DNA from: Parasteatoda tepidariorum
Taxonomy: Eukaryota
Reading direction: 5' to 3'
NCBI RefSeq assembly: GCF_043381705.1
Contig: NC_092205.1
Span: 57,580,995 to 57,615,479, forward strand
Length of the DNA: 34,485 bases
In this document: piece after piece, positions 1-34,485 of the stretch
Layout: the number at the start of each line of letters is the position of its first letter
Position numbering within the stretch: position 1 is the stretch's first letter
The notes under the pieces: model-generated
What the model was told of the DNA's origin: nothing
Databases searched by the model: none
What the model saw: only the letters and a program-made list of their open reading frames with translations
Position numbers and translations under genes: made by a program

Positions 1-580
1 CTTAATATATTTTTATATGTTTGCCTTAAAAGTTCATTGTTTAAACTTTCAGTATGTAAAATGTAAGTTTTATATTGCACTTCAGTGTTTTCATCATGGA
101 AAAAAAATGGGTGAGAATTTCTCACCCTTTCTCAAAAACAGGGTGAGATTTCAAAAAGTTAAGTGAGATTTCTAAAAACTAAAAAAACACAAAAACTCTT
201 GAAAAAAAAAATCATTTCTTTACTTTTAATACATTTTTAGCGTCTTCTATTTTTTAAAGCATTGAATATTTTTGGTGCATCATCATAGAAGATTTTGCCT
301 TTACAAGGCATTTGTCCATCTTACATTACATTACATTAGCACATAAAAAATTTGAACGTCTTACATGAAGAAACCTTACCTACGGTAAACACGTGGTTGC
401 AGAGAAATGTGTTTTGAAAGGGGTTCCGTGGTTGTGTTCTGTTGTTCGAAAAGGTTCTGAACAATACTGGTAATTAGGGAAGCTAGATAACGGGGCAGAT
501 GAGAAAAATAATGAAAGATACAGGAAGAAAAGTGAAACGGATTTTATTCTAAAGGGCGTAATTCGAAGTTTTTTCTAAAA

Positions 581-694
581 TGCGAGAAATTCGCGAATTT
601 TGAAATTGATTTATAGAATGCGCGAATTTCTCGCGGTAATCATTTTTTAATGCGAGAAAAGAAAAAAATATGCGAGATTCTCGCGTTCTCGCGC
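581..694. repeat. Cluster of short palindromic motifs of the GCGAGA(A)ATTC(T)CGCG type. 582..595 and 622..635 are reverse complements of each other, and GCGAGATTCTCGC at 672..684 is a perfect palindrome.
   Basis: Direct reading from the sequence. A related palindrome GGGTGAGAATTTCTCACCC lies at 109..127, with GTGAGATTTC repeats at 141..173. Confidence 0.7.
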
Positions 695-811
695 TGTAGA
701 AATCTGACAATTGTATGCCCATCATGCCGAATGCAGTTTTCTGATTGTTAACTTTGTCTAACTATCTTTGTTGAGCTAAGAAAAATTCATACCCTTGCTG
801 ACATTAGGGTG

Positions 812-964
812 GAATTCAGCTACATTTTCGCAATTTCGATGGGTCACTTAAGCCAGTCAGAAGACTGTACTTCTGTAAACATATCACATTTTGCTATATG
901 TAAAAATACAAGATTTGATGGGCCGAATTTGTCCATCGTAATTTGCGAAAATGTAGCTGAATTC
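812..964. mobile_element. 153-bp MITE-like foldback element with perfect 22-bp terminal inverted repeats GAATTCAGCTACATTTTCGCAA / TTGCGAAAATGTAGCTGAATTC and imperfect subterminal continuation (CAATTTCGATGG / CCATCGTAATTTG).
   Basis: 812..833 is the exact reverse complement of 943..964. Confidence 0.65.
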
Positions 965-3900
965 TGCCCTAGAAAGCCATGGATTTACGAAATATAAATT
1001 TTTTTTGTGTTCGTACGATAGTTAACATAAAACTGACAGATTTTACACTGTACTGATATTTCGTTTAAGAAATGTTCATTAAAGAAGAAAACCTAAAAAA
1101 AACTTTTTATTCAATTTGGGACCCCCTCTGATGAGGGGCCCGGGACAACTGTCCCGTATGCCTCTGCCTTTGTCAGGCTCTACCTACGCAGACTGATCCA
1201 AGTGGTCACCCACCAGCACACTGACCGCAGCCAGTGATGCCTGACTTCGGTGATCTGCTGGGAACCGTGTCTTAACGATCAGTCCATGCTCGTACCTCGA
1301 AGCGTGAACAGTATTTTATTTGAAATATTTGAAGTTTCCATTATTTACAGATGCCAAAATTTTACATTTGCGGAACACTACTTCTCTACCAAGCTCTCTA
1401 GCGTGGAGCTAGCAGATTCGAATCCTCCCGTATTATTTTTTGCATCTTTGTAATGTGATTCTTTAGTTTGTGCTACCTGTTTTTCATTTTGATATTGGAT
1501 TATAAGCCGTCTTTTTAATAAGAACACAATTTTAAGAATGCATACGTAACAATAAATAAAAGGAACAACGCTACAATGAATTTTTGCGCACACGCTAATG
1601 CGTTGGAAAGTTGTCACGCAAAGCTCAAAAATATTTAACCAATCAGCTTTCTGATTACGTCAGTCAATATCACGTATCGAAAGGAGGCGTGTCGTATTTG
1701 AAGATATCAAAATATTGCGTGTCTCGTGTTGCTGTTGGGGTTGCAACCGGCATATGAACGAATGCAATTTAATTCATTTTCATTAAGGTATATAATTCAG
1801 TAACTACTATTACTACACACTTAATTCGTAAAGCGTATTAGACTGCATGAGTTACGCTGCTGTTACTAAAGGTACATTATTTTTTTCTAATTTAAACAGC
1901 TTGTTTTGTTGAATGTTTGGCTTTGACATTTTGTGTTAAATAGAATATTTACTTTAAAATGTAGATTAAAGAAGTTCGAATTGAAAATAGAAGTAGTGGT
2001 AGTTCAATTCTATGTTAAGATTGGTACTATTAGGCTCAGAAGAGCACTTGAATAAGAGGAGCTTTTTGAAAATGAACTATTTTCAATTTCACAAAACTAC
2101 TTAACTTCTGATCTCATTATTTACTCACTTGGTTTGCAGTGGGTGTCGACATTGGGGACTATCAATATATATCACTCTCAAATTTTAGAAACCTCTAAAA
2201 AGCCCCCCTTTCAATATTTCAGACAAATAGGAACATTTTAAGCTATTTAGTAAGCAAAAGATTAAAAAACTTATAACTTGTTCAACATTAAGAAAAAAAT
2301 TCTTTTAGTGGAGAAATACTCATACTTTTCAATATTTTCTTTCCAAGCATTTTCGTTCTTATTTTTTACTTTAAGTAACCTCCGTATTTGTAGAGAAGTA
2401 CACTGCTGATTTTTTCCCTTGTTTCTCCCCATGCATAAATTCCTAATCAATGTGGCTGAATTAGGAATTTATGGACACATTTAGGAACACTTTATTCAAG
2501 AAGACTAACAATTCCTAAGGAAAGAGATTGAAGGTCAAGGGAAAGGTGTAACAGGTTTAACACCTTACCCTCGGAAAGAAACAATCTCTGTTTTCCCATG
2601 AAAACGAGGGTGCCACCTTCATTTTCCCTCCAGTGATATAATGACCTTCGATTCCGCTCCTAATCTTCTTTCTTCAGTTTAATATGAGTAAAGTGTATGA
2701 TTGCATGAATAGTTTTAACTTTTGTCCTCTTATTCCTAAATTGAAATAAATTTTCTAATTTTAGTCTTCATGAGTTCAATCAGATAGTAAATAAATGTTT
2801 TAAAATATGATTATTGATTTATTTTTTATTTATGGTATAATAGTACATGTTATGCAGTGATGAGATTCAAATTCTAATACACTTAAATAACTTTTTAACA
2901 TTTTTAAAAGAAATTGAATAACAGGCGAGAAATATTAGGAACTAAAATTAATAACTTTTTATGAATTTTAAGGTTTAAATACATTTCAAATTTAAATTTT
3001 CTAAAATATTTATTTTTTACTTTCAAGTATTCGTTCGAAATGACTGAATCTCATCACTACACGTCAATCGTAATAATCGTCAGTGAAGTCTTGTTTCTAA
3101 AGTAGCAAGATAAATCACTAACTTGAATAGCATTTATTAAAGTTCATTTAAATTTAATAGAATGAAACATTCAGCATAAGTGTCTCATCTTAAAATAAAA
3201 TCTGTTTAATTTATAACAACAAAAATACTAAAATCATATTTAATGTTTCAGCTAATTTTATGTGAAATTCACCAAACATTTTCCTGAAATGAAAAGTAAG
3301 TTTTAAATATAATGCACACCAGATTAAATATAATGCACACCAGTATGCCAGATTTAATTTAGAGAAAATATAATTACTTTTAACTAAATAATTATTTTTT
3401 TCATATAATTTATGAACTTTTTTTATATATAAATATTAATAAACTTTTATTTTGAATAGTTGATCATTTTTACTTCAAAAATATTTTTTGGAAAAATAAT
3501 GTGTTCGGAAACAAATTTTGACTGATTTAATATTTCAAGTTTTGAATTTTTTATTTTTGTTAATTAATTTTTTAAATTGCATTTACTTAACTTTCTCAAA
3601 GCAAGATGTCTGACTTAGAGAAAGTCTGTTTTCGTTACCCATGTATATAATATATGTATCAATGTAATTTATTTGCAAACATTTTATTTTTTTCATATAA
3701 ATGAATATAATATAAAAGAGTTAATTTTTAAAAAAATATAATTACTATTTACTAAATAATTAATCAATTAAACTAACTAAATAATTACTCAATCTAAACT
3801 TATTAAATAATTAATCTGAGTGATGGAGTTTGCAGAAAAAAAGGTTTTTTCCCATGTATATAAAATTGTTCATGCAGGACTTTTGTTTCTTAAAATCAGA

Positions 3901-5058
3901 TTCTTTGAAGAATGTGCCAAATATTTATGTTTCAAAATCATCGATAATAACAGAAAAGTAGAAATAATATTTACCAAATAATTACATCTCGTATCAACTA
4001 TTTAACGAATAATAACTAAATCACTAATTTTTATAAGTTCCATAGTTTGCTCATTAGCGTTCATCGCCTAGAAAACTGCTTGTGCAATTCTTTTAATACT
4101 GCTTTGTTCGCTTATTTCATTTTTCCAGTCTAGAGTGACCAATGAAACTGAAGAAGAAAAAAAATCAAGATATTATAGTTATTGTAGTTGATTGAAATTT
4201 GTCATTCATTGCATGCTAGTTTGAAGCTTGTAAATTAAAAATCTTTGAATTTGGCAGCTAATGTTCATTAATGTATGTTAATTATGTTTTAGTATTTTTA
4301 TAATTTATTATACGAACGATAAGGGAAAAAATTTTTTGTTAGAATATGGGAAAAAAATAGTTAAAAATTCAAGAATTTATTTCAACATGAATGATTGATA
4401 AGAAAAAAATAAGTGTTAAACATACATTTCTTGCAGTAATGAGAGAGCACCATAGAATTTTCCTTAGATGATTTTTATAGCTATAATGTAAATTTTAAAT
4501 AAAGATAATTGATTTTTTTAAAATAAATAATTTTGAAAATGATATTTCTTAACTTTTATTTAAAGCATGCCATTGTGAATAAGGAATTTTTTTCATTGCT
4601 TAATGAATTGTTTATTTTGTAAGCAAATTCCAAAATATCTTATTAAAATGCACTACATGTTTTTTATTTTGTGTTAAGATTTATTTTGGTATTTAATATA
4701 TCTTGCTGATTAAGGAAAGTAATTATTAACATTTGTTGTATGATTTTGACTAAAATCTACTTTTCATTAATTTTCTTTTATTAAAATTTTAATTGCATAA
4801 TAAAAAAATTTCAGTTAAAACTCAGATTTACTTTTAAGAGTTAAAAAAAAATAATTCATCATTTTGCAGATGGAATAAATATTTTTTTTTTTAAAATTTA
4901 TATTGGCTGGATGTAGTATGCTCCGGGGATTATTATATCTTTCTAAAAAATATTTACAGTAATTTTTATTACTGTTTATGTTCTCATTATACCAGCAAGA
5001 CAATCTTTATCTAGCCTTGAATGACATGCTTTTTCATTGATTTTCAATACATAACAAA

Positions 5059-5064
5059 TTTATT
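5059..5064 (-). promoter_or_regulatory. Candidate AATAAA polyadenylation signal for the PIH1-domain gene. It reads TTTATT on the plus strand, about 70 nt downstream of the stop codon.
   Basis: It is the first AATAAA hexamer on the minus strand after the stop codon at 5135..5137. No transcript evidence is available. Confidence 0.3.
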
Positions 5065-5134
5065 AAATATTCATCTTGAACATTTATGTAAAAAAAAAGT
5101 AGATATAATCTAGAATAAGCATAAAATATGTCTT

Positions 5135-7378
5135 TTAAGGTGAAGAAGCAGGTGTTGGAGTATTTACAGCTGTAGAGGCAGGCTGTGGGTATGGGGATTG
5201 TTGAAAATTAGTTTGAAGATTATCACTTTCTGTAGTAGGTTGAGAATGTGGAGTTTCAGGATTAGTTATTTGTTGTTCTACAGGTGTTGGAGGAAGATTC
5301 TGAGAATCTTCTCTTTGTGGTGTAGTGATATGGAGAATTGCAGCTTGAAGGTTGGCTACTTGAAAATTGGCTGCTTCAAGAAGAGCCTTTTGAAGATCAG
5401 AAATTTCATTTAGAGCTGCTTGAAGATCAGCTATTTGCATAGAGTTGTTTTGAACTGAATCTTTTTCTTGGTTTGTATTTTGAAGAGGAGGTTTCTGGGG
5501 TTCAGTTTCAATATCTTGTTTTTGCAATGCACATTGTGAGGGGTCAGCCTGCTGTATTGAGTTAGCTTTGAGGTTTTCAACTTGGGAAAGAGTAGCTTGC
5601 AGCCGAGCCAACAGGGAAGGAGCTTCTTGTAAATGAACTTGTCGAGAAAGTACAGTTTGAAGCTGTGCCAAATGAGATGATGCCATCTGAAGTTGATTCA
5701 TTTGAGCTGGGGATGCTTGGTGGTGAGCTATTTGTGGAGGAATATTTTGACGATGCTCCATTCGAGGAGGAGTCGATTGGTGATGGTTCATTTGGGTGGA
5801 ATCCATTTGAGGATACCCCATGTGATGGTGACTGGCTTGCTGTCGATTGACTGGAGGGGCATTGCCTTGATGTCGTTCCATCATCTGCACATTTGGTGGA
5901 TAACGATTCATGTAATGAGGATTAACACGATTATGGGGCATCTGTGAGGGCAATGGTTGAAGATGATTGGGTCGAGAAGTCATTTGAGGGTGATTCATTT
6001 GTGATGGCATATGTTGTGAATTCTGAGAAGGAGGCATCTGGTAATGAACTGCATGATGACGAGGCATCTGAGCTATATTTTCTTGGTGTTGGCTCATATG
6101 TGATGTATTAGACTGAAAATGACTTCTCTGTGACGTTGGTGGGAAATGAGGAGCCATTGCATGTCCTTGATTCATGTGGGGAGCATTTGTTTGATGATTA
6201 TCTATATTAGGATAGTTAGGTTTATAATGAGGTGGATATTGTTGACGAGGTGACATTTGAGGTGGAGGGGCTGTTTGATGGTGAGAAATTTGTGCTGCAA
6301 CAATCTGCGAATTAGTAGTTTCAGTAGCATTTTGCTCATGATGAGGTCTTAATTGTTGCATAGGTGTCTGACTTCGTGGAGCTTCATGAGGTGAAATAAT
6401 TCTTGGTGGATCTGGTCTTCTACGATATTGTCCAAGTGTAAAAATTGATGAAGGATTGGCACGAGGTAAATATATTGTTATTTTACCTTCATGATAATGT
6501 ATCCTACAATCCATAACTGATATTGCATTAGGAAGATAAAAATAAAATTGGTGATTTGTTTTATTTTCTCTAATAAATAGCTTCTTTCGAGAAGCAAATA
6601 CTTTAACATCTCTAGGATCTAAAAAGGAAAAATATGGCAGAACTACTTGCAACATGAAACCTTTAAATTCTCCTTCAGCAGGAAATTGTCGGATCTCGTA
6701 TTCAATTGAAGGATTTTTAATGTCAAATTCTGGCTTGCGTTCTGTATGAAATTTCCTTATTGTTGTATTTATGGTGAAAGGATCAGAGAAGTATGGCTCT
6801 TTATTATTTCCTTCTTCTGATTTGGACAGAACACCTAATCGTTTGTATACATTTCTCAAAGATTCTGGCATAGTCCCATGATAAAACTTCTTTAACAATT
6901 CAAATTCTTTTTCTAATTTAATGTTATACCTATCATAAATAGCTTTACATGCTGTTTGATATAGGTAATTAAGTCTTTGATCACGGTGACTGTGAGAAAG
7001 TATAGAGTCCATAAATTCTGTTTGAATTATTGTATCATAGCATATGCAAATTTTACCATTTTCATCTCTATCTACACGTTCATCATCTAAATATAAATTA
7101 AATCTTAGAATCGATTCATCTCCACGACTAGTATGAATTTTTGAATTATAAACATTGCAATTTGGTAATTCGAGAGAGTGACAAATATTAATGTAAGCTG
7201 TTTTGTTTTGTTGCGTTTTTCCTTGGAAGCAAAATCCTGGAACAGTAACTAGTGATGGACATTGACTGTGTATTATATTTTTATTTTCTGGGCAAGTAAA
7301 GTCATAGGATTGATCGATTAAGCTATAATCGTAAAGCACTTCATAAAATTTTCCATCTGAACTTCTATTTTCTGCCAT
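5135..7378 (-). CDS. PIH1-domain protein (Kintoun/PIH1D family). It has an N-terminal PIH1 domain and a CS-like beta-sandwich, followed by a ~400-aa Q/H/P/M-rich low-complexity tail that ends in a short coiled-coil-like segment. It appears to be a single coding exon.
   Basis: The ORF track gives a 747-aa uninterrupted ORF. The hallmark N-terminal PIH1 motif is present as VTVPGFCFQGKTQQNKTAYINICHS, where human PIH1D1 has QPQPGFCIKTNSSEGKVFINICHS. A further block, ICICYDTIIQTEFMDS...RYNIKLEKEF, matches PIH1D1's CTAYDVAVNSDFY...KYNLQLNPEW. A CS-like region follows (EYEIRQFPAEGEFKGFMLQVVLP...KITIYLPR). The family is identified by recall, not by a search. Confidence 0.8.
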   Translation of the reverse strand: MAENRSSDGKFYEVLYDYSLIDQSYDFTCPENKNIIHSQCPSLVTVPGFCFQGKTQQNKTAYINICHSLELPNCNVYNSKIHTSRGDESILRFNLYLDDERVDRDENGKICICYDTIIQTEFMDSILSHSHRDQRLNYLYQTACKAIYDRYNIKLEKEFELLKKFYHGTMPESLRNVYKRLGVLSKSEEGNNKEPYFSDPFTINTTIRKFHTERKPEFDIKNPSIEYEIRQFPAEGEFKGFMLQVVLPYFSFLDPRDVKVFASRKKLFIRENKTNHQFYFYLPNAISVMDCRIHYHEGKITIYLPRANPSSIFTLGQYRRRPDPPRIISPHEAPRSQTPMQQLRPHHEQNATETTNSQIVAAQISHHQTAPPPQMSPRQQYPPHYKPNYPNIDNHQTNAPHMNQGHAMAPHFPPTSQRSHFQSNTSHMSQHQENIAQMPRHHAVHYQMPPSQNSQHMPSQMNHPQMTSRPNHLQPLPSQMPHNRVNPHYMNRYPPNVQMMERHQGNAPPVNRQQASHHHMGYPQMDSTQMNHHQSTPPRMEHRQNIPPQIAHHQASPAQMNQLQMASSHLAQLQTVLSRQVHLQEAPSLLARLQATLSQVENLKANSIQQADPSQCALQKQDIETEPQKPPLQNTNQEKDSVQNNSMQIADLQAALNEISDLQKALLEAANFQVANLQAAILHITTPQREDSQNLPPTPVEQQITNPETPHSQPTTESDNLQTNFQQSPYPQPASTAVNTPTPASSP

Positions 7379-9920
7379 ACTGGCAAAAAAATTCCTCCTG
7401 ACTTAACAAGATTTCTAGGCATACATATTTTTCTTTATAATTTTTAATGTAAGCTTGTTACCTTTTTAAAAATTATCATTCAACATTCAAACAGCTTAGA
7501 AAATAATTATATGTAACTTTTCTTAGCATAAAATACAAATAATGATCAATCAGTATTAGCTCTCTGATTACTTAGCAATAATTTTAAAAAAATGATTAAT
7601 TATAGTGTTATTAGTTTCTAGTTATATTTATTAGAAAAATAAAGCATCCGTAAATAGAGAATATTATGTGATCTCCTTATTTGCTAAATAATGAATAATA
7701 GAACCAAAACTAAACAATAGCAGACGTATGAGATACATCTCAAAAGGAAAATAAGTATCTGGCAATATAAATGAAGTGATGGTATGAGGCTTTTTACTAG
7801 CACGCAGTCATTTATAAAGTTTTTCGTTATAAAAATATTTATTTTTACATTTAATCGTGAAAGTGCATTACATTTTTGAAAAACTATGTCGCAAAAATTA
7901 TTAATTTAAATAGAATCGGGAAGGCTATCGCAGGAAAAAAATAAATTATAACTCTCTAATATTTTTATAACTCGTAACCGTTTCGTTTTTTGTTTCCAAC
8001 AAAAACAAAAGTAAACAAACCGGGTAGAATGTAATAGAGATGTTAGGTCTAGTAACAGATCAGTTAATATCGGCATTACCAACAAAAATATGAATTCCAT
8101 TTTTTTTTTTTAATTAAAGGGGGAAATTTTGCACAGGTTGTCAAAAAGACTGGAAAAAATACGAATTTTTTCTTGACCTTACGGGATTCTAAAACAACAC
8201 ATCAAAATTGTAACTAATTGTATAACACTGAAACTAACTCAAAATTTCAAGGGAATAAAAAACAGGTCATTTTTATCTTCAGTCATTAGAGTAAGTGGAC
8301 ATTCAATTTGGCATAAGATAACTCCAATCCTAATGACAATATTTTAAAATCAGAATGTTCTTTAATCTCTAGAAATGTGTAAAGTTTCAAAATATTTAAT
8401 TAGTAGAGTTATGACAGTGAGAAGCATACTCTGAGAAAATTTTCGGAAACAAAATTTAAGGGATATTATCATAACCACGGCAAGTTGGCGAAGAGTCGGC
8501 GGCAATTATAAAGATAACTTCATGAAACAAAGGAAAATATGATAAATCCTATATCCGGACGTTTGTTTCCGGGAAGGGTACACTTTCCGATCATTTTTAA
8601 TGTGAGAGTAAAGAGTTAAGTCAGACGAAAAATAAAAGTTATAATTGAAAATTTTTATTTTCTCTTTAAATCATTGACAAAAAGTAAACTGAAACATTTG
8701 TGCCAATGTGTTTATTCTCTATTAAGTTAATCCCTTAATAATTTTTAAATTCAGTTGGAGCAAAATGTGAAATCTTCTCTGTTTAATGAACAGGTGCAAA
8801 TCATGTTTTGTTTTGAAATTTTGTCTTCAGGTATTATCTTATATCTTGCTTGTTCCTTTGGACAGTTAAGTTTTCTTTGCTAATTAGTTCCTGTGGAGTT
8901 GGGTGTAATTGTAACTGTGATGTAATTGTTTTCCTTTCTCGTATTCTTAATTATTCCCTTGAATTAATTTTTAATGGAGGAAAATAATTTATATTTTTCC
9001 TTATAAATTTGAAAAAGAATTAAAATAAAAAATAGTTGTAATGTTTTCTTTTTTCCAAATTTATTTTTGTTTAAATACATTTTTTAATGATTATTCCTAT
9101 TTAAATTAAAATTTTTTAATTTTTATTAATTAATATTGTTATTTATTTATTTTTGCTGTTGGGGGAAATTTTATGTATTTTTTTGGCCTAAAATTGTTTT
9201 TATTTGGGGTCCATTATTTAAATTTTTTTTTCCTGAATACAAAATGAATGATTATATTTTAATTTGATGTTATTTTAATTAATTTTACTGTAATTATTGA
9301 ATAAAAAATAATTATGTATTTTGCATATTTGGTAGTGTTTGATCTTAGTTTTGGCTTTATTAGGGACCATATATAGCCTAGACAAATTATTTTTTTTTCG
9401 AATACAAGAAAAATAATCATACTTTTCTTTAATCTTCATTAATAATATTTTTTACAGTTATTTAATCAAAAATATTTACAATTATTGTGAATTTGGTTGA
9501 ATTCGTTCTTTGTTTTGACATACCTTTTTTGATTGGGGATCTATTACCTAGAAAATATTTATGAATGCAAGTTAAATTAAATTTATTATACTTTTTGAAA
9601 GAGAAACTTTTTTTTTAATTGGCTGATTTTGTAATTCTTTGATGTGACTTTATTTTGTTTAGTGACTTGTAAAGTATTTCCTGCATATAGATATATACTA
9701 ACAATCATACTTTTATATGACCTCTCTGAAGTTAATATAACAAAAACATTTTAGTCTTTCAATTTAATTTTACTTTTTGCTTTATCAAGTCTAGTCAATT
9801 TACTGTCTTAATGTTGCTCTTAGAAATTAAGGTTGTAACTTTTCACTTTAATTTAAAAGTAATGTTTTTAAAACAGTTGTTATAATTCTATTTCTGATGT
9901 TATCTATTTCCATAGGAATA

Positions 9921-10078
9921 ATGCCGAGTGATAAAAGTGGTGTCCCTGCAAGTCAGGGCAATGATAAGAGCATTTATCGCATACCTCCGTACATGTATAT
10001 GCATGTATTGGATCAGACTGCAAATGTCACTAGAGTTGAAGCAGGTCCAAAGACATATGTGCGGCAAGAGAACGAACG
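9921..10078 (+). CDS. MVP: Major vault protein, coding exon 1 ([53 protein letters not shown]). The exon ends in phase 2 with a CG|gtaaag donor.
   Basis: Aligns to the human MVP N-terminus ([37 protein letters not shown]). The ATG at 9921 has an A at -3 and sits just after a possible acceptor, tttccatag at 9915. An in-frame upstream ATG at 9897 would add MLSISIGI and is considered less likely. Confidence 0.85.
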
Positions 10079-11061
10079 GTAAAGAAAATTATTTCTTCTG
10101 TTTCAACATTATTATTGGTATTTTAAATCTTTTTGCTGTTTAGATTTAGTTGCTTTTAAAGACATTAAAAGCACTAAGTGCTCTTTTTCTTAAATCTTAA
10201 ATAAAATATCAGCTCTTTCTCCTTCATCTATTCGTACAAAAGTTTTTAAATAGATTTGGATAATTGCTTAACATTAGTTATAAAATCATAGCATATGAAG
10301 TAATCAAAACATCTTTATACTGAGTCATTAAAAGGAAACTGGCAGTGTTCAGAAATTCATACGTGTGAATCTTTTGAAAGTATCTAATAAAACCTTAAGT
10401 GCATGTTGCATCGATCACTATAGAAAAAGTTTAAAGCTTCATTGATGATCTGGTGCCGTGCTGTTAAAATTACATGCATATGTTCAGTACACAAAGAAAC
10501 CCACCCGATATAGCTTTTGATCTAGTGAGTGGATCTTCATATACTTTCAAATACACCTTTTTACAACAAAAAAAAAGTCTATTTGATTTAATAATAATCA
10601 TTTTAAAGAATGTAAATTGTGTGGTAATTGTGTGTGAATGTAAATTTGTGGCAAAATCCAAAATTTGAACGACATCGATTGAGTAGCTCCTGAGAAATAT
10701 AATTTTAAATATACAATTTTTTTAAATTAGGTTTCGCAGGAACCAACTGATTTTGTTCAAATTTTTAATTTTGTCATATGAAATTACATTTTTTTATTAA
10801 TATTAAATGAAATAGTAATAAAAAATAAAACAATTGGGTACAAATGTTTGTATGATTCTCAGATTTTTTTTATAGATCTTGGATATTTTTACATTTCTGA
10901 TTTCAAATCAGCAATCAGTTTCTCCGACAAAGCTGCAGTTTGTTTAAACGATATTTTTAATCTATTTTTTGTCGAAATGTACCAGTTAAAAAACATAATA
11001 TGTAGTGACGGCCGCATAAATGTCGCAACAAACTCTTAGGGGAGTTAAAACACAATATCAC

Positions 11062-11243
11062 AATTAAAACTGCGTAAGAATTCATGCCGAGAAATGTCAT
11101 CATACTCTGCTAGACACAGCTCATAATAAGGGCGCTTCCCTATTATGAAATGTTTCTTGTGCTTCTGAACATGTCATAATAGGAAAGCTCTCTTAACTGC
11201 ATACGACATTTCAGAGTTAGGGCTCATATGCAGTTTTAATCCT
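11062..11243. mobile_element. About 180-bp foldback or MITE-like element in MVP intron 1. It has imperfect TIRs (ATTAAAACTGCGTAAG.../...CATATGCAGTTTTAAT) and a central near-palindrome TCATAATAAGGGCGCTTCCCTATTATGA.
   Basis: 11 of 11 bp of gcagttttaat are reverse complement of attaaaactgc. Additional inner inverted matches are gaaatgtc/gacatttc and cagagt/actctg. Confidence 0.4.
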
Positions 11244-12163
11244 AGTGATGTTCCCTAATTTTCCTAAAAATTTGTTTCAACATTTATGCGACCCTCTGTT
11301 ATATGTAATGCTTGTAATTTGTACATTTCAACGAAAATTTGACTAAAAATGTTATTTAACAAAATTGCAGCTTTAGGAGCAAATCTAATTTCAGGTATGA
11401 AATCCCTACACTCGAATTAGGTAAGATCAAGTATTTGTATAAATGCAACAACAAAAATTTTTCTCAAGTTTAATTATTTAAAATTGATTTTTGCATTAAA
11501 TTATCTTTAAATAAACAAAATTTACAAATATGTGTGAAAAATTTTTGATTTCCAAAAAAGTTGATATGGTGAAATATGCATTAAGTAAAATTAATGCTAA
11601 GGGGTCCAAGTTTTCGATCTCTCTCCTGACTAAGTTATTGGGACCATAATTTCCAGATTGCGGCTACCTTCCATATTTTAAGAGTCGAAAATCCGAATCT
11701 GTTTGCAAAAGTTAACATAGTTAAGGGTAAGTTCTCGAACCACTAAGAATGAGTCCTTGTCTTTTAAAACCCAATGATTAAATCAAAAGTTATTCAGGAT
11801 GTTCATTTTCTTATTTTATGCACTGTATTTTGTGTTTTAAGGCAATTTTTTTTTCTTTTTTTTTATACTTAGGAATGATTTATTAATGATATAAAAATTT
11901 ATTATGGTTTTTAAAAGCCAAAATTACTTTTTCATCAAAAAAAAAGTTATGCACCCCCAATTTAATGTTGGAATAATAAAATAGTTTCCTTATAGAGGTT
12001 GCAGTTAAACATCTAAACTGAAATAATTTTAAATTATTATTTGCCACATTTGGATTCTTTGGCACCATTATGATTAGCCATAATCTTTCACTTAATATTA
12101 ATTGTTCGAAAATATCTTGTATATATTGTGTTTTAATATATTTTGTATTTGTTTATTTACTAG

Positions 12164-12359
12164 TGTGGTGTTGGAACCTCGAAAAATGATTATTATCCCT
12201 CCTTGCCATTACTGTATTATCTGCAATCCTGTGGTTCGAAATGCAGAAAATGCTTTGATTTATGATATTAGTGGTCAGACAAAATTGCGACATGCTGATT
12301 TAGAGGTGCGCCTTGAACAAGAGCCTTTCCCTTTGTATCCTGGTGAAGTGTTATTCCGT
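12164..12359 (+). CDS. MVP: Major vault protein exon 2 ((R)[65 protein letters not shown]).
   Basis: Acceptor tttactag|T, donor CGT|gtaagt. Aligns to human [26 protein letters not shown]...[25 protein letters not shown]. Confidence 0.85.
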
Positions 12360-12803
12360 GTAAGTAAAGTTTTTAATTCTATCAAATTATACGTTAGTTA
12401 TGATATTGGAATGGGCGTGGGAAATTTGATCAGATAAGGCCTGGAAAATCTGTACTCGAGGTTTCTGTTTCTTTAAAATCTTGTTCCAAGAAGCTTAAAC
12501 TGTAATATACTTGTTTTTGGCTAGATCTAGGAACTGTTATTTTCATTGATCGTCTAAAATTGTTCCTTAGTTAATGGTGCCAAAGTACATATATCATTAT
12601 TTATTTCTTTTGTTTATCTTCCTTTTTAATATAACTTAAAAATTCTGTTTTATTTTTTTTTCTCTTGAAGAATATAATTTAAAATGAATTAAGTTGCGAT
12701 TTATTTTTCTACACTCTGTAACTTGTAATGAATTTTTTTTTCACTTTTTGTCAGCTTTGTTCATTATTTGATTTATATTTCACTAATTTTATTTTGTTTT
12801 CAG

Positions 12804-12924
12804 GATGTTGAACCTTTGACAGTTGTTCATGCAAATAGTGCTCTGTTGTTGAAAGCCAACCGTGATTTTGAAGAAGCTGGAGTTAAGAGAGTTGCTGGAG
12901 ATGAATGGCTGTTTGAAGGCCCTG
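12804..12924 (+). CDS. MVP: Major vault protein exon 3 ([41 protein letters not shown]). Ends in phase 1.
   Basis: Acceptor ttttcag|GAT, donor CCT G|gtaagt. Aligns to human [42 protein letters not shown]. Confidence 0.85.
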
Positions 12925-13541
12925 GTAAGTTTTTAATGTTAATATATTTTATGCTGTTAATATATTTAATTATATTTAAGTTATTAAAGTTGGTTTTTTA
13001 TTAGCTGTAAAATACATATTGTTTAGCTCTTTTTTGCCTTCTTGTGAGGCTGTAATTTTTTTTTTGTTGGTGCGAGGAAGAGCAAGGTTGTAGAAGAATT
13101 ATCTCATTGAAATTTGAATAGTTTTTTTTTCTCTAGTCAGATTTGTTTTGGGGATATTTTTCCTGAGGTTTTTTTAACTGACCTTTATTTTAGATCAATG
13201 CAAATTCAAGACTAATTTTTCATATTGCATCTTTCAGGCATGCGATTCTTCCGCTAATTCGTGGAGTTCCGCAACTGCCAAGACCGTTGATTTGCTGACT
13301 TGCACAAATTAATAATTTATATTCCGCCAACTTTTTTGAAATTCCTCAAATCTAAATTCTAAATTTTTTACTTACTCAAAATCTTGTTAACAAGACATTT
13401 ATACTGCCCTTTCCAGCACCCTCTAATTTTCTTCCTAAGTTCTTATTCTTGCACTATACTGTTTTTTTTTGTTTATTATATAATTATTTATTTGTTGGAT
13501 ATGTTAGTTGTCTTCCTAATTTAGCTTTTTCCTTTTATCAG

Positions 13542-13768
13542 GTACTTTTGTTCCTCGTAAAGAAGTTGAAATTGTTAGAACTGTTTCTGCAACTGTTATA
13601 AAACCTAACCAAGCTTTGAGATTGAAAGCCAAAACTGAAACTAAAGATCGAGAAGGCAAAAGCAGAGTGGCTGGGGAAGAATGGATTGTAAAAAAAACGG
13701 GTGCATATCTTCCAGGTGCTTATGAAGAAATTGTAGATGTCGTTGATGCCTATGTTCTTACGGAAAAG
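13542..13768 (+). CDS. MVP: Major vault protein exon 4 ([76 protein letters not shown]).
   Basis: Acceptor ttatcag|GT, donor AAG|gtaggg. Aligns to human [75 protein letters not shown]. Confidence 0.85.
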
Positions 13769-14753
13769 GTAGGGTGTATGATTTATTGAAGAGATAGTGA
13801 CTTAATAAATGCTTTAAAATTCAGGTATTATTAATATTTGTTTTAAAATTTTAGTTATGTAATTTTAAAAAATCAATTAGTGGTTTGCATTATTACTGGC
13901 ACAATATTGAGATATAATTTTTGGGTAATTTAAATAATCTTATTAAACTGAATAATTTTTTGATTTTATACTAATTCTACACTGATTTTGTTTGTGTTGT
14001 AATTTTTTTAACTTATACAAGAGTAAAACCTTATAAATTAAATTGGAAAGTTTTAAAAATTAGTATGTAACAACTTTTTAAAATTATGCAAATAGGTTGT
14101 GGATGACCAAAAAAACAAATATAACTGAAAATACAAATTTTGATGTTGCTTGTTTCAATTACAGGGTTGCTTAATTAGTATAGTAAGTTTTGAATTAATT
14201 TTCCTAGGATAGTCAAGGATAAACTACTAAAACATTCTTAGATTGAAAATAGATAAAGTTGCATTGCAAAAAAACACATAAAGACAAGTTTATCTAGTGA
14301 ATGCAGTTGTTTTAAGAGGGGAAAATCTATGCGGACATTTGGTGATAATGCAGGGCAATTATAAATTATGTAGTTTTTCACATTCACAAAATTTGTTGGA
14401 TCCTATTCATGAAACAAGTGTATGTTATTTAAAAGCTAACATTTTTTCTTGATTACAATAACATGTTTCGAATTATAGTTACATGTTCCGAATTATAGTC
14501 TCATTTTCCATCACATTTTAAATTTAAATAGCATTAAACTGAATAAATAAAAAAATTATTTTAAAGTTAGATTACATTTAAAACTATATTGTTACTTCAA
14601 TTTCAGATGCAATTCATACAAAAGTTTAGTATTTTAAAAAACTGTTACACCGGTCCTAAATAAAACTTTAAAACTGTCCTTCAATTATTTTGGAGCTGTT
14701 TTAATTTAACTTGATAATCAAATATATTAAGTTTGATTTTTTTACATTAACAG

Positions 14754-14990
14754 GAAGCTGTTCACATTAGAGCCAAAAGGACGTTTGTTGATGAATTTAA
14801 TAAAACTAGAAAAAATGGTGAAGAGTGGCTCATCACCTTTGAGGATACTGAAACATTCATTCCTGGTGTGTATGAAGAAGTTGTAGGAGTAGTTCATATA
14901 ACTACACTTTCTAATCGACAGTATTGTGTAATTCTTGATCCCATTGGTGAGGATGGAAAACCCCAATTGGGAAAGAAAAAATTAGTAAAG
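14754..14990 (+). CDS. MVP: Major vault protein exon 5 ([79 protein letters not shown]).
   Basis: Acceptor acattaacag|GAA, donor AAG|gtaaga. 79 codons with no stop. Aligns to human TALHLRALQNFRD...[60 protein letters not shown]. Confidence 0.85.
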
Positions 14991-15660
14991 GTAAGATACT
15001 TGTGTGCTGCTTAGTTAGAAATGATATGCAATCCAGGTATTTATGTAATCTCATAAACCAGATGTTTTTTCCTTCCCAAATTTCCAATTTGAAAGTTTGA
15101 GTTAAAAAGTAGTCAATAAAAATATTTCATTGCATTCATTTTTTCTGTTACGTTTTAATATTAAAAAAAAACTTTTTTAAAAAAAAGGGGGGAAAAAGAA
15201 AGAAAAATGATACAAATGCTGAGAAACTTTCTGATGCTGGATTTTAATGTATTTCAATAATTAGGTGACTGCTAAAAAATTTCGATTCTTTGATGCATTT
15301 ATATTTATAAGATTTTATCAAAAATTATCCATTTTCTAAAATATTTTTTAGCAAGAAAGTTTATTGAAGCTTTATTAGAATATATTGCTTTTTAAAAAAT
15401 ATTTTTCTTCCATGTTATGAAAGCTATTACAATATTTCATCATAAACATTGATGCTGACGAATATTTTCCACTTTGAGCTGCAAATTACCTTCTCAGTTA
15501 GCATATCTTTGATAAGTCATTTAACCTGCAAGTATGATGCAAGCTCAAAAAAACTAAATGCGCTCTCGGTGGGAATGGAAGTTTTCTTTAAGGATTAAAT
15601 TTTCCTTTCTTGTTATTATATTATTATTTAAAATTTTAATTTTTATATTTGTTATTTTAG

Positions 15661-15792
15661 GGAGAAAAGTCTTTTTTTATGAAACCTGGTGAGCGATTAG
15701 AATCTGGTATTCAAGATGTTCATGTCTTGAGTGAAAATGAGGGTTTGGTATTGAAAGCAAGAGAGGCATTTTTAGATAATAGTGAAACACCG
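15661..15792 (+). CDS. MVP: Major vault protein exon 6 ([44 protein letters not shown]).
   Basis: Acceptor ttattttag|GGA, donor CCG|gtatgt. Aligns to human [44 protein letters not shown]. Confidence 0.85.
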
Positions 15793-16261
15793 GTATGTTT
15801 ATTGATGTGTAATAATAATTATCAAAACTTTGTATTATAATAATTATCAAAATTTATTGTAATAAATTTGTAAACTACTCTGTATTAAGTTTTGTTTGTA
15901 TTATCGAACTTGTTTATCTCGAATCTCATGGGAAAGGCTAAAAATTTGAGATAAAAGAGGTTTTGAGTTATACAGGTACTTTAAAAAAATTTTAATTTAA
16001 TTAAGAAATTCTATTAAAAGTGCTTTAAATGTTTTTAGTAGAAAAATATAGGTATTTTTTTCAAATTAATTATACCACATACATCACATACATACCACAT
16101 ACATAACATTTTTTAACATACATTTAACATGGGAAACAATTTATCAAAGATTTTTGATGTATAACCTTATTTGTTTTGATTATTCTTTTAAGGTTAGAAA
16201 GAGCGTAAATCCCTCACAGCCAACATTTTTCTGGGATTCAAGAATAGTTTATAAAAATTAT

Positions 16262-16760
16262 ACAGCTTTTTCTACCTCTTTTGCATTCACTTTTGGTTCA
16301 TCAATATGATCTTCAGCATCTTCCTTGTCATCTAATATTCCTTTGACATTATCTATGATTTCTGCATCTGTCAATGTTCCATATGTTACCAGGCAGTTGT
16401 CCACTTGTTAAAATCTTCAAAATTAATGTCCACATTTAATCCAGATTTTGTTACATTCCATTCTGGCAAATCCGGCACTGCATTTTCAGCCTCAACAGTT
16501 TCTTCTTTACTGACGCTTTCAACCTCTTGTTCATCATCTTCACAGCTATTCTTAAAACCAGCTTTTTAAAACCATTATGGATAGTTTTTAGAGACACATT
16601 TCTCCAGGCAAACTTTGCATACCAACTGTTTTTTATAGTTCACTTTAAAACTTCTAATTATCCTTTGATCCATTAGTTGCAATTTTGATATGAAAATGAA
16701 TTTATATTCTTAGCTTTCTTATCTATGATGAAAAGCTAGCCCTTAGTGGTCACTACTCAT
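16262..16760 (-). mobile_element. Decayed pogo/Tigger-like transposase remnant (frameshifts and stop codons) inside MVP intron 6.
   Basis: Reverse-strand translation yields pogo-family motifs in shifting frames: SKLQLMDQRIIRSFKVNYKKQ (compare LQPMDQGVI..K..YRR), AWRNVSLKTIHNGFKKLV (compare AW..V....I.NCF.KAG), and an acidic tail DLPEWNVTKSGLNVDINFEDFNKW / VTYGTLTDAEIIDNVKGILDDKEDAEDHIDE that resembles the tail of the 34100..34462 ORF. Confidence 0.55.
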
Positions 16761-17201
16761 TAACCCCTCACTTACTGCCAGAATCATTGCATTCCTTTCT
16801 AGTTACGGAAGTGCAGGGTTGTGATTGAAATTCCCAGAAACACCCCAACCTGTTCATCCCTACTTCCTGTGGGTTCATGAAATTCATCTCTGTCTACAAG
16901 TTTTACTGATAAAGAGGGTTTTGACATTTGGACTCTATTATTAGAAATTCGAGAAACGGAGGTTTTTGAAGAGAAAAAAAAAATTCGACATAAACATGGA
17001 AAATACATTGATTTTAAAGAGTTAAATATAGGGAATTTATTTATTTCTCTTTTGAGATATAGTGGTTTTAGAGATAAAGAGGTTTGAGATAAACAGGTTC
17101 AACTGTATATATTTTTTAAGCATGTAATTGTATTTATTTTTGCATGTATTTTTTTAAGCATTTAATTGTGGTTAATTTTAAACCAATATGCAACTTCATT
17201 T

Positions 17202-17203
<2 letters not shown>

Positions 17204-17252
<49 letters not shown>
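17204..17252. repeat. Mononucleotide (T)49 run, which reads as poly(A) on the minus strand.
   Basis: Direct count from the sequence. Confidence 0.95.
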
Positions 17253-17254
<2 letters not shown>

Positions 17255-17830
17255 ATCTTTTATTTATAATTTTTTTTTCTAATCTTTTTCAAAATCCACA
17301 TTTTTAATTAAGTTTTCTTATGGCTATCATTTCTATCTATTCATTTCTATCATTCTATGTATCATTTCTATATTCCATGGCTATCACGTTTCTTCTTATT
17401 TTTTTTTAATTAAGTTTATGGATAGGCATCAATTTGTCCTGATTGTGAATGTCCAAAACACTAATTACGAATTCAAAATTCATGTTTTTTTTTATTACCT
17501 CTTTTCATGTAACTTTTTCTAATGTGGTAAATTCATTTGGTTAGACCTTGAATATAAAAGCATTCTTATTCTTATAAAGGCAAAGCACTCTCTTAATTGA
17601 CCATTGTGAGCGATAGCATAAGGGCTGTTAAGACTCCACAGTTTCGTGACTGGTGGCATTATGATGGTAATGTTTTCAGCATTGCACACCGACCATCTTC
17701 ACTTTCCAGATAAGTTGGTACCCATTAATCTGAAACTGGTTGGGTTTTAAGATGCCTCTGGTTATTGAACCCCTGTTTTTCACTGTAACAGCTCTGTGTC
17801 TTAATTACTGAGCTATCATGACTCATTGTT
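17204..17830 (-). mobile_element. Possible tRNA-derived SINE-like retroposon on the minus strand. It would have a degenerate tRNA-like head near 17741..17826, an AATAAA-like motif, and the (A)49 tail.
   Basis: The reverse complement of 17741..17826 reads ...GATAGCTCAGTAATTAAGACACAGAGCTGTTACAGTGAAAAACAGGGGTTCAATAACCAG... It carries an A-box-like TAGCTCAGT...AGAGC and a B-box-like GGTTCAATAAC. On the minus strand, ataaataaaagatgc precedes the poly(A). No clear TSD was found, and the region could instead belong to the neighbouring pogo remnant. Confidence 0.3.
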
Positions 17831-18841
17831 TTTCGTGCTTTAGTAAATTTTGTGCGTTAATCTTTATGTACTTTAATGTTTTGAAGCTTATTTTAAAAAT
17901 GCGGAAAAAATTTAATTCGTATCATATTTAAGAAGTACTTCTTACAATTTTATGTGATTATGCAAAAATAGAAGCTCTTATCACAAAAAATAGTAGTAAT
18001 TGAAGGAATGAAAAAGCATTGCAAGATGTTGGGTCACAACTCTCCGTTTATTACCAGTATTTTTTACGAAATAATTAACTTATAATTCATATAATGATTC
18101 GAAATAAATAACATATAATTCATTATAACATATTTTTAGAAACTTTCATTTGCATATTTAAGAATGCTTTGAAAAATTTATTTGACAGTTGATAATGCAA
18201 ATTTTTTAAATACATGATGTAAATTGGAATGAATAATATTTTCAATATTGAATACTTGTTTTTTTAAAAATTCATTTGTGTTTTGAAATAAACTAAATTT
18301 ATGACTTTTTCTTTACCCCTTTTTTCTTAAAAAAACATGTCCTTTAAACATAAGACATGCTGTCTATTTAGGTCTCAATTTTATTTAATCATTTCATGTT
18401 TTTTCCTCTTTACTTAAATTATATATTGCTTATATTAGAATGTAAGAGGAATTAAATTGTTTTTACTATTTTTCAAACTATTGATCTTTTTAGTTACAAT
18501 AGAATGCATTTTTTCCTTCAATGAATACTTTGCCGTACTCAAAATTTAATATTTTTGCAATAAATTGGGCTATTTTCATATCAGAGTAAGTAACTATGTC
18601 AACTTTTATAATTGTTTACAATGTTCATTGAATATTAGCTTTTAAGCAATAGCCTTAATATTTTAGTTAAAGATAGATATCAGATGTTTAAAGCAGAACT
18701 GAAAGATTAGAATATTTTATTAATGCACTTAATGTGTAATATCAAAGTTTTGTCACATCCTATCGATATAAAATATTCTCAGCACTACATAAAGATTGAT
18801 TTAAGTGAACAAAATAAGTAATTAATTTATTTAAAATTTAG

Positions 18842-18991
18842 GCTATCAATCGCAAGCCTGGAGATCGATGGATGATTAATGGTCCAGCAGAATACATCCC
18901 ACCTACTGAAGTCGAAATAGTCACTAAAAGATATTCCATCGCTTTAGATGAGAATGAAGGCATTTATGTTAGAAATATAAAAACAGGACAT
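18842..18991 (+). CDS. MVP: Major vault protein exon 7 ([50 protein letters not shown]).
   Basis: Acceptor aaatttag|GCT, donor CAT|gtgagt. Aligns to human [50 protein letters not shown]. Confidence 0.85.
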
Positions 18992-19163
18992 GTGAGTAAA
19001 AAAATTTTACCAGTATTTGTTATTTCTTTGATACTAAATTTCTATTTTCCTAAAAGTGCTTTTTACATTAAATACAATTTAAAGAGAAAAAAAAATCTCT
19101 TTGAATAGTCTTTGATAAAGCTTTTCAGAGTTAACGAGCATTTTCTTTAAGTAACAGCTTACT

Positions 19164-19400
19164 AATATATATATAAAAATATATATATATTTGGACGTCA
19201 GATAAATCGCTACGTTTCTGCATTACGCTAACGATTGAAATGCTTTCCGATGCCCTAGGGCATCCTTTATATACCCTCCACTGTAATGTGCTGCCCCCTG
19301 CCTTCTGTGATTGGTTATTTCACGTTGACGCCGAAAGTAGGTGGTGGTCACATTAATGTGACTGAACTGTGTATATTACATATATATATATATAAAAAAT
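19164..19400. repeat. About 180-bp GC-richer insertion in MVP intron 7 bracketed by near-identical TA-rich blocks (TATATATATAAAAATAT at 19168..19182 and 19383..19398). The core holds two perfect 16-bp palindromes, GATGCCCTAGGGCATC at 19248..19263 and GTCACATTAATGTGAC at 19347..19362.
   Basis: Direct reading from the sequence. Both palindromes are exact reverse complements of themselves. Confidence 0.7.
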
Positions 19401-19833
19401 ATGACATATCAGATTTTCGACTTTCAATGAGAAATATTTTGTAATTTGTTTTTCAAACTTTGTACGACTTAAAAAAATATTAGTATAAAATGCTATGTAT
19501 CATCTATTGACTTTTGTTGACTCCAACTTTTTTCTTCAGTATTTTATGTAATTTTTTAATTTCATATCAAAAAATATGTTTTAGATAAAATTGTACTTTT
19601 TTGCTACTATTTAGATTGTGCTAAAATTATTAAAATAAAAATAGTTGCAATATTAAAAATTCTGAATCTATTATCCCTGACTGTCCTATAAATCAGAAAG
19701 GATTTTTTCTTCTGAGCTTGAGTAGGATATCTGTTACATTTATTTGCAAAAATGAAACATTGCTTTACCTTTTCTTTATATTAATAGATAGAAATTGAAA
19801 CAGTTAATTTATTGTTTTAAATACCTTTTCTAG

Positions 19834-20096
19834 GTTCGTTTAGTATCTGGATCAACTTATATGCTTACACAAGATGAAGAACTTTGGGTAAAGGAATTGC
19901 CACCATTTGTGGAAGAGCTGATTAACCAAGGTATGGATCCTTTAAGTGATAGAGGAAGCTGGAAAATGATGAGACAAGGTGCTGTTCCTATGAAAGCAAG
20001 AAGCAAGTCTGATGAGGAAGGAGCTCGTGCTGTAACCTTAAGAGTTCCTCATAATGCTGCTGTTCAAGTCTATGATTACAAGGCTAAAAAATCTAG
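19834..20096 (+). CDS. MVP: Major vault protein exon 8 ([88 protein letters not shown]). Ends in phase 2.
   Basis: Acceptor cttttctag|GTT, donor AG|gtaatc. Aligns to human [41 protein letters not shown]...[21 protein letters not shown]. Confidence 0.85.
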
Positions 20097-20282
20097 GTAA
20101 TCTTACGAAGTTTCATCAAACTTAACTGCATTGTCTTACACAAACTAGTTAATGGGAGTTACTTATGCACTACTCTTCCCTCAATTTTAACTATTTGACA
20201 AAATCAATGATCCTTGAATTTATTACTCACTGCAGAAATTTTATCTAACTAAATTATGTTATTTTTTTTAAACATATTACAG

Positions 20283-20480
20283 AGTTGTTTTTGGACCTGA
20301 TCTTGTTATGCTGTCCCCTGATGAACAGTTTACTCAACTGAGTCTGTCTGGTGACAAGCCAAAACGTCCAAATGTGATTAAAAGTCTCTGCTTACTGCTT
20401 GGGCCTGATTTCTGTACAGACATTATAACTGTTGAAACTGCTGATCATGCACGACTGTCTCTTCAGTTGGCATATAACTG
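20283..20480 (+). CDS. MVP: Major vault protein exon 9 ((R)[66 protein letters not shown]). Ends in phase 2.
   Basis: Acceptor attacag|A, donor TG|gtattt. Aligns to human [66 protein letters not shown]. Confidence 0.85.
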
Positions 20481-20577
20481 GTATTTATTTTACGCATATA
20501 ATGTTTCTAGCTTTTATTATGTTTTATAAATCTACCTAAATGTTTTTTTTTTATTTGGAAGAAAAACTACTTATACT

Positions 20578-20868
20578 TAACTTAATTATACTAAAATTTA
20601 TTTTATCATTAAATGTTTGATTAGCCTCTCTTAACTGGAATGTCAGTAGAATCAACAGGTTTCTTTTGAATATCTCTGTATAAAGAAATGAAGTTATTTG
20701 GAAAAAAAGTACAAATTTTAATTATACTAAAAAAATTTTTTTGATCATTAAATGTTTGATTAACCTCTCTTAACTGGAATGTCAGTAGAATCAACAGGTT
20801 TCTTTTGAATATCTCTGTATAAGGAAATGAAGTTATTAGGAAAAAAAGCCTCATTTTATTGAACCTCA
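20578..20868. repeat. Tandem duplication, two copies of a ~139-bp unit, immediately downstream of MVP exon 9.
   Basis: aatgtttgatta(g/a)cctctcttaactggaatgtcagtagaatcaacaggtttcttttgaatatctctgtataa(a/g)gaaatgaagttatt... occurs at 20612 and again at 20751. Confidence 0.85.
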
Positions 20869-21069
20869 TTTTATTGAATGAAGGCGTATTTAATATTGAT
20901 TGCTGGTTGATGTTTGTTTGAAATTATAGTAGGGGGGGAGGGCTTGTTCTGTTAATATTTAGTTAATTGAATTCACACTAAAACTAAATCTGCAATTTTG
21001 ATTATTTTATTATAAATTTATTTAAAAATAATTTGTGAAGAAATATTTATATGCAGTTCCATTTTTAAG

Positions 21070-21211
21070 GTACTTTGATGTGAATGATAAAAGTGCAGAG
21101 AAAGCAGCAAAACTTTTTAGTGTTCCAGACTTTATTGGAGATCTTTGTAAAGCAATAGCGTCTAGGATCCGTGGTGCTGTAGCTGGTACTAATTTTGATG
21201 ATTTCCACAAG
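21070..21211 (+). CDS. MVP: Major vault protein exon 10 ((W)[47 protein letters not shown]).
   Basis: Acceptor ttttaag|G, donor AAG|gttatt. Aligns to human [48 protein letters not shown]. Confidence 0.85.
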
Positions 21212-22704
21212 GTTATTATAGTTTATATATTTTTTCTAGAATATTACATTCTAGAATTCCATATCTTAGAATAGTACATTTTGAATCTGGTGTCAAAGAG
21301 CAAACAAGTTGTTTACTGATTTATTTTTATGAAATTGTGTTTCTATTAACATAATTCATTAACAATTGCATATTTTATTCTGTTTTTTGTAAAAATTATA
21401 TATTTAATAATATATAGTTTAGGTGATAGGCACTGAAAATAAATAGAATTAATTTTTAAATTTTTTTTAGAGTACCACATTCCTTAAGTGACTTTTTATG
21501 ACGCAGGCTAAAATCATGCATATTACTATTTAGTCCTATATTTAAAACAAACTCCATTACTAATACAAATTGGGAATATTATTATAGTTTATTGTATTTT
21601 ATACTATTAAAAGCAAAATATCTATTCAGGTCTAATCGAACAATTTTTTTTTGTGTCAAAAACTTAATTTGGTTCTTAAGTTGGAAAATTTATTTTCATG
21701 ATTTAGAAATATAATTTTTTCTCTTGTCAAAACTTCAAAAAAAAAATTTTCTGAAGGATTTCATTAGAAGTTCAAGAATACTTCTATGTAACATAATAAA
21801 AAATCCAAAATTATCAGATTTTTTTACATATATTTTTTTAAAATTCTGATAAAAATTTATTTTTAATGTTGTGATATTCTGAATATTGAAAACTATTTTA
21901 AAAAATGTATTGAAAACAACTTTTGTTATATAGCAACTTTATAAAATTCTCGTATTATCTTTAAATTCTTAACAAATTGCATCAAAATTATGCAATTTTA
22001 AAAGAAATCTCACAAAAGTTTTTTACAACATTTTATTTAATTATTATAAATTTATCTTTCTAAAATGTGGGCATAAATTTTTCATGGTCTTTTCCATATG
22101 CATGTTCACATAGAGGAAGTAGGAAACTCTTCCAATCAAAATAATCTTTTAATTGACCTCTTTTTTTTGTTATCTTGTCAGAAAAAATTAAAAACTCCTA
22201 GCCCTACTGACTCAGACTTAAAAAAATTTATTAAAAATAAAAATTGAATGAATATTTTCTGTTAGTTGATACAAACCAATCATTTTTATTAATTGATTTA
22301 TTTAGAATTTAGTTTCAATGCAAGTTTGGCAAAAAGAATATTTTGTATCATAATTTTAATGTTTATGTACACTGTTTTACTTGCTCAGAATCAAGTTCAT
22401 CTTAGAATAAAAGAAAGCTAAGGAGAAAAAAATGTCCTAATATTAATTTTTTTAAACACGTTAATTGATGTGCTGTAAGCTATTACTTTTTACACGAATC
22501 TTGAAAATATGTGTTACAATTATGCTTCTACTTCAAATGAGCTACAGCATATTGACAGCCTCAATGAGCTTCCTCCAGCAGATCCAATCAAATGCTATGA
22601 TCTTCCAACTTTTGAAATTTAATGTATAACTATGTTTGCAGTGTTATATTTGAGTATATTGTGATTTAATCACTAATTCTCTACACTTTGAAAATATTCT
22701 TCAG

Positions 22705-22916
22705 AACTCTGCTGAAGTCATCCGCACTGCAGTATTTGGGCGTGATGAGCACATGAAAATAAGAAAAACTTTCTGTTTTCCTCAAAATAATCTGTATATT
22801 ACTAGTGTTGATATTCAAAGTGTTGAGCCAGTAGATCAAAGGACAAGAGATTCTCTACAAAAATCAGTCCAGTTGGCAATTGAAATCACCACATCAAGTC
22901 AAGAAGCTACTGCAAG
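22705..22916 (+). CDS. MVP: Major vault protein exon 11 ([71 protein letters not shown]). Ends in phase 2.
   Basis: Acceptor ttcttcag|AAC, donor AG|gtatac. Aligns to human NSARIIRMAVFGFE...[49 protein letters not shown]. It is about 13 aa shorter than human in the loop before FPQN. Confidence 0.85.
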
Positions 22917-23616
22917 GTATACATTATCTTTTTATTAATTTTCTTTCATTTGTCTGAGATTGTTATCTTGTGGTTGAAATATCTACTTTCCAGCCAGCAA
23001 TGAAATCTGTGCTGAAGCTCTTTGCTCCATTACAATGCCAATTTCAATCAATTACTAGCCACCACTATCAGAGTTTATAGGTTTTTATGACCCAATAAAT
23101 TTTATCGTCAATCAAAATTCTGATCCTTTATGCAAAATATTGCATATTAAAATTTATCAACATAAATTTAGCTCCATTTTCTTTCCAGCTTAGTAGAGGA
23201 CTAAGTTTCAACTATGTGTCTGCTGCTTATTAAGTTACTGGAGTTTACTGTTGTTGTTTCTAATGACGCTTGCCATGTTCCTAAATGGTACAAGCAAAAT
23301 TTTGTTCACTTTCCAACACAACAAGCAAACTGAAATTAAAAAAAAATAGTAAAGCAAATTCCAAGTAAAGTAAGCGGTAGAATTTTTTTTTATTTTTCTC
23401 TGATCTATATTCCAAAAGGTTAGGCTTGTCACTTTAGTTAAATTTTTTGATGGTTATGCACTCTGGTGTTATATGTCTAACAAAAATAAAATTTCAATTT
23501 TTGTATTCTACTTGAAAGACACTATGTTTAAAAATTTTTTATTGTTTAAGTAAATGTGGTTTATTTCTCCATTTTTAGAAAATAAAAAATCTCTAATTCA
23601 TTAAGCTATTTTGCAG

Positions 23617-23860
23617 GCATGAAGCTGAAAGACGAGAACAAGAAGCCAAAGGTCGCCTTGAACGTCAGAGAATATCTGATGAAGTAGAAGCTGAAAAAAC
23701 TCGAAAGAATTTGTTAGAGCTGCAAGTTGCCAGAATGGCCATTGAAAACTGTGGTCAATCTAAAGCTGAAGCTCTGAGTCGTACTGAAGCTCAACGTATT
23801 GAAGCTGAAGCTGCCATTGATCAAGCCAAGGCTAAAGCAGAAGCTAAACGCATTGAAGCT
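23617..23860 (+). CDS. MVP: Major vault protein exon 12 ((R)[81 protein letters not shown]). This is the C-terminal coiled-coil cap-helix region.
   Basis: Acceptor ttttgcag|G, donor GCT|gtatgt. Aligns to human [81 protein letters not shown]. Confidence 0.85.
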
Positions 23861-25871
23861 GTATGTATTAAAGTATTCTTTTTCTTAAATTCATTGCTTT
23901 GAAGCAGATATTCAAACTGGTTTGTCTATAAAGGCCAAATTTAAGTTTGTTAGATCAAACTGGAAAGTTCTAAATGCCAGATAAACGGCAATTAGCGGAG
24001 GGGGAAGTGAAGTTGCAAAATATTTAAAAGTTTTATCAAAATTCAATATTTTTTTTTTGGACATGGAATATTAATGCTTGCAACTTCAATTACTATAAGT
24101 AGTAATTTCCAGAGGTTTAAAATGACAGCTAAATTTAATAATTGCAAATGAAAATAATGAAGCTGTATTTTAAAAGTTAACAGGGATCGTATTTTCCCTA
24201 AAATTTTTCTAAAGGTTTTTCACAACCTCTAAAATACTAAAATTTTGCAGTTCCTAAAAAATGGAAATTATGTGAGAAGTAATGATTAAATCTCTCAAAT
24301 TAACGTTCTACTCTAATCAAATAACTAAATCTGGGTTGCACCGATCTAACAGCTAAGTGCTTCAAACACATAAGAATTTACTTGTTGAGAGAGCTATCAG
24401 CATTGTGCTTCATTTCTTAAGCTTTCATTGCTCGTAATCATTTTAAAACATTTTCATAGCGTTTTCAAGGTAAATTACTTAAAATACACCTACTTCCTGT
24501 TCAGTAAAATAAATAAGTTGATCAGCATGTTATATGCAATTCATACAGGCCAGTATTGTTGCTGCCACGAAAGGCAGATATAAGGTATAACGAAATTGAT
24601 AATGGTAAGAATTGGAAACAATTCTATTTAAATTGGTATGCTAGTTGAAATTTTTTAGTTAACTTAACAAAGAACAATAGCGAAAATATTTTCGTGAATG
24701 TTTTTTTCTACAATTATTTAAAACTCGGAATTATTTAAAATTTTACTTACTTTTTTCTGATTAGTTTTTCAAGCACTTAGAATTTTTCGACATGGAAAAA
24801 AAATTGAACAATAGTACAAAAAGTGTGCTTGCAATTTCCAGAATTGTTCGTTATTGAAATTTTTTGAAAGAGTATATTGACAGTGTTAGGTATTAATGGA
24901 AGCTATAAATATTTTATGTTAGTACCCATAAGAAACTATCTTAATGCAGGTTTATGGATATTTGATGAAACAGATTCTTTAAGATATTATCTAAAATGTG
25001 AAAAATTAATTGCATTAATATAAACCATTTTAACTTTTCAAACTGAGAATCCTGAAAGGGGTTTTTGATAAGTAAAGCTATGCTCAGTGTTAGTCACAAT
25101 GAAATGAAAATACTATTTTATGTCTCATATTGGTGAATGATACTCAAAATTATAAAGGGGTATTAAATATACCTTTCACATTAGCACTACTTTTGGCAGT
25201 GAAAGATTCTCATAATTCATACCTGGAATTTAGTAGAATAGTAAAATAAGTTATACTAAGTAATAAATTTAAAAACTAATGAATAAAAAAATGAAAAATT
25301 TTGATTTACAGATTCGTGAAAGTAGCCAAAAAACTAGACATTGGCCTAACAAAATAATGAACAGAAAGATTGAGAAAAGCTGCAGTGTCTCAAAATATTG
25401 TAGAAATGATGGTCTCATATACTTTTAATATCTAAAAGAACTGATTAGCTACAAAATTCGGAAAAATGTCGAGACATGGATTCCAGAGTCTCGAACTTAA
25501 TGTCAATTCCAAAGATATTAAGTACTAATTAAGTACTAATATTATCACTACCAAAGTAGAAATCTGAGATGGTAGAACTACAAAATATAGAATCAGAAAT
25601 GACTGTCTTCAAAACTGTGAAAGAAATATTGAAAAAGTGACTGAAAATTAAATATTGCTTCTAATTTTTAACTATAATTGAAATTTAATAGTAAACAATA
25701 TTTTTTGTTAAAATAATTAGGTAAAAATAAAGTTTCGAAGTAGTCATCAAATTAATGTTTTTTTCTTAAAATTTCTCTAACATCTAATAGTCTACCACGA
25801 AGTTATAAGGCTATGTAGACCATTTGTTTTATGTATTTAAAAAAATTACTATTGCCATTACCATTTGTTTT

Positions 25872-26427
25872 AAAAAAATTACTCGTAATTTGTGAATATG
25901 AAATAAACGATAAGTCATTCTTTCAACCAGGGTCCTGCTTTTATGAATTTGTGCAAATAGGGTCCGGTTATAGCAACAAAAAAAATTCAAGGAGTTTTTA
26001 AATTGTAAAGAGATAGGAGATTATGCTCAACACTGTAAAATTATAATTAAAAAAATTAAATTTTAAAAAATAAACAACAATTGCTGCTTCTAAATTAGAG
26101 ATGCAACATACAAATATTTGGTATTTAGCCTATACTGCTGAACGCAGAATATTAATTTCGGACGAATAATGGAAGAATCGTCTGCCGAAGACAAAACTTA
26201 ATTCGTTTACATCCATCTTTCTTGTTTTCTGCCCTGGAAAGGGTTTATTCGATTAACAAAATAATAATGAAGATAAACAAATTTGTGAAGGGTCCGATTA
26301 AAAGAAAAATTATTTTGTGAAGGGTCCGTTTTTAAGTTAAAATATTTTGTGAAGGGTCCGTTTTTATGAAAAGATATTTTGTGAAGGGTCCGTTAACGGA
26401 CCCAAATTTCTTCTAAACAGACCCCTG
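25872..26427 (+). mobile_element. Related copy A of the same CAGGGG-TIR element family. It is 5'-truncated with no 5' TIR. Before its 3' terminus it carries an expanded 3' subterminal array of four ~32-bp TTTTGTGAAGGGTCCG(A/T)TTTT repeats, followed by the palindrome GGGTCCGTTAACGGACCC.
   Basis: Core homology to copy B (attctttcaaccagggtcc...gggtttattcgattaaca) and an identical 3' terminus ...ggacccaaatttcttctaaacagacccctg. Confidence 0.55.
26281..26400 (+). repeat. Tandem subterminal repeat array, 4 copies of a ~32-bp unit (a/t)TTTGTGAAGGGTCCG(a/t)TT(T)..., inside copy A.
   Basis: Unit starts at about 26281, 26313, 26345 and 26377. Confidence 0.7.
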
Positions 26428-26741
26428 CCTAATAACTTAAATTTTAATAAAATTTTTACTTCATAGCTACTTTTACAAATTATGTAGAATTTAGATAAAT
26501 ATATGTCTTTATATTATAAGGTAGTTTAATGTAAGTAAATAGGTACTATCAGTGTATGTTGATTATTCCACTCATGAAATGCCAAAATTAAAGTCACGAC
26601 CTGCTTATATGAAATCCACTATCGTTAACCCCGATTTTCATTTCATGGACCCCCAATTTTTTTTTCGCTTGACATGGACCCCTTGCAGGTTGTCATCGAC
26701 CCCTGAGGATCGATATAGACCACTTTGGGAATCAATATAAT

Positions 26742-27177
26742 CAGGGGTCTGTCCAGACATTTTGTGAAAGGTCCGTTTTTCGTGAAATTGTGAAAAAATT
26801 ACTCACATTCTTTCAACCAGGGTCCGCTTTTATGAATTTGTGCAAATGGGGTCCGATTGCAAAAAAAATTTTTTCAAGGAGTTTTTAAATTGTTAAGACA
26901 TGCAAGATTATGCTCAACACTGTAAAATTATAATTTAAAAAATTAAATTTTAAAAAATAAACAGCAATTGCAGCTACTAAATTAACGATGCGACGTATAA
27001 ATATTTGGTATTTAGCCTATACTGCTGAATGCAGAATATTCATTTCGGACGAATAAAGGTCTGCCGAAGACAAAATTTAGTTCGTTTGCATCGGTCTTTC
27101 TTTCGCCCCTCCCTTCTAGGAAGGGTTTATTCGATTAACAAATTAACGGACCCAAATTTCTTCTAAACAGACCCCTG
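26742..27177 (+). mobile_element. Nonautonomous TIR element (copy B, 436 bp) with terminal inverted repeats CAGGGGTCTGT...ACAGACCCCTG and one subterminal TTTTGTGAAAGGTCCGTTTTT repeat. CAGGG termini are hAT-like. Flanks are degenerate, aatataat on the 5' side and caattaat on the 3' side.
   Basis: The 5' end caggggtctgtccagac and the 3' end ctaaacagacccctg are reverse complements. The internal core is about 85% identical to 25872..26427. Confidence 0.6.
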
Positions 27178-27384
27178 CAATTAATATTTTTTTTTTTTTT
27201 AAAAAATTTATGATTAGAGATTGTCTTTTAGCACGCCTTTAATTATTTCTTTTTAACTACTTTAAAAACTGTTGAGGATCAAATTCAGTTATTACATAAT
27301 ATTACACAATTAGATAAATTTTTAAGGTGTTATGTAGGAGCTTCTTCAAAATTCAAACTGTCCTTTCCTTTTTTTCAGGTAGAA

Positions 27385-27860
27385 CTTTAGATATCAAACA
27401 GTCTCTCTTATTTTAATACAATCAACAGAATAGATAGAAAGAAATGCACCTTCCAAAGGAGATGATCAAATTAGAATTATACAATAATGCATGGGTACAA
27501 AATAGTGATTAAAAATTCATATAAAAACAGTTAAATTAAAGTTTCACACTATTGCTAAATATCAAACATTCTCTTCCACTGTTCCACTGTTAAAGTTCAG
27601 AAATACCAACAAAATTTTAAACACTGTTGTACTACCAACAGAACAGATAGGAAAAATATGTACAACCCCCCAAGGAGATTATAAAATTAAAATTATACAA
27701 TAAAGGGTGGACAGCACAGAATAGTGATTAAAAAAATTATATTAAAGCAGTGAAAGCTACATATTATTGCTACATATCAAACATTCTCTTATTTTAATGA
27801 TCCGGTGTTGAAGTTACAGAAATACTATCAATAAAATTTTGCTACACCATTCTACAATCA
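27385..27860. repeat. Tandem repeat, about 2.5 copies of a 170-215-bp unit (...atatcaaacattctctt...caacagaatagatag...ggagat.atcaaattagaattatacaataa...atagtgattaaaaa...).
   Basis: The anchor atcaaaca(t/g)tctct recurs at about 27392, 27561 and 27776 with similar flanking sequence. Confidence 0.6.
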
Positions 27861-27874
27861 ACGGAAGGATCCTC

Positions 27875-27940
27875 TTTTATGAAAAGATATTTTGTGAAGG
27901 GTCCGTTAACGGACCCAAATTTCTTATAAACAGACCCCTG
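27875..27940 (+). mobile_element. Solo 3'-terminal fragment of the CAGGGG-TIR family (subterminal repeat, then GGGTCCGTTAACGGACCC, then ...ACAGACCCCTG).
   Basis: tttatgaaaagatattttgtgaagggtccgttaacggacccaaatttcttataaacagacccctg is near-identical to 26362..26427. Confidence 0.55.
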
Positions 27941-28561
27941 TATAGATACGAATAATCTTCCCATTTTGCCATTAAATATGGCTTACTCAATATGTTAGAC
28001 AAATTTATTAATATGCTATCTAGAGTATGTGTTTTCAATTTTACAAGTCAATATTAATATAATGAACTGCAGTGTAAGGTATTTTTATCTTAACTAAATC
28101 GCTCCCAAATTTTTTTTGGAGAATATCCTTCAAATGCATCCTAATATATTAAAAAAAAAAGTAAATACTGCCAATAAAAAGTGCTATAATTTTAATGACT
28201 AGAAACCAAGGTTTTTAATTTAATCTCAGATATAATTAATATAATTTTACATGGGAAAATGCAAAATTTGAATGAAATCTGTTGAATAGTTCCTGAGAAA
28301 TGGAATTTTAAATATCTAACTTTTATTTTTTGAAGTCTGTGTTCTTTACACCCTAGGCTGCTGTAGTACTGGGTTGTCACTAAATAGGGAGAATAAGGAA
28401 AACCTGGAAAATAGATGGAATATAAAAATTATCTAAATTAACAGCATATTAAATTTTTCCTTATAAACTAGGAAGTGCAGGGAATTTTATTCTTTAACTT
28501 ATAGTGTTTGTATTCTTTAACTTATAGTGTTTAGTGAAGTGTTCAATAAACTTGCTTGTAA

Positions 28562-29337
28562 CAGGGCTCGAAAAACCACCCGTCCTCGGCGGTCAAAAAT
28601 TCCCCACGGACAAAAAATTTCTCTAATCCAGCGTCCGCGCGGACGGCCGTTTTCCCGTAAATGTTCGTGATACATTTTAAATTTTTTTTATCTTACAAGA
28701 GTCTACCGCCTCACTTCTAAAATGACCCTCTGATCTCGAAATACAGCAACACACTGTGCATGGTGGAATTGATGTTTTCTCTGTCAGGGAGTACTGCAGC
28801 GGTTGAAAGGGGCTTTTCAGCAATGAACTTACAAAAAAACACATTACTTACTGGTCTTAAACAAGAAGCGTTAAACGCATTTATGAACATCTACCTAAAT
28901 GGAAAACCTCTTTCAGATTTCTGTGCAGAAACCTCTGTAAAATATTGGCTTGATTGTGGAACTGGCAAACGTCATATTTGATTCATTTAAAAAACGCAGT
29001 ACCATCGGATAAATTGACATAATTGACAGATAACTTAACCTTTGTTATTTAAATTATTTCATCAAAGAAATAAATTATTTCATAATAGAAATACTAGGTT
29101 TTACTAATAGTACCCTAGTATTTCTTTTATTACTGTATAATGTAATCCTAGTATTTGTAATCGTAATAACTACTAACTAATTCATTGTGCAATTTATATA
29201 AATGTTTGTAATAAATAAGAGAAAATTATATTTTTATTTATTTAGAAGCGACGGGTTAATTTCAAAGGAGGATGGGTAAATTGTTGGACAAGCGGTCCTC
29301 GGGGACGGGTAAAATTTCTGAGTTTTTTCGAGCCCTG
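28562..29337 (+). mobile_element. Nonautonomous, internally deleted hAT-superfamily DNA transposon of 776 bp. It has a perfect 8-bp target-site duplication GCTTGTAA (28554..28561 and 29338..29345) and roughly 16-bp terminal inverted repeats CAGGGCTCGAAAAAAC.
   Basis: The 5' end reads cttgcttgtaa|CAGGGCTCGAAAAACCACCCGTCCTCGGCGGTC and the 3' end reads GCGGTCCTCGGGGACGGGT...TTTTTTCGAGCCCTG|gcttgtaata. The ends are reverse complements of each other. The CAGGG terminus and 8-bp TSD are hAT hallmarks. An internal ORF encodes a hATC dimerisation-domain remnant. Confidence 0.8.
28760..28981 (+). pseudogene. hAT transposase C-terminal dimerisation-domain (hATC) remnant, 73 codons. It is all that is left of the transposase after an internal deletion.
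   Basis: The ORF track protein ...LSGSTAAVERGFSAMNLQKNTLLTGLKQEALNAFMNI... carries the conserved hATC signature S-x-x-x-x-ER-x-FS followed by a hydrophobic R/K..L....L..L pattern. The BED and RNase-H-like domains are absent. Confidence 0.7.
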
Positions 29338-29377
29338 GCTTGTAATATACTAACATATTCATTCTTTAATTACAAAG

Positions 29378-29566
29378 GAAACAGAATTAGACCGTCTACA
29401 GAAAGCTAGAGAGGCTGAATTAGGCTATGTGAAACGTCAAAATGAATTGGAAGTTGAGAAAACAAAGCTACTTTCTGAAATTGAAATTAATAAATTTGAA
29501 AAGGTGATTACAAGTCTAGGAAGTGATACCATTCAAGCAGTTGCGTCAGCTGGTCAAGAATTTCAG
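29378..29566 (+). CDS. MVP: Major vault protein exon 13 (ETELDRLQKAREAELGYVKRQNELEVEKTKLLSEIEINKFEKVITSLGSDTIQAVASAGQEFQ).
   Basis: Acceptor attacaaag|GAA, donor CAG|gtttgt. Aligns gap-free to human [63 protein letters not shown]. Intron 12 (23861..29377) is 5.5 kb and full of transposable elements. Confidence 0.85.
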
Positions 29567-31802
29567 GTTTGTTTTTTTAATAAATTTAATCAGTTTCATT
29601 ACTTTTGTGTGATTGGTTTATATATTTCTGTGTGTAAAACGAATGTTTTATGTTATAAAATAAAATTTTAACTATATTTTAAAGTATTTCTTTATTTTCA
29701 ATACATTTGAACTTTTCCATAACATGAAATCTTTGGTAAATACTCATTAAAATAAAGCTGTAGAAAAGTTAGTCTTTTCTAAGCTTTCTGAGCATTTTTC
29801 TAATCAACCTGAGGAGCCCAAACTATCTGTACACTTTTATGTCTTCAATTATATTTATTTCAAACCAATCATTTCTCTCATTGATTCATTCATTATACTT
29901 TATTTTGGGGTTGAATAATTTCATTTCAATCGTGATTCAAATTGCAATTTAAATCACTTGATTTTTAAAATAAAATAAAAAAATCACTCAAAATGACTAT
30001 CATGTTTTTAAAAACTTTTTTTTTTAAAAATGTAATTAATAAATAAATATGTTCTTTGAGTTTGAGATTTCATGCAAAGAAATAATAAAAGAGAGATGGA
30101 CTCCAAAAGGGACACATTTTTTTAAAAATGGATTGAAAAATTAAAAAGTAGAAAAAGTAAAAGAAAAAAAGACTGAGAAAACAGGAAGCTTTTTAATTAT
30201 AATTTTATCTTAGGTATATGTAAAATAATTTGCAGATTATAAATATAATTTAATAATACCCATTTAATTTTATGTTAATTGAGAAATAAGTGCTTATACA
30301 ACTTACCAGTATGTAATCAGTGTATATCAATAATGAAAAAAAGACTATTCTTACACAGACTAAATTAAAATATTTTTTAGTTATATTTTTTTATTTAAAT
30401 TTGTTCCCTGTCCTAATAATGAGTTTGAACAAAAACTACAATTCTTTTATTTATTCAGTGATTAAATAACAATGTTCCAAATGATTAAATAACAATTTTA
30501 GTCCAAAATATAATTTGTTTTTATCTATGATATTGTTTTTTAAATAATTAATACATTTTGGCAGATGCTTTGGTAGGTTATTGTAAAAAATGAAGTCTGA
30601 TTTAAACAATAAGAATCCTGTTTTTTTACAATTTTGTTTTCTTTCTGCCGTGTATTGTCTGTTATGAAAGAATCTAGCCGATTGATTCTGGTTTTATTTT
30701 CTTGCTCTTCAGTTCCATCAGTCACAAATGCATCATTTAACTGATTTGTTACTTGGGCCAAAACGTTTTTCTATCAAGCTCAGCATCTGGAAAACCAGTT
30801 TTCAACCTAAGAAAATTTGCAATTAATACCTCTAACTCAGTTTTGGGTTTTAAGGCTGCTAACTACCATGTTTTTTACAAAATATTTTATAGAGTGGTAG
30901 ACCGTTAAAAATTAAAGCTTTCGTAATTTTGCCAACATTTTAAAACCCTTACCATAAGACAGCTAGAGCAAAGTGGTGTTTCATATGAACTTTTGACTCA
31001 TTTACATGGTGATGTGAAAAATGATTTAAACTCATACTAACAAAACACAGAATTGTCCATAAAGACGTAAACTTAGCCGTTACTAGACTAAATTTTCCCA
31101 AAAAGCGTTTGAAAGTTGACAGTCCTGTTTAACTATAATATCTTTTTGTATCAAGGTTATTGTTATTTTATGTATTTAACATGGTACGTAGCGTTTTTAA
31201 AAAGTGTTTATTTTCGTTTTTAAAAGCCCTTAAAGGGGCTTTTTTCATTGTTTTTAAAAAGTGCTTAATTTTCCCTTTTCAAAAATGAGATTTAATTGTT
31301 TGCCATGTCGATTTTTGCCACATGCTATGCAAATGCGTGCTTTTCACATTGTTCTATCCAACATTTTCACTATTCATTCAACCACAATCCATTTTGGCAT
31401 ACCGTCGGTCCATAGTGTATGAAAGTGCCAATCATTTTACGTGTTTGATGAAATACTTGCAAGTCGGCATGTGCGTCTGCTGGTCTGGGTTCGGTGAGAT
31501 TATTGCACTCTCATGTGCAACTCTACTGAATTTCGAAAGATATTTTCAATTTCAAGCTTCATTTTCCACCATCTGATATCGAATCGCAATATCTCTTGAT
31601 TATTTTATAATAGCTAATATAATAAAAAAAAAGTTCTTTGTCAGAAACTAGTTATTTTATCATGATCATGTAAAGTCTTTAAAATTATTTTGCATTTTTT
31701 AATGTATATAATGCTTAGAAATATTTTTTGAGTACTTAAAAAGTGCTAATTTCTTGTCGAAAGATTTGGCTATGCACCCTGTTTAAACATTTATCAATTT
31801 CA

Positions 31803-31946
31803 GGTTAAACTTCTCCAAGGTCTTGGAATCCAATCAGCTCTTATAACTGATGGAAACACTCCTATCAACTTGTTCGGTACTGCGCAAGGTTTCCTTGGCT
31901 CAGCACTAACTGGTGTTCCTGAAAAAAGACGCCGTATGGGAAGTGA
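31803..31946 (+). CDS. MVP: Major vault protein terminal coding exon ([47 protein letters not shown]). Coordinates include the TGA stop codon.
   Basis: Acceptor atcaatttcag|GTT. Aligns to human [43 protein letters not shown]. Summed coding length is 2613 nt, giving 870 aa. Confidence 0.85.
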
Positions 31947-33067
31947 TGGGGAAGGTTCTTATACCTAAAATCTAAGTAAACATTATGGTAATCCTGTGCT
32001 CTTATTATTTCCTTCAACAGTAGACTCAATTTAGAATTCATTAACGATTTTATGTTTTGTGATTTTTTCCTCTGAGCACAGAATGGCATTGAGAGAGAAT
32101 GGCACTGAGGCTTCTAGAAGTGTGTAGTTATCTACTTTAGCACATTCCTTTTTATATATTAACCGAAGCTTATACGTGATTTTTTTTTGAAATTTTGTAT
32201 ATTGATTTTGGTGCTTTCATATTGAATCATTTGTATTTGCAACTGAGTATTTTGTGAAAATGTTATTATATTTAATTGAGAGATTTAAAAACGTTAAGAT
32301 TTGTCGACAAATAATTTATTATAATGCACATGAATTGAGTACAAGCATCGATGATTCATAAATCAAAAAAATAAAATAATAAATAAATTTATCTAGTTTT
32401 CATATAAGTTTTTAGATTATAATTTTCATAAATGCAACATGTGACTTAGCAAACATGTAATAAGTGTGACAAAAAAGCATGACTTTCTGTTTGATGCACC
32501 TCTATAAAATTTGCTTTATATATATGAAGTAAAGCTTTTTCCGCAGCCCATTGTGGGGTTCATTGATTTTAAGGCTTCACAATTTGATGACCAAAGGCAT
32601 GATTGTAGCAATATAGTCACCAGGTAGCAGAAACCCTCCTGCAGGGCAGCCCATGATGCAGATTATTTTCCACCAGTGTTTTTAAAAAATTAAAGACAGA
32701 AAAAATGAGAATTTTTTTAAAAAAATCTATCTATTCTGAGTGTATTTTCTTATAAATTAGGAATAGTTTTTATTTTTTTTTCATCTGCTAAGTACCTGTG
32801 ATGGTATGGAATGAATTTCGTTGAAAGAAACTTTAAGTAGGCTCAAATCTGAATACCTTGAATTACAATTCTCTTTAAAATGAAAAGATTTTATTTTGAT
32901 ACTAATAATCTGCAAGTTAAACCATTCTTTCTGAATTCTTTATTTAGCTCAATGTGATAAAATGTTTTTTCTCCTTTTCGACAAAGTTAAGGGTGTTTGC
33001 ATAAAATTGAAATTAACTTGTATAACATGTGTATAATGTGTAACTTTGTTATCTATCTATATAAAAA

Positions 33068-33512
33068 TGAATGTTTGTCTGTGTGTGTGTTCGTCATGGA
33101 CTCCTAAACTTTTCGACCAAAAGCAATTAAATTTGGCAAACAGATCATTTAAAGCACAAGGAAGGTTACTGTCAAGATTAGAACATTCTACGATGTATAG
33201 TTTAAGCGAAAAAGATAATGAAATTTTCTGATTGGTTAAGCGTTAGCCATTGTTTTAAATTAAACTATGGGCTGTTCAATTTTTCAAATATTTTAAAGAT
33301 AACACCAGTGATATTTGCTAGCTTATAGCTCTATTTGATCAAAACAATTATTGTACATATTTTAATATTTAATTATGTTTTATTCACCATCTCAGATAAA
33401 TCAATGAGCAACATTGTGGTGTGAAAATTCGTGGAATGCGAACCTTTCAACTTTTGTCCAAATTTCAAATTCATAAACGGTTCTAGAGTTAAGAGAGTCA
33501 CATTCACACAGA
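33068..33512. mobile_element. About 445-bp foldback or MITE-like element with roughly 70-bp imperfect terminal inverted repeats beginning GTTTGTCTGTGTG...
   Basis: The 5' end is gtttgtctgtgtgtgtgttcgtcatggactcctaaacttttcgaccaaaagcaattaaatttggcaaacag. The reverse complement of the 3' end is gtttgtctgtgtgaatgtgactctcttaactctagaaccgtttatgaatttgaaatttggacaaaag, about 75-80% similar. Confidence 0.5.
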
Positions 33513-33828
33513 CAAACTCTTTATTTTATTATTATGTATATGGAACTAATAGCTGTTATCATCAAAAACACTTTTGAGCCATTATGAGATTGTGGCTTAT
33601 TGCTTCAAGCCTTTCAAATATAGTTATTTTTATATTGCTGTTCTAAATCAGCCCTGACACAATATGTTATGTGCCATTAATAAATTTCTTCATTAAATTT
33701 CTGTGATAAAAAACAGTATTGTTTGCTAGATGTGGCCTTAAATTGTAGTATAAATATGAATTTGGCTTCTTGACATGCAATTAAGAGCTTCTATCAAAAT
33801 TTATCTAGTATAGAAATATATATATATA

Positions 33829-34485
33829 CAGTAGACGCCGCTTAATGTGATCACATCGGGACGAACATGATTTGATAACAATAACCGATTGATTACAATA
33901 AACAAAAAAAAAAGTTAAGCTAAAAAATGATTTTTTTTACATACGTATTAAAATAAAAAATATTTTAAATTAGGAGTTGTTGCTGTAAGACTCTGAAGTA
34001 TTTAATAGAAATTAATGTACACTAAAGAAAAAGTATTAGTATACTCACATATTTATTGATAAACTGCAGAAAACAATACAAAATACAAAAGGTTAATTAT
34101 TAACTGAAAAAGAAATCATCAATTGTCGATTGTTTAGCATTCTTTCGAAGCAATTCATTTACGAATCGCTCATAATCATAATGTTTATGAAAGTGTTCCG
34201 CGTCGGCTTTGTTTTGCACACCTAGCCGTAAGACTCGAAGTGCCTCCCTCATCTGAGCAGGCGTCGGAATTTTGTCCTCGATAGCACTTTCAGATTCATC
34301 ATCGGCATCAGAATCTTGTGACGAAGACACATCTGACACATATGGTTTCTGATGGTGATCTTTGACACATATGGCTTCGCAAATGTCCTCATCAGTTAAC
34401 GAAGTAGAAGTCTCAACCTTCTCGTCGATCTCCATCCATGCTTCAAAATCCTCAGCATTCATATCGGGCGGGGGATTGAAAACGT
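33829..34485 (-). mobile_element. pogo/Tigger-like (Tc1/mariner superfamily) DNA transposon, 3' portion. The element continues beyond the window end. Its terminus CAGTAGACGCCGC abuts TA within a (TA)n tract (TA at 33827..33828).
   Basis: A minus-strand ORF encodes the acidic C-terminal tail typical of pogo-like transposases. About 270 bp of non-coding sequence lies between the stop codon (34100..34102) and the CAGT... terminus next to TA, which fits a pogo TA target site and CAGT-type TIR. Confidence 0.55.
34100..34485 (-). CDS. pogo/Tigger-like DDE transposase, C-terminal 120+ aa. It is partial, and the ORF remains open to the window edge.
   Basis: The ORF track gives MNAEDFEAWMEIDEKVETSTSLTDEDICEAICVKDHH...SDADDESESAIEDK.... 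This acidic tail with the ...EDF..W...TSLTDE(E/D)I..A(I/V) motif is characteristic of the pogo family. The 23 nt upstream in the same frame (VFNPPPD) contain no stop. It is homologous to the decayed fragment at 16262..16400. Confidence 0.6.
   Translation of the reverse strand, partial: VFNPPPDMNAEDFEAWMEIDEKVETSTSLTDEDICEAICVKDHHQKPYVSDVSSSQDSDADDESESAIEDKIPTPAQMREALRVLRLGVQNKADAEHFHKHYDYERFVNELLRKNAKQSTIDDFFFS

Follow-up and report, generated by a model that had tools for sequence, protein, structure and literature searches.

An intronless gene head-to-head with MVP

The window analysed here is a stretch of 34,485 nucleotides from the house spider Parasteatoda tepidariorum (contig NC_092205.1, positions 57,580,995 to 57,615,479). 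On its minus strand, the list of open reading frames contains a single ATG-to-stop frame of 747 codons at 5135-7378, as the earlier note had claimed, and the translation is 100% identical to one NCBI protein of this species. NCBI has named that protein "PAX-interacting protein 1" (PTIP), which is an annotation artefact: no BRCT domain was found, PF08190 being the only Pfam family matched by the whole protein at E<=1, and the tail searched alone at E<=5 matched no family, BRCT included. The only feature in common with PTIP is a glutamine-rich low-complexity stretch. The gene is a member of the PIH1D1 family and the reading frame is a real house-spider PIH1D1 with a single coding exon and an unusually diverged sequence. 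Within the HSP90 co-chaperone R2TP (RUVBL1-RUVBL2-RPAP3-PIH1D1), PIH1D1 serves as the client-adaptor subunit; its yeast counterpart is Pih1/Nop17. The gene, its neighbour and the elements at their ends are as follows.

5059..5064, minus strand: AATAAA, candidate polyadenylation signal, 71 nt after the stop codon (read from the sequence)
5135..7378, minus strand: complete uninterrupted coding sequence of the PIH1D1-family gene, 747 codons and TAA (list of open reading frames)
7379..7395, minus strand: acceptor-like motif (aatttttttgccag|t) ending 1 nt before the ATG, candidate 3' end of a 5'-UTR intron (sequence)
7379..9920, no strand: interval of 2542 nt separating the start codons of two divergent genes, PIH1D1-like and MVP
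9921..31965, plus strand: major vault protein (MVP) gene in 14 coding blocks (six-frame reading; Pfam)

The concatenated blocks of the neighbouring gene matched the Pfam families Vault (3e-69), MVP_shoulder (1e-53) and Vault_2/3/4. The 13 introns ascribed to this neighbour agree with its 14 coding blocks, but the convergent arrangement given in the earlier note is wrong; MVP lies on the plus strand, from its ATG at 9921 to about 31965, and the two genes are therefore head-to-head (divergent). The ATG of MVP is preceded by tttccatag|gaata, and a local GC peak (0.365) with CpGs is present at 8400-8599. The interval 7379-9920 probably holds both promoters together with any non-coding first exons. 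Scanned with Rfam and for tRNAs, the whole window yielded nothing, neither a vault RNA nor a snoRNA.

The acceptor-like sequence ttttttgccag|tATG that had been noticed upstream of the start codon is present. With a looser definition of an acceptor, motifs of this quality turn up roughly 5.4 times per kb, and a stricter definition (11/13 pyrimidines) leaves this site out. Comparable YAG acceptors are found 1 nt and 5 nt before the ATG of two related intronless loci (L006 and L007, respectively), and the site is suggestive only in combination with these loci. The PIH1D1-like protein of the araneid spider Argiope bruennichi has three RefSeq accessions with one identical sequence, which we infer to represent several transcripts differing outside the coding region. 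With the YAG acceptors of the two related contigs and the three Argiope accessions, the upstream non-coding exon that the earlier note had raised is plausible.

Domains, family and divergence of the protein

The N-terminal part of the protein is made of two domains separated by a linker.

6854..7258, minus strand: PIH-N domain, aa 41-175 (Pfam, PDB phmmer, AlphaFold, Foldseek)
7199..7225, minus strand: codons 52-60, columns of the human phosphate-binding residues K57 and K64 (35-sequence alignment)
6716..6853, minus strand: inter-domain linker, aa 176-221, predicted disordered (pLDDT 29-57)
6449..6715, minus strand: CS-like beta-sandwich, aa 222-310 (AlphaFold, Foldseek, family profile)

The PIH1 signature PGFC...INICHS was recovered as reported, and Pfam assigned aa 47-170 to PF08190 (E=5e-12, 46 bits against a cutoff of 24). 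A phmmer search of the PDB found the N-domains of PIH1D1 (4psf, E=4e-8), and the AlphaFold model of this domain, with a pLDDT of 89-98, matched PIH1D1 N-domain structures in Foldseek with TM scores of 0.76-0.89. The CS-like domain that had been proposed is likewise borne out by its model (pLDDT 79-95) and by Foldseek, where the top CS match was 6gxz_D, the CS domain of human PIH1D1 in complex with RPAP3 (TM 0.80, rmsd 1.8 A), ahead of the CS domains of Hsp20 and Sgt1. A profile of the family alignment, which includes the house-spider sequence, matched 6gxz_D at E=2.6e-7; the house-spider protein searched alone did not match Pfam PIH1_CS (PF18201). The order of the domains, PIH-N and then CS with a disordered linker between them, is that of PIH1D1, and the best sequence and fold matches are PIH1D1 structures (4ckt, 4psf and 6gxz).

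Among 1.84 billion representative sequences, 48 relatives were found at E<=1e-3 and the source names of 27 were looked up. All named animal relatives, from sponge to primate, are PIH1D1; the sole "kintoun" is a stramenopile protein at E of about 1e-4, and animal DNAAF2, PIH1D2 and PIH1D3 are absent from these 27. Sequence matches in the PDB were led by PIH1D1, the others being weak (E>=0.02) and confined to the low-complexity tail, and those of the family profile beyond PIH1D1 were yeast Pih1 and one Hsp20. In word-index protein searches, the whole protein recovered only itself, its N-terminal 325 aa recovered nothing, and an 8-sequence profile recovered a single metagenomic protein. Because all named animal relatives and the best matches of solved structure are PIH1D1, assignment to this subfamily is supported by the comparison, rather than to Kintoun/DNAAF2, PIH1D2 or PIH1D3/DNAAF6. 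The earlier note had likened the protein to Kintoun/DNAAF2 and PIH1D proteins; the domains are as described, and the subfamily is that of PIH1D1, not of Kintoun/DNAAF2. That the gene is a DNAAF2 orthologue would be in keeping with its overall architecture and its length of 747 aa, since DNAAF2 is a 91 kDa protein of similar length, in which a long C-terminal region comes after the PIH1 and CS domains (PMC6940843). However, DNAAF2 is not the closest family; the closest relatives are spider PIH1D1 proteins of 290-350 aa that carry no tail, so the tail is a secondary addition, late and lineage-specific, to a PIH1D1 backbone. Together with the PIH1D1 names from sponge to primate, this makes a DNAAF2 orthologue hardly credible.

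The relatives are 276-353 aa long, PIH1D1 being usually about 290-350 aa and ending soon after the CS domain, compared to 747 aa in the house spider. In a neighbour-joining tree, the house-spider protein is sister to the araneid proteins of Argiope bruennichi (XP_055929599, 333 aa) and Caerostris darwini (GIY76881, 353 aa). Its identity to these is about 25-27%, the closest named relative being that of Argiope (27%, BLASTP), whilst Argiope and Caerostris are 36% identical to each other. The house-spider protein scored at most 92 bits against any relative, compared to 213 bits for the Argiope-Caerostris pair and mostly about 150-220 bits for pairs of primate, sponge and insect PIH1D1. It lies at a mean corrected distance of 2.85 from the outgroups, compared to about 1.9 for the remaining proteins of the spider group, and its branch is about three times the length of those of its spider relatives. 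It is the most diverged PIH1D1 of the set compared, and has evolved much faster in sequence.

The divergence extends to the phosphopeptide-binding site. In human PIH1D1, the substitutions K57A, K64A and R168A abolish binding of the TEL2 phosphopeptide (PMC3989777). In a 35-sequence alignment, lysine occupies the first of the two lysine columns in 33/35 sequences and the second in 34/35; the house-spider protein has Q52 and T60 at these positions, with K59 adjoining T60. By our reading of the PDB-search alignment, its K164 aligns with human R168. The human triad is thus not intact: a basic residue is kept at the position of R168, but the two lysines are replaced by Q and T. Phosphate binding may survive in a modified form, given K59 beside T60 and K164 at the R168 position. 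Argiope has Q at the K57 position as well, and the araneid proteins keep K at the K64 position. P94 and F62 are likewise among the near-invariant residues replaced in the alignment.

Conserved surroundings were sought at the araneid loci. No MVP exon was found within 10 kb when the 14 MVP blocks were compared with the Argiope and Caerostris loci by tblastn, and comparison of the whole window with these loci (tblastx, blastn) matched only the coding sequence of PIH and CS. No non-coding sequence within 10 kb on each side was common to the window and the araneid loci; distance and divergence are too great for this to speak for or against a retrogene in a new location. Upstream of the gene, Argiope and Caerostris have conserved non-coding blocks in common that have no counterpart in the window. 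As a shared gene neighbourhood with the araneids was sought and not found, the case for orthology depends on a tree in which this branch is long.

These observations also bear on whether the gene might be a divergent extra copy, duplicated or retroposed and either neofunctionalised or relaxed (with tissue-restricted expression, for example), whilst a canonical PIH1D1 elsewhere performs the housekeeping R2TP function. Retained duplicates are common in spiders following an ancient whole-genome duplication. The long branch, the low scores to any relative, the replacement of near-invariant residues including both phosphate-binding lysines, the novel low-complexity tail and the lack of anything outside the coding sequence in common with the araneid loci are what such a copy might display. 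On the other hand, the position sister to the araneids is that expected of an orthologue, and spider PIH1D1 evolves fast in general, as the identity between Argiope and Caerostris indicates. The search of representatives returned no second protein assignable to Parasteatoda, a weak argument with one representative per 50%-identity cluster. We consider an extra copy unlikely, yet a reading to be kept in mind.

Composition and coding character of the C-terminal tail

The tail spans aa 331-747 (417 aa), and 437 aa lie C-terminal to the CS domain. Three parts can be distinguished.

5711..6388, minus strand: Q/P/H/M/N-rich low-complexity region, aa 331-556, predicted disordered (composition; pLDDT <50)
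5324..5710, minus strand: L/Q/A-rich region, aa 557-685, with three predicted helices (AlphaFold single-sequence model)
5138..5323, minus strand: P/T/Q/S-rich C-terminal end, aa 686-747, predicted disordered (composition; block-mean pLDDT about 39-49)

The extreme composition and degenerate repeats described in the earlier note were confirmed by counting. Over the 417 aa, Q accounts for 15.8%, P for 12.7%, H for 8.2% and M for 5%, with H and M at 12.7% and 8.2% in aa 331-575. The degenerate repeats of aa 331-556 are in frame, every spacing being a multiple of 3 nt, and tandem repeats of 15 and 30 nt are present at 5344-5454. Most of the tail is predicted to be disordered, some 130 residues being helical; the helices in the single-sequence AlphaFold model cover aa 557-579, 586-610 and 635-685 (block-mean pLDDT about 61-89). 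A heptad-like pattern had also been suggested for the leucine/glutamine segment. Although helices are predicted there, the pattern is not significant, as the hydrophobic fraction at a/d positions in the best register (0.53-0.67) was equalled by 194-709 of 2000 shuffles. A Q/N-rich prion-like domain was considered and rejected: at most 24 Q+N occur in any 80-aa window, with proline at 12-14% of the region, compared to the criterion of Michelitsch and Weissman 2000, which reportedly requires at least 30 Q+N per 80-residue window. Matches of the tail to pentapeptide-repeat structures in the PDB (E 0.02-0.5) were discarded as low-complexity noise.

The araneid PIH1D1-like proteins have no tail; they stop 10-25 aa beyond the CS domain, and the tail did not match the Argiope or Caerostris loci by tblastn. 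With the failure of the tail to match a known family, this could indicate that the low-complexity half is non-coding (an intron, a UTR or a simple-sequence tract open by chance) and that the protein ends near the CS domain; other frames of the C/A-rich stretch also contain open reading frames of 84-114 aa. However, the 417 codons of the tail frame contain no stop, compared to 18 and 25 stops in the other two frames, a stop-free tail was obtained in 0/20,000 shuffles, and no in-frame stop interrupts the sequence from the CS domain to codon 748. A strong three-base periodicity is present, with GC contents at codon positions 1/2/3 of 0.62/0.40/0.24 for the tail, 0.62/0.41/0.28 for aa 331-556 and 0.58, 0.55 and 0.08 for the C-terminal end (aa 686-747); third positions are AT-rich, as in the N-terminal half. 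Since third positions are AT-rich, in-frame stops are lacking and no shuffle was stop-free, the tail behaves as coding sequence, and it would be translated. The in-frame repeats and the NCBI model, which is the same 747-aa protein, also argue against a non-coding tail, which we regard as very improbable.

Intron loss and proposed history of the gene

The earlier note had raised two possibilities for the uninterrupted frame, a retrogene or a large exon. The coding sequences of the two araneids are uninterrupted as well (1002 nt for 333 aa in Argiope bruennichi and 1062 nt for 353 aa in Caerostris darwini), and the same intronless coding structure is found in the two related AT-rich genomic contigs, L006 and L007. 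In contrast, PIH1D1 of the locust (Schistocerca) spans 68.6 kb with separated exons, and that of the rotifer Brachionus (1350 nt for 313 aa) contains introns. Loss of coding introns is thus upheld, whereas a recent retrocopy of the house spider is not. As the coding sequence is uninterrupted in both Argiope and Caerostris, the intronless state appears to be old in spiders, the loss predating, on this comparison, the split between theridiids and araneids.

A recent processed retrogene, specific to the species or genus and derived from an intron-containing parent, might be suspected from the uninterrupted frame next to a gene with 13 introns, from the introns of PIH1D1 in insects and rotifers and from an A11 run about 243 nt beyond the stop codon. 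The intronless araneid loci and AT-rich contigs point to an old event instead, and the low identity to Argiope, the closest named relative, also speaks against it. The A11 run is unremarkable as a poly(A) remnant, 8 runs of at least 10 A being present on the same strand of the window, and as a retrogene hallmark it is uninformative. Target-site duplications would not be expected to survive over the age of the intron-loss event. A recent retrogene is therefore highly unlikely; the data fit both retroposition and in-place intron loss via cDNA, which they cannot separate.

Combined, a gene of the PIH1D1 family with an old intron loss, a later tail and altered client recognition is the explanation that we hold to be probable as a whole. 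The coding introns would have been lost once, before theridiid and araneid spiders diverged, either by retroposition or by cDNA recombination that left a 5'-UTR intron in place. In the lineage of theridiids, the reading frame would subsequently have been extended beyond the old stop codon, and the tail would have grown by in-frame amplification of units of about 10 aa. The gene would probably be transcribed from the 2.5-kb interval head-to-head with MVP, via a short non-coding first exon. The CS domain would still dock the protein on RPAP3 and RUVBL1/2, whilst recognition of CK2-phosphorylated DpSDD/E clients would be weakened or altered; the disordered Q/P/H/M-rich and helical L/Q/A regions might provide additional multivalent contacts or replace the phosphopeptide site.

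A more specific proposal, which we advance as speculative and rather doubtful, is that theridiid PIH1D1 has been rewired by losing the lysine pair for CK2-phosphorylated DpSDD/E and gaining a His/Met/Gln/Pro-rich disordered and helical module of about 420 residues. As part of the same rewiring, this module may recruit clients or localise the chaperone differently, through contacts that may be, for example, of a multivalent/condensate type, pH-sensitive or metal-sensitive. Such rewiring could concern either the sole PIH1D1 or a neofunctionalised copy.

The main value of the analysis lies in its corrections, namely of a wrong public name, of the orientation relative to MVP and of the retrogene idea, which is moved back to an ancient event that spiders share. 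The biological interest is modest, as the gene is a mildly odd version of an ordinary one. The protein is nevertheless a naturally occurring form of PIH1D1 that has exchanged the two lysines indispensable for phosphopeptide binding in the human protein and has acquired a long disordered tail. If it is the sole PIH1D1 of the house spider, it would indicate that evolution can re-engineer how R2TP recognises its clients and would offer a useful comparison for studies of R2TP substrate selection.

Family assignment and domain structure

The reading frame at 5135-7378 (-) runs over 747 codons from ATG to TAA in the ORF list of the window, with a GC content of 0.35-0.40 in very AT-rich surrounding DNA (0.21-0.33). 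The predicted protein matches, at 100% identity from end to end, an NCBI/UniRef entry of Parasteatoda tepidariorum (record on a 105-Mb contig) that bears the public name "PAX-interacting protein 1". This name is without domain support, as PF08190 is the only Pfam family in the protein. The gene is thus already present in the public annotation, but misnamed; it is an ordinary PIH1D1-family member with some unusual features. In the 5 kb downstream (window 1-5134) no convincing coding sequence was found, the two longest frames there had no Pfam match, and GC drops to 0.21-0.23 at 3000-5000.

An exhaustive HMMER search with aa 1-330 against 1.84 billion representative proteins (E<=1e-3) recovered 48 relatives. 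The named animal relatives were all PIH1D1 (Argiope bruennichi, Caerostris darwini, Brachionus, Cloeon, Schistocerca, Hetaerina, Cichlidogyrus and macaque), and a neighbour-joining tree of 276 well-aligned columns placed the window protein as sister to Argiope and Caerostris. By these results the protein belongs to the PIH1D1 family and not to Kintoun/DNAAF2, which the earlier note had mentioned together with the PIH1D proteins; the sole "kintoun" among the named relatives is a stramenopile protein at ~1e-4. Apart from the protein itself, the strongest match (E=1.4e-23) is 512 aa long and comes from an AT-rich genome (contig L007, 325-1863; Logan ERR14857931); in this relative, two tandem PIH-N domains precede one CS domain in one uninterrupted reading frame.

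When the whole protein was scanned, PF08190 (PIH1 N-terminal domain) was found at aa 47-170 (E=5e-12), and phmmer against the PDB matched PIH1D1 N-terminal domains from human and mouse (4psf, 4e-8; 4ckt, 1.5e-7). Alignments were made from the relatives, first of 8 and then of 35 sequences. Against the PDB, the 8-sequence profile reached PIH1D1 N-domains at 1e-37 to 4e-45 and, at 2.6e-7, the CS domain of human PIH1D1 (6gxz_D). Pfam PIH1_CS was present in 5 of the 8 aligned members and was not reached by the window protein searched alone, so that the Pfam check proposed earlier succeeded for PIH1 only. When aa 1-330 were modelled with AlphaFold on the 35-sequence alignment, confidence was high for two domains, aa 41-175 (pLDDT 89-98) and aa 222-310 (pLDDT 79-95), with a disordered linker between them. 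In Foldseek searches of the PDB, the top matches of the first domain were PIH1D1 N-domain structures (TM 0.76-0.89), and the second matched 6gxz_D, the PIH1D1 CS domain bound to RPAP3 (TM 0.80, rmsd 1.8 A), with CS domains of Hsp20 and Sgt1 ranking below it. Combined, these sequence, profile and fold matches indicate that the PIH1 and CS domains had been read correctly.

Divergence of the protein and its C-terminal tail

The window protein scores at most 92 bits against any relative, compared with 213 bits for the Argiope-Caerostris pair and mostly ~150-220 bits for primate, sponge and insect PIH1D1 pairs. Measured against outgroups, the protein has a mean corrected distance of 2.85 (other spider-group proteins, ~1.9; typical PIH1D1, 1.4-1.5). 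The main rival reading takes the gene for a specialised extra copy, with a canonical PIH1D1 elsewhere in the house-spider genome; we consider this improbable. Two columns, matched to human K57 and K64 via the phmmer alignment, are altered: Q52, where 33 of 35 aligned sequences have K (Argiope being the other exception), and T60, adjoined by K59, where 34 of 35 have K. K164 aligns with human R168. In human PIH1D1, K57A, K64A and R168A abolish TEL2 phosphopeptide binding and leave R2TP assembly intact (PMC3989777). PIH1D1 contacts RPAP3 and RUVBL1/2 through its CS region and CK2-phosphorylated clients through its PIH domain (PMC6940843). In the window protein, the CS domain would still dock into R2TP, phosphomotif reading would be weakened or changed, and the tail would supply additional multivalent contacts.

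The tail (aa 331-747) contains 15.8% Q, 12.7% P, 8.2% H and 5% M (H 12.7% and M 8.2% in aa 331-575), and falls into three parts.

Parts of the tail, from N- to C-terminus
Part 1, ~225 aa: rich in Q, P, H, M and N
Part 2, ~130 aa: rich in L, Q and A
Part 3, C-terminal end, ~60 aa: rich in P, T, Q and S

Over its 417 codons the frame is free of stops (the other frames contain 18 and 25), a state that was reached by none of 20,000 shuffles. GC1/GC2/GC3 are 0.62/0.40/0.24, third positions being as AT-rich as in the N-terminal half. Degenerate DNA repeats are spaced by multiples of three throughout, and TRF detects units of 15 and 30 nt in the L/Q/A part. By these measures the tail behaves as coding sequence, and its extreme composition and degenerate repeats were as first described; the heptad-like segment was not borne out, the register test being not significant. 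No Pfam family matched the tail even at E<=5. In a single-sequence AlphaFold model, pLDDT is <50 over most of it, with three predicted helices (aa 557-579, 586-610 and 635-685). No 80-aa stretch contains more than 24 Q+N, a count under the classical Q/N-rich threshold. As the araneid proteins stop 10-25 aa past the CS domain and no tail-like sequence was found in the Argiope and Caerostris loci, the tail is, on this comparison of loci, a lineage-specific addition.

Intronless state and upstream sequences

In the araneids, the gene span equals the coding length exactly (1002 nt for 333 aa; 1062 nt for 353 aa), and two more relatives are uninterrupted on AT-rich contigs with genomic-looking flanks. 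PIH1D1 covers 1350 nt in the rotifer, for 313 aa, and 68.6 kb in the locust, with exons far apart. Because the araneid and AT-rich-contig genes are also uninterrupted, the single coding exon is an old trait of the spider-group lineage. Of the retrogene origin raised earlier, the intron-free coding sequence therefore stands and a recent house-spider retrocopy is rejected. The intron-free state would fit either retroposition or cDNA-mediated loss of coding introns, which the data do not separate.

The acceptor-like motif noted before the ATG, aatttttttgccag|tATG, is only moderately unusual, comparable sites occurring ~5.4 times per kb. The two AT-rich contigs have equivalent sites 1 nt and 5 nt ahead of the ATG; Argiope has a weaker one at 4 nt and Caerostris one at 31 nt. 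The Argiope protein has three RefSeq accessions with one identical sequence, and two non-coding blocks, 5.3 and 3.6 kb before the start codon, are conserved between the two araneid loci.

Conserved upstream blocks (L001, Argiope locus; L003, Caerostris locus)
L001 4575-4825 and L003 4595-4844: 75% nucleotide identity
L001 6302-6554 and L003 6505-6725: 67% nucleotide identity

The blocks are candidate UTR exons or regulatory elements and have no counterpart in the window. Together, the acceptor sites, accessions and blocks make the putative non-coding 5' exon proposed earlier plausible but unproven.

The MVP neighbour and other features

9921-31965 (end approximate), +: MVP gene, complete-looking, 14 coding blocks

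The assembled blocks encode a protein with Vault, Vault_2/3/4 and MVP_shoulder domains. As MVP lies on the + strand from its ATG at 9921, the two genes are divergent, and not convergent as had been stated, with 2542 nt between start codons. No MVP exon was found closer than 10 kb to either araneid PIH1D1 gene. Midway between the two start codons of the window, GC rises locally to 0.365 at 8400-8599 (~0.2-0.3 nearby) and several CpGs occur; this stretch is a candidate bidirectional promoter of the two genes. Acceptor-like tttccatag|gaata precedes the MVP ATG, so that a non-coding first exon within the shared 2.5 kb is probable for MVP as well, and a donor-like cag|gtatta is seen at ~8830.

Other features
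17204-17252: perfect T49 run, MVP intron
20582-20848: 139-nt unit x1.9, 93% match, MVP intron
26282-26394: 32-nt unit x3.5, MVP intron
28721-28978, +: 86-aa open frame, MVP intron
34103-34483, -: acidic 127-aa open frame running off the window end

Short frames related to one another accompany the intronic repeats and come back several times between 26.2 and 28.0 kb. The last frame has no Pfam match; it may resemble the C-terminal part of pogo/Tigger-type transposase-derived proteins. The frame at 28721-28978, probably the remnant of a decayed hAT element, matches the hAT transposase dimerisation domain weakly and below threshold (PF05699, E=0.018).

Follow-up and report, generated by a model that had tools for sequence, protein, structure and literature searches.

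The question raised by this locus is whether the 34,485-nucleotide stretch of Parasteatoda tepidariorum DNA analysed here (the window) holds a working gene for the spider's own major vault protein (MVP), and where that gene begins. Exon-by-exon reconstruction, protein identity, domain composition and comparison with orthologues make it almost certain that this is the functional, single-locus MVP gene of P. tepidariorum, with 14 coding exons per transcript following one of several alternative 5′ exons and a conserved product of 877 residues that starts at the ATG at 9921. The gene is already annotated in RefSeq and already published, the ecdysozoan MVP alignment of 2024 including it (PMC11219742); a full-text literature search for 'major vault protein' together with 'Parasteatoda' retrieved no paper, the species being found only in the supplementary alignment.

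Gene structure and reading frame

Stop-free segments together with a tblastn guide alignment yielded 14 collinear blocks, located where an earlier reading from the sequence only (hereafter the sequence-only reading) had placed them, and their boundaries were then refined at the splice sites. The independently rebuilt model consists of 14 coding exons from the ATG at 9921 to a terminal TAA (Table 1); all 13 introns are GT-AG with polypyrimidine-rich acceptors, and the reading frame is continuous across the junctions, with no stop after splicing other than the terminal one. These 13 canonical junctions reproduce exactly, at 877 of 877 residues, the RefSeq protein XP_015912407.1, 'major vault protein isoform X4 [Parasteatoda tepidariorum]', which is also the best match, so that the exon count, the GT-AG introns and the in-frame coding sequence originally described are borne out residue for residue. 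The stop codon lies 22 nt beyond the end that had been proposed (31946), and the coding sequence, formerly summed to 2613 nt, comes to 2634 nt, or 2631 nt if the stop codon is left out. The quoted sequence motifs are present except that the first does not read IRIPPY.

The coding span is 22,048 bp, and together with its 5′ exons the gene covers at least 30 kb. The description of the genome as AT-rich fits the base composition, with a GC content of 36-45% in the exons vs 23-29% in the introns and about 28% in the window. The first AATAAA signals 3′ of the stop codon, at 32370 and 32378, may mark the poly(A) site.

Table 1. Coding exons and alternative 5′ exons of the P. tepidariorum MVP gene (positions in the window)
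Feature	Position	Strand	Remarks
Coding exon 1	9921-10078	+	transcribed exon from 9916; donor gtaaag; ends in phase 2
Coding exon 2	12164-12359	+	196 nt
Coding exon 3	12804-12924	+	121 nt
Coding exon 4	13542-13768	+	227 nt
Coding exon 5	14754-14990	+	237 nt
Coding exon 6	15661-15792	+	132 nt
Coding exon 7	18842-18991	+	150 nt
Coding exon 8	19834-20096	+	263 nt; holds variable loop, residues ~449-471
Coding exon 9	20283-20480	+	198 nt; motifs LCLLLGPDF, ETADHARL
Coding exon 10	21070-21211	+	142 nt; motif KLFSVPDF; shoulder domain
Coding exon 11	22705-22916	+	212 nt; short loop preceding FPQNN
Coding exon 12	23617-23860	+	244 nt; cap-helix
Coding exon 13	29378-29566	+	189 nt; cap-helix
Coding exon 14, CDS part	31804-31968	+	165 nt; stop TAA 31966-31968; 3′ UTR beyond
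Alternative 5′ mini-exon, RefSeq isoform X1, coding part	8803-8830	+	MFCFEILSS + G; phase-1 donor gtatta
Alternative 5′ exon, RefSeq isoform X3, coding part	3289-3295	+	MK + A of Arg codon; donor gtaagt
Alternative 5′ exon, RefSeq isoform X2, coding part	1847-1871	+	MSYAAVTK + G; donor gtacat

Identity and domain architecture of the product

The cluster that forms the best database match has as its members the MVP isoforms X1-X4 of P. tepidariorum. The matches to MVP in the PDB and in a database of 5.8 billion proteins have an E-value reported as 0 and are therefore far beyond chance. All five Pfam families of MVP (Vault, Vault_2, Vault_3, Vault_4 and MVP_shoulder) score above their gathering thresholds. 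Vault matches four stretches (E 5.5e-69), Vault_2 two, and Vault_3 and Vault_4 one each; beyond these eight matches, alignment with the solved structure accounts for the ninth repeat. The shoulder domain (PF11978) spans residues 535-652 (E 1.1e-53, profile positions 1-118 of 118).

In an alignment of 15 metazoan MVPs, the spider's included, about 300 columns are invariant, among them I837, T838, D839, G840, P843, N845, L846 and F847. An AlphaFold2 model computed from a 15-sequence alignment is of low confidence (mean pLDDT 49, pTM 0.28), at which fold matches would carry no meaning, and its correspondingly tentative outline is beta-rich in the N-terminal two-thirds, with a near-continuous helix at 653-817.

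Start codon and alternative first exons

Three of the four RefSeq isoforms, X1-X3, join upstream mini-exons to the acceptor AG at 9914-9915, with the exon starting at 9916. The two candidate start codons singled out at first, at 9921 and 9897, can thus be told apart: because the exon begins at 9916, the ATG at 9897, upstream of the 9915/9916 acceptor, is intronic in the X1-X3 transcripts, and the peptide that it would add, MLSISIGI, occurs in no annotated isoform or orthologous protein, none of the isoforms beginning there. We therefore reject 9897, and the evidence supports 9921.

An alternative is that the principal MVP starts in one of the upstream mini-exons, as in isoforms X1-X3 (881-888 residues), in which case the gene first described as complete would have been given without its real first coding exon. 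In its favour, three RefSeq isoforms have such a start, their N-terminal peptides map exactly to the upstream coding parts of Table 1, with a phase-1 GT donor after each (the X3 exon being the sole match to its pattern upstream of 9916), and in the published Augustus model aug3.g17061.t1 the stretch SIYRIPPY begins at residue 27, just as it does in isoform X2 (PMC11219742). Yet the three extensions, of 4-11 residues, are mutually unrelated and find no match in the MVPs of other spiders, including that of Uloborus, whose N-terminus was read directly, while the Argiope MVP has an internal methionine (MAPHKESDVSSKGEKS) at the site equivalent to 9921. Moreover, when a 5′ UTR exon holds an in-frame ATG, annotation pipelines routinely extend the open reading frame to it. 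The start at 9921, for its part, has an A, a purine, at −3, and isoform X4, which uses it, is represented by three RefSeq accessions (XP_015912407.1, XP_071033727.1 and XP_071033728.1) and therefore by several transcripts. On balance, we consider a principal upstream start unlikely and retain initiation at 9921 as the more probable, the RefSeq and Augustus models being predictions, though normally guided by RNA-seq. The claim of completeness holds for all 14 exons from 9921 but misses the alternative first exons, which lie as far upstream as 1847.

It is conceivable, if very improbable, that the three 5′ mini-exons are really translated, providing the N-terminal tags MSYAAVTKGI-, MFCFEILSSGI- and MKRI- in addition to the spider-specific 11-residue extension. 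The inner surface of the vault at its waist, the junction of the two halves, is lined by MVP N-termini, and under this speculation promoter choice could adjust, from tissue to tissue, how half-vaults pair or cargo docks.

An antisense gene encoding a PIH1-domain protein is nested in the first MVP intron, and one of the alternative promoters lies beyond it. Under the same improbable reading, transcriptional interference could also occur between the two genes.

Orthologues, origin and integrity of the locus

Orthology was judged from the ranking of matches rather than from a formal tree. Other spiders come first (75-79% identity), followed by Limulus (72%), a scorpion (70%), and then myriapods, molluscs and cnidarians (65-68%), an order that agrees with the species tree. 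MVP occurs throughout spiders, scorpions, horseshoe crabs, sea spiders and myriapods, and the other chelicerate MVPs (Argiope, Caerostris, Trichonephila, Uloborus, Oedothorax, Limulus, Centruroides and Nymphon) are 65-79% identical to that of Parasteatoda. Ten chelicerate MVPs were aligned, seven at 73-78% identity (spiders or the closest matches) and three from non-spiders, with Nymphon left out, and in this set every indel lies more than three residues away from the nearest exon junction. Length differences among the aligned spider, scorpion and horseshoe crab proteins amount to 1-6 residues at about 455-461 and by one residue at 625, and Argiope and Uloborus share with Parasteatoda a lead-in of about 17 residues before (I/F)(Y/F)RI(P/A)PY. 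We regard these differences as ordinary orthologous divergence.

Full-length MVPs in beetle assemblies have been rejected as trypanosomatid-like contamination (PMC11219742), and contamination is therefore worth considering for any arthropod MVP. Here, an origin from a contaminant or symbiont is refuted by the phylogenetic ranking, in which the nearest relatives are other spiders and then the horseshoe crab and scorpion, and by the composition of introns and flanks, the 13 long AT-rich introns being equal in composition to the rest of the window; furthermore, the gene is located on a 105-Mb scaffold, where another P. tepidariorum gene and repeats known from other spider genomes are interleaved with it. 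We thus see practically no room for a foreign source.

That the locus might be a decaying, non-functional copy with recognizable exons is suggested by the repeated loss of MVP in ecdysozoans, Acari among chelicerates included (PMC11219742), and is extremely improbable given an uninterrupted frame of 877 codons with canonical splice sites throughout, full-length Pfam domains, the many columns invariant across metazoans in which the spider protein takes part, and a single Parasteatoda MVP cluster among the matches listed, which implies that the locus is not a redundant copy (Limulus, in contrast, has at least two copies). The reading of a functional gene of the spider itself is therefore the one that we adopt below.

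The remainder of the window

Scans of the whole window with Rfam (at the gathering threshold) and for tRNAs, in which intronic snoRNAs and vault RNA were sought, gave no hit, and no TEP1, PARP4 or vault RNA gene lies within its 34,485 nt. Among the intronic and flanking open reading frame fragments compared with Pfam (E ≤ 1), one sub-threshold match was obtained, to the hAT dimerisation domain (28721-28978, E 0.018). Two minus-strand reading frames (16261-16565 and 34103-34483) may resemble Tigger/pogo elements, a likeness for which we make no claim. For P0123, P0121 and P0001, an exact-sequence look-up gave no encoding contig.

Significance and comparison with vertebrate vaults

Chelicerata are known to have MVP, with no loss in arachnids other than Acari (PMC11219742), and the locus provides further confirmation that chelicerates kept the gene whereas it was lost from winged insects, from mites and ticks and from most nematodes. 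The suggestion that an intact MVP here would be taxonomically informative is correct as to intactness, but the point has already been settled: retention in chelicerates was published in 2024, with this very gene as part of the argument (PMC11219742). The value of the present analysis is thus mostly one of quality control, in that a 14-exon reconstruction made by eye proved near-perfect. Probes or CRISPR reagents can be designed from the rebuilt model with its 5′ alternatives, and P. tepidariorum is a reasonable tractable model for the study of arthropod vaults.

With respect to known vaults, the spider protein is collinear over its full length (repeats, shoulder, cap-helix and cap-ring) with human and rat MVP (PDB 11dr, 4v60, 4hl8, 7pkz and others). 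Residues 15-869 align with residues 4-864 of human MVP (11dr_A) at 61.8% identity over 849 pairs (E reported as 0); gaps occupy 12 columns on the spider side and 6 on the human side, so that the blocks do not align to vertebrate MVP entirely without gaps, as had been stated. The repeat region (R1-R9) is collinear throughout, the stretch from the end of the shoulder loop (about spider residue 630) to residue 869, which takes in the cap-helix region, is free of gaps, and the cap-ring pairs spider residues 823-869 with human 818-864, LITDG-TPINLF included. Compared with the spider's, the human N-terminus is 11 residues shorter, spider residue 15 pairing with human residue 4 (an extension of 12 had been counted); the human shoulder loop before FPQN is 10 residues longer, and the shortened spider loop before FPQNN noted earlier is accordingly real; the human loop that matches spider residues ~449-471 is 6 residues shorter; and the tail that follows spider residue 869 is shorter than the human one and unrelated to it.

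Given this homology, we infer particle assembly and any cellular role of the spider protein from its vertebrate counterparts. On this basis, 78 copies would form a hollow vault shell of two 39-mer halves. The wall of the barrel would be built from the nine N-terminal beta-sheet repeat domains, and the N-termini would meet at the waist; the shoulder would close the barrel, the cap-helix, a domain of about 155 residues (PMC7916137), would form the cap by bundling, and the pole would be closed by the cap-ring at the C-terminus. At the level of the gene, the parallel extends to exon number, in that the human MVP gene comprises 15 exons (PMC7916137), equal to the 14 coding exons plus one 5′ exon of each spider transcript.

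Results

MVP-like peptides are evident in stop-free segments of the plus strand at 9.9-32 kb, and 14 collinear major vault protein (MVP) blocks were placed in the window by a tblastn guide alignment with human MVP as the query (its residues 4-864 exactly match PDB 11dr_A). All GT and AG dinucleotides were listed for each inter-block gap and the pair that retained both the frame and the alignment was taken; a single sensible pair was available in 12 of the 13 introns. The resulting CDS spans 2634 nt including the TAA stop codon and encodes 877 aa without internal stops, each of the 13 introns has GT-AG ends and a pyrimidine-rich acceptor, and the GC content is 0.36-0.45 in exons vs 0.23-0.29 in introns. 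Thus, this independently rebuilt model bears out the sequence-only reading of a complete, in-frame MVP gene with 14 coding exons and GT-AG introns in AT-rich DNA (~21-40% GC per kilobase of the window). The span given there, 9921-31946, has the correct start but ends 22 nt before the stop codon does, and the CDS length of 2613 nt has to be revised (2631 nt without the stop).

Features of the MVP locus and the nested antisense gene, in window coordinates
Feature	Position	Strand	Basis
X2 5' mini-exon	1847-1871	+	unique peptide match, then GT; joins acceptor 9915/9916
X3 5' mini-exon	3289-3295	+	unique peptide match, then GT; joins acceptor 9915/9916
Single-exon ORF, 747 aa	5138-7378 (5135-7378 incl. 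stop codon)	-	RefSeq identity, PIH1 domain
X1 5' mini-exon	8803-8830	+	unique peptide match, then GT; joins acceptor 9915/9916
MVP coding exon 1	9921-10078	+	splice-refined model
MVP coding exon 2	12164-12359	+	splice-refined model
MVP coding exon 3	12804-12924	+	splice-refined model
MVP coding exon 4	13542-13768	+	splice-refined model
MVP coding exon 5	14754-14990	+	splice-refined model
MVP coding exon 6	15661-15792	+	splice-refined model
MVP coding exon 7	18842-18991	+	splice-refined model
MVP coding exon 8	19834-20096	+	splice-refined model
MVP coding exon 9	20283-20480	+	splice-refined model
MVP coding exon 10	21070-21211	+	splice-refined model
MVP coding exon 11	22705-22916	+	splice-refined model
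MVP coding exon 12	23617-23860	+	splice-refined model
MVP coding exon 13	29378-29566	+	splice-refined model
MVP coding exon 14, CDS part	31804-31968	+	splice-refined model; stop TAA 31966-31968

The translated model has 2704 protein matches at E<=1e-50, the best of which is 100% identical and is encoded on a 105-Mb scaffold; it is named 'major vault protein isoform X2 [Parasteatoda tepidariorum]'. The corresponding RefSeq cluster consists of four isoforms, X1 (888 aa), X2 (887 aa), X3 (881 aa) and X4 (XP_015912407.1, 877 aa, listed under three accessions), and the model is identical to X4 in 877/877 residues. Pfam matches comprise four Vault and two Vault_2 domains, Vault_3, Vault_4 and a full-length MVP_shoulder, and residues 15-869 align with human MVP 4-864 as one stretch (PDB; E reported as 0), with 525 identities in 849 aligned pairs (61.8%). 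Gap columns in this alignment number 12 for the spider sequence (1 + 1 + 10, the last 10 preceding the FPQNN motif) and 6 for the human sequence (around 449-471); the predicted shorter loop before FPQNN is therefore present, but the claim of gap-free alignment fails, the N-terminal extension is 11 rather than 12 residues, and the first MVP motif quoted reads otherwise in the sequence. Across 15 chelicerate, myriapod, mollusc and cnidarian sequences, ~300 alignment columns are invariant, and no indels lie within 3 residues of exon junctions in the chelicerate orthologues; junction-adjacent indels occur only at junction 6, a variable loop, in mollusc, centipede and sea-anemone sequences. Given the in-frame model, the identity to X4, the Pfam matches, the collinearity with the PDB sequence and the indel-free chelicerate junctions, the window is the P. 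tepidariorum MVP locus, with the gene intact.

The gene occupies at least 1847-31968. Isoforms X1, X2 and X3 are the X4 protein preceded by MFCFEILSSGI-, MSYAAVTKGI- and MKRI-, respectively; because these residues end in G-I or R-I, a phase-1 upstream exon is required, joined to GA-ATA-ATG at 9916. Just upstream of the MVP start the sequence reads ttatctatttccatag followed by GAATAATGCC, which places ATG 9921 five bases 3' of a good acceptor (9914-9915). Each of the three alternative mini-exons carries an in-frame ATG that yields a 4-11-residue addition, and the unique mapping of all three peptides could indicate that the principal protein starts there. We consider this unlikely, since the additions are mutually unrelated and absent from other spider MVPs, whereas the ~17-residue lead-in starting at the 9921 Met is common to these proteins. 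For the same reasons, we infer that ATG 9921 is the conserved start, and the upstream ATGs are probably UTR ATGs gathered by annotation pipelines rather than real coding starts. The alternative start raised earlier, ATG 9897, is intronic in X1-X3 transcripts given the splicing to 9915/9916.

A 747-aa ORF in antisense orientation sits between the upstream mini-exons, within intron 1 of transcripts X2 and X3; its start faces the X1 exon head-to-head at a distance of ~1.4 kb. Its product is identical to a RefSeq entry named 'PAX-interacting protein 1', a name that looks wrong from the domain content: PIH1 is the only domain detected (Pfam, E 5e-12), and the nearest relatives in an exhaustive HMMER search of 1.8 billion representatives are PIH1 or PIH1+CS proteins, mostly ~300 aa long, with identity of 32% or less. 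The C-terminal tail consists of ~400 residues of low-complexity repeats with a high content of P, Q, H and M. This is probably a misnamed, fast-evolving PIH1-family member (R2TP / dynein-assembly type).

The MVP introns contain ordinary repeats. The largest, intron 12 (5.5 kb), harbors an unclassified interspersed repeat of ~350 bp, present twice in direct orientation (25916-26264 and 26806-27146; 85% identity) and adjoined by a 32-bp tandem repeat (26282-26394, 3.5 copies). An 86-aa open frame in the same intron (28721-28978, plus strand) matches, below threshold, the C-terminal dimerisation domain of hAT transposases (Pfam, E 0.018; 15.2 bits vs a cut-off of 21.4) and is probably a decayed hAT element. 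Intron 9 contains a tandemly duplicated 139-bp unit (20551-20848; 1.9 copies, 93% matches), and intron 6 an unbroken run of 49 T (17204-17252), which may be explained by a retroposed element on the minus strand, as its poly(A) tail, or by an assembly-prone homopolymer. In the right flank, a 127-aa acidic open frame on the minus strand (34103-34483) extends past the window end; no Pfam domain was found in it. Its six matches (50-93% identity) are all short protein fragments without names, one belonging to the spider Oedothorax gibbosus and the others to ENA assemblies. The frame resembles a dispersed repeat or a remnant of a transposon. Whole-window scans detected no Rfam families (at gathering threshold) or tRNA genes.

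Discussion

An earlier study detected no MVP in arthropods and put forward its loss in the group (Daly et al., 2013; PMC3762200). This view was overturned by a 2024 salmon-louse study that reported MVP in 41 taxa of Ecdysozoa, Chelicerata among them, with no loss in arachnids other than Acari and with the insect loss ancestral to Pterygota, not to all insects (PMC11219742). The matches listed in our searches include many spiders, Limulus, Tachypleus, Centruroides, Nymphon and myriapods. Furthermore, the supplementary alignment of that study contains 'Parasteatoda_tepidariorum/27-865 ... aug3.g17061.t1', exactly the sequence encoded here. Thus, the gene is already known, being annotated, named and used in the literature, and the suggestion that an intact MVP in this genome may be taxonomically informative brings no new information.

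MVP is the vault shell protein; it comprises nine beta-sheet repeat domains together with a shoulder, a cap-helix of 155 residues and a cap-ring, and by itself assembles the particle in insect cells (PMC7916137). Given that the spider protein has all these segments in collinear order (Pfam, PDB alignment), it would be expected to function in vault particle assembly. A poor AlphaFold2 model (pLDDT 49; shallow alignment) contains a long helix at 653-817. The human MVP gene has 15 exons (PMC7916137) and the spider transcripts also have 15, namely 14 coding exons and a 5' exon.

Follow-up and report, generated by a model that had tools for sequence, protein, structure and literature searches.

A cluster of old, non-autonomous DNA transposon copies, most likely of the hAT superfamily, in a major vault protein intron of the house spider Parasteatoda tepidariorum

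Results

The major vault protein locus

The window, by which we mean the whole stretch of 34,485 nucleotides analysed here, is AT-rich (about 28% GC) and eukaryotic. Its ORF fragments bear Vault and MVP-shoulder domains, and the protein search matched them to the major vault protein (MVP) isoform X2 of Parasteatoda tepidariorum (XP_015912405.1). When this protein was compared with the window by tblastn, 14 collinear exon matches were found on the plus strand between 9.9 and 32.0 kb, most of them at 97-100% identity, and the lower identities can be explained by alignment overhang at the exon edges. We therefore identify the window as the MVP locus of the house spider.

The transposon cluster is located within a 5.5-kb MVP intron, between an exon end at 23860 and the next exon start near 29369 (Table 1). 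All of the family pieces in the 34-kb window fall within 2.1 kb, and no further copy was found by sequence comparison in the other 32 kb. The cluster contains no ORF longer than 62 amino acids, and searches of it against Rfam (E up to 1) and for tRNAs gave no matches.

Table 1. Transposon pieces and associated features in the MVP intron (positions in the window; TIR, terminal inverted repeat; TSD, target-site duplication)
Feature	Position	Strand	Remarks
Copy A, long form, 5'-truncated, non-autonomous	25826..26427	+	blastn against copy B; 3' TIR ACAGACCCCTG ends at 26427
Four tandem 32-bp subterminal units	26270..26397	+	In register; core TTTGTGAAGGGTCCG; in copy A, not in copy B
Perfect 18-bp palindrome GGGTCCGTTAACGGACCC	26386..26403	.	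24 bp from the 3' end of copy A
Terminus read as that of a related but distinct element	26629..26705	-	CAGGGGTCGATGAC, then two GGGGTCCATG motifs (minus-strand reading)
Left copy of the candidate TSD of copy B	26733..26741	.	CAATATAAT, 8 bp with a 1-nt insertion
Copy B, complete short-form element	26742..27177	+	436 bp, both 11-bp TIRs
Right copy of the candidate 8-bp TSD of copy B	27178..27185	.	CAATTAAT
Solo 3' stub of an A-type copy	27864..27940	+	77 bp; 1.5 subterminal units, palindrome, 3' TIR
Neighbouring hAT deletion derivative	28562-29337		Same intron, 620 bp downstream; TIR CAGGGCTCGAAAAA... (CAGGGCTC...), TSD GCTTGTAA

Three pieces of one family

An earlier note on this DNA had recognised three pieces of one family within 2 kb. 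All of the sequence features that it listed were found again, at its coordinates or close to them, and the relationship of the pieces was confirmed by alignment. Positions 25916-26264 of copy A matched positions 65-405 of copy B by blastn at 84.7% identity over 353 bp (E 1e-109), and the final 35 bp of the two copies are 100% identical. The stub matched the end of copy A at 94.8% over 77 bp (E 4e-30), so that the solo 3' terminus, previously given as 66 bp at 27875..27940, is present and found to be longer. Divergence is 15% between A and B and 5% between A and the stub. The similarities do not reduce to low-complexity AT matches, as the alignment of A with B is strong and GGGTCCG is found at 11 sites in the window, all of them within 25960-27916, compared with 0.18 expected; the cluster also contains five of the window's six GGACCC sites.

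In a three-way alignment, the homology between A, B and the stub ends in each of them exactly at ...ACAGACCCCTG (...CCCCTG), and the bases past this point (CCTAATAA, CAATTAAT and TATAGATA, respectively) are unrelated. A shared end of homology with differing flanks marks a genuine terminus of a mobile element, which has been used three times or more. Of the GGTCCG-type motifs, those near the 5' end are direct and those near the 3' end inverted, giving short subterminal repeats of opposite orientation.

The gap between A and B (314 bp) and that between B and the stub (686 bp) consist of unrelated sequence. It had been suggested that the copies inserted into one another, which was not borne out: no copy interrupts another, the flanks of B and of the stub showed no similarity when compared with the family members, and the copies lie side by side with different flanking DNA.

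Copy B, the short form

Copy B has both of the TIRs attributed to it, CAGGGGTCTGT and ACAGACCCCTG, which are complementary at 11 of 11 positions (88% over 16 nt). Its GGTCCG motifs are found ~25-30 bp inward of each TIR, with direct motifs at 26770, 26821 and 26850 and an inverted CGGACC at 27147. According to the three-way alignment, copy B is without exactly 128 bp between ...GATTAACAAA and TTAACGGACCC, and this missing segment is the array of copy A. Judged from the aligned copies, the array was lost through a deletion flanked by TTAAC microhomology. Such a deletion fits the mechanism of abortive gap repair that the earlier note had put forward, and it is the only concrete trace of it.

The flanks of copy B, CAAT(A)TAAT (CAATATAAT) and CAATTAAT, agree at 8 of 8 positions with one 1-nt indel (edit distance 1, at a single locus), a match equalled by 0.4-0.5% of 200,000 random position pairs from the window (p about 0.004-0.005). 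This candidate duplication is readable as either 8 bp or 9 bp, copy B being the only two-ended copy, and it does not fit nnnTAnnn or nTnnnnAn, the target preferences of Buster- and Ac-clade hAT elements. No TA, TTAA, TWA or 3-bp duplication is present at the copy B flanks. A 1.2-kb element made up of the 5' end of B and the 3' end of the stub was also considered and was rejected, as its flanks are at edit distance 3.

Copy A and the 32-bp array of the long form

Homology of copy A with copy B is secure from 25916, weaker from about 25868, and possibly reaches 25826 via a local ~40-bp duplication at the 5' edge of copy A. Within this 5' extension, a 12-nt match (AAAAAATTACTC) was equalled in 0 of 500 shuffles, while the extended match had a p of about 0.01. 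The first ~32 bp of copy A, comprising the 5' TIR and the first motif, are missing or unrecognisable, in agreement with the earlier description of a copy lacking its 5' TIR. A degenerate 5' TIR at about 25808 was rejected because it was not significant.

The four ~32-bp tandem repeats reported for copy A were recovered as in-register units and also by Tandem Repeats Finder (TRF; 26282-26394, period 32, 3.5 copies, 87% matches). They share the orientation of the 5' subterminal unit of copy B at 26759-26780 (ATTTTGTGAAAGGTCCGTTTTT) and are 95% identical to it, which indicates that the long form amplified a 5'-type unit beside its 3' end. All four units carry the 15-nt core TTTGTGAAGGGTCCG without change, whereas 11 of the 17 spacer positions vary, and the probability that every variable site would fall outside the core is P = 9.6e-5. 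This invariance beside a variable spacer points to a core under constraint, as would be expected for a protein-binding site. The subterminal repeats had been likened to transposase-binding arrays and they do look functional; from its conservation and position, the array is a candidate transposase-binding array.

The palindrome GGGTCCGTTAACGGACCC, correctly placed by the earlier note before the 3' TIR of copy A, arises from the junction of the last direct unit with the inverted 3' motif, and it occurs a second time in the stub at 27899-27916. As the stub shares the last 1.5 units, and the copy at the MnmE locus described below shares two, the array is a feature of the long-form subfamily and not a local expansion in copy A. 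The long form is laid out as an 11-bp TIR, GGGTCCG motifs, an AT-rich non-coding body, the 4 x 32-bp array, an inverted motif and the 3' TIR, and its members are copy A, the stub and the copy in the MnmE gene.

The stub and a fourth terminus

On its 5' side, the stub is abutted by a ~215-bp tandem duplication (27417-27866). Inverse motifs and a terminus-like site had been noticed between A and B, and both are there: an exact CAGGGGTC is found at 26698-26705 on the minus strand, and GGACCC occurs at 26647 and 26676. This fourth terminus is back to back with copy B, 36 bp from its 5' end, and its inner boundary can be placed only roughly, somewhere within about 26580-26630. Its terminal 8 nt and its GGGTCC motif are those of the family, and otherwise its similarity to B is weak (positions 99-129; 16 of 500 shuffles). 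We take this terminus to be part of an element from a related family.

A further copy at the MnmE locus

The six-frame stop-free translations of A, B and the stub were concatenated and searched against 5.8 billion proteins. The sole match was the tRNA modification GTPase MnmE isoform X4 (P0003) of P. tepidariorum (E 3.5e-6), and no protein homology of the cluster other than this exonised copy was found. Residues 2-38 of MnmE X4 (DPSQNNLSFNQSLHKLVYLHYCFVNRINPSRGRRRKK) matched the minus-strand translation of copy A with 70% identity and 89% similarity over 37 amino acids, and the matching part of copy A takes in two subterminal units together with the body next to them. MVP and the MnmE isoform cluster are recorded on different contigs, of 105 Mb and 91 Mb, respectively. 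Therefore, at least one further long-form copy is present at an unlinked locus, and the family is not single-copy in the genome. By this match, an A-type copy supplies the predicted first 37 amino acids of MnmE X4, which are annotated as an alternative first coding exon.

A neighbouring hAT element

The neighbouring element in the same intron is flanked by a perfect 8-bp TSD, GCTTGTAA, and has a 73-aa remnant of a hAT dimerisation domain. Against Pfam PF05699, this remnant scored 12 bits, and P0002, a relative with 56% identity to it, scored 23.6 bits, above the gathering threshold. P0002 is found beside ORFs with zf-C17orf113, DUF4371 and FAM200-ZBED5 domains. In relatives of the neighbour from public contigs, homology stops exactly at ...CCCTG. 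The neighbour indicates that hAT elements with this type of TIR were once active in the spider genome.

Like the family in the cluster, the neighbour has a TIR that starts with CAGGGNTC, and it carries GC-rich inverted subterminal motifs (ACCCGTCC and GGACGGGT). Unlike the family, it has kept a perfect 8-bp TSD and a domain remnant, and there is no similarity between the two past the first few TIR bases; it is therefore a different family. L001, which contains a ZBED5/Buster-like hAT relative of the neighbour, was considered as a link between TIR and transposase and was rejected, as it has no recognisable CAGGG TIRs.

Discussion

The cluster can be described with reasonable confidence as old, inactive, non-autonomous copies of one DNA transposon family, most likely hAT, in an intron of the MVP gene. 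This bears out the general reading of the earlier note, which was of non-autonomous TIR-transposon copies of one family, with the addition of one terminus from a related family. As the copies are about 15% diverged and contain no ORF, they would now be inert intronic DNA.

The TIRs of hAT elements are short, at about 10-25 bp, and follow the rule 5'-YARNG, which is fitted by the CAGGG start of the family TIR. The first 8 nt, CAGGGGTC, also start the TIRs of bona fide Anolis hAT families with 8-bp TSDs, hAT-HT2_AC and others (PMC3014272, Table 1). Together with the candidate 8-bp TSD of copy B, with its one indel, and the inverted GGGTCCG motifs, of a kind that is typical of hAT elements although not strictly defining, these features make hAT the best supported of the three candidates that had been named, namely hAT, Mutator and CACTA. 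Mutator-like, CACTA, PIF, Tc1-mariner and piggyBac elements characteristically have TSDs of 9-11 bp, 3 bp, TWA, TA and TTAA, respectively, and termini such as long TIRs with an initial G or CACTA ends. The ends here are CAGGGG...CCCCTG, the flanks of copy B have none of the 3-bp, TWA, TA or TTAA duplications, and a 9-bp reading of the duplication needs an indel, so that the family does not match these groups. The CAGGGGTCTGT family is therefore probably a member of the hAT superfamily, with residual doubt because there is only one two-ended copy and no transposase has been linked to the ends.

Among the elements closest to the family are non-autonomous hAT elements of the Charlie/Buster type with CAGGGGTC... 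TIRs, such as human MER30-type elements. The same group includes the Charlie/Buster-type hAT MITEs of Anolis, such as hAT-HT2N_AC and hAT-N4_AC (PMC3014272, Table 1), which share the first 8 TIR nucleotides with the family described here, have TIRs of 11-16 bp, are a few hundred bp long and non-coding, and have an 8-bp TSD (here a candidate TSD with one indel). The family differs from them in its TIR after position 8 (TGT compared with CCCAAAC), in a candidate TSD that does not fit the NTCTAGAN/NNNTANNN pattern, in its spider host, and in a long form with a 4 x 32-bp subterminal array. In the maize Ac/Ds system, also hAT, the transposase binds subterminal AAACGG repeats, and deletion derivatives arise via abortive gap repair. 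The cluster resembles Ac/Ds in that a short hexamer-type motif recurs within about 100-200 bp of each end, derivatives with internal deletions show microhomology at the junction, and fractured ends lie near intact copies. However, both the motif (GGGTCCG here) and the TIR are different, and binding and repair were demonstrated for Ac/Ds and are inferred here.

Three other explanations have to be weighed against this assignment. The same anatomy could belong to another superfamily with 8-10-bp duplications and subterminal sites, for example P or Mutator-like elements, and the lack of a transposase linked to these ends would be compatible with this. Subterminal repeat arrays are known in several superfamilies, P elements also make 8-bp TSDs, and the flanks of copy B are equally readable as a 9-bp duplication minus one base. 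However, the TIRs of MULEs are usually long and begin with G, those of P elements begin with CATG, the 11-bp TIR here starts with CAGGG and fits YARNG, CAGGGGTC is documented for hAT families, and a demonstrable hAT element with a near-identical TIR start is only 620 bp away. We therefore consider a non-hAT superfamily unlikely. The suggestion that the cluster instead has a function in the intron, whether as RNA (a structured RNA or a hairpin precursor) or as a cis-regulatory array of GGGTCCG protein-binding sites, would draw on the strong conservation of the motif core in the array and on the RNA fold of copy B, which is better than that of shuffled sequences (z = -3.96). This fold is expected by construction, as TIRs and inverted motifs pair in any such element, and the homology bounded by termini, the differing flanks and the copy at another locus are signatures of a transposon. 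With no Rfam or tRNA matches, and with the fold explained by TIRs and motifs, the structured-RNA, tRNA and SINE readings were rejected, and a functional element of either kind is very improbable.

The remaining explanation is that A, B and the stub did not insert independently. They may have come from one insertion that was rearranged locally, either through segmental duplication and deletion or when linked ends underwent aberrant or alternative transposition. All of the pieces in the window lie within 2.1 kb, and tandem duplications are present at the 5' edge of A (~40 bp) and beside the stub (~215 bp). Four 3'-type termini have the same orientation, which would also be expected by chance with a probability of 1/8 if the insertions were independent. 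Against this, the unrelated DNA past each 3' terminus indicates that the flanks were not duplicated with the copies, and divergences of 15% (A and B) and 5% (A and the stub) indicate different source subfamilies and ages. Derivation from one insertion thus seems improbable, and separate events are favoured by the differing flanks and unequal divergences. The clustering itself could reflect local hopping with abortive repair, or local rearrangement.

The transposases that mobilise hAT elements combine a BED or other zinc finger with an RNase-H-like DDE domain and a hAT C-terminal dimerisation domain. If the family is hAT, a transposase encoded elsewhere would bind the subterminal sites containing GGGTCCG via its N-terminal DNA-binding domain, and would then pair the CAGGGGTCTGT ends, excise the element and reinsert it, producing an 8-bp target duplication. 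The truncated copies and the microhomology deletion could be by-products of interrupted double-strand-gap repair or of aberrant transposition near the donor site. Taking this further, it is possible, although we suggest it only tentatively, that the family represents an undescribed hAT MITE lineage of spiders, in which the long form had a 5'-type binding unit amplified into a 3' tandem array, a whole element and three broken ends, all in one orientation within 2 kb, were left by local hopping with aberrant or abortive transposition, and coding sequence was given to host genes, as in MnmE.

Searches of the literature with the TIR and palindrome strings returned primer matches only, and those for Parasteatoda together with hAT found nothing specific. 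Exact-pattern scans of metagenome, viral and prokaryotic genome collections with the family 3' end, GGACCCAAATTTCTTNTAAACAGACCCCTG, gave 0 matches. A metagenome scan with the 18-bp palindrome gave 4 matches, all of which were GC-rich prokaryotic hairpins unrelated to the family and were rejected.

The cluster is biologically ordinary, a new or unnamed case of a kind that is well known. Automated repeat libraries for P. tepidariorum probably include the family already, and the finding matters little beyond annotation. For the house spider, which is a model in evo-devo, it adds a hAT-like non-autonomous family that occurs in long and short forms, whose termini are defined and for which TTTGTGAAGGGTCCG is a candidate binding motif, and this may aid repeat masking and the reading of isoform models in the P. 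tepidariorum genome. MnmE isoform X4 would be one example of such a model, in which a transposon copy was recruited as an alternative first coding exon.

An MnmE isoform matching the transposon family

Residues 2-38 of MnmE isoform X4 (P0003), a tRNA modification GTPase of P. tepidariorum, were 70% identical to the minus-strand translation of 26210-26392, and the matched region lies in a long-form copy of the transposon family. The alternative first coding exon of isoform X4 is apparently an exonised transposon, or else a gene-model artefact.

The neighbouring hAT element

An MVP exon begins 31 bp downstream of the 3' end of a neighbouring, internally deleted hAT element, which is flanked by a perfect TSD and contains a remnant of a hAT dimerisation domain (see table). 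A relative at 88% identity was found at one locus only, present in four public samples (L002-L005), with most of the differences between the two lying at CpG sites.

The L001 contig, an ENA sequence with 35% GC from a eukaryote other than P. tepidariorum, carries a hAT relative of this element. At 8162-10270 it encodes a ZBED5/Buster-like hAT transposase in fragments (zf-C17orf113, DUF4371 and hAT dimerisation domain), around which no CAGGG-type TIRs were recognisable. A PIF/Harbinger DDE_Tnp_4 ORF was located near these fragments.

Features in and around the MVP introns
Feature	Position	Strand	Size	Details
PIH1-domain ORF	5135-7378	minus	747 aa	intronless; PIH1 N-terminal domain, E 5e-12
T run	17204-17252		49 T	MVP intron
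Tandem repeat	20582-20848		139 bp	1.9 copies, 93% matches; MVP intron
Tandem duplicate	27417-27866		~215-bp unit	74% identity
Repeated segment	10649-10721; 28252-28324		73 bp	82% identity; two MVP introns
hAT element	28562-29337		776 bp	internally deleted; TIR CAGGGCTCGAAAAA...
TSD of hAT element	28554-28561; 29338-29345		8 bp	GCTTGTAA
hAT dimerisation-domain remnant	28760-28981		73 aa	inside hAT element
ORF with acidic stretch	34100-34462	minus	120 aa	acidic, serine-rich stretch; C-terminal end ...KQSTIDDFF

Other repeats and ORFs

The tandemly duplicated unit directly adjoins the solo 3' stub and showed no similarity to the transposon family. The 73-bp repeated segment is probably another small repeat family.

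Upstream of MVP, and on the opposite strand to it, the PIH1-domain ORF has a long tail rich in Q/P/H. The ORF with the acidic stretch had no Pfam match; its C-terminal end resembles that of pogo/Tigger-type transposases.

Follow-up and report, generated by a model that had tools for sequence, protein, structure and literature searches.

We analysed a window of 34,485 nucleotides (by window we mean this whole stretch of DNA), which contains the major vault protein gene (MVP) on the forward strand. Its fourteen coding exons were mapped by tblastn from 9957 to 31956, exon 12 ending at 23859; the probe was a human MVP sequence and the alignments were judged by their own scores. The product has the vault Pfam domains and its best match is the MVP of Araneus ventricosus (79%), which points to an arachnid as the host. 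The initial annotation had placed a non-autonomous hAT element in intron 12 of this gene, and the exon map agrees with that location, since the element lies between coding exons 12 and 13 (Table 1).

Table 1. Features of the hAT element and of its surroundings in MVP (window coordinates)
Feature	Position	Strand	Remarks
Host intron, MVP coding intron 12	23860..29377	+	Donor GTATGT at 23860; acceptor AG 29376-29377
Left TSD copy	28554..28561	.	8 bp, GCTTGTAA; abuts the left TIR directly
Whole non-autonomous hAT element	28562..29337	+	776 bp; same orientation as MVP; sequence read, repeat finder
5' TIR	28562..28575	+	CAGGGCTCGAAAAA; a metagenomic hAT family has the identical TIR
5' non-coding terminal region	28562..28678	+	Subterminal CCGTCC/GGAC motifs; palindrome TCCGCGCGGA at 28632-28645
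C-terminal transposase remnant	28679..28981	+	Robust homology from 28736; in-frame TAA 28718-28720; VERGFS motif; native stop position
3' non-coding region	28982..29337	+	356 bp, AT-rich
3' TIR	29324..29337	-	TTTTTCGAGCCCTG on the forward strand; repeat finder
Right TSD copy	29338..29345	.	8 bp, GCTTGTAA
Putative branch point TACTAAC	29347..29353	+	24 nt upstream of AG; role suggested by the consensus
MVP coding exon 13	29378..29566	+	ETELDRLQKAREAELGYVKRQNELEVEK...

Intron 12 also holds a second repeat family (window 25975-27940), with three identical or nearly identical minus-strand termini CAGGGGTCTGTTTAGAAGAAATTTGGGTCCGTTAA at 26393-26427, 27143-27177 and 27906-27940. Two copies of around 250 bp (25975-26223 and 26862-27102) are 85-89% identical, there is a 32-bp tandem array at 26287-26395, and a possible element of 436 bp with the left end CAGGGGTCTGTCCA extends from 26742 to 27177. 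This looks like another CAGGG-type DNA-transposon or MITE family; no clean TSD was seen around it. Upstream of MVP and on the opposite strand there is a single-exon ORF of 747 aa (5135-7378, minus strand). A PIH1 domain (E 5e-12) is found at its N-terminus, and the long tail after it is of low complexity and Q/P/H-rich. At the window edge, an acidic ORF of 120 aa (MNAEDFEAWMEIDEK..., 34100-34462, minus strand) has no Pfam hit and is presumably similar to the C-terminal tail of transposases of the pogo/Tigger type.

Regarding the boundaries of the element, the junctions read aataaactt GCTTGTAA / CAGGGCTCGAAAAACC ... GTTTTTTCGAGCCCTG / GCTTGTAA tatactaac. The sequence read and the repeat finder agree on the perfect direct repeats (TSD) that had been claimed to flank 776 bp, and only a length of 8 bp fits the flanks, lengths of 5, 6, 7 and 9 bp being incompatible with them. 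The arms of the inverted repeats (TIR) are complementary in 14 of 14 positions according to the repeat finder, and in 15 of 16 beyond that. The ends had been described correctly as inverted repeats, except that the left-end string had been given one A too many: it reads CAGGGCTCGAAAAACC and not ...AAAAAAC. The termini are CAGGG at both ends, which satisfies the hAT terminal consensus, 5'-YARNG. Before the insertion, the site in MVP intron 12 would have read ...AAACTTGCTTGTAATATACTAAC..., with a single GCTTGTAA. Around 25 bp upstream of the insertion site there is also a perfect 23-bp tandem duplication, TATTCTTTAACTTATAGTGTTTG, in two copies (28485-28530).

The non-coding parts of the element are recognizable at both sides. 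Around 70 nt of the 5' end can be aligned with the 5' ends of a family of metagenomic elements described below (the L023 type). The coding homology begins at 28679-28736, upstream of the ATG, which leaves a 5' non-coding end of around 117-175 bp instead of the 200 bp or so originally proposed; the other two parts said to have been retained, the hATC region and around 350 bp at the 3' side, are there. In the 3' region, a 21-bp tandem repeat occupies 29050-29093 and a hairpin 29082-29130, and GGAYGGGTAAA-like subterminal repeats occur three times, at 29250, at 29270 and at 29303. An AATAAA is found around 29211, in the former 3' UTR of the transposase gene.

The longest ATG ORF of the element (28760-28981) encodes 73 aa, MVELMFSLSGSTAAVERGFSAMNL..., in a reading frame that is open from 28721 over 87 codons, in a window with around 28% G+C. 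In the Pfam scan it matched only Dimer_Tnp_hAT, with E 0.18 and below the threshold (12-15 bits vs a cut-off of 21.4); an 86-aa extension of the ORF gave E 0.018 and 15.2 bits vs the gathering score of 21.4. A word-seeded search found one protein of 79 aa (P0001) 81% identical to the ORF and two others (P0002 and P0003) 55-57% identical, and an exhaustive profile search returned 2673 relatives at E<=1e-3. Where these relatives are full-length (670-830 aa), the matching part is close to their C-terminus, and the ORF aligns with the C-termini of full-length transposases with E 1e-10 to 1e-22. We scanned ten full-length proteins against Pfam: nine had zf-C17orf113, that is, all those with any Pfam hit, and at the position aligned with the ORF PF05699 was found in seven at E<=0.001, six of which reached the cut-off. 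Thus, the assignment of the ORF to hATC, which had been proposed together with a PF05699 check, stands by its strong homology to transposase C-termini, the ORF itself being sub-threshold. Against PDB sequences the ORF profile gave only noise (an esterase, E 0.23), and exact look-ups of this ORF and of the 747-aa ORF upstream of MVP returned no contig.

When seven full-length transposases were compared with the window by tblastn, only 28736-28978 was matched, by their residues around 527-715, and no transposase homology was found in the window outside the remnant. The best reference is the 731-aa transposase of the contig L005, whose residues 630-723 align with 28679-28975 at 50% identity (E 7e-21), spanning the TAA at 28718. 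The remnant therefore comprises the last 80-100 codons or so and the native stop of a transposase of around 730 aa, which is around 11-14% of the coding sequence. It holds the conserved (S/A)ER.FS motif, which, from what is known of Hermes, we take to carry the third catalytic residue. The element lacks the zinc finger, as well as the motifs ADGSTD and DGA that the relatives have. With the zinc finger and both catalytic aspartates lost, the copy is non-autonomous; an autonomous hAT has a complete transposase with zinc finger and RNase-H-like DDE core, and this one does not.

Judged by the domains of its relatives, the transposase belongs to a clade in which a zf-C17orf113 finger is N-terminal and hATC is C-terminal, with members named 'ZNF862-like' at NCBI. 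One protein 54% identical to the ORF (P0124) is named 'zinc finger protein 862-like [Penaeus indicus]', and ZNF862 is listed among the hAT-derived genes (PMC3257199). Our literature search for C17orf113 combined with hAT found nothing.

We also looked for other copies of the element. Four metagenomic contigs (L001-L004), which are one locus in four samples, match the element with 88% identity in the ORF and with 76% in its final 140 bp or so. The homology over the last 135 bp or so ends precisely at ...TTTTCGGGCCCTG, i.e. at the GGCCCTG terminus. This copy retains more coding sequence, from around residue 597 of the L005 transposase, and the C-terminal ORF is also kept. A left TIR was looked for in these contigs and none was found, hence they do not provide a second TSD for the family of the element.

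Furthermore, metagenome contigs were scanned with the pattern CAGGGCYCGAAAA-N(1-14)-ACCCRTCC, which returned 43 contigs; the terminus analysis excluded those above 50% G+C as probable chance matches. Around 30 low-GC contigs of the 43 belong to one family, whose 14-bp TIR is identical to that of the element and whose 5' subterminal region resembles its own. One of its members, L023 (2270-7027, 4758 bp), contains a decayed transposase of the same clade, 40-47% identical to that of L005 and 42% identical to the ORF of the element, and its orientation relative to the two ends is as in the window element. The matches L036/L044 and L038/L048 were discarded as probably due to chance, having neither transposase homology nor a partner TIR, and a candidate TIR in L049 (Penaeus indicus), CAGGGGCGTCAATT, was not used because there was no clean TSD. 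In prokaryotic genomes (596 Gb) the pattern used for the metagenome scan gave only 3 matches, in bacterial MAGs, which we took as chance background, and the more stringent, family-specific 3' terminus was not found in viral contigs or prokaryotic genomes.

Two further families have readable ends. In L005, P0003 comes directly after an ORF of 610 aa, and both joined give the 731-aa protein with one stop, which has the zf-C17orf113, DUF4371/FAM200-ZBED5 RNase-like and hATC signatures. The L005 element is complete (3149-7605, 4457 bp), with a TIR of 16/16, CAGGCACCGAAGAATT, its boundaries having been set by comparison with a second copy, L061. L005 3149-7605 and L061 4144-7259 (ENA ERZ25072999) are 98% identical, and this is the closest full-length relative. 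The homology in L061 ends at the stop codon of the transposase, so that copy is 3'-truncated or interrupted, and a Harbinger-type DDE_Tnp_4 gene is near the element there. The other family (L053-L060; ENA ERZ25067889 and ERZ25073780) has eight loci and seven distinct insertions, given that L054 and L059 share their flanks, with an identical transposase of 768 aa (P0274, in a cluster of 101 member sequences) and perfect TIRs, CAGGGTGCGCCAAAA...TTTTGGCGCACCCTG. The element occupies around 2673-5819 per locus. This is apparently an active hAT5/hAT6-like family.

The TSD length is taken as a fixed signature of the transposase lineage, 8 bp in hAT, 5 bp in hAT5 and 6 bp in hAT6. The relatives, however, differ from the element in this respect. 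TSDs of 5 bp were read in L005 (AATTA), in L018, L021, L023 and L039 of the family with the identical TIR CAGGGCTCGAAAAA, and in four insertions of the L053-L060 family (L055, L056, L058 and L060). In the last family L053 and L054/L059 have 6 bp and L057 is ambiguous; a TSD length varying between 5 and 6 bp inside one family is itself unusual. The transposases of these three related families are 38-57% identical to the ORF of the element, and the subterminal motifs CCGTCC and GGACAAG are common to all four families, that of the window included. Since TSDs of 5 bp, rarely 6 bp, are the product of all three related families whose ends could be read, the 8-bp TSD is atypical for its neighbourhood. 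Hence the element had been called a textbook hAT with only partial justification: the 8-bp TSD, the CAGGG TIRs and the hATC remnant are as described, but those of the nearest relatives whose ends could be read have TSDs of 5 bp. According to the passages of PMC12730594 and PMC9004415 that cite Kapitonov & Jurka 2007, the hAT5 group consists of hAT transposons with 5-bp TSDs from invertebrates and fish. By its TSD the window element has the 8 bp of the hAT superfamily and not the 5 bp of hAT5.

These data allow several readings to be weighed. A trivial one would be that the repeats came together by chance in an AT-rich intron, or through an error of assembly, and such arrangements do arise at random: an 8-bp TSD with an 8-bp TIR was found in 99 of 200 random windows, and an 8-bp direct repeat with a perfect inverted repeat of at least 11 bp in 9 of 200 Markov-1 random windows. 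Nevertheless, the TIR here is a G+C-rich sequence of 14 nt that occurs nowhere else in the window at up to 2 mismatches (chance expectation 0.14), and the sole other match in the real window to a TSD with a TIR of at least 11 bp is a TATATA low-complexity run. In addition, the interior encodes the transposase C-terminus, with the L005 alignment given above, and independent copies end at the same base. The arrangement is non-random, and this trivial reading, whose probability we regard as practically nil, is already refuted. A more specific proposal is that the element belongs to the hAT5 group and that only five bases of the 8-bp repeat are the TSD, the other three agreeing by coincidence, for example by way of three extra flanking bases carried from the previous site. 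The 5-bp TSDs of L005, of the identical-TIR family and of L053-L060, all of them with the CCGTCC/GGACAAG motifs, speak for it. Against it, the 5 nt preceding the element are TGTAA and the 5 nt following it are GCTTG, so no 5- or 6-bp TSD abuts the TIRs, and an aberrant carry-over of 3 nt plus a 3-nt coincidence is required, for which our rough estimate is around 1e-3. We therefore consider this proposal very improbable. That the family of the element regularly makes 8-bp TSDs and is nested among 5-bp lineages is a tentative suggestion, with one complete insertion known, and we hold it as possible rather than probable.

It could also be asked whether the element or its ORF has been put to use, either as a separate hATC dimerisation peptide able to poison the transposase or through an effect on the splicing or polyadenylation of MVP. 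The ORF stays open over its 87 codons although the genome has 28% GC, the L001-L004 copy has kept this C-terminal ORF as well, and dN/dS against the L001 copy is 0.4. Such a value is to be expected if the divergence arose mostly while the master transposase genes were functional, ahead of each deletion; for this reason we rejected it as a sign of selection on the fragment. As to MVP, the element is in sense orientation, its right end precedes the exon-13 acceptor by 40 nt and TACTAAC by 10 nt, and there is the AATAAA of the old 3' UTR. However, the branch-point-like motif, the polypyrimidine stretch and the AG are all untouched by the insertion; moreover, only two copies are known and the short derivatives of the coral family do not retain the ORF. 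A use of this kind is thus hardly to be expected. The intact splice signals fit a tolerated insertion, and the element is most likely a neutral intronic passenger.

The element is very probably an internally deleted, non-autonomous hAT copy of the zf-C17orf113/hATC ('ZNF862-like') clade. In this respect the initial annotation is borne out by the exact TSD and TIR, the homology to the transposase C-terminus and the absence of the catalytic core. A transposase acting in trans would bind the CAGGG... termini and the subterminal CCGTCC/GGACAAG motifs, excise the element and integrate it at GCTTGTAA in MVP intron 12 with cuts staggered by 8 bp, and the repair of the staggered cuts would produce the 8-bp duplication. 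An internal deletion of around 2.7-4 kb would have taken away the zinc finger together with the RNase-H-like core and its two catalytic aspartates, leaving a copy dependent on transposase supplied in trans. There is no autonomous copy of the family in the window and none was found among the relatives searched, therefore the origin as a deletion derivative is read from relatives that are 42-57% identical. The 5' end of the element is like that of L023-type elements, and its ORF is collinear, in the same orientation, with the C-terminus of the transposase down to the stop, these relatives being of other families. Regarding the age, there are no mismatches in the 8 TSD pairs and the 14 TIR pairs, which together with an open frame of 87 codons in AT-rich DNA suggests a fairly young copy, with a divergence roughly estimated below 5% per site. 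Given its intact ends, it is plausible that the insertion is recent and could still be mobilised in trans.

Compared with known systems, the element resembles Ds of the Ac family in having both termini, an 8-bp TSD, a TIR that starts with CAGGG... (Ac: CAGGGATGAAA) and short subterminal repeats, as well as in the presumed internal deletion of the catalytic part of the transposase and the dependence on a transposase in trans for movement. Nevertheless, its clade is the animal zf-C17orf113/ZNF862-like one and not that of the plant Ac, its autonomous parent has not been seen, and it keeps only the extreme C-terminus. With hAT5 it shares the closest families, one of them with the identical 14-bp TIR, and the subterminal motifs, whereas its TSD is exactly 8 bp; hAT5 is compared here by its published description. 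The domesticated vertebrate genes of the ZNF862/C17orf113 type have the same PF25431 (zf-C17orf113), DUF4371/FAM200-ZBED5 RNase-like and hATC domains as the relatives of the ORF, but they are single-copy genes without TIRs, while the element is a remnant bounded by TIR and TSD that lacks the catalytic core. MITEs have by definition no coding capacity and a high copy number. As the hAT MITEs do (Mar of Drosophila, PMC3517528), the element represents a non-autonomous hAT derivative that is shorter than 800 bp and has TIRs and a TSD of 8 bp, but it keeps an open transposase remnant of 73-87 codons and is not a MITE in the strict sense.

Non-autonomous hAT copies in introns are commonplace in animal genomes. 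This one is in all probability an ordinary hAT deletion derivative, whose sole point of interest is an 8-bp TSD among 5-bp relatives. Elements with the same termini differ here in the signature of TSD length, which is a small question for transposon specialists. If there is indeed an 8-bp family among 5-bp lineages, the two would lend themselves to a comparison aimed at the transposase residues that determine how far apart hAT enzymes cut the two strands of the target. The element itself matters little, and its value for annotation is that of a fairly young transposable element insertion beside an MVP splice acceptor.

Follow-up and report, generated by a model that had tools for sequence, protein, structure and literature searches.

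The 3' end of a Tigger-family DNA transposon downstream of MVP in the spider Parasteatoda tepidariorum

Tigger transposons, described from human (Tigger1 and Tigger2) as well as from arthropods, are cut-and-paste DNA elements of the pogo superfamily within the IS630-Tc1-mariner group. Published elements are about 2.8 kb long and carry an ORF of about 492 aa, terminal inverted repeats (TIRs) of 8-33 bp and a TA target-site duplication (TSD) (Diaby et al. 2022, PMC9219625), and the catalytic spacing of the family ranges over DD29-36D (Gao et al. 2020, PMC7386202). Their relative Drosophila pogo encodes a transposase that binds PCNA via a PIP-type motif, at least as Warbrick 1998 is cited in later papers (PMC4231638, PMC5371812); the consensus of the PIP box is Qxx[I/L/M]xxF[F/Y] (PMC5371812). 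Human Tigger and Lemi1 have kept the motif seen in pogo, whose functional relevance is described as unclear (PMC5371812, PMC4231638). Homologous DNA-binding and DDE_1 domains are also found in domesticated genes of the TIGD, CENP-B and POGK type, which are single-copy, immobile and without TIRs.

The window analysed here, a stretch of 34,485 nucleotides from Parasteatoda tepidariorum with a base composition of about 28% G+C, almost certainly ends in one insertion of such an element: positions 33829-34485, on the minus strand, are best read as the right-hand (3') 657 bp of a Tigger-family transposon, and nothing found contradicts this classification. Only three ORFs of at least 100 aa occur in the whole window, one of which is the tail of the transposase. 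The earlier note on this DNA had described it as a minus-strand ORF of 120 aa, open at the window edge, and this is borne out: the ORF listing gives 120 aa counted from the first ATG (34100..34462), and the frame continues unbroken up to the edge, so that 127 sense codons (34103-34483) precede a TAA at 34100-34102. The peptide contains the serine- and acid-rich stretch SSSQDSDADDESESAIED, ends in ...RKNAKQSTIDDFFFS, and carries the motif QSTIDDFF (34109-34132) three residues before its C-terminus.

Beyond the stop codon, on the same strand, lies a 3' untranslated or subterminal region (33855-34099) with two copies of the motif TTATTGT[A/T]ATCAA (33872-33884 and 33889-33901), followed by a 26-bp right TIR at 33829-33854, which reads CAGTAGACGCCGCTTAATGTGATCAC inward from the terminus. 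The outermost 13-mer, CAGTAGACGCCGC, is found once in the window (33829-33841), 271 nt past the stop codon, and is preceded by a TA (33827-33828, read directly) that is presumably one copy of the target-site duplication and closes an (AT)n run at 33816-33828. The earlier note had placed the end of the element about 270 bp past the stop, next to a TA inside a (TA)n tract, just where it is found. By itself the 13-mer is not significant (matches with at most three mismatches turned up in 36 of 100 shuffles), and the reality of the terminus therefore had to come from comparison with other copies. Poly(A) signals (AATAAA) are present on the minus strand, for example at 34057-34052, although, given how AT-rich the region is, they were left out of the evidence. 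With gathering thresholds applied, Rfam gave no match anywhere in the window.

The 127-aa fragment alone gave no match in a Pfam scan, because Pfam models do not cover the transposase tail, and when the remainder of the window was searched with it by blastn and tblastn, no further member of the family turned up, nothing but AT-rich noise of low complexity. When I queried a large protein collection with the fragment, short fragments alone were returned, one of them from the spider Oedothorax gibbosus; directly upstream of this protein, at the locus here called L001, is a gene model with an HTH_Tnp_Tc5 domain. A conceptual, frame-repaired translation of the L001 copy was then used as the homologue query and retrieved 940 proteins. 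Among the matches listed, which are mostly about 500 aa long, PF03184 (DDE_1) is found, mostly together with PF03221 (HTH_Tnp_Tc5), and for many the source gives the name 'tigger transposable element-derived protein 2/4/6-like'.

The 90% cluster of the closest match holds two P. tepidariorum proteins, P0252 (507 aa, XP_042896068.1) and P0254 (508 aa, XP_042901068.1). P0252 matches DDE_1 with E=2e-47, HTH_Tnp_Tc5 with E=4e-15 and CENP-B_N with E=0.003 (below the curated cut-off), and its catalytic triad, D171/D272/D303, is DD30D, which falls within the DD29-36D range reported for Tigger (PMC7386202). The window fragment aligns by BLASTP to residues 390-507 of P0252 with E=6e-79 (leaving aside one insertion of 9 aa, 113 of 118 residues are identical), and window positions 34474-34109 on the minus strand match a profile of about 95 full-length homologues with an i-E of 7e-25, covering profile positions 396-510 of 511. 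The window ORF is therefore the C-terminal quarter of a Tigger-type transposase. Thus the earlier reading of its end as the acidic C-terminal tail of a pogo-family transposase holds, the fragment being Tigger-type by BLASTP, tblastn and profile alike. Placement in Tigger as opposed to a sister pogo clade should be taken as provisional, since it follows from the domain set, the DD30D spacing and the names given by the sources.

The earlier note had also suggested looking for DDE and HTH domains and for a matching inverted terminus past the window edge, and running tblastn with Tigger or pogo transposases. At the level of the family, both features are present: the full-length proteins of the same species in the 90% cluster carry DDE_1 and HTH_Tnp_Tc5, and the O. 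gibbosus copies carry the inverted repeat and a TA at their other end. The DDE_1 and DNA-binding domains are thus seen in family members, and the same region of the window copy falls beyond base 34485. Full-length Tigger-type homologues (P0007, P0008, P0017 and others) used as tblastn queries matched the window ORF with E of about 1e-17 to 1e-22.

Comparison with related copies fixes the ends of the element. The reverse complement of window positions 33827-34485 aligns to L001 10113-10748 with 87% identity including gaps. The L001 element is a complete but degraded copy of 2,643 bp (8104-10746), with the same stop codon position as the window copy and P0252; its left end reads TA followed by CAGTACACGCCGCTTAATGTGATCAC, its right end reads GTGATCACATTAAGCGGCGTCTACTG followed by TA, and the flanking TA dinucleotides lie at 8102-8103 and 10747-10748. 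L003, at a second O. gibbosus locus (5694-6842), is an internal-deletion derivative of 1,149 bp that has the 26-bp repeats at both ends and is likewise flanked by TA on both sides (5692-5693 and 6843-6844). L002, on an ENA contig, is another deletion derivative, in which family positions of about 250 and 2112 are joined; its right end is as in the window, and in both of these copies a TA adjoins the right terminus.

In a four-way alignment of the window copy with L001, L002 and L003, homology runs through ...GGCGTCTACTG-TA and is then gone: beyond CTACTG-TA only 6-8 of 22 flanking positions are identical, and the flanks are unrelated in all four copies. Four independent insertions thus all end in CTACTG followed by TA, in agreement with the TA target and CAGT-type TIR that had been proposed from the window alone. 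Window positions 33829-33854 have no mismatch to the right TIRs of L001 and L003 and one or two mismatches to their left TIRs when inverted. The left and right ends resemble each other for 26 bp and no further, which sets the length of the TIR. The subterminal sequence beside the window TIR is of the right-end type, consistent with the orientation of the ORF. The TA duplication and both TIRs are shown in L001 and L003, and the window copy shows one end. Over the 3' untranslated region and TIR together, the window copy is identical to the O. gibbosus and ENA copies at 243/261, 246/261 and 250/267 positions (93-94%). The family has copies on three or more P. tepidariorum chromosomes, on two O. 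gibbosus chromosomes and on ENA and Logan contigs.

The pair of TTATTGT[A/T]ATCAA motifs is conserved in L001, L002 and L003. In L001 the motif occurs at 8132-8144, 8195-8207, 10669-10681 and 10686-10698; near the left ends of L001 and L003 there are two to four copies, all in the same direct orientation as at the right ends, and elsewhere in the window only two matches occur on both strands together. By way of speculation, it may be a putative accessory binding site for the transposase.

Two further observations concern these copies. L002 is contig k141_54862 of an ENA assembly labelled 'metagenome' (ERZ27311415) and is about 94% identical to the window copy (over the tail, as given above); the sample presumably contains DNA of a spider or another arthropod. 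Furthermore, the segment LLLIDNCTAH, which includes the second catalytic D, is missing in L001 (around 9760-9790) and in the proteins P0011 and P0253. This loss could reflect a shared deletion derivative that has spread, independent events, or artefacts of the gene models.

The full element of this family is about 2.6 kb long, has 26-bp TIRs starting CAGTA and duplicated TA flanks, and encodes one protein of about 507 aa, laid out as an N-terminal CENP-B-like/HTH_Tnp_Tc5 region, a DDE_1 core, an acidic linker and a C-terminal PIP box. Such a layout fits the description of Tigger in PMC9219625. The likeness to the Tigger family (human Tigger1/Tigger2 and arthropod Tigger; PMC7386202, PMC9219625) takes in the combination of DDE_1 and HTH_Tnp_Tc5 with a weak CENP-B_N match, the DD30D triad, the single ORF of about 500 aa, the length of the element, its TIRs and TA duplication, and the acidic tail with its PIP box. 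What differs is the lineage: this is a spider element, and the nearest non-spider full-length homologues found are about 45-59% identical. With Drosophila melanogaster pogo the element shares the superfamily, the cut-and-paste mode, TA targets, a C-terminal PIP box and the frequent occurrence of internal-deletion derivatives. However, the two proteins are no more than distant relatives, the elements differ in TIR and subterminal sequence, and PCNA binding is a prediction in the case of the spider protein. The inverted repeat of pogo also starts CAGTA, with CGCTTA at the same offset as in the spider TIR. In sum, the spider element is an ordinary Tigger/pogo transposon, another member of a well-known family.

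Whether the particular copy in the window can still move is a different matter. The earlier note called it apparently intact, young and potentially active, which the data do not support: only 25% of the transposase ORF (the last 127 codons) is visible, and that quarter already carries changes of its own. Five of 118 residues differ from the intact paralogues, 17 substitutions in 612 aligned nucleotides (~2.8%) are private to the window copy, and so is an in-frame insertion of 27 nt at 34329-34355, a partial tandem duplication that is absent from L001, L002, L003 and P0252 and adds about nine residues (HHQKPYVSD...) to the acidic linker. The direct repeat behind this duplication is TGACACATATGG(T/C)TTC, at 34334-34349 and 34363-34378. 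With about 3% private nucleotide changes and the 27-nt duplication, the window copy is somewhat older than the recently active members of its family. On these numbers, its integrity beyond the window edge is likelier compromised than intact.

The reading that survives best is that the window copy is defective, either as an internally deleted, non-autonomous derivative or as a dead copy with point mutations, which would be mobilised only in trans, if at all. I consider this likely. Two of the three related copies of defined structure are internal deletions (L002 and the 1,149-bp L003), the third (L001) has multiple stops and frameshifts, several gene models of the same species are truncated or without the second catalytic D (P0011, P0253, P0250 and P0257), and the private divergence of the window copy points the same way. 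Set against this, the window copy stays collinear with the full-length sequence all the way to the edge, which is further in than the breakpoint of L002, and its visible reading frame is intact.

The opposite reading, that the window copy is a full-length, coding-competent and potentially autonomous element, is unlikely, although several facts speak for it: the 127 visible codons contain neither stops nor frameshifts, the right TIR is perfect, the sole coding indel keeps the frame and is confined to the acidic linker, and the two 507-aa ORFs, identical and on different P. tepidariorum chromosomes, make it evident that the family is live. But three quarters of the ORF lie out of view, and if the rate of change in the visible quarter, with its private substitutions, replaced residues and duplication, is extrapolated over the remaining ~1.17 kb (390 codons), at least one stop or frameshift becomes the likelier outcome, by estimate and not by computation. 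Furthermore, deletion derivatives that keep the same 3' region are frequent (L002, L003 and P0011/P0253).

P0252 and P0254, which are encoded on different chromosomes, are identical over 507 aa, a change in the stop codon adding one residue to the latter. This identity points to very recent transposition in P. tepidariorum, and the family has been recently active in this species.

That the ORF belongs to a domesticated, Tigger-derived host gene of the TIGD type and not to a mobile element is highly improbable. It would account for the open reading frame and for the NCBI names of its paralogues ('tigger transposable element-derived protein 4-like'). Such genes, however, are single-copy and immobile and have neither TIR nor TSD, and here a perfect TIR terminus is followed by TA, copies are dispersed over unrelated sites on several chromosomes of two species, and deletion derivatives exist. 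The non-coding parts of the element are, moreover, as conserved as its coding parts, and there is therefore no sign of selection on the protein alone. On these grounds the TIGD-like identity was rejected. The idea of a chance ORF beside a chance CAGT...TA string in AT-rich DNA, to which the unremarkable statistics of the 13-mer with up to three mismatches lend their only colour, is refuted by the profile match (i-E 7e-25) and by an 87-94% DNA identity over 657 nt to copies in another species that stops exactly at the terminus, and its probability is negligible.

The closeness of the copies from P. tepidariorum, a theridiid, and O. gibbosus, a linyphiid, was also set beside the divergence of a host gene. 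Window positions 33829-34485 were compared with L001 10113-10746 and L003 6215-6842. The coding part of the element is 95% identical between the species (336/354 and 335/354), its untranslated tail and TIR are 93-94% identical, and its four-fold degenerate sites agree at 34 of 36 and 35 of 36 positions. In the host gene MVP, by contrast, the two species share 78% of amino acids, four-fold sites are saturated at 31% identity (71/229), and the introns do not align. Within O. gibbosus, the divergence between the two copies equals the divergence of the element between the species. High identity of an element against a saturated host background is the classical signature of horizontal transfer for elements of the Tc1/mariner/pogo type. 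An element that is 93-95% identical while neutral sites of the host MVP are saturated points to such a transfer, and the family was probably exchanged horizontally in recent times between Parasteatoda and Oedothorax, or acquired by both from some third source, and its transposition in P. tepidariorum probably still continues. With a single host gene and four copies behind it, the case amounts to a lead, short of a demonstration. A literature search for transfer of transposable elements among spiders involving Parasteatoda found no specific report.

How such an element would move can be outlined by analogy with its pogo and Tc1-mariner relatives. The N-terminal helix-turn-helix domains would bind the TIRs, and the DDD core would excise the element and reinsert it at a TA. 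If the window copy were intact, its left TIR would be expected to read GTGATCACATTAAGCGGCG[T/G]CTACTG on the plus strand, followed by TA. The C-terminal QSTIDDFF matches Qxx[I/L/M]xxF[F/Y], the canonical PIP box, and PCNA binding is predicted from this motif. Of 95 full-length homologues, 56 have a PIP-type motif among their last 20 residues, as against 0.3% of shuffled tails. By analogy, the tail may dock the transposase on PCNA, and transposition would then presumably be coupled to replication or repair. The spider family thereby adds a further well-conserved case of a PIP box right at the C-terminal end of pogo-type transposases, where its role is still described as unclear (PMC5371812).

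The surroundings of the element were mapped through MVP, whose exons were located with a probe MVP sequence used for exon finding only. They lie on the plus strand from 9957 to 31956; stitched together, they are 98% identical to P. tepidariorum XP_015912405.1 and at most 78% identical to MVP of other spiders. This puts the transposon, which is oriented opposite to MVP, about 1.9 kb downstream of the final exon detected. A 245-aa N-terminal gene model, P0250, is encoded on the same 105-Mb chromosome as MVP.

The earlier note further mentioned a decayed paralogue in MVP intron 6, a claim that holds weakly as to place and not as to kinship. There is a decayed Tigger-like remnant at 16225-16703 on the minus strand, seen as three collinear, frame-shifted and low-scoring protein matches (16225-16688) between the MVP exons 15661-15759 and 18845-19027, an interval that is intron 6 if exon 9957-10079 is counted as the first coding exon. 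Full-length family members used as tblastn queries match it with E=2e-5 at best, and the profile does so at positions 300-326, 355-377 and 404-479 with i-E values of 0.002 to 0.06; the matches include QP(L)DQ(G)IIRSFK and AW..VS..TI.N.F. The Pfam DDE_1 model reaches only E=0.12 on the remnant, and blastn within the window finds no DNA similarity between the remnant and the element at the window edge. It looks real, though very old, and would derive from the C-terminal half of a transposase of a different, distant Tigger-like lineage, an assignment that these similarities confirm weakly.

Other features of the window lie apart from the transposon. A non-exonic stretch in an MVP intron (28562-29244) is 79% identical to L004 21257-21929, a sequence downstream of MVP in O. 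gibbosus, and the ORF at 28760-28981 on the plus strand has a faint match to the hAT dimerisation domain (E=0.18). Going by these similarities, the stretch is probably a hAT transposon remnant common to both spiders. Upstream of MVP, an uninterrupted ORF of 747 aa on the minus strand (5135-7378) matches the PIH1 N-terminal domain with E=5e-12 and lies in a region of higher G+C with a strong GC skew. Presumably the ORF represents a host gene without introns, of the PIH1/kintoun type.

For the window itself, the finding is of little consequence except for annotation, in which these bases should be masked as the end of a Tigger/pogo DNA transposon and taken neither for a host gene nor for a regulatory feature downstream of MVP. 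The clear signature of horizontal transfer between two spider families is a modest point of interest. Finally, the family looks recently active in a spider that serves as a developmental model, where it could give rise to insertional polymorphism or provide a candidate tool.
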